Assembly: GCF_000143415.4 (NCBI RefSeq)
Contig: NW_003314322.1
Location: 207,691-271,690, forward strand
Length of the DNA stretch: 64,000 nt
Reading direction: 5' to 3'
From: Selaginella moellendorffii
Taxonomy: Eukaryota; Plantae; Lycopodiophyta
Below the pieces are notes generated by a model. The model saw nothing but the letters and a program-made list of their open reading frames with translations. It did not search any database and was not told the origin of the DNA. Each line of letters starts with the position of its first letter. Within the stretch, counting starts at the first letter, position 1. The position numbers and the translations under genes are program-made. Positions 1 through 64,000 of the stretch are shown in pieces.

Positions 1-190
1 GACTGTCTGGAGAAGAATTGAAGACACCATTGCTGCCTACGACTGAGTCCCTGGAGTGGAGAAGCTGGTGATGAATGCCAAGATGGACCTTGCCTTGCAG
101 CTTATACAGCATGAGAAGCCTGAGAGCTTGCTACATTACTACAAGGCCATGGAGCTGTTCACAAAGTTTGATTTGTTTCTCACATGTCCG
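1..190 (+). pseudogene. Captured TPR-like fragment (possibly kinesin light chain-related); copy at about 42810-43020
   Basis: EKLVMNAKMDLALQLIQHEKPESLLHYYKAMEL has a TPR-like helical pattern; weak family assignment. Confidence 0.3.
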
Positions 191-643
191 AGAAGATTTG
201 GCCCCCCGTCAATCACAACATGGTCAGATGCTACCAGCATTTTGGACAAATATTCACAGGTTATACTTCCCACCAAAGGATCAACTACATGGAAATAAGT
301 TCAAAAAAAACAAAGAGAAAACTCACAAGGATCTGGCTCACCAAGCAATGCACAAATTGAAACAAAACTTTGGAAATTGTAAGAGCTGGACTTTAATTCT
401 CCTTGAGAGTTTTCAAGAAGATCTGTCCACTAGGATGAATGTTGCAATGATAGATTCACGTTTTAAACACCACCTACATTTTCCAACGAGAGATAAAATC
501 TTTGAATTCTTCCTCCTTTCCACATTATCTTGAGAGGCTTTAATGAATAATCACTGGGGATGCTAATGTTGACCTTATAAAGGGATCCTATGAGATCAAG
601 AAGAATTTCTTCAAAAGTTGAGAATTGAGCTAAGAAGTCTATC

Positions 644-772
644 TGATGGACTGACGATTGTGGAGACCCACTCATAGAAATTATTGGCCTTTGGACTGGC
701 AAAGCAATTCTCTAGTGGATCTTTGTGAGCTTCTTCTGGTTCTGCTTTGCCCCACTGTGCCAAACCACTCAT
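644..772 (-). pseudogene. Captured ubiquitin-conjugating enzyme E2 N-terminal fragment
   Basis: Minus-strand translation MSGLAQWGKAEPEEAHKDPLENCFASPKANNFYEWVSTIVSPS resembles the E2 motif [25 protein letters not shown]. Confidence 0.55.
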
Positions 773-939
773 AACCTTTTGGAGTAGATTGTAAATCAGC
801 TGTTTACAAACATTTTTAATTCATTAATTATTTTATTAATATTATTATTGAATTAATAATGAATGAATTAAATAATTATAATTAAATATTAAATTAGCTG
901 ATTCTGCTAATTTACAATCTTTTCTTTCTATCCACTCTG

Positions 940-1430
940 ATACACATGCTGCAATGTGAACAATACTCAGCCAAGGACATTCAACCATTCCCCACTTGGA
1001 GCATGTCGGGATCTAAAAGAGAGAAGCTTGAGAAATTTATGCAAAGCCAACCATTGATCTCACTGTTCCAGCCTTCGGGATCCCACAAATTGTTGGCATC
1101 CACTAGCAACTCTATACTACAAGCAAAACTGGTCATAGAAGGGAAAAGAAGAAGAGCTAGGAGAACTTTACCATGGCTATCTGTCTTTAGTGATGTCTGT
1201 CAGCTATTCACATACTTCCCAGCCCATATGGTTGGATGATCTGCTTCCCTATGCACAGAAACATGAGCTCTTATATCGCAAGAGATAGCAAGAAAAAAGC
1301 ATTTAATTACCATTCACACATTGCATAGAAGATAGGATGTTTGCCTTTGTTGAGAGCCTCACTCACTGGGTTTTGAGGTGGTGTTGCTCCATTTCTGAGA
1401 TGCAAACATTGTTTGCATACTGAGCATGAG
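940..1430 (-). pseudogene. Captured alpha-galactosidase (GH27) fragment with introns
   Basis: Minus strand DANNLWDPEGWN / DPDMLQVGNG*MSLAEYCSH matches GH27 [23 protein letters not shown]; upstream exon EADHPTIWAGKY resembles EDPATWA. Confidence 0.75.
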
Positions 1431-3173
1431 AAGGCTGATTTTTCTTGTGAAATCAATTTTCATACTTGAGATAGTCAGTTCCCTATATGAGAAGAAATAA
1501 CTCAATTGACAAAATTAGCATGTTTACTGTACTTGTGTCTTGAAACTCGTGGCTCTTTGAAGCCACTCAATGGCATTTACAAGTCATTCTCCTGGAAAAC
1601 ATCTACAAATGATAAGTTGTTCATTGGAAAAAAGAACTCTCTACCTTCCAGTAAATTTGACCAGATCATTACCTGTACTTTTGAGATCCACATTGAGACC
1701 TTTCAGCTTTCCTATCACTACCGCATCCTTGATCTCTGTATAGACAAAAAAATGTTTTCTATTCTACATCTTCTTCCACAATTGTACAACTGACCTCTTC
1801 CAGAATTGGCTATATATATAGATATAACATTATAATTTGGCCCCCCTGGGAGATTTGGCCCCCCGTCGATCACAACATGGTCAGAAACTACCAGCATTTT
1901 GGACAAATATTCACAGGTTATACTTCCCACCAAAGGATCAACTACAAGAAAATAAGTTCAAGAAAAACAAAGAGCAAAGTCACAAGGATCTGGCTCACCC
2001 AGCAATGCACAAATCAAAACAAAACTTTGGAAATTGTAAGAGCTGGACTTTAATTCTCCTTGAGAGTTTTCAAGAAGATCTGTCCACTAGGATGAATGTT
2101 GCAGTGATAGATTCATGTTTTAAACACCAGCTACATTTTCCAACAAGAGATAAGATCTTTGAATTCTTCCTCCTTTCCACATTATCTTGAGAGGCTTTAA
2201 TGGATAATTGCTGGGGAGGCTAATGTTGACCTTAGAAAGGGATCCTATGAGATCACGAAGAATTTCTTCAAAATTGAGAATTGAGCTAAGAAATTTCCAT
2301 ACATGCAAGTAANNNNNNNNNNNNNNNNNNNNNNNNNNNNNNNNNNNNNNNNNNNNNNNNNNNNNNNNNNNNNNNNNNNNNNNNNNNNNNNNNNNNNNNN
2401 NNNNNNNNNNNNAAAAAAAGGGGGTATTCGGGAGGGGTCGAAGACGGCACGCACGTTGATGGGCCAAACAGCTCCATAACACTTCTTGATTCCCCAGATA
2501 AATCCCTGCATCACAACCCAGTGATCATACAAAGATAGAAGATGGCCAATTGTATATGGCTTTAGAGTTGGTAGCATAGCTCAAGGCTGGATGGTTGCTG
2601 GTGAATTCTTGCAGACTTTCACCTAGCATGCTAGGTAACTGTTATGCAGCAAGGAAAGAACATTCAGAAACTTACTTCGCGAGGAGTCAAATAATCCGGA
2701 ACACCTTCTGCTCGAAGTTCCTCAAGGATCTGAAGAAAGAAACATTTAGACCATGAAAGAATACAAGATATTCCTTACTGACCCTGCCATCTTGCAAGTT
2801 ATACATAAAAGATTTTGATTAGAATCCTTTCTATAATTTTAAATTTGTATAATAACTTCCTATACAGTGATAATAATTGCAACAATATGGGATATAAGAG
2901 ACCATCTGCTTATATTACTTTTGTTACCAATAAAAGAAAGGGTATATACAAAGACAATGTTCCATTGTCATCAAAAGTATTTGTGGATATTGATGATCTC
3001 CAAGGTATAACTATCAATCTCTACACTAAAATGACATTATGAATTCAGACAAACAATTTGAAAAATATACATCATCACTACTGGATGATGAAAACAAACA
3101 ACTAATTCTTTAGGATTCATGTCACCTGTAACAGATGTCCTATCTATTCCAGCGGAGCTGGATTCCTTGCTAG

Positions 3174-3420
3174 TAATATTCTAAATATAGAATAAAAGAT
3201 GCCAGATGCCAGATGCCAATAGCACTTTTAAATAAAGGACCCTAGCTCCCTTGTGCTGGAAGATATAACATACCCAAGATAAATAGATCTTCTTTTCTAA
3301 TTTTAGAATTTTAGAAATTTTTATTGTATACAATGTTAAATTTATCTCAACTTTGCTACTATTCATCTCCAGAGTAATACTTTGCTCTAATAATGCAATT
3401 AGATAATAATGCATGTGTTG
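3174..3420 (-). mobile_element. Minus-strand Helitron 3'-end/5'-end junction (decayed), interrupted by the element ending at 3173
   Basis: Reverse complement reads type-B subterminal sequence, then ccagcacaagggagctagggtc (damaged hairpin), then ctttatttaaaagtgctattggcatc...ttagaatatta (5' module). Confidence 0.7.
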
Positions 3421-5659
3421 GGGAAGATAAAATCATTTTCTTATCATCATGAAATTTAAATTTGAGTTTGTTTTTGTTGCCTTTTCAAAAAGGTGCACAA
3501 CCCTAAACACATTCACAAGATTTCTGTCAACCTTTAAAAAGAATTGAGTTTTCACAAAATCAAAGAATTATACCAAAGAATAATAGGTTTTATAACTGGT
3601 TTGGTGAAGTTATAAATTTAATTGTGTACTGAGTTAACTTCTTTAGTACCTGAATTGTAATGATGCCTTTAAAATTCATAATTTACTAAAGAATAATAGA
3701 ATTTCTATTATGTATAATGTTTTGCATTTAAAAACATACATAAGCAAATTTATCCAGATTTCTACCAATACCAATGGCAATAGAAAATAGTTCTAGACAT
3801 ATTGAGAAATTATAAATTGACCAAATCTAAGAAATGTAGAATAGCTACTTGCAACATAAGAAGATAATGTGATTTTTCTATAAAAGTTTTAATTATGCAA
3901 TACTCTGAAAGAAATATTCAAACGAGATGTATTTCAAAAGAGTAAGAACATCTTTATATTTTATTTTTTGCTTCAAATACCAAATCCATTATCTCGTTCT
4001 GAACTAATAACCTTCTACAAGCCTAATATGAAATTATTATATTTTAATATTCAAATTCACTACTTGAGCTCTGCATTATTATTAAACTCACTAAGTAAGT
4101 TTATACAAATTGCTACCATATTTATATTAAACCTCACGGAAATAGAGAATGGTTCTTGGTATCTAATAAGTATAAACTATCTCATATACATACAAATATG
4201 AAATCCATTTCATAGCGATATCTCAAAAAATATCTACCTCTTATATATTTTCTATTAAAAATTTTAAATTAAATTAATATAAACAATTAAAAAAACATAT
4301 ATACAACAAGACATATATTTAATTATTTTATTAAATTTTTTGATGATATTATATTAAAGAAAAAAATATGAATAGTTCTGTGTAACTTATCATTTTTTAT
4401 TTAAGTTTTATATTTTTGAATATAAAGATATTTTAAGTAGGTAAACATTTTAGCCCATACAGAAAGACCACTCAAAAGTACTTTCTGATTGTTATAAAGT
4501 TAATCATATATGTTGACATAATAAGTGAATGATGTTTAGCTTCTATACTAAAAGAGTAATATACATGGCATGATTTATTTTATCATTCATCTTGAAGTTA
4601 AAATATCAATAGATTAGTAAATTTTATAGATATAGATGCAATTTTGAAAAATTGAAGCTTATCTAAATATATTTTTAAACATAATAAGAATTTATATCAA
4701 TCTACTTTAAAACATTTACAGTTTATTTAGTGAACTTATTATTTTTAATAGTTAATTCAGATAATATTCATCAGATTATATGAAATCTTCATACCATTAT
4801 TACACTTTTCTCAAACACTTTTTCCACTATCTACATAAATATAAAATATTAAAACTATTTTCAAAAAAATATATAAAAGCAATATATTTTAGCTGCGATT
4901 GATATTAGTTGTAAAATGAATGTTGTAGAAAATGCTAATCTGAAAATACACTTTGAAATCATAGCAACATTTTTATTTAATTTAGAGTTATCTTTATTAT
5001 TTATGTTTATTAGTAAATTCCTTAGCATTTTTTATATAATTTAATATAACTATTTCATTTTATTATTATGTATTATATTTGAATTTATCCTATAATGCTA
5101 CAATTCTGATATAATGCTACAATAATATTATAATTTATAATGAAATTTTCGTTTTCTCTAGATTAAAGTTTTATTTTTTTTATCATATATTTTAAATTTT
5201 ATTAAACTTCAATTTTAATTATGAACTATAATTGCTATAAATTGGCTATAAACTAATGTTGCAGCAATTTTCCATATATTTTTATTATTGTGAATATTCA
5301 AGTGAAATGACTGTAAAATGATGATTAACATACATTACTCCCTCTTTCTATTTTATTCTAAAACCTTAGCGATGTACTCATCAAGAAAGCTTAACATGAT
5401 TAATGGAATCACAAGTCCTCAATCATCAACCATTTTGGAGGTTCTGGTAAATATACAGGTGGTGGAATACAACCCAGCGTTCCCACTTTTTGTGTACTTT
5501 TTAAATCATAAAGTATTTGAATTCAGGCTTTTACAGCTAACAAGAGCAAAGAGAAGCAGCAGGATCCTAAGCAATGAGCAGGAAAATCTATGTGTTTGGT
5601 AATGGGTCTGTATGGAGGCTTTTTAGAAGCATGCCTCAGCATAACCAATTGTTGTTGAG

Positions 5660-5730
5660 GCCCAAAAGCTAGTTCACTTGGAAGAATGTTGAGTTCTCTT
5701 CAATTCCATGCCAGGGCATGACTGTTGTCT
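5660..5730 (+). pseudogene. PLS-class PPR motif fragment
   Basis: HLEEC*VLFNSMPGHD resembles the PLS-PPR consensus GHLEEARxLFDSMPxRD. Confidence 0.5.
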
Positions 5731-5799
5731 GAATAATCACCATTTAAAACAGAATATTTATTAAGTAAATACTCTGAAAAGCCTAAAGAAATATCCCTG

Positions 5800-7135
5800 T
5801 CTGGCCATGAAATATTTCATCAAGTTCAAAGCAGTAACATTGTAGTGACTCACGTGCTAGAGACTCCTGTTAGGGAGCTGAATATCACATCACCAAGAAT
5901 AAGAGAATACTTTTCAACTTCTTGTAATACAAAAGTGCAGTCGAATTTACCACCATGGCCAGCAACATCAATCAAAACACTAAAGAAAATCTGCACAATG
6001 AAAATCAAGTAAACACACAAAATGAAATTAGATCGCAAATCATTACCTCATCTGGTTTCACATGTTCTTCCTTCATGTCATTGTAGATGGAAAATGACTG
6101 CTGCATGCATGAACAGCTGCTGTATAAGGCTCCGGGGATCCTCGGATTCCACGCTTGTGCATCATGGTGTAAACTACGGAGTTTCCCTGAAAAATTTAGC
6201 TGTCACAACAAAGCCACAGAAATCATAAAAACCACTTACATCTCCTGCTTTTGAGCATGCGTCTATGAGCAAACACATTATGGCATGATTTGGATCTATA
6301 AGACTTTCAGACTTCAACTCTGTGAAGACCTCGAATGCTCTTTTCACTGCTCCTGACCGAAGCTTTGATTAGCTACTTGAAAATGATTCAATCGGATTTT
6401 ATTTTCTGTCTGACAATGGATTACATAAAGTTGCTGCTAATTGTTGAATCAAATGGCATAAACCTTTGAGAGCATGATCCTGTAAATTCCAAAAGCAATA
6501 GCGAGTTCGCCAGTTCGGGTGCAGCCATCGATGATTGCTCCATATGTAAGAAAGCTGGCTTCAACACCAACACTTTCCATTTCACGGTAAACCTGCACTA
6601 TAACCGAGTTACTCCAATGAAGGACAGGACCAAAATTTCTTGCTTGAAAGAGAAGATCCATCTTCAGAGCTGTTGAACAATGTTGAGATTAGTGTAGTAC
6701 AAATCATGCAGTCTGGCTTACAACCAGCTTGTTTCAGCGCCTAAAAAGCTCCAAAACCCCTACACTTGGCATCCCATGTCATGTCAAAACAACTACTTCA
6801 AAGCCTTAAAAAAATGCTTAATACCATTCACGTTGCAGCAAACTGAAAGAAGCATATTATATCAACAGTCCCTTTGCATAATCAAGCTATGTACTCGACA
6901 TAAACCATGGAGCCTATAGGTGGCCTGTCACAAGTCATCTCTTCTCCTCCAGTAATCCTGCTAAGCAATAAGCAACAAGTAAGCAATGCAAAGCTTACAC
7001 CATATCATTCACTGTTAACTTTCACAAAGGCTGGCTTAAATTCCATGCTTGGCAGACTCTGAATCACGTAAATATGTGGTAGTTATTCTCTCTGTCCCAG
7101 TAGAGAATTTTCCTCCTCTTTAGTGCTACTGATAT
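5800..7135 (-). pseudogene. MRL1: Captured multi-exon fragment of MRL1-like chloroplast P-type PPR gene
   Basis: VYREMESVGVEASFLTYGAIIDGCTRTGELAIAFGIYRIMLSK; MMHKRGIRGSPEPYTAAVHACS; IFFSVLIDVAGHGGK; GT-AG introns; frameshifted. Confidence 0.8.
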
Positions 7136-7527
7136 CAGATATAAAATCAGGTGTGTGTGTGAGAGAGAGAGAATTTACAGTGGATTGCCACTTCACTCTT
7201 TTGTTTTTTATTTTTTCTCATCTAGAACATTTTACTCTTCCCTCACTGCACCAAAAAGGCTTGCAATTTTCAAAAGCAGCGTGTGAAGGTACAGTTGAAT
7301 ACCCATTCTTTGTGTGGGTGGCAGCAATGTGATAATGTGCGTAGGCATCTCCCCCAGAGAGGAGTGCCTCCACCCACTAGGTCCTGGTGGTTCCACAGCG
7401 CCCTGCAGGGAAGACCTCCCTCATTACACACACACACGAATTTTTTTTTTAACCTTGTAAACAATCAAAATGTCTAACTTTGTCAAATTAGAAACGAAGA
7501 TCTATTTATCTTGGGTATACTATATCT

Positions 7528-7553
7528 CCCAGCGGAGCTGGGGTCTTTGCTAT
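7528..7553 (+). mobile_element. Helitron 3' end, type B, with CTAT instead of CTAG
   Basis: CCCAGC-GGA-GCTGGG-gtctttg-CTAT; the preceding 60 bp match 15972-16032. Confidence 0.8.
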
Positions 7554-9174
7554 AATAGTACTACACAATAGGAATAAAGCAGGTAGGTAGAGAACAAAAA
7601 CAAGTGCCCACACCTGGACATATTCTATAGCAAGGAAAAAAGCTATTTTGATTCACTAAGATCAAGGTACAGTTCAGTATAGTACTTTTTTCTTTTATAA
7701 GTACAGAATTTTTTAAACTCTTACAGATTCGAAAATTCATGGCCTCTATTGTGGCAAGAAACTGTGCTGTTGGGATCCAAGGCAGTCCTCCTACAAACAC
7801 CAGATAAAGTAATAATATCACAAATTATAAATACTAACCTGTAGCCAGCAACTTTAGTCACTACTTTATTTACTTTTAACTTTATAGTATATCTCTTATT
7901 GTGTGTACTATATACCATCTTTGTAAAACAGAATCATCAAACTCTTTATTTAAAGTTGCTATTTTGGCATCGGCGTCACATATTCCATTTTTCGAATATC
8001 CATTTTTACTTATGGCAGATGCTCTCAATTCAACGATCCAGATTTGTGACACTCCAAAGCAATGGTGCGGATTGTTACATGGTGGCAAAGAGCTTGGTTT
8101 TAGGTTTAAGAAACAGTTAATATGGCTGTCCGTATCTGGAGCATATTGGATGCTAAAATTTTATTGTGGGAGAAGAAGCGCATCGGATGAGAAGTAGAAC
8201 TTTCCCGTCCCATATACTGTACATCCAAGACCTCAAGAAGAAGGTGACATCAGAGGTGATTTTTGTTTCAGAATTTCTGGACGATACAGGTATTGCTCAG
8301 AAGAAAAAACAAATTTACTGCTTCTCTAGGTACTCTAACATTCAAGCGAATCCAGGGTGCCTTGCAGCATTTTTCCAGTCCAGTGAAGCTGATCAATGGC
8401 ATCGCAACAAAATCCAGTGAGTTTTGTTTTAGAAAAAAAAATGACTACCATCTTTGGATATGCCTGTACAGCTTGCTTTGTGTAGCTCTAGGAGATGTAG
8501 TCGAGGTTCTGGTTGGAATAGGTGGAGAGGCAAGAGCTCAGGCTGGGAAGCAACATCCTTGGAAGCTCTCCAAACAGGATCCGATTGATGCACATGTCTG
8601 CCTGGGTGGAGGTGCGCTCTCTGTTCCTCATTACCAGAGCTCACTGCCACAGATTCTGGAGAGTGCAAGAGACTGTTGGACTTCCAGGGAGTAGTTAGTG
8701 GAAAAGGTAGCTGACCTGTTTCATCACTTTGTTTCATTTCTGTGCTGCTGCAGAGTGACAACTTGCACACCAAGATAGAGGAGGATGAGAAAGAGAAGCT
8801 GTAGAAAAAGCAAGCCCACATCCCATCTCTGTGGCCATGTGTCTGAATCCATCTGTGCTGCAGGGAAGAGGAACGTCAGCTCCAGAAGAAGAAAAAGAGA
8901 TGAGCAAAAGGCCCTTCCTGTCTGTCATTTTTGGACGAGGTTGACAGTGACACTGATGAAAGGGAAATGACAGCGATGAAGGCGAAATTGACAGCGCTGG
9001 TATGGTTTGGCAGCTTCAATCAAATCCAGTAAAAGATGAGAGGTGGCAGATGAACAGAAAAATAAAAAAACTGGGCAAGTTTGGGATCTCACCAGTATGG
9101 GGAAGACTGGGTAATGCTTTGCGTGTTTGTGTTTTTTCCAACCATGCTGTTCGTGATTCCAGTGGAAGTTCTCG

Positions 9175-10965
9175 AAGGCCAACTTAATCTTTTGAGAGTC
9201 GAGCTAGGAGAAGTTCACTCACAAAGCTCTTGGGAGGAAAGAGGTGGATCAGATGCCATGGTAAACACGTAAACCTCCTATTTTCTTTCATTTTTTCCTT
9301 CAGGAATTCCATCTCTTGTTGCCAAGCCGCTGGGGTGTAGGGAATTAAAATGCCTGATTTGGTAAATTCATGAAGCCTTGTTCCGCTTTTCCTGACGAAC
9401 ACTGTAGGTACTCCAAAGGCCTCAGCTACGATTCTATACTGGACTGGGACAGCAACGCTGCTTCTTGATCTTCCTCACATTCGTTATTATTCTTCTCAGA
9501 ACTAGGTAGCCACAATTTTCACTAAAATCTAAAACAAGCACTGACTAAAGTCACGCAGATCCGAGTTCATTAAAAATCCTGGACCGCATAAGGTGCTGGT
9601 ATAGTAGCATAAAAAAAGTTTTTATGATGCTAATCAAAATCTCTCTCTTTTGCACTTCTTTTTAGGTGAAATTTATTCTTTTTTCTGACACAGAAGAGCG
9701 TGCATTTCCATTCAGAAGAGAAGCGGCCAAGAAGGACTCTGAGTTGATGTCTTTCGGATGTGTTTTGTGGAGGCAAGAGGAAGCTTCAATTTTGAAAAGC
9801 CGGTAGTTTTAGTGATAATCACGTGAATTGATTCATGCTTTTGCGTGTGGAGCAGGTTTGGATTAGAGTTGGCACCGGCAGTAGTTTTCATCAAAGATCC
9901 AGGTGTCCAGCCCATAACTGTTTATGGTAAAAATCTTCTTTTCGGCAGCTTTGAGATAATTTCTTTCACTTTGCGGGTAAATTGCAGGTAAATTGCGTGA
10001 CTCCTTCATGGAAACTGTGGAAGAACATAAAGTTCATGGTAAGTAGTATGTAGGCTCTTCCTCCTTTTGCTATCTTTTGAATTGCAATTTGATGTGCGTG
10101 CTTTTATTTCTTCCTCAGCTGCAAAGCATCACGGCTTCCAAACTTGGATGTGATCCCGCGGACTTCTCTGCAGCTGGAAAAGATGTAGAAACATGGTACT
10201 GCATTGTGGTTGCTGGAAGGCCTGGTTTTCAGCTTGATCAACTCTGCAGTGTAAGATTTTCTTTCTTGTTGTTTCTAGCTGACGAGTTTCTCATTTTAGA
10301 CGATGAGAATTGTGCAAGATGAGCTCATGTAAGTGAGGACATTGATAGCCAAAATTTTGCTGCTGCCACTGCATACAAAGACAAGCATTTGAGCCTATCA
10401 TGGCTTGACGGCGAAATGTAAAAGGTGGATACTTATATAGCTCGCTGGTTAATTAATCCTTGTTTTTGTGCAGAAATTTTGCTATTACTGCCTCCCTTCT
10501 GAACCCGTCCATGAGACTTGCAGGCCGTACCAAGTGCAAGACGTGGCAAGAATTTTGATGATACGTTTTAGAAGAGATCCAACATCAAAAGCCGGTGGTG
10601 AAGAGAATCAATACCTGGTGGCGTTTGAATTATGAGGAGCCAGATTTAGCATCAATGCTTATTGCTCCATACAGTGATGCAAATGAAATCTCAGAGGTTG
10701 GTTGGTTGGTTTCATTTAGACTTTTTTCTCTTTTCTTTGTTATACCAAAGAGTTTTTCTGCAGGTTTTATCGTGAATTTCTAATAGTGTTCATGATGGCG
10801 ACACAAATGAAATTCCATTCTTTGTAAGTGTTGTGGTGTTTTGAAAGTTTGGAGAACTCTTGACTGTGGGATTTTGTTAGAATACTAAGTCGATGCCTGC
10901 GTTAATACCCGAGGAGCAAGCAGTCTTGATGCTCTCTTCAACACGGAATGCTGTGAGGGAATGAG
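9175..10965 (+). pseudogene. Captured multi-exon fragment of DnaJ/thioredoxin-like protein (plant DNAJC16 / At1g18700 type)
   Basis: Exons GIPSLVAKPLGCRELKCL, LELAPAVVFIKDPGVQP, LSLSWLDGEM, CYYCL, LIAPYSDANEISE with short GT-AG introns; stops and frameshifts. Confidence 0.7.
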
Positions 10966-11714
10966 GAGATTTATAAATAAAAGTTTGTTTAGAAATTACA
11001 GATTGTGCATGTTATTAGCTTCTATGCACTATTTGGCAGAACAAAAAGGGAACACTACATTTAATAGAGTATGCATGACTGTAAGCTTTTAATTTTGTTG
11101 ATGTTTCTTGTAAAAAAAATTATAAATTGAGCTAAAGGACAAAAGAAAATGTAATTCAAAATAAAGATATTACATAAACAATAAAAAATTAAAAAAATAT
11201 TTTAGAAGAAACTAAATTTTCTTTTCAGGATAAGAGCTTCAAATAGACTTGTTACATAGTTAGAGAAATTTTTCTTAGAGTTCATATTAACTTTCTTTCT
11301 AAGCATTATTGGTTGTACAAAACTTTTGGTTCCATACTAGAGGGATGGCTGGCTGGATCCCTCCTGGGTTGAGAGGGAACAAGGCCCCATAGTACTAGCA
11401 ATCACAACTTGAACAGATGTGTAGGAAGCTGGTATATCTATCACATGTAGCCATAAAGATTCGAAAACTACAACAACTTTTGCTTGAAGCACTTGAAAAG
11501 AATGTGGTAGACAGCAACAAACCTGTACAACGTCGTGAACAGCCGGATGTCTGCCGGAGTGAGCGAGTTGCCACACAAAAATCTCAAGCACTGAAGGTGT
11601 TTCTCAACAGTTTCGAGTTGTTCCCTGTATTATAGAATTAAAAATGAACAATTTTAGAATGGATTAGCAATGGGTTTAAAGAAGATAGCAGAAAAAGAGA
11701 TGCTAAGAGATAGC

Positions 11715-12460
11715 GAGCTCTTGATAAAGAAGAGATTGAGCTTGCAATCTTGATAAGCAGGATTGAACCACTTACACAGATATCCCAAGAAAACAAAAGT
11801 CGTGATGTAGCACACTAAGGACACAGCAAGCAAGGCATTATACCTGTGAAGTGTGCATCTTGTTCTATGTATAAAAGGTAAAGAAACGAGGAAGAACATT
11901 ACCAGAACTGACTCTCTTTGGCAATCCATGCAGCATTCCAGTTGTATGTTGAGAGTCTTCCTGCCAGAAGAACAAAGAAACTATGGTTATAAATCCAAGA
12001 GAAAAGCACTAGATTTACTGTCAGCATCCACAATGTCATTGGGAAGAAGGATGAGGCAAAGCACAGTGAGACCAGACCAGACGATAAGAGCTTGATCATT
12101 CAGTTGCCACGATGCCAAGAGTCCCTGTGATTGCTTTGGTACTTCCCAAAGCTCTCATGTGTAGAACAGCTTGTGTGCCAAACAAATCCTTGCCAGGCGA
12201 GTAAGGGAAGTGATTAATCCCTGGAAGCGAAAAAAAAGTAGGTGTTGTTGCAAATCACAAGAACTTACACGGGATTTTCTCACGTGAGGTCATGCAGCAT
12301 CCATGCGAGCAGCAAGGAGAGTGCGAAGAGGCTGCAATACCCGATTCTTGCCAATCGGCAAGAGATGCTGCTCACTAATCCCTCACAAGCCTGGCAAGCG
12401 TAAGCTGTGCAGCTGGACGCTAGACAAAATGTCGCCCACATCATCAGATGCTCGCTGGAT
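11715..12460 (-). pseudogene. Captured Serinc/TMS membrane protein fragment
   Basis: WNAAWIAKESQFW and YNALLAVSLVCYITTFVFLGYLCKWFNPAYQDCKLNLFFI match plant Serinc. Confidence 0.8.
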
Positions 12461-12904
12461 CAAGAAGCAAAACCTTAGAATTTGATTACATTGTCCCTCG
12501 CTTTAGATTTTTTTTTATAACACTAATGCCATGTTGTTCTGTTGTAGATTTTCTATCGTTACAGAACTGAAAGGCAGAGAGTTTATGGTTGCAGTATTCT
12601 TGCAGTGATCTGGGTGGGATAAAATCCTAAATTTTGTGTTGTATAGCTGTTTTACAGTTTTGGAGCCTATTGAAATATCCAGTGTTTGCTCGAAATTTCC
12701 CAGCGAGGAGCGCACTGGCAATGCAGCAGCTTTGTGCACTGGCGCTCTCAAGTTATCGTCACTGCAGCCACTGATATGAACGTGACTGGCCGCTCAATCG
12801 ATCAGATGCCATATCTGAGCGCCAATGCCATACCATTTTAAGGTTTCTATTTCCTCCAAGTTGTCCAGATAGCCAGCTGAGTAAATCCCAGGCTGTTCAC
12901 TGGG

Positions 12905-13890
12905 AATCCACAGCAGTGTGGCAGTCACTGCCTTCCTGACATTCTCGAGTTTTCTCAAAAAGTGGTACCATGAGACGGTGCTCAAGCCGGGACAGCCTCC
13001 ACTTCCACCGGGATCTTTGGCAACGTGGCTGCTTTTCTCAGAGGCTTCAAGTCTGGAAGACCGACTACATTGCAAAGTTGAGTGATCTTGTACTTTCTTT
13101 CGCTTGTTTAACTGTCGCTTTTTCTTGGTTTCAGGTATAATCGAGTTGGTTTTACAAGGCGTTTCTGTTCTGGCAGATGCAAATTTGTAAAGACAGCTTT
13201 GAGACAGGATGGCCGGAGAGCACTGTTGTGCTCATTGGACGAAATTTGTTTGCAGGGTTAACTGGAAAGAGCCACTTGAAGCTCCAAGCCCGCTGTGAAC
13301 AATCCCAAAGCTCTCAAGCAGTATGTGCCCCTCATCGTCAACAACATAAAAGCGTCCCTTGTGAGGTGGTCTACGCAGGATAAGATCGTTCTTCTTACCA
13401 GTAAGCAATTGTCTTAGTTTTCTTGTTGACACTGGTTTTTTCTGATATGACAGTTCACGTTTCTAACTGTCCTCTACATTTTATATGGGAAAGACTCCAG
13501 TCTCGACATGGAAGAGACTTTCTCCTTCTACTACATTGTCAACCAAGGCATTCAGGCTCTCCCCATCAACTTCCTCGGCACTGCCTACAACAAAGCCATA
13601 TGCGTTGTACATAGCTTTGTGACGTTTTCTCATTTTCAGGCCGAGGCAAAAGCTTATCAAGCTTATCCAGGACGTGATCAACCAATGCTTCTGGAAAGCC
13701 GCAGGAAACAAGCATTCTTTCATTGCTCATGGATCAGCCGGATGACAAAAAAGAGGTGCTGGAAGACGCTCATATCATAGACATGCTCAACATGTACATG
13801 AATGCTGGTCACGACTCAACGGCTCATGTCATCATGTGGCTGATGATTTCCTAAAGAAAAATCCATGATGTGCTTGAGAAAGTGAAGATA
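12905..13890 (+). pseudogene. KAO: Captured CYP88A-like (ent-kaurenoic acid oxidase) P450, N-terminus to I-helix
   Basis: KWYHETVLKPGQPPLPPGSL; DSFETGWPESTVVLIGRNLF; NQGIQALPINFLGTAYNKA; IIDMLNMYMNAGHDSTAH; no heme-binding region; frameshifted. Confidence 0.8.
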
Positions 13891-16255
13891 GACATTTCCA
13901 ATTTCATACAAACTTTCCTTCATACAAAATTTCTTCTTTAGGCCACATCCAGACTATTCTGTAAGAGTTTCAAAACTTCTGTAATTAAAAAAGAAAAAAG
14001 TATTCTACTGAATTGTACCTCATACAAGATGATACACTATGTATTCTCATGCCTCCACTGTTCTAATTCATCTCTGTCGCTTCTGTATTTCGAAGGAAAC
14101 ACTATTTATAAAAACTCTACATTTATGGTTACCCTTTTTTCCAATGGACCTAATGACGACATGTTCAAGATAGAGACAAACTGGTAGGTATTCTTAAAGA
14201 ACCATAGAACTGAACACCATCTCTTTAAGGGCAATCTATGAGGCGCTTGTGAGGCTCTGAAGTGTTAACCTCCTCTGGATATCTTTCAATAACGAGAAAA
14301 AACCTTTAACCTATGAAAGGTACTTTTTCACTGCTTCTTTCATGTTTTATGGAGTCAAGTTACAGCTTCTGGAATTCTATGAGCAGCATCTGAGGAATGT
14401 CTAGGGAATGAGAAATAGTAAGGTGTAGTATGATATTTTCTTGTTCTAATAAATAGTTAAATAGGAGTACATTGTACTGCCTGTTGTAGCCTTTGTGGCT
14501 TTGCTTGACTACAAAATAATGCTTACAAAGTCAGAATGACACAAGTAGAGATTTCATAAAAAAAAGTCAGTCTCTTGCCACTTCACTCTCAAACAATGAA
14601 AGCAAATAATGAATCACCCAAGACAAAATGTGGAAGAAGAATAGAATTGGATTCAGCACCTTTGCGAATACCCAGACAGACACATATCCTTGCAAGAGGA
14701 AGAGATCTAACATCAGTTGCATTGCCTGACACTAGATTCAGGAGCTTCCTTAGAATGGCTTGTGGTGGCAGGGAGCATAGAAACATGAATTCAGGCCACA
14801 AAGGTCACCATTTCAATCTTATTATCAAAGGGTCCTTAACAAATGTGTTACAATCCACTGCTACAAAAACTAACATCGTAAATTCGTGCAAATAATGGTA
14901 TCCTAAGATCACAATCTCCTATTTCAATAGTCCAAGCTAACACATTATTGCAAATGAGAAAAGATGAGACCTTGTAGTAAGTAGAAAAATAAAAAGCTGA
15001 TAGTTGGCCTAAAGAAGGATTTTAGAGAAAAAAACATATAATGGATTTGGCATTTGAAGCAAGAAAGAATAAGGAAGGTTGCTAATCTTATGAAAAACAT
15101 AGTAGTATTTATATTGGAAAGTAATTTGTTTTCTGCTATTTAGAGAAATCTTTGGTGATGTAGATATTCCAAACATGCAATTCTTATGAATATCTCAAAA
15201 ATATCATTATTTTTTTAGAAAACACTACTCTTGAAGACTTAAGAAACTACAAGAAAAAGCTTTGTTAGCTTCTTCTTGGATATGAAAGAAAAACTTGAGC
15301 TACCTTCTGCAGTTCCATAAGCTAAGGAGTCCTTGCTGGTACATCCAAGCACATGAAGTTCCTTGGGTGTTAAGTCTTATCAAGTGGTGGGCTATTCAAT
15401 GAGCATGGTAAAAATTAAAAATAGGTTGAGAAAAAGGAGAAACAACATGTCTTACAAATAGCAGATAGATTTTAAAAAAAAAGTTAGAATTTATGCTAGG
15501 GTCCTCCCATGATTAATTTAAATGATGATATTAAAAAATATCACAATAATCCAGATAAATTCAAATAATACAGCTTTTTAATTATTGATAATGTAGATAC
15601 TGAATAGTTCTATTACTAATGCAGTAATATTAATGGCATGCATTGGAAATTGGGATTAGAGCAGTAATAAAAATGGAATTTTGTCACACATAATGACATC
15701 TTAACACTTCTATGACAATATAGATTTACTTCTTCTGGTAAGCAAAGAAAATCCATTATATCATTCACCATTATAGTGTTCAGAAAATGGTAATAATATC
15801 AATAATAAGCACTATTTTATTATAACATGATAATAATAAAACAAAATGATCACATTATATATATAGCTTATCTTTTCTAAAACTTGCATTTTTTATCTAT
15901 TTGCATTATTGTGCATTTATTTAGAGGTGAAGAGTAGCAAAATTAAGATAAATTTAACTTTGTATACAATCAAAATTTCTAACATTGTAAAATTAGAAAA
16001 GAAGATGTATTTATCTTAGGTATACTATATCTCCCAGCAGAGCTGGGGTCTCTGCTAGTACTCATATATTTAAACGAAAGAGCCCGTATAATAATAGCAT
16101 ATACTGGGGACACTTATTCTGGGCATATGCCAAAATCTAACAGTTGAGATTAAACAATGTAAAGTCGTGACTTTTGGGATCATAAAAAATTTCAAATGTC
16201 TTTTAGGGCGCGTGACCACGAGGAGAGAGCATCGATCATCGCTAGCGGGAAGGTA

Positions 16256-16258
<3 letters not shown>

Positions 16259-16329
<71 letters not shown>

Positions 16330-16360
16330 CTCTGTGTGTGCCTCTGTGAGTGTGTGTGCG
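16259..16360 (+). repeat. (TC)n-(TG)n microsatellite about 200 bp inside a Helitron 5' end
   Basis: Seen directly; equivalent tracts at about 21780-21830, 31377-31426 and 44220-44268. Confidence 0.95.
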
Positions 16361-16544
16361 TGTTTGATGGCACGATTTAGAAGGCTACAGTCAGCTCCGG
16401 TTGGTTCATTCTCGAGTTCTAAAGCTCATGCGGCGGAAAATGACAATCATTTAACCGACGCTGAAGCATTCTTCAACAGGAGAATTATCCAGTTCGTGAA
16501 GAAACGAGTCGCACTTATGGAAAAAGTACTCAACGCAGAATATC

Positions 16545-18250
16545 ATCTGGTAAAAGAGTCTCGACCCCCCTATCATCGTCCCTGTGATTCTAACTTGAGA
16601 TGTTCCAGGATGACCAAGATATTCCGGCCAATCGCAGTAACAGTGGCATCAAGCCTGGCGAGGGACCAAAAACCTCCTACCAAAAGCCGCAACCCACATT
16701 TGTTCTTTATCCAACACCTTTGAGTGAGTTCCTTCGATTTAGACACTAGAAAAAACTCTAACGCGTTCGTTTTTGGACAGCTCCGGAAGAAGTCCTGGGA
16801 ACAGCACTGGATAACGATCCTAAGCGGCTGAAAGCTCCAGCCTATTACAATGAGGTTGTGTTTGTTTCTCCATTTGCAAAGGTTTGAGAGGCTCACGGCT
16901 TTCTCTGTGTCGCCATAGTTGTGCTCGATGATCAGCGAGAACAGGCTCGACGCCTTCCAGACTTATGCGGGAACAAATCCACCAGCATCTGCCTGCGCAG
17001 GTGCATTCGGCAGATCGACGTGCTCTGCTCGGAAATGCGACGAGGATTGAGTGAAAGGCGAAGAGGCTATGGTGGATGGAGCTCACGACAGGGACGACGT
17101 CTTGGACAACGAGGGGATTCACGTTGTCATCGACGACTAGAATCAAGGTTCTTCACTCTCTTGCTCGTCACTATTCTTCTTTCGGGTCTCTCAAGTCCCT
17201 GTTTGTTCCAGGTTCTCAAGGCCGGAACCACGACTAGAATCAAGGTTTTTCACTCTCTTGCTCTTCGCTATTCTCTTTTGAGGCTTAAAGTTCCTGTTTG
17301 TTCCAGGTGCTCGAGGCTGGAACCAAGAGAAAAAATAGAAATTTTCGTCCACGGTTCGCTTCCTTGTTCTTCAGTTTTGCGTTTTTAAAGAATTGAGAGG
17401 GATTTCTATTTTGCAGCGCTATAAACCCCGTAGTCTCTACATGGATAGTCATACAGGACAGCCATACATGGTGCTCTTCAGTTTATGACAAGTTCTCTTG
17501 AGGAAGTGTTGGCAGTCAAGTGCAAAAAAACTGGCTTGGAGGACATGATGGAATACTCTCTTATAACAGTTATGGCTGTTCATATCTGAGGGTTTCATGT
17601 CTAACTCTCTCTCGTGTCACTTTGCAGCATTAGGAACGAAACAAGGAGAGCGAGCTTCTTGATTCTTCACTGTTGATAAGTTTCTTTCTCGCATTTTTTG
17701 CAGTTGTCACTGTTTCTGAGTCTCCAGAATGAATGCTTTGGAAATGGGTATGTATGTGATTTACAGTGTTTGCAACGTAAGTTGAATGTGTTTGCAAAAG
17801 AACAGGTCATGAGTACTGGGAAGATGAAGGCATTGAAGAGAAAAAGCCAGCATGCAGGCAAATGATGAACAAACATATTTCACCCATATGATCCTGTCGC
17901 TTACAGGTATCAATATACTGCTGTGTTAGCAGTGTTTACATTTATCCTTTCGTCTTGATTACAGAGTGGAACCTCTGATATCTATTCTTTTTGGAGAAAG
18001 TCAATGAATATCTTGGGATACAGGTAAACATAGTGCTTTGTAAGTTTTGCTATCAAAGCTAGAGGAAGTTCTTCGGTTGGGGTATGGTTTTGTCACAGCT
18101 TTTTACGGCAGTATGGTGACAGAAAGGCTATCTAGAAGTCCCAATGGTAGAGTCGACTTAATGCTACAGGTAAGTCTTGCTCTTTGCTATCATCATACTC
18201 GTGTGGATCCAGGATACAAAATTTAAGCACCACTACATATCGCTATCTGA
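16545..18250 (+). pseudogene. SGR2: Captured SGR2-like DDHD phospholipase A1 fragment
   Basis: EYWEDEGIEEKKPACRQMM..IFHPYDPVAYR|VEPL and PNGRVDLMLQ|DTKF match the DDHD domain; assignment of 16545-17700 is weaker. Confidence 0.7.
17134..17325 (+). repeat. Tandem duplication of an exon-intron-exon unit (97 bp period)
   Basis: cgactagaatcaag|gt...ccag|gt..ggaacca starts at 17134 and 17231. Confidence 0.9.
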
Positions 18251-18934
18251 TCAATGACAGCAGTGGCTGGAGAGAGAGAGGAGATTTGGAGTCGGAATCA
18301 CAGCAGTAGCAGCAGCAGCATCACCAGTGAGAAGATCTCAAGGCCATGAGAATCCTCCACCAGTTTGGGATCAGTCACATGTACATAGCAGCCAGGTGAG
18401 AAGGGCAGTGTGAGGACGAAGATCTCACAAGGGACAGGGATGAAGATCTTATAGGGTCCGTCATCACCCACGAGCAGCAGAGATTGATGAGGTCCTGGTT
18501 TGCTCTATCACTTTGGAGCCATCTCTGAATGGCAAGGTGAGCTTCAAAGTGGTGGCAGTGATCCAGAGCAGCAGCTCTAGAAGTGGTAATGATGACCATG
18601 CGTTTCTCTACAGGGACACGGTGCTGTACAAATCCAATTACTATTAGCATCACATGTCTGAGGACAAATTAAGTGAAGTGGTGCCAGATTCAATTGTATT
18701 TGTGTTGTAATACTACATTATATATAAGGTGTCTCCTACCCTTGACTGGCTACAAAAAATAGCAAATGTCTTTCCCTCTTTGCTCTAAGTGAGCACTTTG
18801 ACCAACACACATAACAGTAACATATGTGTCGAGAAGGCCAAGTACAAGCCCACTGCTCAGTTCAAGCTCAAAGTCACCTTGCTTCTCTACATTTATATCA
18901 ACAGCTCCTCTACATAATCAGGCTGTGTACTCCA

Positions 18935-19190
18935 CATGAACCATGGAGCCTATAGTTGGCCTGTCGCAAGATGTCTCTTCTCCTCTGGTATTCCTGTTGA
19001 AGTACTAAGCAACAAGTAAGCAATACAAAGCTTACACCATATCACTCACGGTCACTTTCGCAAAAGCTTACTTAAATTCCACGCTTGCGCAGACTCAGAA
19101 TCATGTAAATATGAGCGCACACTCGCAGTTATGCTCGCTGTCCCAATACAGAATTTTCCTCCTCTTTAGTGCTACTGATATCAGCACATG
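18935..19190 (-). pseudogene. Second copy of the MRL1-associated segment (paralog of about 6897-7137)
   Basis: Nucleotide similarity, e.g. aaccatggagcctatag...gctactgatatcag in both. Confidence 0.75.
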
Positions 19191-21777
19191 GAACTGCACA
19201 CTCACTAAAGAAAATCCATTCACTGCAAAGAGGAACCCACCAAAAAAAATCCCTCCCGTGCTGTTTAGAACTCTCATAGCAGGCCGGAAGATAGGGCTTC
19301 ACGCATTCTTCCAGGGCTTGAGAATGGAGTTGGGACGGTAGCATTCTCTGTGGTACTGCCATTGCTAGGGATTTCAATATAACATATTCTTGGGGCCTAG
19401 ATCGAGAAGCTTTATGGAACCACTCCACTGGAATCATCTCCACATGGTGGGGTAGCCTCGAGCAGATTGTTATGATGATCCCTATTTGTCTCTGTCTTTC
19501 CTGCACATGATGTGGTGGAGAACACAAGGACAACAACAACATTGGCTTCGCATAATGAGCCTCTGGGAAAGTCCTGCAAACAGTTCCATACGGTTCTCAA
19601 CTATTTGCGGCGTATGGATCACAGATGTGGTGACTCTTGTACTCAGTGTGCTGCCTAACTCTTCACTTATTTCCGCTGGGGATGATCAGAAAGTAATAAC
19701 TTGAACAATGTTTTCTCTGCTTTCTAAATTTCCAGGCACTTCCACTCTTGTATGATCCTGATGATAATGAGAATGTGGATAATGTGGACTTATCACACGA
19801 GCACGTACTGTGGCAGACTTTCTCAAGAGAACTAAACTAATACAAGATGCAGATAGGTTCATCAAGAGAATGTCATTCACTTCTTAGTGACTGCTTAGTG
19901 CCTGTAAAGTTCACGAGGACTTGGAGAGATGATAAAAAGGTGGCGATGGATATGCTTAAGTGTGTGAAGCATGAGTTAGAAGTTAGGTTGATTCAAAAAA
20001 TACCTCTCCAAATGTTTGAAGAGATGGAAAATGATAAATCCACAATGGTGAGATGTGATGGTAAGAATTAAGGACTAATGCTTAACATAAACATGAAGTT
20101 TACCTATGTATGTATTAAGTTTCTAAGCATAAAAAGTGGCAAGAGGAAGATGGATAAAGACAATAAATTCTACACAACCAACCATGCAAACAAACCGTCA
20201 AGTAGGCAACAATCAAAAGTAAAAGCAAAATAAGTGTTAGATAAAATGCAAAACATCATGGATGAGTTGACAAGAACTTGTCAAGTGAAATGCTGATGAA
20301 GCACAAGCAAATGTTCTCAAAAAATCACAAATAATATCACTGATTTTATTATTTCAAAACTTATTTACCATACTTATTTCTGTTGCTTGAGCAGTATCTA
20401 AAATATATAACTGTGAATAAACCAATATTATGATAAACTTGTCCATGTATTTTAAAATAATAAGGGTCACCTACTGCAACCTCTTCAATGTTTGCACCTA
20501 TTGATGCAAATGCTAATGCACTATTATAATTTCGTATTAATACACATATAACTTTTTTGACTGCAGGTATTATATTAGAAAATAAATTTAAGTACTTATA
20601 AAAATGTATAAATGCAAAGTATGAAAGTGTGGATGTACTCTGAACACTTCAACATCATAAATTATACAATCTGCTATCTGCTATTCTTTTCGTGTGTAAC
20701 CTTTTTTACTTGAACTCTGAAACAAACAGTGAATCTAACTGAAAGAAACACAAGGTTGTTTCTTGTATTTTTTCTCTCAATGCATTATCATGTTCTTCTC
20801 CTTCGCATTTTTTTTCAATGGAAAGCAGACGTTGTGATGACAAATATCTTTGGAAAATTGTTTCCAATGTGGAAGCTCTACATGCGGGACTGGCCATTTG
20901 AACTCTACATTGATATGTGGGCTAAGATATATCTTTATCTAGCCAAGCATTAGGGTAATTCAGGCTAGGGTAGTGAGCTGATTAGCTTTTTTGAAGCTTG
21001 ATAGTGATGAGGATCTGACAGAGATTCAAGATGTAATGCTGCCACAATTTGCCACAGAGAAAAAAAGTGATGTATGCTCATATCCAAGTTATTAGGGTGA
21101 CACCATCCAGCCAGCACTATTGCGAGCTAGCATTAGACAATAAGAGTGAGTCACACCTATTTCTTGTTGATCATGTAGATGGAATAGGAAATCTATTTGT
21201 ATTCCACACTTTATGACAATGCATGCATGGGCTTCTGGTTACACAAATTATACTATAAATTATAAGTTAATATATTAATAACTTATTCTATAATATTTTA
21301 ATATCATAAAAATCATGATACTAAAAAAACAAAAATTAATATATACATTATAATATAGCATGTTATAATATAATAACAATTTATATATTAAGCATAAATT
21401 ATGTAAAAAGGACTTTCAATATAAATATTATATTATGTTTAATTATGTATGCTATAATAATGATTATGTTAAAAATTACAATTACAATTACAACTCTTTG
21501 AAATTACTAAAACATCAGGAATAAACACAATGCTCCCAGCGTAGCTGGGACTTTTGCTAGTACTCCCTTATTTAAACGTGCTATTGGCATATGGCATCCG
21601 GCGTCTTTTATTCCATTTTTAGAATATTATTTCTGAATATACTTATAATCTAACGGTTCAAATTCAAAAACTTCAAATAGATGGCATAGATCAAGTGCGA
21701 AAGGGGTGGCAACTCTTCAATTTTTTAATGACGATCCAAATCAACAGAAAAAATTTAGGGCGATTGGGCAGATTGTG

Positions 21778-21832
<55 letters not shown>

Positions 21833-22879
21833 CTGAAATTTTCTGTTTGCTGCGTTTGATCGGACTGGCTGGGGACTGACGAGCCGGCTGTGCAAAAAAA
21901 AGTGGCCGTGACAAAGATGGTCTTCCCAATCCTTACGAGCACCAGTCCCAAGTGAGTGTTCTATTCATTGTCGTTTAGAAAGGAAAAAAAAAGAATTTTT
22001 TTCCTGTTGTTCTTGCTTGTTTGATTTCTCTGATTAGAGCTCGCAGGTGGATTTGCTGCTGAGCTCTTGCCAGCAACTAAAATTCTCATAGGGCGATCAG
22101 GCAGATTGGGGCAAACATGGGGCGAGAGGAGCATCTCTGCAAAAAAGATCATAGATGCTGCCATCCTCGAGGACCAGGCCTTCATCCAGAACGAGGCCAA
22201 GGAGAAAATGGGAGGAGTAAACAGGTGGCGTCCCTGTGTCACAGACATCGAGTCCCACGAGTGACTCTGGTTTCAGCTGGATGTGTTTGTGTCGAATGAA
22301 GTGCAGGTGACGAAGCGCCCACTGCCCAATCTCATGATGAAGTACGCCTACACTACGACTTGGCTGCGGGACTCTCCTGCCATGCTATAAGTTGGTACAT
22401 GGAAGGTAAACTTTACTGGATTCCACTTCAGCCTCCATTGTTTGTTCTTGTAGATGGGAAAGATCTCCAAGAATTGGCTGCAATGTCTTCAAATTCCAGT
22501 GCCCTGGATTGAGCTGGCCATTGCGTACTATTCTGCTGTCAAAAGGATCATCCTATAGAGGCGAGAACTGACTGGTTCGCAAATTTTGTGATTTACAACT
22601 ATTTTACATTTTTGGCGCCAATTGAAATACCCAGTGTTTTTAATGAGAGCTGATGCATCCCCAAACGGAGATTGTAAGGTGTTCTTGCGTTCCTGGATGG
22701 AACTCTTCCGTGGTAGCATCCAGTTGGGACTTGGTAATACTTTCCTCTCCATCTTAGAACTTGATCCAGTATTTCTAAAAAGATGCTAAACTTACCATGA
22801 CGGTTGAAACTCTGGCAGCTATGGCAAGAGTGTCGGCGCAGGAGACAACACCAGGACAAAAATGAAGCTCTTGGCAGAC

Positions 22880-23241
22880 ATGAGGCTTGGAAGGGACAAT
22901 TTTTACACTTTACTTCCATCGGTGGGAGTTGAGTCAAGAAGAACTGATCCATCACAGTCCTGAAGAACAGCAAAGTTAGAAGACCAGAATTTAAATCTTG
23001 GAAAGCTACTCCTGTCGATGAAACAGTCGTGGAAGTGCAAGCGAAGAACTCCTGCTGGTATCGTCCTGTCCCAATCGGTGTGCTTGCTCAGAGTGTCCCT
23101 GATGATTCTCTCGGCTTGAGGACAGGATCTCGAGTAACTGTGGTAGCCATTCTTGTATCCTCCACTCTCATCATGAGCCAAAACACCCAAGCTCAGAGAC
23201 AGCAGAAGCAAAACCAAAATGTTCCCTCTCCAACTTCCCAT
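22880..23241 (-). pseudogene. Class III secretory peroxidase, exon 1 and part of exon 2
   Basis: Signal peptide, YSRSCPQAERII, AGVLRLHFHDCFID, intron, DCDGSVLLDS; truncated afterwards. Confidence 0.9.
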
Positions 23242-24055
23242 CCTCAGGTATTGCAGCTTGGCATGTCTTCTTCCTCCTTGAATTTTCTTGGCAGTGATCG
23301 ATGATCTGAAGATGAGCGTAGTTCCGTGATGAAGTGGGCCACTGATACAAGGCTCTTATAGTCCAAGTTAAGTCGTCATAAACCGTGTCTGCTGCCTCTG
23401 ATGAGTGTTTCCATGCTTAAGAAATCCTTTGACATCGTCCAAATCCAGGGAAGCTAGCGCTCATAGTTTGACAAAGTTCAACCTCTGCACAAGAAATAGG
23501 AAAATTCAGCCAACTAAAGAAAGGTTCTGAAAGGACATATGTCTGTAGGCCGCATTTTCTATTCCATTCCAAGCTTTCACTTTGTTCTGTTTCTTAAGAT
23601 TTTTGCTTTTTCTTCTTCTTCACGATGTTCTTGCCCTTCTTTTTCTTCTTGTTTTTCTTCTTTTGGTATATGACGCTCAATGGTCAATGCTAAGAGTATA
23701 ATGGTCAACAAGATATGGGTCCGACGAGCTTGCCAAGATTCAAATCTTCATTGTCGTCCATTACTTCGTTGCTGGCTATAGGTGAATATTTATTATTTGT
23801 CCTATTATTACTTTATCTGGTGTTTGTAGGAGGACTGCCTTGGATCCCAACAGCACAGTTTCTTGCCACAACAGAGGCCATGAGTTTTCAAATCTGTAAG
23901 AGTTTCAAAAATTCTGTAATATTAAAAGAAAAAAAATACTATACTGAACTGTACCTTGATCTTAGTGAATCAAAATAGCTTTTTTTCTTGCTATGGAATG
24001 GGCACTTATTTTTGTTCTCTACCTACCCGCTTTATTCCTATTGTGCAGTACTACT

Positions 24056-24080
24056 ATAGCAGAAACCCCAACTCTGCTGG
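24056..24080 (-). mobile_element. Internal inverted Helitron 3' end (CTAT variant)
   Basis: Reverse complement ccagcagagttggggtttctgCTAT, followed by the same sequence that follows 7553. Confidence 0.7.
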
Positions 24081-24180
24081 AATATAAATTGATACCAGAG
24101 CATTGATGAGCATCCTGCAGCTCAGCCAGAACTTTTTTTTTGTCAAGGATATTTCACCTTATGATATGTTTAACTTTGCA

Positions 24181-24345
24181 GGTTGAGCTTGATTCCGAAG
24201 GAGCACATATGTACAATGCTGCTGTTGCTCTTCGCGACACTATGATCAAGCTTGAGGTCGCAATAGAAGGTGGAAAGGACAGCTTGTCAATGGCTGCTCA
24301 AGCAGGTGGTGAAACTGTCAAGGCACCTGAGAATCTCGTCATTAG
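24181..24345 (+). pseudogene. Captured FGAM synthase (PurL/PUR4) fragment
   Basis: LDSEGAHMYNAAVALRDTMIKLEVAIEGGKDSLSMAAQAGGETVKAPENLVIS contains the GGKDSLSM motif. Confidence 0.85.
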
Positions 24346-25299
24346 TACACCAAACAGCTCTCTTTTCTTCTAGTGAGCTTACATTCTTCCTTTTTTCTTC
24401 CAAAAGGTACTCCGACACTAGAGCATACAGTCAATCCAAGCTTGCGAACATCTTCCACGCCAAAGAACTGGCAATGAGATTCAAGGTATTTGTCAATGCT
24501 TTCTTTTTCGCTGAATAGGCTGAAGGAGTTGACATCACACCCAACGCTGTTCATCCAGGGTTCATAATGACACTTTTGATGTGGTACACACTCTACATAA
24601 TGAGTTTGTCTCTTTGCCTCGTTTGTTTGCCTCAATGAAAGGAGGTAAGGTCTTACTTTGATATGATGTTGATGATACATAATCTTTTTTTCCTAAGAAA
24701 ATAATATATCAGAAAATTTAAATATTGTCCATAGATTGATTTAATAATAATAAAGGCTTAGGTGATGATGAATCATATTTTTTAAGATGGTAGCCTTTTG
24801 TATTGTGTTTAATCTTGTCTCAATCATATTTTTACCTTTACACCATTGTATTTATTTTTATATTTTCATGTATCAATGCACAAAAGATTACTCTTAAAAA
24901 CAGTATTATAACTTTATGATATCACACAAATCTTAAACTATATCTACTTTGATGCCATACACACTCTACATAATGAGTTTGTTTTTGGTTACTTATGGAA
25001 CTTTGATCTTCATGCAGGGGTTCTCAAGTTCTTCTCCAGCTTCCTTTGGAAAAATGTGCCACAGGTAAGAAGAATTCTCCCAATAATCTGGAAGTTTTTC
25101 GTGACTAATATGTGATCGATCTCTCAGCACTGCTATGACGTGCTACGCGGCTTTACATCCAAGCCTCAAGGACGTCACTGGGCAATACTTCGTGGATTCC
25201 AACAAATCCAACTGTAGTGCTTATGGCAGAGATCCTGGACTCGCTCACAAGCTATGGACCTTCTCCCAGGAGTTTATAGACAAGCATTCTCCAACCTAA
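24346..25299 (+). pseudogene. Captured 3' half of TIC32/retinol-dehydrogenase-like SDR
   Basis: AYSQSKLAN (YxxxK), NAVHPG, WKNVPQ, CYAALHPSLKDVTGQYF, KLWTFS, stop at 25297-25299. Confidence 0.85.
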
Positions 25300-25409
25300 A
25301 GGTAAAAGGTTGATGGTGCTAGAGAGCGAGCGAGCAAACCAGGACAACTCGGCAATGATTTGTGGATAGACTGTATTTACTCTTCTCAAAAGCTCGAGCT
25401 CGAGCTTGA

Positions 25410-26310
25410 TCAAAAGTAAGATGCGTTGCATTGCACATGACTAAAACTTTGGTTTCGAGCATGTCGTCCATTGCGTACTTGACACCCTCTCATTGGATTC
25501 CAGAGTTTTTGATCCCACCGTATGGCTGGCTATCAACGCACATGCTTGGTGGATCGTTGAGACAAACTCCTCCAGCCTGTGAGGATCAAATAATTATCAA
25601 ACAGTCAATCAATACTTTCTATATCTCAAATGCAAAGCTACCTCTATATGCTCAAACGCATAGAAGGCCTTGTTTAGATCACACATAAAGACGCCGGCTT
25701 GGAGACCGTAATGCGTGCTGGTAGCTTCCATCACAGCTTCCTTGAAATCACTCCGTCACCACCGTTTTAAGTTTAGAGAAAAGAAAAGGAAGTAAAGAAG
25801 AACTTCGGGAGCTAAGAAACTTTGAGAGCTGACTTGTATGAGTAGAGAAGGATCACGGGACTGAAAATCTCTTCCTTCCTTGTGTCCGTGTCAAAGGGAG
25901 CGTCTTCCAGGATCATTGGCTCCATGAAAGCTCCCCTTCGCTTACCACCAACTAAAAGTTTGGTGCCTGCCTTCACTGCCTCGTTCACGCTCTTCTCCAC
26001 TGTAGCTGCTGACGACCCAGATATCATGGGCCTGATTGACGTGTTGTCTTGGCGAGGATCTCCACCTTTGAGTTTCTTAACGGCAGTGATCAATGCATCG
26101 TTCACCTACACAACCAACACCAAATACGTTAGATCAAAGCTCGATTTGAGAACAAAGAATATGATAGAATTTAAAGACGAGTGTCGGATACCTCACCTTT
26201 CACCTAAAGACGCTGCATGTGAATGCACAACTGGCCGCTCTGATTGAATCCCTCATGGACCAAGCTAGCGATTGTACCTTCCAAGTCTGGAACGAGATCT
26301 TCCACTAAGC
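25410..26310 (-). pseudogene. ALDH21: Captured 3' half of ALDH21-like aldehyde dehydrogenase
   Basis: KLKGGDP..EEIFSPV; C-terminus VDSQPYGGIKNSGIQ*EGVKYAMDDMLETKVLVM matches moss ALDH21A1 as remembered. Confidence 0.8.
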
Positions 26311-26671
26311 ATGGAATTTTCAGTTTCAACTCCAAGGGATGTAAATAGTGGCAATAAAACTTAAGTCTCAGAGATGGATTTTACAAGATGAAAAATATAT
26401 TAAAAATACTGAAAAGTTGATTTGAATATGAATAATATAATTAATATTTAGAGTAAAGATTATTTTAGTTAAAAACCAGATAGTAGATATTTGGAGCAAA
26501 TAATAAAATAAAGGAGTGTTATTGTTGTGAAATATAAATTAGTAAATATATTAAAAACTAATTTATTTTTTCTATTCAAAGAAAGTGTTGATAAGACAAA
26601 TATCCACATTCTTGAAGAAAACTAAAGAAATTTCATTAGTTTTGGAATATTATTATAAGTGTAATTAATTA

Positions 26672-26822
26672 TATAAATCATATTTAGTCTACAAGAGTAG
26701 AGTATAAATCATATTTAGTCTACAAGAGTAGAGTTAGAGTAGAGTATAAATCATATTTAGTCTACAAGAGTAGAGTTAGAGTAGAGTATAAATCATATTT
26801 AGTCTACAAGAGTAGAGTTAGA
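26672..26822. repeat. Minisatellite of about 4 units (31-42 bp)
   Basis: tataaatcatatttagtctacaagagtagag(ttagagtagag) starting at 26672, 26703, 26745 and 26787. Confidence 0.95.
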
Positions 26823-29800
26823 ACTTTTATAGAACAAAGAGTATTTTATTGATTCAATACTACATTAATAAAATTAAAGATAATTTTATTGTAAAAAGAT
26901 AGTATATAGTAGATACAATAGAAAATACAATAGAAGACTTCACTCAACAATTAGAATTTTAAATGTGATATAATATTATGAGTTATATTTATTATGTTAT
27001 GATGTGTGTTAGTGATAGAGTCAATTGTAGAAGGGATTTTTAATATAAACATTATATTATGTTTAACTATGTATGTTATCATTATGATTATCTTAAAAAT
27101 TACAATTACAATTACAACTCTTTAAAATTACTAAAATATTAGGAATAAACACGATGCGTAGCTGGGACATTAATCACTAATTTTCATTGCTCTCAGCATT
27201 GATAATTTTATTATACTCTATTAAATATAATAGCATAAACAAAATATAATAATATTATTATTTAAAAGCTAGATCTATATTTATAAAAATTATTAATATG
27301 TTTTATAATCTATATTTGTTCATAATCATGTTATCCTATAGATAATTTCTGTGTTTAATAATTTAATTTTAATTTTATTTTTGAAATAAAATTTTCTAGA
27401 TTTTTAGCTTTATATGATTTAAAAACCATTAGCTAGAGACCATATTGAATAAATTATTGTGATTTCAAACTTTATTAAAGCTTTTGACGATATAACTTTC
27501 ATAAGCTTTTATAATCATAACTTTTAGAATGGTGTCATTTAATTATAATCCTCATGAGTTTATTATTTTAAACTTTATTCCTAACAATCTAGATATTTAT
27601 ATTCAAATTGTTGTACTAATGTTTAATCTGAATCTCTTTTGATGAGAAGTTCATTTAGGCCACTCTTTTTAATATTTGAAATTCTTATTTCTATCAAATT
27701 TATATTTCCCAGCAGAGCTGTTTTTCTCTCACAAATGTGATATATATAGGTTTTCTCTTTCTTGAAACCATTAAATCTTATTCTTTTAAATACTTAATTG
27801 ACCATTTTGAACCAAGAAGATATTTTTCCTTATATTTTGATAGAGATTGAGATAATACAAATGCAGAAGAAATCTAGAGCAAGATCAAAAGACTTATGTA
27901 AACCATATGTATTAACTATAGAAAATAAATCATTTTTTCAATATTGAGATAAAAGATAAAAGTCATGTAAAGCTGCTGGTAGAATTAAGTAAGATTATGA
28001 GCAAGAAGACTGATTAAAAATATAACAGACTTTGCTTAATTTTGAGATATTATTAAGATATGGATTTGATATTTGTATGTGTATGAGATATCTCATACCA
28101 TATTAGATACCATGTCATATAGTAGACATGAATGTGTATTTTGATCATGAAGCATTAGTACAGGTTTGTCCTAATACAAATATTATATCTCTAATGCAAT
28201 TATTATCTTTCTTTAAAGATAAAGGTGAATATTAGTTTAAGAAGATCTATAAAGTTTCTCTTGTGTAAAAGTTTCTTGAAATAGTTTTTCTATCTTTGGA
28301 TGGATGGTAAATTTATTTTATGTTTCCTTATCTTCCATGATTTGTCATTGTAAGTATTATTTCTACAACAGCACAGAGGAGCCCAAAAAGTTGTTTATCT
28401 ATGATATAAGAACATAAACCTCTTAGTATATAAGGAGAAAGGTAAACAAGAAATACAACTTTAGGTTCTTTATACATGCAAAACTAAAGCAAAAACTTTG
28501 ACACAATTAACAGCAAAATGCAAATTAAAAACACTTGATGCTATATACTTATATTTAATTTACTCCACACTACAGTTTTAAAATAACTTAAAACTGCTCT
28601 ATGAAGTATATAAAATGTATAGACAAACTAATAATTGTCTATCATTAAAATAAACTACTCATTGCTATCTCTTATAGCATGATATCCAGATGACAAATAT
28701 TCCAAACCATCTTAAGTTCCACCAACTAATAAATCATAATGATATAACAAATGCACGATGTAATGAATATAGATGGTAGTAAATTCTTGAAAAAATTAAC
28801 CTTGTATGCATTTAAAATAGTAAGTTCGCCAACCAAGATATATTTCCAGTAGAGTTGGGATCCTTGCTATGGCAAGAGAGCACGGGTCTCAGGAGAGTTA
28901 TGGTTATTAGCTTTCATTCATGAGTGCGTAAACTTACAAAAAAAGTATGNNNNNNNNNNNNNNNNNNNNNNNNNNNNNNNNNNNNNNNNNNNNNNNNNNN
29001 NNNNNNNNNNNNNNNNNNNNNNNNNNNNNNNNNNNNNNNNNNNNNNNNNNNNNNNNNNNNNNNNNNNNNNNNNNNNNNNNNNNNNNNNNNNNNNNNNNNN
29101 NNTTCCAAGCTGATGGCATTACTTGCATGTGCTTCTTGATGGCTTACAATCACTGGCCATCGAGTGACAAGGAGTGGAAGAATTGGTGACAAAATAAATG
29201 GAAAGTGTGCATTTCAATGGTAAACCTTATTGTTTTATTCATTTTCTTGCAAAAGAATTTTGAACTAGAGAGGATAAATGTTGGTGATTTAGTGTTCTAC
29301 ATTCTTTTTCAAGTGTTTTAGGTTTTGGTCGTGATGAAGCAAGAGTAGTTACAACATTTTACAAAATTCAAATAAGATCTGGAAGATGATAGTGGTTGAA
29401 TTTCCATATTTATGGGAATTTGTTTTAGAACTCGGAGCATTGCTTCCTGGCAAACATTTTTGAAAGAGTCATGTGTTAAATGTTCATCACAATAGTGAAA
29501 TAGATTGTGCTCCCTATTTTCAACTAAGAAAAAAAATTACATAAGTGACCATTAAATCTCATTACCAAGAGAATCACAATAAATCATTATTCTTTTGTTT
29601 TATTTTTATAAGATGTGTTGTTCTATTCCAAAGTATATACAACTACATCTTCTCAAATTGAAATGTTCTCTACTTCTCCCAGTGGAGTTGGGGTCCCTAT
29701 TAACTTATGTGTCCATGAGCCCAGTGTTAGAGTCAGTAGCTGGATAGCAGAGGCTTTACCACAATTGCCTACAAGTAGAGGTGTAATTGGGAGTTTCATT

Positions 29801-31372
29801 CTCATTCACTGTGCAGGCAGGTTCCCACGGTCTTGGAAGGATGCCCTGACTCATCAGCTCAGTAGCGAGAATGTCTTGGTAATTGTTACCAGAGGTGGCC
29901 AGCACTAAGTGAGTAGGTTGTTATTAGTGACATGGTATGCGATGTACTACTTGAGCCATCACATTGCCTCTTGCAATGAACAGGGCTGACTGCTTGGAAA
30001 TGCACACACTAGGTGAGGGATGTGAAGCCAGTGTTGGTGGTATAGGCACCAAAGAAAAGGCCAAACAACTGACTGCTACTGATGTCATTGGCCTCCACCC
30101 ACCACCTTTTGTTTTACGTGGCTTCCAACTTGCAGCTAGGAAAGGAAGTTAAAGTTTTGCTGTGCGAAGCCAGGTTAGTATGTTAATAACATAAGCCCTA
30201 CCTCCAAAGTTGGGCACCACCATCTTCTAACTCACAAAGCCCAACTTAACATACACACTGATGGTAAAGTTGCATGACTCCCTTTTACATGCTTTTCTTT
30301 TCCATCCCAAGCCAAGGAATGAATAAGCCTTTATTGAACCATAGGATGTCGTGAATTATTATTGTAATTTCTTTGTACTATACCATGTACTTTGATAAGG
30401 CAATCCTAGGAAAACCTCATTTTGGTAATTTTTGAAGGAAATGAGCATATTTCCATAACATCACTCCACCAAGCAAGATAATAGTAATACAGTTACTCAT
30501 TAGCATTTAGACCCTGTTGGGCAAATAAACATAAATTTTGAATGAGTAGTATACCAAAATCCACTTTTTGCTATCAAATTTGGCAGCAACAATGAATTCC
30601 CAAAGTACCATTGTACTCTTTCTTTCGGTTTTGAAGTTATGCTTAATCAACTTAGCTGCAAAGACTCATGGCAAAAGCTCATTATCATTGGATAAATTGC
30701 TAGAAGACTTGCTACCAATGGGGGGGATGCAAGGAGAGAATTAATGGCAACACTACTATATTTCCTCCTTTCCCCCTTTCCCCCCCCCCCCCCCTCCCCC
30801 CATTTTTTTTTGATAAACTATGGCCTATCAGCCTTAGAAAATGACAATCCCAGTATCTTTGCCAGTAATTCTTCCCCTCTTCTATATGGCAAGAGTGGAT
30901 GCAAGTTCTTAGCACTTGCATCATGCACCTACAAAGTTACTATGACTAACTTGTAACATCAAAAGTTGTAAATGACTATTAACTTGTTAAACATGGCTAT
31001 CTCTTTTATTTTTTTCAGACTTACATGTTGTTCTGCTCCAAAGTATATATAACAACATTTTTCCATCTTTACTTTTCCCAGCTCTGCTGAAAAAAAGATG
31101 TATTTATCGTAGGTATGCTATATCTCCCAGCGGAGCTGGGGTCTTTGCTAGTCATCATACTCCCTTATTTAAACGTGCTATTGGCATATGGCATCCGGCG
31201 TCTTTTATTCCATTTTTAGAATATTATTTCTGAATATGCTTATAATCTAACAGTTCAAATTCAAAAACTTCAAATAGACGGCATAGATCAGGTGCCAAAG
31301 GGGTGGCAACGCTTCAATGTGATTTTAATGACGTTCCAAATCAAGGAAATTTTTAGGGTAGATTGTGAGCTG

Positions 31373-31426
<54 letters not shown>

Positions 31427-31859
31427 CACAACTTGGCTGCGGGACTCTCCTTCCATGCTATAAGTTGGTATATGGAAGGTAAGCTTTTCTGGATTCCACT
31501 TCAGCCTCCATTGTATGTTCTTGTAAATGCAAGAATTGGCTGCGATGTCTTCAAATTCCAATGCCCTGGATTGAGCTGGCCATTGCGTACTATTCTTCTG
31601 TCAAAAGGAACATTCTAGAGAGGCGAGAACTGGCTGGTTTGCATGTGGTCAACAAGCTCAGCGCTCCATACCAGAGCACTGACGAGCATCCTGCAGAACC
31701 TTTTTATTTGCCAAGGACAGTGAGTTGCATATGCCAAGATTGAAAAGAGCCAGGTGATACGTTCACCATCAGCAGCTGATCAGGTTTAGGAGGTAAGTAA
31801 CTCTTCTCAAGTGTGTTTGACAGGCTGTTTGTTTCCTTGGTCGTTTCAATAAAAAAAGA

Positions 31860-32050
31860 AAGTGGACTATTGCGGGAAGAGGCTCTCCTTGGGTTCCATG
31901 AGAAAGCTCTGGAAATTAGCAGGTAACTCCTCAGGTTTTCGGGTGATCTGATCTTGTGTCATGCCACTCAGGCCAGGAAGCACCCGCACTGGCCGATGCA
32001 GTGGGTCAGCAATTAGAATTTATCTGCTTGACCCAGGGGGAAGGACTGGT
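31860..32050 (+). pseudogene. Possible kinesin-light-chain-like TPR fragment
   Basis: REEALLGFHEKALEIS then, after an intron, ALADAVGQQLEFICLTQG; weak. Confidence 0.35.
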
Positions 32051-33850
32051 AATTTTATTTCATTTTTTATTTGTTCTTGCCTTGGTGAAAAGCTTAGTTT
32101 CAGTTGCTCAATCCTTGACGTGATTCCATCTGAATAGCATACCAATTTTCTTATGTGCCAGAACGTAGCTGGTTCAAACTGTTCTCAGCTGTGGTGAGTT
32201 GCTGATTCAATCTTTCAAAGTAACAGTAAAACCAAATGATGAACAGAATGTGGTAGAAGTTGCAAAATCCTGCAATCTCTTTAGGCGAGAGCTGGACGGA
32301 AATTGGGCTTGCTGGCCTTGGTGGCAGTGAAACCTTGGCGGCGCCAATGATAAAACTACTGGACGAGGCCTTTTGTTGTCCTCCTCTTGTGAGTATGCCA
32401 GGCCAGCAAGGGAACGCTTGGATTCACTTGCAAACACAAGTACAGAACTCCAACATTCGTTCTTGCTTCCTCTTGGTATTTCTCTCATGTTTTCCATTGC
32501 TTTCACTAATGCTCTTTTTTATTAGTGTGGCTTTATAATGGAGACGGTCCTTCTCAGTCTGAATAACACCAATGATATTTGTCATTCATGAAGAAAGTAG
32601 CATTTATCTCGACAAACATTGTTACTTTTGAGCTGAGTCCNNNNNNNNNNNNNNNNNNNNNNNNNNNNNNNNNNNNNNNNNNNNNNNNNNNNNNNNNNNN
32701 NNNNNNNNNNNNNNNNNNNNNNNNNNNNNNNNNNNNNNNNNNNNNNNNNNNNNNNNNNNNNNNNNNNNNNNNNNNNNNNNNNNNNNNNNNNNNNNNNNNN
32801 NNNNNNNNNNNNNNNNNNNNNNNNNNNNNNGATGACAAGTCATGTTTTTCTCGATCAAATGAGTGAGGTAAGAGATGTCTCTTCCCTTTTGTGCCATTGT
32901 AAACTACACATCCAGTCTTTGATTATTTTTACAAACTCGTGTGGCATTCAAGCTAATGGCTCACAATCAATACAACTATTCTTTTTATTGTTATTGACTC
33001 TGATATCTTTGTGGCACTTTTCTTTCTCATTGATGTGGATCACTTACTGATGTTTGATGTTTCTGTAGGAGAAAAGATGGATCGGAGAATGAAGATGTAA
33101 AAATGTGAAAATGAAGTAATCTCAGCACATAATAGTAAGGATTGCAGGTTTAATCAACCTTAAACTCATGACACTATGTCCAGGTAATTTATGGTAAAGT
33201 AGAATATGTCGAATTCTAGAAAAAGTAGTTGTTCTCATTTGCAATGAATGAGCTTTTGGAGGTGCTTGTGTGTTTTACAGCCTGGTTTTCCTATTGCAGG
33301 TCTCCCTTCTTATTCCCAGGAGTGGCAGAAAGGCTGGGATTTATTTATTTTGGTTCTTTTGATTGGAAACTACTGAGATTCAGTGTTGAGCTCTACAGTT
33401 TTGGAGCCGATCAAAATATCCGAAATTTCCCAACGAGGAGTGCACTGCCAATACAGCAGTGGTGCTCTCGAGTTATCGTCACTGGAGCCACTAATATGAA
33501 CGTGACTGGCTGCNNNNNNNNNNNNNNNNNNNNNNNNNNNNNNNNNNNNNNNNNNNNNNNNNNNNNNNNNNNNNNNNNNNNNNNNNNNNNNNNNNNNNNN
33601 NNNNNNNNNNNNNNNNNNNNNNNNNNNNNNNNNNNNNNNNNNNNNNNNNNNNNNNNNNNNNNNNNNNNNNNNNNNNNNNNNNNNNNNNNNNNNNNNNNNN
33701 NNNNNNNNNNNNNNNNNNNNNNNNNNNNNNNNNNNNNNNNNNNNNNNNNNNNNNNNNNNNNNNNNNNNNNNNNNNNNNNNNNNNNNNNNNNNNNNNNNNN
33801 NNNNNNNNNNNNNNNNNNNNNNNNNNNNNNNNNNNNNNNNNNNNNNNNNN

Positions 33851-34580
33851 TCGTGCTCTCCAAAGACAGCTTTGAGACAGGATGGCCAAAGAGCGCTGTT
33901 GTGCTCATTGGACGAAATCTGTTTGCGAGATTAACTGAAGAGAGCTACTTGAAGCTCCAGAAGCTTACTGAGTCACTGTGAACAATCCCAAAGCTCTTAA
34001 GCAGTACGTGCCCCTACAACAGCATGCCTGCAGGTGGCTACAGAGCATAAGATTGTTCTTCTTACCGAGATGAGAAGGGTAAGTGATGTACTTCCTCTCT
34101 GTCTTATTTTCTCGTTGATACTGGTTTTTCTGATATGACAGTTCACGTATCTAACTGTCCTCTACATTTTACATAGGAAAGACTCCAGTCTCGATGTGGA
34201 TGAGGTTTCTCCTTGTACTACATTGTCAACCAAGGCATTTAGGGCTTTCCCCATCAACTTCCCCAACACTGCCTACAACAAAGCCTTGAAGGTAAAAGCC
34301 ATATGCATTGTCTTACATAGTTTTGTGATGTTTTCCCATTCTCAGGCCAGGTGAAAGGTCATCAAGCTTATCCAGGACCTGATCAACCAGCGAAGAGCTT
34401 CTAGAAAGACACAGGAAACAAGCATTCTTTTGTTGCTCATGGATGAGCTAGATGACAAAGGAGAGTCTCTGGAAGCGCTGAAATCATAGACATGCTCAAC
34501 ATGTACATAAATGCTGGTCACAACTCGATGGCTGATGGTTTTCTAAAGCAAAATCCTGATGTGCTCGAGAAAGTGAAGAT
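33851..34580 (+). pseudogene. KAO: Second CYP88A/KAO fragment (paralog of about 13190-13890)
   Basis: DSFETGWPKSAVVLIGRNLF; IIDMLNMYINAGHNS; block 33380-35260 parallels 12640-15250. Confidence 0.8.
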
Positions 34581-37500
34581 AAAAATTTACAATTTCATAC
34601 AAACTTTCCTTCATACAATCTTTCTTCTTTAGGCCACATCCAGACTATTCTGTAAAAGTTTCAAACTTCTGTAATTATAAAAAGAAAAAAGTATTCTACT
34701 GAATTGTACCTCATACAAGATGATATCCTATGTATTCTCATGCCTCCATTATTCTAATTCATCCCTGTCACTTCTGTATTTGGAAGGAAATGCTATTTAT
34801 GAAAACTCTGCATGTATGTTTACCCTTTGCTCCAATGGACCTAACCGAAGACATGTTCAAGACAGATGCAAACTGGCAGGTATTCTTAAAGAACCATAGA
34901 ACTGCACATCATCTCTTTAAGGGAAATTTATTAGGTGCTTGTAAGGCTCTAAAGCGTTAACCTCCTCTGGATAGCATCTGAGGAATGTCTAGGGAATGAG
35001 AAACTGTAAGGTGTAGCATGATATTTTCTTGCTCTAATAAGTAGTTAAATAGAAGCTGCCTGTTGTAGCCTTTGTGGCTTTGCTTGACTACAAACCAATG
35101 CTTACAAGGTCAGAATGACACAAGCAGATAATCATAAAGATGTATTGTATTTTGCTATTTAGAGAAATATTTGGAGATGCATATATTCCAAACATACAAT
35201 TCTTAAGAACATCTCAAAAATATCATTATTTTTGTAGAAAACACTCCTCTTGAAGACTTAAGAAAATTATTCTCACTTATAAAAATCCTTGACAAATATC
35301 AAACTTAAAATTAATGTGAATTGTAAGTTTTTTTAAGAAATTCATTTAAGAAAAACTTTAAAGAATATATTATATGATAATAATTATACTATGTTATACT
35401 TTAAAAAGTAAAAAATGTCATTATATTATTCTTGTATATTCTAATATGTTAGATCTAAGTTTATTTATATATTTTTATGTTCTTTATAATGAGCATATCA
35501 ACAATAAAATTTAGAGAATGAAGAATTTGAAACTTTATTCACAAATGATAATGTTAAAACAACAATACATATTATTTTAAAATAAAATAAAATTAAAATT
35601 TTACTTCAATTTTAATATATTTTGAGAATATTATTATACTATATTAAATATAGTAATAAAAATAAAAATATGATTATGTAAATATGAATGTGCTAGATGT
35701 AAGTTTATAATAAATTTATTAATATTTCCTATAATCTAAGTTTTTTTATAATAATGTTCTCCTTTCAATGATTGCTGAATAGTAAGCATTTTTGAATAAT
35801 CTAATAATAATTTTAAATTTAAATTAAACTTTCGAGATTTTTAGCTATATATGATTTAAAATCCTTCAGTAAGAGACAATCTTACAGAATTTTTTTCAAA
35901 TTTTCAAAGTTCCTTACAAATTTTGAAATTATAACTTCTACATTGATATTACCTAAATATAATCCTAATAAACTATAGTTTATAATTTTCAACTTTAAAG
36001 GTTACAATATAGATATTTAATTTTAGAGCTGCTCTACTAATTTTTAACCTAAATCACTTTTCATGAGAATTTCATATAGAGCAGTCTTTTTAATATTTAA
36101 AATTTTATTTCTATTAAATTTCTTTCTTCTTATTCTAAGTTTTTCTTTCTCAAATATTTTTTCTCTTCATCATTTAATTTTTGTAGTAGTTATCTTTTAT
36201 ATTATAATTTACAAAATGTGTTACATACTCTTGATCTATTAGTAACTTATATTCTGGTTAGAAAGGTTTTACATATGTATTAATATTTGTTTTAAAATAT
36301 CTAATATAAATTTTTAATAAAATAGATTTTCTATCTTTACTGGCTGAGTTATTTTTTTCTCACAAATGTGACATATAATTCTACTCTATTTCGAAACCAT
36401 TAACTTTTTTTATAAAACACTTAATTTACCATTTGAACTAACACAATATTTTCCTTATGCTTAAATATGATTGATATAATACAAAATTGAAACAAAACAT
36501 AAAGCTCATGCAAAGTTTTAAGACAAACCTATACTAATGCTTTATAATAAAATTATGCATTCATGTCTCATTAATAACATGCTATCTAATATGGTATAAG
36601 CTATCTCATACATATTGAAAGATCAAATCCATTTCTTGATTATATCCCAGTTATATGAAGATTTAAAATAAAATAAAACAATTGTTATTAGCTGAAAGAA
36701 TAACATAAAATTATAAATTATAACATTACACTAATGAGTTTTATAAAAAATATATTATATTAAAAATATTCATAAGAACATATTCTACTATTATTGTGGT
36801 TTTGTAAAGAAAGAAGAGATATTTAAAAGTACATTAAACAATTTTTTTATATACTAAATCAATAAACAAATCAAACCAAAATCAAATAGTCATATCTGAA
36901 AATAAATATTTAAAAAATAAAAAATAATTATGATTTTAGGTGAATTGTCAGTGAGAGTAAATTCAAAGAATAAAAAACAAGATTTTATTATCTTCTGCAT
37001 TATATTTTTTAGCTTTATTTTATATTTCTAATGGAAATTTTACAAGTGATTTAAAAGTTAAATTAATCAGCTTTAAACTTACAATTTTATATTATGGATT
37101 ACAACTATAAATTAAGCTACATGAATTAAATAATTTAATTTATTGATAGATGTAATTATGGTTTTAATGTTTCATAAAAATAAATTAGTCACTTTTAATA
37201 AAAGAACATATATAAAACACAAACCCAAAATATGAATAAAAATGAATAACATATGTTTCAGATTATTAGCTTGGATGGATCATTAGTAAGTTGTAGTAAA
37301 AATTATATGCTCTTTTGAAGAAGTCTCATTCTTGAAGTGTATTCTTGATGTTCCTACTGTTTGACCTTGGAAACAAAAGAAATCCACAAGAAAGTCCCAT
37401 AGGATTTACTAGGCTAACATATCTAGGAAGTCATGTCACTAACTTGAGTGATGGCTAAATAAGAAATCAAAACTCAAATACTTACAGTTTTTTTTTTTTT

Positions 37501-38379
37501 TTTTTGTCAAGGATATTTTTCTCATATGAAGTTCCCTTACTTTACTTTAATCTAGCCCCTATTTCAAAATATATATTCTTGGTAACAGTTTTTCAATTTG
37601 GCTTTACTTGCTGGAATTAAGCTTAATAGTTGATAAACTACTTTGGAAAGGTATTCTTTTTTACTAAAGTGAACCTATGATAGAGGGTAAACATATCTCA
37701 CAAGTGTGTTGCTAAAATGATGTATTAATTGGAAGAAGGAATCATTGGCACAAGAGGGCATTCTTTTAGATTTGCAACTATAAAGAGTAAAAGGGTGTAG
37801 TTGATGGGACAAGTGTTCCTTCTTAGAGAGGAATGAAACAAATATTCAATAACAAATAATGACTTCCTAATGCACTATGTGCTCATCACATTTTATCCTA
37901 TAACAACAGGTGTTTTATATAAGTTCAAGTACCAACTTAGCATAGTTTCTAGCACTTTTTGAAGTCAAAGGAATCCCTCCCTTTTCTAATAGCATTTAAA
38001 AAACAGAATGACACATGATAGCTGTAGCAATGAAACTCACAACTTCATGGACAATTCAAAAATATGGTATAGGGGATTGTCTTGATATATAAAACTTAGT
38101 CAACACAGTTTCCCATGATAAATTATTTCAATAGCTATGAAAAATTAACACAACATTAGTTGTCATTGAATAAATATATGTCATTATTCTTGCAGACTAT
38201 CAAGGAGTTAAATACATTGAATGCACTATTTACATTAAATAAGGATGTCCACTGTGTTTAGCTTATACATGAATGCCCTTGAGAGTTTAATGTGGCATTA
38301 AAACTTTTTGGAGATCCATATAACTGACCACTTCATTCTCACAATAAAATCTATGGAAGGTAGTCCGCATTGTAATTAG

Positions 38380-39414
38380 ATCTATTAGGGTCAAAATTTT
38401 CCATGAACCTGTCATTCCTTGTGATCATCAAGGTATGCAGCACACAGCAAGACATGATGTTGTTCGCAAGGATGCCTAGATGTCCTCTAAATCCCTTCTA
38501 ACCAAGCAATTTCCATTGCCTCTTTAAAATTCCAAAAGATTGCTTGACAACAATCCTCATAGAAGAATGAAGAAAGTTGTATTGCTCTTTGCCATGAAAC
38601 TTGTTTGGATATAAGACCAAAACCAGTAAAGCACACTCTTATCCTCTGTCAGCAATGATATACAATGGAATGTCCCCAAACTCTTTGTGGTACACTGGAC
38701 CACATAAACACTTCTCTATCTATGCCTTCTTCAAACCACTAGAATTCCAAATTTGTCTATCTGGAACACTACCTACTATCCCTATTGTTATGTAAAGGAA
38801 TGAAGTCTTACTGTCTACCACAACTTGAACTACCATTGAGTAGTACTTTTTTGCCCTAGCATACCAATCTATTGCATCCTTTGAACCTAGGAGCTCGATT
38901 GCCATATGAGTGCAATCTATTGCACCACAACAATTTGGGAATCCATGCAATCTCTAAAATCATGCTATAACTTCATTTATTCCCTCCTCATCTGCCAATG
39001 GATCATTAGTCCTTTATGCTCAAGCAATGAATACCTGAATCAGCATAGACAAGCTTGAGTGCATGAAGCCACTCTAAATGCACCAATTATTTGCCATGTA
39101 TCTCCGAATGCCAAGCATTTCAAAGCAATAGCTACTTGCTTTGAAATAGCTAAGTGCTACTTTGGTATTTTTGCCAAATCTGGAGGAGGCCTCCTAGCCA
39201 ATTTTGGAGCAAGCTTGTCACAAAGAAAAGTGAATGTAGATACTAAAAAACTTCTCTGAATCTTTATGGATTTATATAGAGAACCTGAAGCTCTGTTTGA
39301 TACCACCAGTGGAGACTTCTTGGCTTGATGTAATCCACATTGATCAATAGCCCTAGGAGCTCCTTTTTAGTGGTCACTCTTTCAATAAATGAAGTTGCAG
39401 TAGGACATGGCATA
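38380..39414 (-). mobile_element. Decayed PIF/Harbinger DDE transposase (HARBI1-like)
   Basis: GFPNCCGAIDCTH, YYSMVVQVVVD, GSVPDRQIWNSSGL, YIIADRG, SSMRIVVKQSFGILKRQWKLL; several stops. Confidence 0.85.
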
Positions 39415-40454
39415 NNNNNNNNNNNNNNNNNNNNNNNNNNNNNNNNNNNNNNNNNNNNNNNNNNNNNNNNNNNNNNNNNNNNNNNNNNNNNNNNNNNNNN
39501 NNNNNNNNNNNNNNNNNNNNNNNNNNNNNNNNNNNNNNNNNNNNNNNNNNNNNNNNNNNNNNNNNNNNNNNNNNNNNNNNNNNNNNNNNNNNNNNNNNNN
39601 NNNNNNNNNNNNNNNNNNNNNNNNNNNNNNNNNNNNNNNNNNNNNNNNNNNNNNNNNNNNNNNNNNNNNNNNNNNNNNNNNNNNNNNNNNNNNNNNNNNN
39701 NNNNNNNNNNNNNNNNNNNNNNNNNNNNNNNNNNNNNNNNNNNNGAGGGGGGGGTGAGGAGAAATTTCCAAGTGGGTGGAGCATGGAACCCCACCCTAAG
39801 GGAACTACTCCTTATTCACATGGGCATAAATTAAAAATGCCTTGAGATGGAAAATGCTTAGTAGTCTATTGCTCAACCCCAATGAGCTTATAGAAGGTGA
39901 TGAACCTGATCTAGAATGCCCAAATAATATACCAAATTGAGGAATATGATTAAGCCACCTCTTCATGTGTTGAATAATTCTTTTAAGCTTTGAGTCAAAG
40001 CTTGTATTATTCTATTCCAGTAAACCATTTAAGAAATAGTGTTTGGTTGCAATCACTAAGTAAAAATTAAATAAACCAAGTGCTTGTAACATATTGAACT
40101 TAAGCAAGTTTTAATAAATTATTCTCTTTGTAGAATTAGCATCTAACTATCCCAGCGGAGCTGGGTTCCCTGCTAGTCATCCTTCTATATCTAAAAGAGC
40201 AAGGGTGACATATTCAATCGAGATTCTTTTCAAGCTTAATGGTGGAGATGAAAACACATGGCAAAAAAACAGTTGAGGGTGAAACGTTTTTTTTTTTAGG
40301 GTAAACCAGTTTTTTCAATGCATTTTTCCAGGAGAGCTTATCACCGTGGTGCACACCATGAGGTTCGCTGCATGATTGCATTCGTCCTTACGTTATATAC
40401 CTTGTGCTCATGAATCTTTCCTTTACTGTCCAGTTTGTACTCAAAGATGCTGTC

Positions 40455-40960
40455 AAAGAGACCTCTGACTTCCCACAGCACTTGTGGAATCGTGAACAGA
40501 CTATCTGATCACAATAGTGTGCTGTCCAAAGGCTGCCAGGCGCTCAAGATTTCCACCCAGATCGACTTGAAAAGCATTCTACCATTCAGCCAGAGCACCT
40601 GTATAATACACTTGTAAGTCTGTGAAAGCAGTTTACTGGATCTCTGAAAGAGATGTCCTCTCTGCACCAAACAAGATAAGCCACTCTACGTTTACTTCAT
40701 TCTCCTGTATATCTGATAGCTCAGATCTCCATGGAACAGAACAGGCAGCTCCTCCCTGAAAGTCTTGATGGCATAGCCTACATTGACATGGTAATCCAGA
40801 CTTCCTTCCTTGCTCTTTGCTACTAACGGATCCTCTACTTTGCTATTCAGCTTGGTCGAGAGATTGCAATAATGCACTTGAAGAGGTTGCTTGAATCTAT
40901 CTCTGCTGCTATATGCCAAGCTCGGCACTACCTCTAACGGAAGCAGCTCACTACACACCA
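40455..40960 (-). pseudogene. Captured DUF2358 (SnoaL-like) fragment
   Basis: DYHVNVGYAIKTFREELPVLFHGDLSYQIYR matches the plant DUF2358 motif NMGYAIRTLREEFP. Confidence 0.75.
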
Positions 40961-41329
40961 TCTTGTCAAGTTCGCTGCAAACTGAATATTGTCTTCCTCA
41001 GTCAAGCTGATTTCTTCCAGTTCTTCATGCCAAACAATGGTATGGCACTCTTAAGTTTGAGGTAAAAAGCTTTCACATATTGTTTGTAGCCAAACTGAAT
41101 GCATTTTCATGTGCAATGGCTCAGTGACAACAAGCTGGATCCCATTCTAGAGTCACTGGCCAAGCTACCTTGGTTGACTTGCACAGGCTTAACCTCAGCA
41201 AGTCCATCTATCCACTGGCAAGTTCTCAGTGTTGAGAATAGCGAGCCAAGTGGCAGTGATTGAAGAGGTGAGTTTTCTATTTTTGATGCTTTTAGCTCCC
41301 CGGCAAACATCTGTATTCTCTTTTCTTCT

Positions 41330-42745
41330 TCTCTAGATTACTGACAACCTTGCTTGGAATGTATTACAGTCATACACATTGGAGATTAAGTTTCTTGAAG
41401 CTCTCTGATGCTTCAAACAAAAGGCAAGCACTGCCACTGTCAAGCATACATGACAATTGGCTTCAAGAAGATGATGGCTAGGTTTATGAGTTTTGCAGTT
41501 GTCAATTTTGCAACTGTTCTTGGCTCTTCTGTATCTGCCAAGTGAGTATTTCCGAGCTATGACTCGATTTCTGATGTTGAAGCATGTGAAGCTTTTATGC
41601 AGTTTTGGCCAGAGTCTAGAACAATGCACTGGATCTTTGCACGGAAACACAGGGAACATTCGAAATAACCCAGCACTTGAGGTGATATGCTCATTAACAT
41701 TTGTGATTTGTTTATCTCGAGGCATCTTTTCTTAGGCACTTCGAGCATTGACTTACACGGGAACTTTCATTGGTGGGGGCAATGATCCTAGCAAAGAATT
41801 CTCTGGAAGAAGCTTATATTATGAAGCAGATGATCTGTTTTCAGACCTCTTGAAAGATGAAAATGAAGGCTCAGCATTAACAAGAAGTGACTATATCGCT
41901 TTTAAGGTTACAAAGGTCCATCTTGCAGGAACATCATTGGTTGTATCCTGGAATGAAGGCTACGTTGGAAGCAGCAATGGGGTACATGCTCTAAAATTTA
42001 TCCCGCAGCTTTTGCAAGTCTATTTCGATGTTGCATTGCAAGATATGAGTGATTGTAAGTTCCAAACCTTTGCATTTAATCCGCTGCTCTTTGTATGTTT
42101 AGCACTACTCTGCACTCTTTTACCTATGGTCTTCTTCAGAATCAATGCCATGTTTCTGGATAAGGCATTCTCAATCGAGGTAAGCAAGATTAGTTTACTC
42201 ATAAGCTGACTCATGTCTTAAATCAGGTCCAACAAACGTGTTGTCAGTTTGTGCACACTTTCTTCAAGAAATCTCCTCAATTCATTGCTCTTTTGAAGGT
42301 AAGCCTTTCTTATCTATTTGAAGTTGTTATCCCAAAAGAAGTAAAAACATTGCAGAAGCTCATCACCAGTCAACCTCAAACAAGTGACAGTAAAGTAAGA
42401 TGGATTTCACAATGTTTGAGTGTTAAACTTCTATTACATTTACTAGACTGAGCTTCCTTTGCAACTGTGCTGAGTGGTTGGAGACCATGGGGGTGGTGGT
42501 ACTTGTTTCAAGGATGGTGTAAGAGAGCTCTTTGAAACTCTGGAGTTGGTTCTCTACAAAAACCTCTTCTTATGGTAATCGAAGTTTCTCACTGTTTATG
42601 TTGTGTCTAATCGTCACAAACATCCAGGCATAAAACTTCTGCCATCCCGGCCCAGTCCCAGCTGCTATTTTTTGTCATAACCGCCATAGCAAAGCTTGCA
42701 ACGTGCCATCAAGAGCTCTTGCCTAGAGCTCGAGTGCTAAGGTTT
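41330..42745 (+). pseudogene. AP5Z1: Captured AP-5 complex zeta subunit fragment (multi-exon)
   Basis: WVVGDHGGGGTCFKDGVRELFETLELVLYKNL and LLFFVITAIAKLATCHQELLPRAR; 5' boundary uncertain. Confidence 0.7.
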
Positions 42746-43147
42746 GTTTTTTGTTTTTTTTGTCTTCTCTAAGGAACTTTCTTGAGTTTAAGTTGCTGTT
42801 CCTGATGAAGGTGGCACAATCACATCAACTACTCAAAAAGACTGTCTGGAGAAGAATTGAAGATCACCATTGCTGCCTACGACGGAGTCCCTGGAGTGGA
42901 GAAGCTGGTGATGAATGCAAAGATGGACCTTGCCTTGCAGCTTATACAGCATGAGAAGCCCGAGAGCTTGCTACATTACTACAAGGCCATGGAGCTGTCC
43001 ACAAAGTTCAATTTGTTTCTCACATGTCCAAGAAGGCTTGGCCCCCCAATAATCGCTGGGGAGGCTAATGTTGACCTTATAAAGGGATCCTATGAGATCA
43101 AGAAGAATTTCTTCAAAAGTTGAGAATTGAGCTAAGAAATTCCATAC

Positions 43148-43225
43148 ATGCAAGTAAACCCAGAAGAAAAAGAATGGTCAAGATGGCTTGTGAGCCAAGG
43201 AAATGGCAATCTCCCTAACCAAGGT
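43148..43225 (+). pseudogene. Remnant of Helitron Pif1 helicase
   Basis: MQVNPEEKEWSRWLVSQGNGNLP versus MRVNSEEKEWSRWLVKLGNGNLP in ORF 63650-63964. Confidence 0.85.
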
Positions 43226-44217
43226 TTAACCAAGTTTACATTGCCGAGTTCACACCCCATTGATCAAAGAAGTATATGTATGAATTTATATATGATATAT
43301 GTATCTGTAGTTGATTCCCCAGATAAATCCCTGCACCACGACCCAGTGATCATACAAAGATAGAAGCTGGCCAACTGTATATGGCTTTAGAGTTGGTAGC
43401 AGCATGCTCAAGGCTGGATGGTTGCTGGTGAATTCTTGCAGACTTCCACCTAGCATGCTAGGTAACTGTAGAGCAGCAAAAAAAGAACATTCAGGAACTT
43501 ACTTTGTGAGGAGTCAAATAATCCGGAACACCTTCCACTCGAAGTTCCTCGAGGATCTGAAGAAAGAAACATTTAGACCATGAAAGAATACAAGAGATTC
43601 CTTACTGACCCTGCCATCTTGCAAGTTATACATAAAAGATTTTGATTAGAATCCTTTCTATAATTTTAAATTTCTGTAATAACTTCCTATACAGTGATAG
43701 TAATTGCAATATGGGATATGAGAGACCATCTGCTTATATTACTTTTGTTACCAATAAAAGAAAGGGTATATACAAAGACAATGTTCCATTGTCATAAAAA
43801 GTATTTGTGGATATTGATGATCTCCAAGGTATAACTATCAATCTCTACACTAAAATGACATTATGAATTTCAGACAAACAATTTGAAAAATATACATCAT
43901 CACTACTGGATAATGAAAACAAACAACTAATTCTTTAGGATTCATGTCACCTATGTAACAGATGTCCTATCTATTCCAGCGGAGCTGGATTCCTTGCTAG
44001 TACTCCCTTATTTAAATGTGCTATTGGCATATGGCATCCGGCATATTTTATTCCATTTTTAGAATATTATTTCTGAATATACTTATAATCTAACGGTTCA
44101 AATTCAAAAACTTTAAATAGATGGCATAGATCAAGTGCCAAAGGGGTGGCAACTCTTCAATTTCTTAATGACGATCCAAATCAAGAGAAAAAATTTAGGG
44201 CAATTGGGCAGATTGTG

Positions 44218-44268
<51 letters not shown>

Positions 44269-44524
44269 CGCGCTGAAATTTTCTATTTGCTGTGTTTGAT
44301 CGGACTGGCTGGGGACTGACGAGCCGGCCGTGCAAAAAAAATGGCCGTGACAAAGATGGTCTTCCCAATCCTTACGAGCACCAGTCCCAAGTGAGTGTTC
44401 TATTCATTGTCGTTTAGAAAGAAAAAAAAAGAAATTTTTTCCTGTTGTTCTTGCTTGTTTGATTTCTCTGATTAGAGCTCGCAGGTGGATTTGCTGCTGA
44501 GCTTTTGCCAGCAACTAAAATTCT

Positions 44525-44857
44525 CATCGGTCGTGCTCGTTGGTCATGATGACAGTGGATTGCTTGCTCTTATGGCAGCTGCCAATATCTTGACAACTCT
44601 AAGCCCAACGCAGGTAAGCTGCAAGCCACTATAGTTGGATCATCGCATGGATTTTCATTTCTGTGGTGAAGGTGGTGATCAAAGGTGTGGTTTAGATCGC
44701 GGTGAGCTCCTCCAGATATCGCCATTTGCTCGAGTTTTGCTCCACACTTCTTTGGGATGGCACATACTCCGGCCATTGCTGTGCCCGGAGATGGTGAGTG
44801 GCCATGCCTGACATGATGCTTCGAAGCTCACCTCCAAAGTGATGGAACTTTACAAGG
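44525..44857 (+). pseudogene. Captured alpha/beta hydrolase fragment (GHDDGG type)
   Basis: VVLVGHDDSGLLALMAA and PFARVLLHTSLGWHILRPLL..KLTSKVMELYK. Confidence 0.8.
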
Positions 44858-44944
44858 TATGAGGAAAAATTCAAACTTGATCAAAAGAAATCCATGATTT
44901 TCCGTGTATACATAGGTATCTTGTCTATCTTGTTGTGATGTCTA

Positions 44945-45496
44945 GGCCATTTTCTTCTCACTAACTGGCTACTGGAAAAAATGAAGGAGACCGCTAAGGA
45001 AAGTGTTTGTCAATCTCTCCTGCATCGTGCATATCGCCTCTTACAGCGGTGGAATCCAGTTCTCACACATTAATGACAAAACCTGGTACACCAAACAACT
45101 CTCTTTTCTCGTGAGCTTACATTCTTCCTTTTTTCTTCCAAAAGGTACTCCGACACTAGAGCATACAGTCAATCCAAGCTCGCAAACTTTTTCCACGCCA
45201 AAGAACTGGCAATAAGATTCAAGGTATTCGTCTAATGCTTTGAAATCTCTCCCACCTTTCTCTTTCGCCAATGCTTTCTCTTTTGCTGATTAGGCCGAAG
45301 GAGTTGACATCACAGCCAATGCTGTTCATCAAGGGTTTATAATGACACCTTTGATGGCAACAAGATTCAAGGTATTCGTCTAATGCTTTGAAATCTCTCC
45401 CACCTTTCTCTTTCGTCAATGCTTTCTCTTTCGCTGATTAGGCCGAAGGAGTTGACATCACAGCCACATCTAGGGTTTATAATGACACCTTTGATG
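44945..45496 (+). pseudogene. Second TIC32-like SDR fragment with internal tandem duplication
   Basis: GHFLLTNWLLEKMKETAKES, VNLSCIVHIASYSGGIQFSHINDK, AYSQSKLAN; paralog of 24346-24585. Confidence 0.85.
45207..45496 (+). repeat. Tandem duplication of an SDR intron-exon unit (148 bp period)
   Basis: tggcaa.aagattcaag|gtattcg...acctttgatg starts at 45207 and 45355. Confidence 0.9.
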
Positions 45497-46664
45497 CGGT
45501 ACATTGAAGAGTAAATTGATAAAAGGTGGGCTTAATTTAGCAACCTATGAGAACTATTTAAGTTCGTTGCTTTGTTGTTCTAGGTAGAGATGGCTAGGGC
45601 TAAGCAGACGATCAGGAGGACTCCACCACAGTACCTTTTTCTTAACAAACAAATCGCAAATGTTCGGGTTCGCTCAATTTAAGCAGCTGGAGGTGAAAAC
45701 CACAAGCTCTCAACACTGCCATTAGGTACTTGTTGACCTGAATGTAGACCTGAAGCCCCGCCTGGGACAAGCTCTGTAATGAGTGGAAAGTAAGCTCAAG
45801 ACGTTATAGCAGCAGCTCTCATATACCAGCCAGCTGTAGCACACATGCAGCCAATAGCAAGCACGCCAAACAACTTTACAAAAATGATCTCTTTGATCCA
45901 ATCAGGTGACCACCAACAAGGGAAAGAGAAACTGCAAAACAAAGAAAAGGAGATAGGCAATAAAAACACACAGCAGACAGACACACCTTCATTCAGGTAT
46001 ACTTTCCCTTTCCCTTTTTCACTATGCTGTTGCAAAATTGAAATAACAAGAGCTCAGCTCAATCACTAAAAGCTTAACTGATGGATGAAAGCTGACTCAC
46101 CCTTGTTTTACCTGACAGGTACACTATAGTGCCATTTTTGTTTTGTTGTGTGGATCAACTGCTAAGGCATTCTTAAGGGGGCAGAGGATGATTATTCAGT
46201 GAGCGTGAGACAGATGAGCAAGAAAAACGCAAGCGCCTTCACAAGCATTAGATCCAAGAGCAGACACACCAAAAAAAATATTCTCTGGCATTTACATTAT
46301 CTGGAGATGAGGTCAGACACACACCTACAGCTTACCTCCTGCATTTGCAAAAGTCCCATTGGAAATGGCGACAAGAAATGTGTCAAATAGCACAAGAGAA
46401 CTATACAGCTAACTTCCAAAACACTCATTCATTCATATGTAGGCCTTTGATTTTCAGGTAAATCGGAAATAGATGTTTTCAAAAATGAGAGATGAAAACA
46501 AGAATAGATAGATAGAAAGAAAGAAAGAAAGAAAGAAAAAAACAAACCAAGTTTTGAAAAGCTGTGTCTTTAAAGCTTCCACTCCTTTTAAAGAAATACA
46601 CACTCAAATATATCAAAACATTCTCCCAATTTTACAAAACACTTCAAAAACTTAACTGCCACCT

Positions 46665-47240
46665 TTTGCAAGCATTATATATGAAAAAAGATCCTTGTTA
46701 CAACCACCAAACTCCTGTGCTGTCTGCAAGGCAGTGCTTAGATCCCAGTACATTTGACAAGCTCCCAGCAGACTCTCTCACTCCTCTTGCCCAGCATCCC
46801 CTTGGAATCCTTCAGCTTCCCGGCCCTTGCAAACACATGCTGCTGAAGCGATCTGCAGTGAGATTCAAGCCATGGTTGCAGACTCCAAGTACTGCCACAC
46901 GTTCATGAAAGTGATCTCCTCCTATTTCAAGGCCATGGCATGGAAGAGCTCTAGAGCTTCCCATCCTTGTCTAGAGAGCAAAGCCCACCACCATGGAGTT
47001 TCACATCATTTACATGGGCCTCTTGTACTTTGCCTGCTCAAGCTTGCCATCGTGCCATCATAGAGAGCCATGATACTGAGTTTTTTCCCAGCCATCTTGC
47101 CAAAAGAGATCCACCCTCTGTAATCTTTTATCCCGGGCTATCATATCGGTATGACTCTGTAATCTTTTATCCCCAAGCGCAATGATTCTGCCCCAAATGA
47201 AGAAATGATTGACAGAAAAAGCTGTGGTAAAACTCTTTAC
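46665..47240 (-). pseudogene. PLS/E-class PPR fragment
   Basis: GWEALELFHAM..EEITFMNV; ESLLGACQMYWD; SYIML (E-domain like). Confidence 0.65.
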
Positions 47241-47590
47241 TGTCAAAGAGTGTACCTAAATAGATACGTAGGCTAAGAAAAACTGTTTCGAATCATAGAA
47301 AAAAGGACTGCACAATTAGGTTGCTTTCGCATTTGTCAAGAGGTAATTTTGTTTCTATGTTTCCTGAGCTTTGTTTTTCCCGGCTTTGTAATGTTGTTCT
47401 GCTCCAAAATATAGGGACCCCCAAGCATCATATTAAGGAGCTGTGCCTCTGCCAGCACTTTGTTTCAGTGTGCTTCTATTTTCTTGTGGTTTGGCTATTA
47501 GTCTATTTACTTATTTTCACCATCTAGAGCCTGCACACGCTGTCTAAGGTTCTATTTTCTAAAAGAGATTGTAAAATCTCCTACAGATCA

Positions 47591-50500
47591 ATGGGTGGCA
47601 AAAGAAAGAGGAAAACATGTGATCTAATTTTACATGAAGGCTGTATAATAAAAAAAAGTTCAACAAGTTTGAATTCATTTCTATATATGAATAGAAGCAT
47701 GGATGTAAGTGTGAGAAATCTGGTATCCTTTGAAGAACCCCCAATAATTCCAAGATTGATACCCATAGAAAAGACTTTTAGAAACACTGTTGAAATTATT
47801 ACCCTACCTGTTAATGAAGTAAATTTTGGAAATGGATCCAAAAGCATGGAAAACACTAAACATTTAGGACTCTTGCAAAACAACATAGATGGTAAATGTA
47901 AAGTAGATTATATTGGACTCATGGATAAGCATTGTGACTATTGTAAAGCTTTTCTTTTTGCTTCAGAAACACAATCACAATGTTGTCATGGTGGACGTGT
48001 GTCTAGAGAAAAACAAATTGAGTTCCCTCAACTGATTCGTAAATTATTAGATGGAACAGACCAACAAGGAAAATTCAAAGAATTAATTCGAAATTATAAC
48101 AGTGCTTTGGCATTTGCATCTATGGGGGCAAATATTGATGAAATGATTGGCAATGGACCATATTATTTCAAAATTCATGGACAAGTATACCATTCAATTG
48201 GCAGTTTCCGTCCTAAGCAAGGTCATGATGCAAAATATTCTCAACTTTATATTTTAGACACACTAGAAGCTACAGAAACAAGAATGAAAAGTAAATATAA
48301 CAGTAAATGTGATACAGGACTGATGAATGAATTAGATGCTTTATTACGAGAACTTAATCCATATGCAAAGGCATTTAAAATGCTACAAGATGTGGAAGAT
48401 GAGCTTCATATGACAAATTCAAATATAAATAATGGACTACATAATATTGTAGTGTATATAAATGGTGAAAACACAATAGATCCAAGAACATATAATGCAC
48501 CAAATTCAAATGAAGTTGCTGCAGTGTTTACAAACCCTACTGGGGAGCCTCTATTTAACCGTAGTATTGCAATACATCTGAAAGGTGAAAGTATGCAAGA
48601 GATATCAATTGTGACATCATGTTGTGATCCTATGGTATATCCACTGCTTTTTCCAAATGGAAATGAAGGCTGGTCACCAGATTTAAAATACACAGACAAG
48701 GGTTTGTCTTTAAAAAGAACTAAGATAACAATGATGGAGTATTATCGCTACAAGTTTGCTATTCGTGGTTTGATAAGAGATAGTTTTAAGATTATTGAAT
48801 TTAATTCAGGTTTAATGGGTGGAAAATTCTCCCAACAATACATGGTTGACATGTACACTAAAGTAGAGGGTGGTCGTCTCGATTGGATAAAAAACCATCA
48901 ACGTGAATTAAGAGCTAAAGCATACGGAGGTCTTTCTGATTTTGTTATTAAGAGAGTAAAACAACAAGGGATACGTGCTGGAAAACTTGTGATTTTGCCA
49001 TCAGGATTTATCGGTGGACCGAGAAATATGAATCAAAATTATCAAGATGCTATGAGCTTAGTATGAAAATATGGAAAACCTGATTTATTTATTACAATGA
49101 CGTGTAACCCAAAATGGTAAGAGATAACAAAGAATTTATTACCAGGACAAAGTTCTTCAGACAGACCAGATTTGGTAGCACATGTTTTCCATGCTAAAAA
49201 ACAAAATCTTATAGATGACATATACAAAGAAGAAATATTTGGAAAAGTTAATGCATATATGTATGTTATTGAGTACCAAAAACAAGGACTACCACATTGT
49301 CATCTACTTGTAATTCTTAAAAATGAGAATAAAATCAAAACCGTAGATGATGTAGACAACATTGTTAGTGCAGAAATACCAGACCCAAACAGTGATCCTA
49401 AATTGTATGAACTTGTGAAAAAACATATGATACATGGTTCATGTGGTCCTAGATTTCCTGAAAGTCCATGTTACAAAAAAGGTGAATGTAAATCTCGATA
49501 TCCATGAGATTACTGTGAAGAGACAAAAAATATTAGTGGCCAATTCCCAAAGTATAAAAGACATTATGATAGTCATAAAATCTACATTAAAAATAATGAA
49601 ATTGACAATAGGTTTGTATAGTAAGTATCTTTTGTGTAAATATAAAACTCATGTTAATGTAGAGGTTTGCTTAATTGTGAAAAGTGTGAAATATATTTTT
49701 AAATACATATATAAAGGTCATGATTGTGCAAAGATACACTTTTACAAAGAAGGAAACACAGAGATAGAGAATATTCTTGATTGGAATGAAATAAATGCAT
49801 TCAGAAATCGCCATTATGTATCAGCTACTAAAGGAATGTGGAGGTTATTTGGATATGATTTACATGGGAGATCACATTCAATTGAAAGATTAAATGTGCA
49901 CTTACCAAATTTGCAAAGTGTTTACTTCAATGAGGGTGAAGAAGAAATTGCATTAGAGAAAGGTCATAGAACAAAACTTACTCAATGGTTTGAATTGAAT
50001 AAAAGAGATGAATTTGCAAGAACATTGACATATTCAGAAATTCTGGAATGGTATATTTGGAATGCAAAAACTAAAACATGGGTAAAAAGACAACAAGGTT
50101 GGAAAGTTATAGGTAGAAGGTACACTGTACCACTGAAAGATAGTGAACGATTTTATATATGATTATTATTGTTGTATAATAAAGGTGCAACAAGTTTTAA
50201 ACATTTACGTAATTGGAAAAACATACAATATGATAGTTATCGAGAAGTTGCACAAACGATGGGATTATTACAAATGACCAAGAATGGGATAGATGTCTAG
50301 AGAGTCTCTCACATTTCAAATGCCTTCTAAAATTAGATATTTATTTGGAATAGTGTGTCTCGTTTGTGAGGTTAATGATCCTAAAAAATTATGGAATAAA
50401 TACAAGGTAGATATATGTGAGGATTTAATATGTAAATACAATGATGAGGATGTAGCATATGCACATGCACTTCAAGAGTTGTCTCTTTTACTAGAACAAC

Positions 50501-51880
50501 ATGGGAAATGCCTTTCAAATTATGATATTACTATACCATGTACTACATATCTAGAAAATAATAAAGAAAGAGCTAACATGTATGAGAATGAAATGTTTGA
50601 ATACCAAGATATTGAAAGAAACAAATCGTTACTGAATAAAAATCAGCAACATGTCTTTGACAAAGTATGTAAAGCATTGGATGATAAAAATGAACCACAA
50701 ATATTTTTTATTGATGGTGTAGGAGGAACAGGAAAATCATTTCTATTCAATATATTAATAACACATTCACGAGCACTTGGAAGAAAGACTTTGTCTGTAA
50801 TATGGACAGGAATTGCAAGCACACTATTAATTGGTGGTTGCACAGTACATTCTACATTTAAACTAACTGTACCAGTCACTGAAACATGTACATCTAATTT
50901 AAGGGAAAATTCAAAGGAGGCTGATGAAATTAGAAAAACAGACTTACTAATTTGGGACGAAATAAGTATGGTTCCAGTACATGTATTTAATGCTGTAGAA
51001 TGTGTAATACGTGACATTAAAGGTTGTTCTGATAAATTTGGTAGTATAACTGTTGTAACTGGCAGTGATTTTAGACAAACACTACCTGTGCTTAAAAGAG
51101 CATAATAGATTCAAATTGTACAAAATAGTGTTAAGTTCAATTTTATATGGTCATTTGTAGTGAAATATACACTTACAGAAAATATGTGTGTTAACAAAGA
51201 TGAAAAGGAGTGGTCAGAATGGTTAATTAGACTCGGAAATGGTAATTTACCAAGACTTGATGGATATGAAGATGATATAGTAGAACTACCAAAAAAATGT
51301 ACAACCAAGAATTCCATGATAAATGCTGTGTTCGGTCAAAAAGTATTACCTTCTATAAGTAACTCACAAAAAGCAATCTTAATGACATTGAATGATCATT
51401 CATTAGATATAAATGAACAAGTTTTAACAAGGATGTCAGGAAGACTGTTTTCTTTTAAAAGTGTGGATACAATTGATAGTGATTCCTTTGAAGAAATATT
51501 GGACTACCCAGTAGAATATCTTAACTCCATAACACCATCTGGGATGCCTCCGCATAACTTAAATATAAAAATTGGAAGCATTGTGATGTTTCTACGAAAT
51601 CTTGATGTAAAAAAGGGTTTATGTAATGGTACTAAATTAATAATTACATCAGCGTTACAAAATGTAATAGAAGCAAAAATATTACATGGAGATAGAGAAG
51701 GAAAAAAGGTCTTACTACCAAGAATCATACTAAAACCTACAGATGGTGACATGCCATTTGTATTAAAAAGACGACAATTTCCTTTGAGACTTGCATTCTC
51801 AATTACAATATGCAAATCTCAGGGCCAAACTTTAAATACTGTCGGAATCTTATTACCATGTCCTATTTTAGGACATGGGC
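47591..51880 (+). pseudogene. RepHel: Helitron RepHel (HUH endonuclease plus Pif1 SF1B helicase), disrupted
   Basis: Zn-finger-like CDYC..CCHGG; FITMTCNPKW; HUH YVIEYQKQGLPHCHLL; Y2 KYIFKYIYKG; Walker A GVGGTGKS; IWDEISMV; DFRQTLPV; TICKSQGQT; split over ORFs 47591-49066, 49172-49507, 49434-50162, 50293-51105 and 51160-51927. Confidence 0.97.
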
Positions 51881-52238
51881 TGAAACGAACAAGAGAGCAA
51901 ACCCTAGGCCAACCTCCCAACCCTTAAGGCATTACGGCCTTAAATCCCACAGGCCATGGAATATTCTCAGAATATTCCCGTGGTTCGTGTCATTCTCCCC
52001 TCCCTCATGACCCAGCCACATACGGCAGCCTCGAGAAGCTAAACGAGCCTCACATGGAGTCCAAGGCAATACGGCCATGGAGAAAAGATGTGCAAACGGC
52101 AACACCAACGTCGTGACAAACGGCCACAAAAGAAAGAAAGCAATACGGCTTTCTCACATGACAATACAGTCATGGAAACAAGAGAATGAGAATAGAACAA
52201 ACGGCTCAAATCATATAGCAATACGGCCATAAAACTCA
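51881..52238 (-). repeat. 3' LTR (358 bp) of Ty3/gypsy chromovirus
   Basis: Minus strand TGAG...TTCA, immediately after polypurine tract GAGGAAGGGGAGAA (52240-52253); helicase homology stops exactly at 51880. Confidence 0.85.
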
Positions 52239-52254
52239 ATTCTCCCCTTCCTCA

Positions 52255-54818
52255 GGAATGTCATCCAAGTCATAACCAAAACTCGGAAACACTCTCTTCT
52301 CGTCATCCTCAATTTCCCATGTAGCTTCGTCCATGGAATAACCATTCCACTAAACTAACAACTCCCTAGTTGTTTTCCGGCGTGTTTTCACCAATCTTTG
52401 AGCAAAAATATTGGCCGGACTAGCCTTCTCTGCATCAATCTCTGGAACCTGGATGATGGACTAATCCATGATATCACTAGAGTGCAAACACGCTTTAAAC
52501 TTGCTCACATGGAACGTTGGATGAATCTTTGAACTAACTGGCAAATCCAAAGTGTATGCAAGATCCCCCACACGCTGTAAAATTGTCCAAGGTCCACAAT
52601 ACCGTGGAGACAACTTAGCACTGCCACCTCCTTTTAAAGACCGTTGTGCATCCGACAGCTTAAGGAAAACTTTGTCACCAACTTTGTACTCTTGATAACG
52701 ACGATGCTCATCAGCCAATCTTTTGTCTCGTTCTTGAGCTTGCCTCATATTCAATTTTGCCAACTCAAGCTTGTCTTGCATATCCTCCAAGAAATCACAA
52801 GCATGAGGAATCCAAACCAAAGCCAAATTCAAACTCACAGGAGACCTAGGCTCATAGCCATACATCGCCATAAAAGGAGACATGCCAATAGCCGATTGAT
52901 GAGCACTATTGTGAGCAAACTGAAGCAAAGGCAAGTATTTCTCCCATACTCCCTGTCGACTCAAATTTCCCACAAAAGACTGTAGCATATCTTCTAATAG
53001 TTGATTCATGCGCTCTGTCTACCCATCAGATTGTGGATGCTCACCACTACTCATGCTTAGTTTAGTCTCTAGTTTCTCAAAGACCGTTTGCCAAAACTTG
53101 GACGTGAACTTAGGATCCCGATCACTCACAATGTCACCCGGCAAACCATAGAGACTGAATAACTGGTCTACAAACAACTGAGCAAGTTCAGAAGCTTTTA
53201 TCATTGTCTTCACAAGGAAAAAGTGAGCCATCTTCGTCAAACGATCCACAACAACCCAAATAGCATCATTTCCTAGAAAGGTTTTGGGCAAACCAGTGAT
53301 AAAGTCCATCGAGATGCTATCCTATTTATTCTCGAGTACACGTAAAGGATGATAGAGGCCAGCGAGCTTCTGATGATCAACTTTGACCGCCTGGCAGGTC
53401 AAGCAACCACGTACGTAGTTCTCAACATCTGACTTCATCCCAGGCCAAAAGAAATGCCTCTTCACCAACATATACATTCTCAATACCCCCGGATGCCCAG
53501 CACTTGGCACATCATGACACACAACCAAAATCCGTTTGATGAGTTTGTCAACACGAGGAACCACTACATGTCCCTTCTTCACTAGGATTCCATCTCGTAT
53601 TTCGAATGACGCAAACTTGTCACCCTTCAAATCTGTAGAGGCGTCCCTCAACAAAACCTTCGCGCGAATATCAGTGATAAAGGAGTCAAAGTCAACAAAC
53701 TCCTTAAGCTCATCCAAGAGATTGCTGGATAGCTTCACAAATGAAATAGAATTTACCATCCTGGATAACGCATCAGCCACCTTATTGTCACCTCCATGCT
53801 TGTACCGGATCTTAACAGACATTTCCTGCAGGAACTCTTGCCAACGAGCAAGGCGGCCTCGAAGATCCTTTTGTCAACTGAAATATTGGAGAGATTGATG
53901 GTCTGAATCCACATAGAAGTCCGATCCATAGAGATAATGTCGCCATTCCTTCACAGCAGCAATCACAGCATACAACTCCTTGTCTCGAGTAGGCCAATTC
54001 CGCTGTGTGGCATCAAACTTATGGCTCATGTACGCAAGAGGATGCCCAACTTGAAGCAAAACAGCTCCAATAGCAATGTCACTTGCATCTGTCTCGACCA
54101 CAAGAGGCTTTTCAGGATCAAAAATCTTCAACACCGGAGCAGAGATACAACATTGCTTCAAACGTTGAAATGCCACTTCACACTTCTTATCCCAACCATG
54201 AATAGTAGCATGTTTCGACGTATTCTGGAGAAGATCAGTTAAAGGGGCTGCTATCCCTGAAAAGTCCTTCACAAATCGTCGAAAAACTCTAGCCATACCA
54301 AGGAAACTACGGAGATCATGCACTGTGGAAGGTATAGGCCAATCAACCACGGCTTGAATCTTTGCGGGATCAGCTCTCACTCCATGTACCGAAATCAAAT
54401 GCCCGAGATATCCAATCTCCTCTAAAAAAAACTCGCACTTGGATAATTTCGAGTAGAGCTTGTTGTCCCTCAAAAGTTGTAAAACACTTCGCACATGCAT
54501 CTCATGTTCCTCCACGGAAGAACTGAATACTAAGACATCATCAAAATAATCAATTGCAAACTTTCCCAAGTAAGGTTGTAGAACGTGATTCATCAATCTC
54601 TGAAAAGTTGCAGGAGCATTTGTCAAACCAAACGGCATCACTAAAAACTCGTAGTGACCTGTCCTTGTCTGAAATGCAGTTTTCAGAACATCCTCTGGCT
54701 TGACACAAATCTGATGATATCCTTGCCTCAAATCAATCTTCAAAAAATATCGAGCTCCACGAAGACGATCAAGCAAATCATCGATACGAGGGATCGGGAA
54801 CATATTCTTCACTGTCAA
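52255..54818 (-). mobile_element. Ty3/gypsy pol remnant: RT, RNase H, integrase and chromodomain; gag, protease and 5' LTR missing
   Basis: PIPRIDDLLD, KIDLRQGYHQ, MPFGLTNAPATFQ, YFDD, VETDASD, HPG..CLTC, MDFITGLP, SDRDPKF, KLSPRYCGPW, LV*WNGYSMDEATWE. Confidence 0.95.
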
Positions 54819-54915
54819 ATAGATGGCATAAGTGCCAAAGGGGTGGCAACGCTTCAATGTGATTTTAATGACGCTCCAAATCAAGGAAATTTTTAGGGCA
54901 GATTGAGAGCTGCAA
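54815..54915 (+). mobile_element. 5'-truncated copy of the Helitron 5' module
   Basis: tcaaatagatggcata..gtgccaaaggggtggcaacgcttcaatgtgatttt..gctgcaa matches 31270-31376. Confidence 0.85.
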
Positions 54916-54980
54916 AAGTCTTACCTCTATTCTCCCTGCAGTTCAGCTTTAAAATATTACTATGTTCAGCTTTAAAAGAC

Positions 54981-57020
54981 GAGCGAAAGGCCCTTCCTGT
55001 CTGTCATTTTTCGACAAGGTCGACAGTGACACTGATGAAAGGGAAATGACAGCGATGAAGGCAAAATTGACAGCACTGGTATGGTTTGGCAGCTTCAATC
55101 ATCAAATCCAGTAAAAGATGAGAGGCAGATGAACGGAAAAAATAAAAAGACTGGGCAAGTTTGGGATCTCACCAGTGTGGGAAAGTCTGGGTAATGCTTT
55201 GCGTGTTCGTGTTTTTTTCCAACCATGCTGTTCGTGATTCCAGCAGAAGTTCTTGAAGGCCAAATTAATATTTTGAGAGTCAAGCTAGGAGAAGTTCAAC
55301 TCGCAAAGCTCTTGGCAGGAAAGAGGTGGATCAGATGCCATACACACGTAAACCTCCTATTTTCTTTCATTTTTTTCTTCAGGAATTCCATCTCTTGTTG
55401 CCAAGCCGCTGGGGTGTAGGGAATTAAAATGCCTGATTTGGTAAATTCATGAAACCTTGTTCTGCTTTTCCTGACGAACACTGTAGGTACTCCAAAGGCC
55501 TCAGCTACGATTCTATACTTGACTGGAACAGCAAGGCTGCTTCTCGATCTTCCTCGCATTCGTTATTATTCTTCTCAGAACTTGGTAGCCACAATTTTCA
55601 CTAAAATCTAAAACAAGCACTGACTAAAGTCACGCAGATACCCGAGTTCATTCAAAAATCTGGACCGCATAAGGTGCTGTTATAGTAGCATAAATTTTTT
55701 TTTACGATGCTAATCAAAATCTCTCTTTTTCACTTCTTTTTAGGTGAAAGTTTTTTTTTTTTCTGGCACAAGAGAGTGTGCACTTCCATTCGTAAGAGAA
55801 GCAGCCAAGAAGTACTCCGAGTTGATGTCTTTCAGATGTGTTTTGTGGAGGCAAGAGGAAGCTTCGATTTGGAAAAGCCAGTAGTTTTAGTGATAATCAC
55901 GTGAATTCATTCATGCTTTTGCATGTGGAGCAGGCTTGGCACCGGCAGTAGTTTTCATCAAAGATCCAGGTGTCTAGCCCATAATTGTTTATGGTAAGAA
56001 TCTTCTTTTCGGCTTCTTTGAGATGATTTCTTTCACTTTGCAGGTAAATTGACCCGTGACTCCTTCATGGAAACTGTGGAAGAACATAAAGTTCATGGTA
56101 AGTACCATGTAGGCTCTTCCTCCTTTTGCTATCTTTTGAATTGCAATTTGATGTGAGTGCTTTTCAGCTGCGAAGCATCACGGCTTCCAAACTCTGATGT
56201 GATCCCACGGACTTCTCCGCAGCTGGAAAAGATGTAGCAACATGGTACTGCATTGTGGCTGCTGGAAGGCCTGGTTTTCAGCTTGATCAACTCCGCAGTG
56301 TAAGATTTTTCTTTCTTGTTGTTTCTAGCTGACGAGTTTCTCATATTAGATGATGAGAATCGTGCAAGATGAGCTCATAAGCGAGGACATTGATAGCCAC
56401 AATTTTTCTGCTGCCAGTGCATACAAAGACAAGCTTTTGAGCCTATCATGGCTTGACGGCGAAATGCAAAAGGTGGATAGTTATATAGCTCGCTGGTTAA
56501 TTAATCCTCGTTTTTGTGCAGAAATTTTGCTATTACTGCCTCTCTTCTGAACCCATCCATGAAACTTGCAGGCCGAGGCAGAACCAAGAGCAAGACGTGG
56601 CAAGGATTTTTATGATATGTTTTAGAAGAGATCCAAACCATCAAAAGTCAGTGGTGAAGAGAATCAATACCTGGTGGCGTTTGGATGATGAGGAGCAAGA
56701 TTTAGCATCGATGCTTATTGCTCCATACAGTGATGCAAATGAAATCTCGGAGGTTGGTTGGTTTCACTTAGACTTTTTTTCTCTTTTCTTCTCTCTTTTT
56801 TGCTATACAAAAGAGTTTTTCTGTAGGTTTTATCGTGGATTTCTAATAGTGTTTGTAACGGCGAGACAAATGAAATTCCATTCTTTGTAAGTGTTGTGGT
56901 GTTTTGAAAGTTTGGAGAACTCTTGACTGTGGGATTTTGTTCGAATACTAAGTCGATGCTGCGTTAATACCCGAGGAGCAAGCAGTCTCGATGCTCTCTT
57001 CAACGCGGAATGCTGTGAGT
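54981..57020 (+). pseudogene. Second copy of the cargo block containing the DnaJ/thioredoxin fragment (paralog of about 8901-10960)
   Basis: Colinear nucleotide similarity over about 2 kb. Confidence 0.85.
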
Positions 57021-58047
57021 GGAGTGAGGAGGAGCTTGATAGACAAAGTGAACAGTTTAGTTGTGGATTTTATGGACTTTCAATGATAAGATTCCAATTA
57101 TGTAAGTACCCTGAGATCTGTTATCAATATAATTATCAAGTATAAAAACATGAGCATGATATGATATACGAATCATATAAATCAACTGTGAATACGTTAC
57201 ATATTTGTACGTATGTTTATTTGACATAAGCTTAACCACATATTAACACACACACACATATAAGCTTGTTTACGAAGACATTATGAATACGTTATATATC
57301 ATGAATGAAATAAATTAGTGCGAGATTAATGATAGATGAATTACCCTGAGATCTGCAGTATGAGAATGCCGATGAAGTTATGTAGCAGTGCAGCTATATC
57401 AGACAGGGCGATCTTCAAGGTTAGGAAAGGTGACTGAGCGAACTGTATTTCTTTATGGGAATGGAGTGGTTGTGAGTTAATGGTAAAGAGGTGATTTTGA
57501 GTTTTGAGTTAATGGCTCTTTGTGTTTGCGTTGCCAAGGAAGGGCTGTGGATGTGAGAAAAATAATTCTAATTTTATCAGATGCCTCTGGTGGAACCAAA
57601 GGGCTCTCTGCCAAGGAAGGATCTTTCTTGAGAGTAATTAGCAAGAGCGTGACCTTGGCTTGTGGCAGCGGATAGAAATTTGAGGCAAAACAGAAGACTG
57701 GCTTACATCCTTCTCCTATCTTGGCTCTTTTCTTTGCATAAGCAAAATGATCGAGATCAGCAATGCTCAATCCCAGATCCAGGCCAGGCGATGCTGTTAG
57801 TGGCTATAGATCCAAGCAAGGATAATTTGAGCACCATGTCGTAGAGCACCAAGGTCATGGCAGCCATCTGGGATGATATGCCAAGGCTCAAAAATGCTCT
57901 CTGCTGCAGGGAGACATGCAGGAAAATATCCCTATCTTGCTATGAACAACACCAACTACTTTGATCTCGAGCTTTTCTCTATCATATGTTTTGCAACGGT
58001 GGATAGTTTCATTTAAGTGTTTTCTTCCAGGAATGTTGTCTAAGTTC

Positions 58048-58300
58048 ATAAGACGGTGTGCTTGGAACAAATTGCCCAATTTCACCGGGAGCAGACTGGA
58101 CATCAAGTTCCCAGTGGAAGACCAGATTGGGAAAGTGGGAGACCTCTAAAGAGTTGAAGAGATTCATTACAGAATCAGCCAGACCAGTCTTGGACTTTGA
58201 ACCAAAACAATGTTCTTCTTGTGATGGATGCTGCTCTAGACCTAAACCATGTACCCGGATCTTACATGGCTCTATCATCAAGGCCACTGCCACTTGAAAT
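58048..58300 (+). pseudogene. SKU5/SKS multicopper-oxidase-like fragment
   Basis: DGVLGTNCPISPGADWT, frameshift, FPVEDQIG matches DGVLGTNCPIPPGWNWTYEFQVKDQIG. Confidence 0.75.
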
Positions 58301-59759
58301 GAGGCATAGAGCTGGTTTTGCAACCTCCACTGTCCTTGGAAATTGGTCATGCTATATGCAACGTGTTCAGAGGTCTACTTTCAAAAAAACTGAGAGGACT
58401 TTGTGAATGCTCTTGGCCTGGAATCTAAATGGTTTCCCAAATTAAGCCTTGTGTATTCCAGGGAATGCTCCACCACAGTAGCCATCCTGACAAGACCACC
58501 TTCGTGCATGCATTGTATCATGATTTAAGGGCATAAGGATTGTGCACAGCAGAGACACAGCTTGAGAAGCACTCTAAGTGAGGGTCTTGATAGAAGTCTA
58601 GGTGCGATATTTTTTCTGTGATCTAGAAATATTTTGATATCAGTGTCTTGCTACCAAAAATTATTGTAGCATACCTAAATTTGAAGCCAAACTCCAAACC
58701 TATTATGCTATGAAATGCGGGTCCATATGCACTCAGAATCCCTTACAAACAGAATCCCTTACACAAAATGGTTTTTGATGGAGTTTAGCATAATTTTAGC
58801 ATATTAGTGGCCTAACATGAGGAGGTGGACAATTTCTATATAGACACCCTTGGCCTGTATAAGTTACGAACTTTCAAAGTCTCCTTTAATGTAATTTCAA
58901 ACCTTGTTCTCAGTGTCGACTCTACCGAGTTCATAAGAGAAATTGGCATCCTTTCTCCTCTTCTTTAGCACTTCTTAGGCAGTAGTTGGTGTTCCACATT
59001 CATAAAATGTGAGTTGAGATCTAAGTTTAAAACTTAGAATGAACCTGTCAGGCCATATTTTAACAACCAATCCAACTGACTGTTTAGTAGGCAAGATCCA
59101 ACAACCCCTGTCTCATCTCTTCAAGCTCCAACTTTGTCACCAGGCTAGAAGTAACACATACCAAACAATGCCGCTCCTTCATAACTCCACTCCAAGATTA
59201 AGATAGCTCCCATGACAATACTGGCTTCCGTTAACAAAATGAATTGTTGTACCTCTCTTTTCTCTGTAAGACAATGAGTCATTCTTGCACAATCATAAAG
59301 AGAAAAAGAGCAAACTTCGCCTCCTTCACAGGATTATAATTGAAAATTAGTTCTTTATTGGTCATAGAGCATACTCCAATGATGTGTCAGCCATTGACAG
59401 CAGTCACCCTACCAAACCCATCATACTGATTCTACTTTTCCCTGCAATTTGCCTTGCATGAGTTACAGATCTGACTTGCAAAATTTTTTTTGTGCATGGC
59501 ATCCACCACTACAAGATCTTAGCCAGCAGCATCACCCTGTAACTCAAGAACCTGGGTAAGTATACATTGCTTCATCATGCATATTCTCATCTTACCCTCA
59601 GCTGCCATAAGCTTGTCCACCTGTGAGAAGAAGCAATTGAGGAGAAGAAAACAATCCATGATTTGCAAGATGGCGTGTCCAATCATCCAAGGCAATTACA
59701 TAAAAAAGGCCTTGATAAAAATTCTCTTTTTATTTTCCCTGCATCTGGAACTGTTGCTA

Positions 59760-60340
59760 AGCACCACATAATCTCCTTGTGTCCTTTCCAGAGTTGGAGT
59801 AACAGATCATTCCTCCTGCTTCCCATTGCTGTGACTACAATACCAGTCGATCAAAAAGAGGCAATCCATGGCTGCTAGAGCTGCTTCTAAATCCATGATT
59901 CTCAACACCCACAGTGGCTTGCTCACCTGGAACTCTCATTGCAAAAGCTCGACTGTGAGAACATTGGACAGAGCTGTAGCCATAGAGATAAAGTAGGCTC
60001 CAAAGCAGTCGGGTGGCAACTTGGATATAACATAGAATGTGCCTAGCACATCCTGGACCTTTTCAGTCATCTAAAGATCAGCACCAAAGAGTGCTCTCTT
60101 GCTGCGGAGGTCTGTGAGCAACCATTCTTGCCTCTTCTTTTCTGGCCAGCTTCTGTAGTTACCCAGGCTGAGATGATTTGTGATGGCGTTCATAACATCT
60201 GTATGCCTCTCAGACTCCTGGCGAATGTCTAATCTCACGAGTCCCAGCCCAAAGCTCACAACTTGACACATGAAGTCCAGCAGGCTGCCATCAGTGATTG
60301 GCTTGTCGCTTGTAGAGTGATATCAGACCTCTAGAGGCTG
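59760..60340 (-). pseudogene. PPC: Plant-type phosphoenolpyruvate carboxylase fragment
   Basis: [42 protein letters not shown]; [22 protein letters not shown]. Confidence 0.9.
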
Positions 60341-60754
60341 CAGTATGACTTGGACTTGGCGGGTCTCCAGCTATATGTGTAGAAGAGCCCAATAGCTGTG
60401 AATATGTGGCTCCTGAAACTCTTCCCCAAGGTGTTCATTCACATATATTACAGAACCTGCAGGCCATGGTTCTTGCATAAATATTAAGATTCATTTGATC
60501 TTATTGTGTATTAGTAATTAATGTATAAAATCAGTACTGTATAAATGTTCTTAATATATACTATTTACTGTTATTATATATAAGAGTTAGAATGTGGTTC
60601 CAATGTATACAACAGACCACTAACATTCCACTACAAAACTATAGGACTGGATTGTATGCTAGCATTGAAGTCTTGCAACAAGTGGAAGCTGAAAGAGGCT
60701 CTTGGAAGTATATATTAATGCCATGTCATTAACATAATTTTTGCAGACTCAGCT

Positions 60755-62863
60755 TGTGATTGCATGGAATATGGAAAGGGAATACAGAAAATGTCCATAT
60801 CAATTAACCCAAAAACCCTAGCTTATATACAGGAGCGAGTGGTCTGAATTGAAACCAATCTGACATCTACCAAAATCCCACTATGCTAATCTTAGTATAT
60901 GGCATCATAGCCATACATTTGGACCTCACATCACCCCCTCCTCTCAAAATAATGAAAGACCATCATAAGATGGGGAAAACAAACTAACACCAAGTCATCC
61001 ACTTTGCACTCTGCAGGTGGATGATGATGGGAGTTATAGTGTTGTCGTTGTCCCACTTGTACGTGGCCTAAGTGTTCGACAGACTCTACTCAGACAAGTG
61101 GAAGAATGCTCGTCAAATACTAATCCCACAACCTAACATCGGCAGCTCATAGCAATCGTGAAGGTAAACCTAGCTCCGTTGGTAATATTAGATCATGACC
61201 ATATAGGAGTTTATATGGTGAAGCACCAACAGAACTTTGCACCCCTATGATATATGCATACCGAAGACACGGCAAATAACCATCTCAATCCGAATGCTAA
61301 AAGTTCATGTACTTCGCGATTATTCCCTTGAATGTCTGAACAAACTGTTCCACCAAACCGTCTGATTGTGGATGATAAACACTCATGAAAGTGTGGTGTA
61401 TCCCCAACCGAGACGTCAAAACATGAAATGCCTCAGCTATAAATACGGGACCATTATCCGAAAAAATCCGCTCCAAACAAAAATGCTGAAACACCACTTG
61501 ATTGAGGAGGAAGTATCCAATAGCATTTGCAAAAGCATTAGCAAGAGCACCAACTTCCACCTAACAAGTCAAATAGTCAAAAACAATAATAATATATTCA
61601 TTGTTAGCAGTCGAATGTGGAAAAGGTCCCATAAGATCAAATACCACCAACTCAAATGGATGGGATCTACAATTAACTCCAACCATCCTTCTGCGGCACG
61701 AGAGGGAGTATTACGAGTTTGGCACCAAATACAGCTATCCACATACCAGATAATATCACGTCGCATCTCCGGCCAATAAAAAGACCTGTGCAGCTTTTTA
61801 GTCACACAACGATGTCCCATATACCTGTAAGCGACTAAATTTTTCCATTATACTTTAGTCACTTAACCACACCTCTGACCACTTGGAGGAGTCTCACTCA
61901 CAACCTCCATAAGTCCTATTTTGGACTTGGGCTTGCTAGCCCTGAGAATGGCATCCCTGCCACTCAACCTTTGCACTTGGTCCAAGTGCTCCACGTGTCC
62001 GATCCCATGACCGACATCCCAAGGTACCACTAACATATCAGCCCGTTACACTAAGGCCATGCCCATTCACCTTGGTCACATCGGTGGTCTGACACCACTT
62101 ACATCACAATCCCGTCTCTCAAAGACTAAGCCATCTGTCCATGAGTGTTCATCCCAGATCCACTCCTTAGCATCCTTAGGATGCCCATAGACATGAGGAA
62201 TAGCCTTCCCCAATATCCCCTTTCAGGTCCCCACCAAGTCCCTTTCTGCCCATGGCCGTGTTCGCCAACACTGCCACTGGATCAAGGCCCACAGGCCTGA
62301 CCACTAAGTCCCACGGTCCTCTGGGACTTCCTCCTCACATAACCGTATCCTTGGTCTCTACACTATAAGACAGCTCCTCTTCCTTTTCACAAATTAGGAC
62401 CTTGGGGCAACATTTCGGAACACCGTGGCCTTACGCGAGCCTTGTGGGTACTCTCCCTGCCTTCCGCCTTTGGGTGCTCTAGCCATGGGCTTAGAGCGAG
62501 GTTTCATTGAGCCACACCAAGTATCCAAGTAGGTAGTGCCACCCACACTTGGACTGGGAGCATTGGCCAGTCCATCTCCCGGGGGAACTAAAGCCGGATT
62601 TTGAACACTTCACCAAGCTACCCCGCTTGTCGGTCCATATTCACTCTAGTCTTGGACTTCCCGGTGGGCAGCTCATCACCCAACACTGGGTACAGCCTTC
62701 CTGGGCCGAAAGGGAATATAGAAATGTGTATATCAATTAGCCCAAAAACCCTAACTTATATATAGGAGTGAGTAGTTCGGATTGAAACCAATTTGACGGT
62801 TGCCAAAATCCCACTATAGTAATATTAATATATGGCATTGTAGCCATACACTTGAACCTTACA
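60755..62863 (-). mobile_element. Small decayed LTR retrotransposon (gypsy-type integrase) with short LTRs
   Basis: Direct repeats about 60755-60930 and 62708-62863, both starting TGT on the minus strand; PPT GAGAGGAGGGGGTGA at 60931-60945; integrase HMGH..FYWPEMRRDI..CIWCQ, SDNGPVF, YHPQSDGLVE (61297-61820). Confidence 0.75.
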
Positions 62864-62895
62864 AACTAAATTTGTTTTGTTTTTTTAAGTAATGA

Positions 62896-64000
62896 CTAGC
62901 AGGGAATCCAGCTCCGCTGGGATAGATAGGACATTTGTTACATTGGTGACATGAATCCTAGAGAATTTTGTTATACACAATGTTTTTCGTATAGACATTA
63001 TGGTCCTGGAGCATACCTTGTCCTTCACATTGTTCAATAGACATTGTAATTTGTTTCTTTGATGTTCCCCTTGAAAGTGCAACATAAAGTTGACCATGGC
63101 CAAAAACAGGTCTTGGCAAGTAGATACCCACATTCTATAATGTTTGTCCCTGAGATTTGCAAATTGTCATGGAGAATGCAAGCCTTATTGGGAATTGTCG
63201 TCATTTAAGGATAAATGGCATGTCTCCTTCAGTTGGTTTTAAAGAGATTCTTGGTAGGAGGACTTTTTTTTCCTTGCATACCATTATGTAGAATTTCAGC
63301 TTCTATAACATTTGGTAGTGCCTTGGTTATAATTAGTTTAGTGCCATTACAAAGGCCTTTTTTAGTGTCAATGTTGCGTAACAACATTACAATACATCCG
63401 ATTTTTATCTGTAGCTTGTGTGGAGGCATTTCAGATGGTGTTACTGAGTTTAAAAATTCTACAGGATAGTCCAACATCTCTTCTTCCGAATTTGTTTCTA
63501 CAATGTCAATGCTTCTGTATGTTATTGTTCTGCTGGTCATTCTCAAAAGAACTTGGTTGTTCATTTGTAGAGAGAGATCATTTAAAGTCGTGAGAATAGC
63601 TTTCTGCAATAGGTTTGGGTCATTTGGTTGAATATGCTTTCCAAACACATTATCTATCATTTGTTCTCTGGATGTCGATAGGTAATTTTATAGCTTCTTG
63701 GTTGAATCCTTGGAGGCTAGGTAGGTTACCATTTCCAAGCTTCACAAGCCATCTAGACCATTCCTTTTCTTCAGAGTTCACCCTCATGTTTGTATGTAAT
63801 GAGAACTTTACAAGTTTCCAACATATTGGTGAGGATTTCACGTTGTTTTGGATAATTTGTGTGCAACGGGCTCTTTTTAGAACAGGTAATGTCTGTCTGA
63901 AATCTCCTCCTGTTACTGATGTGATGCCACCGAATTCTGTATCACAGTTTTTTATGTCACGCAAGACCCTCTCGACAGCTTTAAAAGCGTGAATGGGTAC
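62896..64000 (-). mobile_element. RepHel: Helitron 3' portion: Pif1 helicase C-terminus (disrupted) and type-A 3' end
   Basis: GGDFRQTLPV, PPHKLQIKIG, GLCNGT, FPIRLAFSMTICKSQG, FGHGQLYVALSR; stop 62958-62960; hairpin CCCAGC-GGA-GCTGG about 62907-62921; CTAG 62899-62896 followed by T. Confidence 0.95.

Follow-up and report, generated by a model that had tools for sequence, protein, structure and literature searches.

A 44-kb spacer-free stack of six different Helitrons in Selaginella moellendorffii suggests transposition into resident Helitron 5' tips

The window analysed here is a stretch of 64,000 nucleotides from the lycopod Selaginella moellendorffii (assembly GCF_000143415.4, contig NW_003314322.1). 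Within it, positions 7934-51880 are occupied by six Helitron units, all in the same orientation. Counting as intact those 3' ends that terminate in CTAG, and excluding decayed ends, we found that all five intact (+) 3' ends of this span abut a Helitron 5' tip with zero spacer, as an earlier note on this DNA had described. These CTAG ends lie at 16058, 21560, 31151, 40176, and 44000, each 8 nt past a CCAGCnnAGCTGG hairpin, a motif with 19 strand-matches observed against 0.59 expected. The left edge reads A|TCATCAAACTC at 7934. The features of the span, with four types of 5' leader (A to D), are as follows.

7853..7933, no strand: left flank, an AT-rich repeated fragment whose last base is A; its paralogues go on A|TTAT(G/C)TTTAATTTT (locus L003, 21775-21861; window, 26879-26920)
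7934..7936, + strand: extra TCA ahead of the tip of unit 1 itself, preferably read as a displaced stub of unit 2, otherwise as flank (paralogues read TTA)
7934..16058, + strand: unit 1, a non-autonomous Helitron with leader D (TCAAACTC) and a V-type 3' end
16034..16058, + strand: hairpin and CTAG 3' end; junction 1, onto leader C at +3
16059..21560, + strand: unit 2, leader C without its first TCA
20246-20540: inverted RepHel N-terminal fragment within unit 2
21536..21560, + strand: hairpin and CTAG 3' end of unit-2 type, meeting leader A at +3 (junction 2)
21561..31151, + strand: unit 3, leader A without TCA; fragments of peroxidase, aldehyde dehydrogenase, and other genes; gap at 28950-29102
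31127..31151, + strand: hairpin and CTAG 3' end of V type; junction 3 lies on the outer side of a TCA stub
31152..31154, + strand: extra TCA, probably the displaced tip of unit 6, judging from the TCA count of units 4-6
31155..40176, + strand: unit 4, leader A that retains its own TCA; gaps at 32641, 33514, and 39415
38720-38950: Harbinger-type DDE fragment within unit 4
40152..40176, + strand: hairpin and CTAG 3' end of unit-4 type, meeting leader B at its native tip (junction 4)
40177..44000, + strand: unit 5, a multicopy non-autonomous Helitron with leader B (TCATCCTTC)
43976..44000, + strand: hairpin and CTAG 3' end of unit-5 type, meeting leader A at +3 (junction 5)
44001..51880, + strand: unit 6, leader A without TCA, cargo, and then a broken RepHel gene; interrupted at 51881 by LTR-retrotransposon DNA
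47591..51880, + strand: RepHel remnant with Helitron_like_N, PIF1, and Pif1 2B domains (Pfam), Rep motifs FITMTCNP, HCHLL, and YIFKY, and several stops and frameshifts

The six units share 0-20% of their sequence, neighbouring units 0-15%, and they differ in leader and 3' type, which bears out the earlier view that they are six different elements and not a concatemer of one. Unit 1 has a 97-98.6% copy with another flank at locus L005, and a complete solo copy of unit 5 with unrelated flanks is present at L004. Unit 3 contains three decayed internal 3' ends, namely an antisense CTAT at 24056, an end with a deleted hairpin at about 27177, and a CTAT at 28870; hence, the units are themselves mosaics. 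Both limits of the span held up. At the right edge, RepHel homology runs up to 51880 and an LTR-like piece starting with TG follows from 51881, in agreement with the L005 paralogue; a boundary near 51859 was discarded on the same grounds. Similarly, a start of unit 5 at TCCTTC was dropped because loci L004-L006 show A|TCATCCTTC. The 3' end of unit 6 is absent from the window, and no continuation of the left flank was found to the right of this unit. Searches with RepHel recovered no Selaginella protein, exact look-ups of 16 open reading frames of the window found none on record, and the tips show no notable secondary structure.

The position of the junctions relative to the native 5' end was established from the distance between CTAG and the TATTTAAA anchor. 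Three registers occur in the window (16, 19, and 22 nt), one more than the two junction classes previously recognized. Three leader-B copies with unrelated flanks carry a 19-nt tip that starts A|TCATCC, and leader D begins with TC. Thus, the native tip of leader B, as seen in its solo copies, is TCATACTC, with a single TCA. Leaders A and C, for which no solo elements were seen among the examined loci, probably have the same one-TCA tip, as their gap-free alignment over the 19 nt indicates. Across leaders A, B, and C, six junctions share the 16-nt register, that is, 3 nt inside the tip, so the common junction is an insertion at +3, and TCATCATACTC is the native tip plus one displaced stub. Of the five junctions of the window, three fall 3 nt within the tip, another lies 3 nt outside it, and the remaining one is at the native tip. 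The full 5' end had been proposed to be A|TCATCA|TACTCCC, with insertion sites at +0 and +6. This two-TCA model was abandoned, as it would require 11 TCA units in the stack, where 5 are present. With a single TCA in the native tip, insertion is favoured at +3 rather than at +6.

Displaced tip fragments, which the earlier note had suggested looking for upstream of inserted copies, do occur. At locus L008, the A of the flank is followed by 21 nt of TCA stubs and then by a leader-B tip; two paralogues in which this site is empty read A|TTAG. In the window there is the single extra TCA at 31152 and probably also the one at 7934. Units 4-6 need three TCA and have three; units 1-3 are one short, or two short if 7934-7936 belongs to the flank.

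We also analysed other loci of the same assembly. These were picked through their cargo genes and form a small, Helitron-rich sample, in which 5 of the 11 classifiable 3' ends lie on tips, five in unrelated DNA, and the remaining one in antisense orientation within a leader. Against random A|T sites, 5/11 on tips has P ~8e-12 (5e-7 when the leader used for locus choice is omitted); against TCA|T sites only, of which tips make up about 0.6-1.3% locally, P is <=1e-7. All 18 tabulated CTAG ends have T as the next base, and empty-site paralogues with A|T at L008 and L005 document insertion at A|T without target-site duplication. At L006, the allele of the solo element was not collinear at the insertion site. 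Non-stacked tips are preceded by flanks ending in TTA, ATA, TAA, or GCA, and not in TCA. Ends of unit-5 type are mostly off tips: one of eight assembled ends is on a tip, nine further contigs enter unrelated DNA, and two ends are found in antisense orientation within leaders, at differing positions (about +65 and +83). Targeting is thus a strong bias and not a rule, with about half of the ends elsewhere in unrelated DNA. The enrichment anticipated in the earlier note exceeds chance in these chosen loci.

The same loci show how ends and leaders combine. Ends of V type are found on all four leaders, A to D, those of unit-2 type on A and B, and those of unit-4 type on A, B, and C, so that the four 3' types pair freely with the four leader types. 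This free pairing indicates that the array did not arise by amplification of one unit and is not a simple concatemer. Against amplification of a single composite, the same 3' types meet different leaders elsewhere, where units 1 and 5 have other neighbours.

Altogether, we consider it probable that the stack was made by successive separate transpositions into the 5' tips of resident Helitrons. Our results suggest that in S. moellendorffii the transposase often lands on its own start signal, across several Helitron families. The self-targeting idea of the earlier note is therefore supported by the enrichment, the free pairing, and the L008 stubs, but its +6 geometry is not. In the mechanism we envisage, RepHel supplied in trans would recognise the shared 5' terminal sequence of the resident as it does on the donor, open the resident tip, and join the newcomer at the nearest A|T steps. 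These would mostly be TCA|T (+3), also the native boundary (+0), and sometimes steps tens of bases inward, in either orientation. An insertion at +3 would strand the TCA of the resident upstream of the newcomer, stubs would pile up at the left, and the stack would extend leftward, unit 6 having presumably come first. The TCA count could be balanced by one read-through composite (units 2+3) or by one lost TCA. More tentatively, RepHel could follow a built-in safe-harbour rule, integrating at the replication origin of whichever related element is resident, with +3 fixed across families. Such a rule would yield heterogeneous stacks that extend one way, at the cost of the residents' native tips, with (TCA)n as a readable record of insertion order.

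Serial insertion could also be real without any recognition of 5' ends, the sites being chosen by a short motif (TCA|T with AT-rich DNA downstream), by open chromatin at promoter-like leaders, by local hopping, or by survival away from genes. Leaders are indeed AT-rich, and Helitrons favour AT-rich DNA 3' of the site (PMC4778049). Insertion near other Helitrons has been reported (PMC12477314), and the antisense insertions at about +65 and +83 describe a zone rather than a single point. Nevertheless, this reading appears unlikely to us: even with TCA|T at every insertion, the scarcity of tips among local sites leaves 5/11 improbable, the flanks of non-stacked tips do not end in TCA, and base precision is not produced by selection. 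We regard as rather improbable that the array arose by end joining, either as rolling-circle concatemers or from circles joined at CTAG|TC that were nicked at varying A|T steps and recombined into chromosomal copies, followed by cargo exchange and read-through of composites. Precise CTAG|TC circle junctions have been shown experimentally, and plant and bat tandem arrays are ascribed to rolling-circle replication (PMC4778049, PMC5876387). The single orientation of the six units also fits, the missing TCA is compatible with at least one composite move, and the decayed internal ends resemble those of maize multiple-terminus elements (PMC3288121). However, neighbours with so little common sequence differ at both ends, and different 3' types stand on different leaders. 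Moreover, concatemers predict CTAG followed by the native tip, which fails at 4/5 junctions (three lie 3 nt inside and one 3 nt outside), and circles leave unexplained both the TCA stack of L008, with its empty paralogues, and the antisense insertions within leaders.

An assembly artefact, with repeats fused through common terminal sequence over gaps, is very improbable. The span does contain four gaps, all inside units 3 and 4. Paralogues are collinear across the one at 33514; attempts to bridge those at 28950, 32641, and 39415 did not succeed, and no inverted-repeat pair was found to bridge the last. No read set crosses the stack; no public contig spans it, and none is listed across junction 40176 or 44000. 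Nonetheless, the junctions are 432-12892 bp away from the gaps, the gap-free blocks 7934-28949 and 39745-64000 contain two junctions apiece, and 3' ends and leaders have no overlap able to cause a false join. In addition, junctions of the same class recur in contigs of two 2024 data sets and in other scaffolds.

The units resemble canonical Helitrons (Helitron1/HLE1, such as Helraiser and the wheat Xuan-Feng) in their 5' TC, their 3' hairpin and CTAG, and A|T insertion without target duplication. A RepHel with Rep and PIF1 and captured gene fragments are likewise common to both, although the RepHel gene is broken here. De novo Helraiser and Xuan-Feng insertions show AT preference only, and tip targeting is not described in the available parts of these reports (PMC4778049, PMC13286980). 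In vitro, Helraiser transposase cleaves the 5' end of its own element at A|TC and also at an internal AT of this end (PMC4778049). Rolling-circle tandem arrays share with this stack the head-to-tail CTAG|T junctions and the single orientation, but they are ascribed to rolling-circle concatemers of one element, whereas here neighbours differ, most junctions fall 3 nt within the tip, and TCA stubs have been displaced. A further precedent concerns the self-inserting Helitron2-like FoHeli of Fusarium oxysporum, which inserts beside or inside the 5' end of a different copy, with one FoHeli4 located 2 bp from another (PMC5148889). In that report, three tandem copies are noted in Metarhizium, and the multiple 5' termini of FoHeli are attributed to self-insertion with subsequent nicking at the outer tip (PMC5148889). 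Unlike the present elements, FoHeli are non-canonical, with few cases and duplicated termini of 31-85 nt, and with no fixed register, cross-family stacks, or trinucleotide stubs (PMC5148889). Maize Helitrons also insert near Helitrons, nest, and contain internal pseudo-3' CTAT ends; they show regional clustering and internal nesting and not zero-spacer targeting of the first bases (PMC3288121; Yang and Bennetzen 2009, cited in PMC12477314). For telomere-inserting Helitrons of Paramecium, the specific orientation-fixing target that has been proposed is the telomeric repeat and not their own 5' end (PMC13085455).

Published work on maize, bat, and Fusarium has already described Helitrons in tandem, their clustering, and their self-insertion near 5' ends. 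Base-precise cross-family targeting at +3 with stubs was not found in the literature searched. To our knowledge, the rules of Helitron target choice past an AT step have yet to be established, and Helitron junctions of the head-to-tail kind are commonly taken as proof of rolling-circle concatemers. If stacking at a fixed position of the tip is true, these junctions gain a second origin, and target choice becomes tied to origin recognition. It would also offer a simple path to large multi-cargo plant composites, through read-through over a zero-spacer junction, explain how many Helitrons are tolerated in a small gene-dense genome, and provide a source of TCA microsatellites.

Just beyond the span, no tip follows the 3' ends at 3173 (+) and 62896 (-). 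The former belongs to a further copy of unit 5:

3149..3238, + strand: unit-5 copy; its 3' end (3173) is antisense within a minus-strand leader, about 65 nt in, and this leader itself stands after a decayed V-type end

The earlier note gave correct coordinates for all five junctions and for the tip at the far left (7934). The stack is made up of six head-to-tail units, numbered from left to right, whose intact 3' ends each consist of a hairpin and CTAG:

Unit 1, from 7934, + strand, 8.1 kb, V-type 3' end
Unit 2, from 16059, + strand, 5.5 kb, unit-2-type 3' end
Unit 3, from 21561, + strand, 9.6 kb, V-type 3' end
Unit 4, from 31155, + strand, 9.0 kb, unit-4-type 3' end
Unit 5, from 40177, + strand, 3.8 kb, unit-5-type 3' end
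Unit 6, from 44001 to 51880, + strand, 7.9 kb

These elements satisfy the tests for canonical Helitrons. The CCAGCnnAGCTGG hairpin lies 8 nt before each CTAG, and its frequency in the window is far above chance. The six units have at most 20% of their sequence in common (0-15% between direct neighbours), and fragments of peroxidase and aldehyde dehydrogenase genes and of a Harbinger-type element are among their cargo. Since unit 3 contains three decayed internal 3' ends, the number six counts only intact junction-bounded blocks. Unit 6 carries a broken gene for the RepHel transposase, with Rep motifs and PIF1 domains, and is interrupted at 51881 by LTR-retrotransposon DNA; in a paralogue the RepHel gene is uninterrupted. 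The leaders (5' terminal sequences) at 16134-16154, 21644-21664 and 44084-44104 and the next 200 bp exhibit promoter-like motifs (TCTAACGGT, TTTAGGG), which may resemble MSA and telo-box elements, and then long CT repeats. A unit-5 copy at the left end of the window (1-2412) shows an internal repeat (194-636 / 1851-2292) beside an unsized 100-N gap. This internal segment also occurs in the solo copy at locus L004 and is absent from stack unit 5, which is thus an internally deleted form. At 54815-57031, a 5'-truncated leader A with 2 kb of cargo resembling that of unit 1 (90% to 8895-10968) adjoins a minus-strand Ty3/Gypsy reverse transcriptase.

Mis-assembly of the stack is very improbable. 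None of the four gaps, all inside units 3 and 4, comes closer than 432 bp to a junction, and each of two gap-free contigs (7934-28949, 39745-64000) contains two junctions; hence, the junctions are independent of the gaps. Continuity over the full 44 kb is less certain: across the gap at 33514, paralogues in unit 1 and at locus L005 are collinear with the window, and no sequence bridging the other three was found in the public data searched, which are short contigs only.

Three gene models of Selaginella moellendorffii match a cargo frame of unit 5 at 65-88%. These, together with other single-exon models, led to eleven other loci (L001-L011) of GCA_000143415.2, selected by cargo and not by junctions. 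Their 11 classifiable intact CTAG ends lie directly on a 5' tip (5/11), in unrelated DNA (5/11) or antisense ~83 nt within a leader (1/11), an on-tip fraction that is rough because the sample is small and Helitron-rich. If insertions fell at random on local A|T steps, the on-tip count would have P ~8e-12; P is 5e-7 against random A|T after excluding the leader by which the loci were picked, and <= 1e-7 even if all insertions fall at TCA|T. Moreover, unit-4-type ends stand directly on leader A in two 2024 data sets, as CTAG|TCATCATACTCCC and CTAG|TACTCATCATACTCCC. The window exemplifies a habit found across the genome and is no isolated case. A bias due to target motif, chromatin and survival alone, with no recognition of ends, would be an unlikely source of this pattern. 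Nine further unit-5-type ends in public contigs all enter diverse unrelated DNA, and on-tip ends amount to 4/4 for V-type and 1/8 for unit-5-type. Tip targeting is thus a strong bias, whose strength may differ between families. A contig in run X2 carries the joint 40177-44011 as CTAG TAAGGGAG TTTAAATG, a leader-A tip with CTCCCTTA inverted.

Plants and bats are known to have head-to-tail junctions and tandem arrays, which are ascribed to rolling-circle replication (PMC4778049, PMC5876387). Here, a single amplified unit or simple concatemer is contradicted by the free pairing of 3' types with leaders (V-type with A, B, C and D; unit-2-type with A and B; unit-4-type with A, B and C), by copies with other neighbours and by antisense ends. 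L004 is a complete solo copy of unit 5, and L005 holds a 97-98.6% copy of unit 1 in which flank and neighbour both differ. Two unit-5-type ends lie antisense within leaders at differing positions (window 3173, L003 20670), which cannot arise by end-to-end joining. Concatemers or circle recombination with cargo exchanged later are unlikely. The antisense insertions (window 3173-3238, L003 20670-20754) are ~65 and 83 nt deep in the leaders and used different A|T steps. At 3238, a deletion between short TCTTT-like repeats has removed the head-to-tail junction that lay upstream. A unit 1 copy at L005 (1532-8519, minus strand) lacks its last 350 bp and stands immediately upstream of an element with leader B, and 53 bp of the upstream flank occur a second time between the two. 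It has the look of a tip insertion that aborted and was repaired through template switching.

The +6 insertion position proposed in the earlier note did not hold, as it would need 11 TCA units in the stack, where 5 are present. Leader B starts as A|TCATCCTTCTATATTTAAA at three loci with unrelated flanks, and a tip with one TCA gives leaders A, B and C a gap-free alignment of 19 nt. Six junctions (16058, 21560, 44000 and those in L003, L005 and L011) are 16 nt away from a common anchor, which places them 3 nt into the tip; this shared register marks the TACTC junctions as having arisen by insertion at TCA|T (+3). Junction 40176 lies at a native tip, and TCATCATACTC at 31152 is a native tip preceded by one extra TCA. 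Under the one-TCA model the stack should have 6 TCA, and it has 5; the count is exact for units 4-6 and one short for units 1-3. Unit 5 would have entered +3 of unit 6, displacing a TCA stub upstream; unit 4 would have entered between stub and unit 5, and unit 3 outside the stub. One joint read-through move of units 2 and 3, or one slipped repeat, may account for the missing TCA. The first TCA at 7934 could be flank rather than stub, because paralogues read A-TTA-T at the same place. At L008, 21 nt (TCATCATCATCATACTCATCA) separate an A of the flank from a leader-B tip, empty paralogues reading A|TTAG; TACTCA within the 21 nt matches leader C as far as its next A|T step. L008 gives direct evidence of stub displacement.

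RepHel probably engages a resident 5' end as donor-like. The resident end would be treated like a donor end and exposed as a single strand, and the newcomer would be joined at nearby A|T steps. Helraiser cleaves its left end in vitro both at A|TC and, on the other strand, at an internal AT, and forms precise CTAG|TC joints that are cut again (PMC4778049, PMC5876387), so the required chemistry is available; capture of a resident end as target would be the proposed further step. In Fusarium, insertion into other copies at or near the 5' end has been both observed and proposed (PMC5148889), and maize Helitrons have multiple termini (PMC3288121) and are reported to insert near one another (cited in PMC12477314). 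Tandem arrays, clustering and 5'-end self-insertion are known already; +3 targeting that works across families, is precise to the base and leaves a record of trinucleotide stubs is apparently new, with no report of it in the papers searched. A 2009 survey reportedly covered Selaginella.

The best database relatives of the window RepHel (47591-51880) are arachnid, nematode, crustacean and Hydra Helitrons (~36-53% identity), flowering-plant Helitrons being lower (~29-37%); no Selaginella RepHel protein was among these search results. By sequence likeness, this lycophyte element may belong to a Helitron lineage of animal type. A second Helitron with RepHel is present as its 3' part at 62896-64000 (minus strand), ~76% identical to unit 6 in DNA sequence. 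At its 3' terminus it resembles unit 5 (~90%), which suggests that its family mobilises unit 5. L008 holds a 96% copy of this second Helitron that has lost its CTAG. At L005 (~17117-17141, minus strand), a large deletion in a unit-6-like RepHel is sealed with telomere-like filler TAGGGTTTAGGATTTAGGGTTTAGGG.
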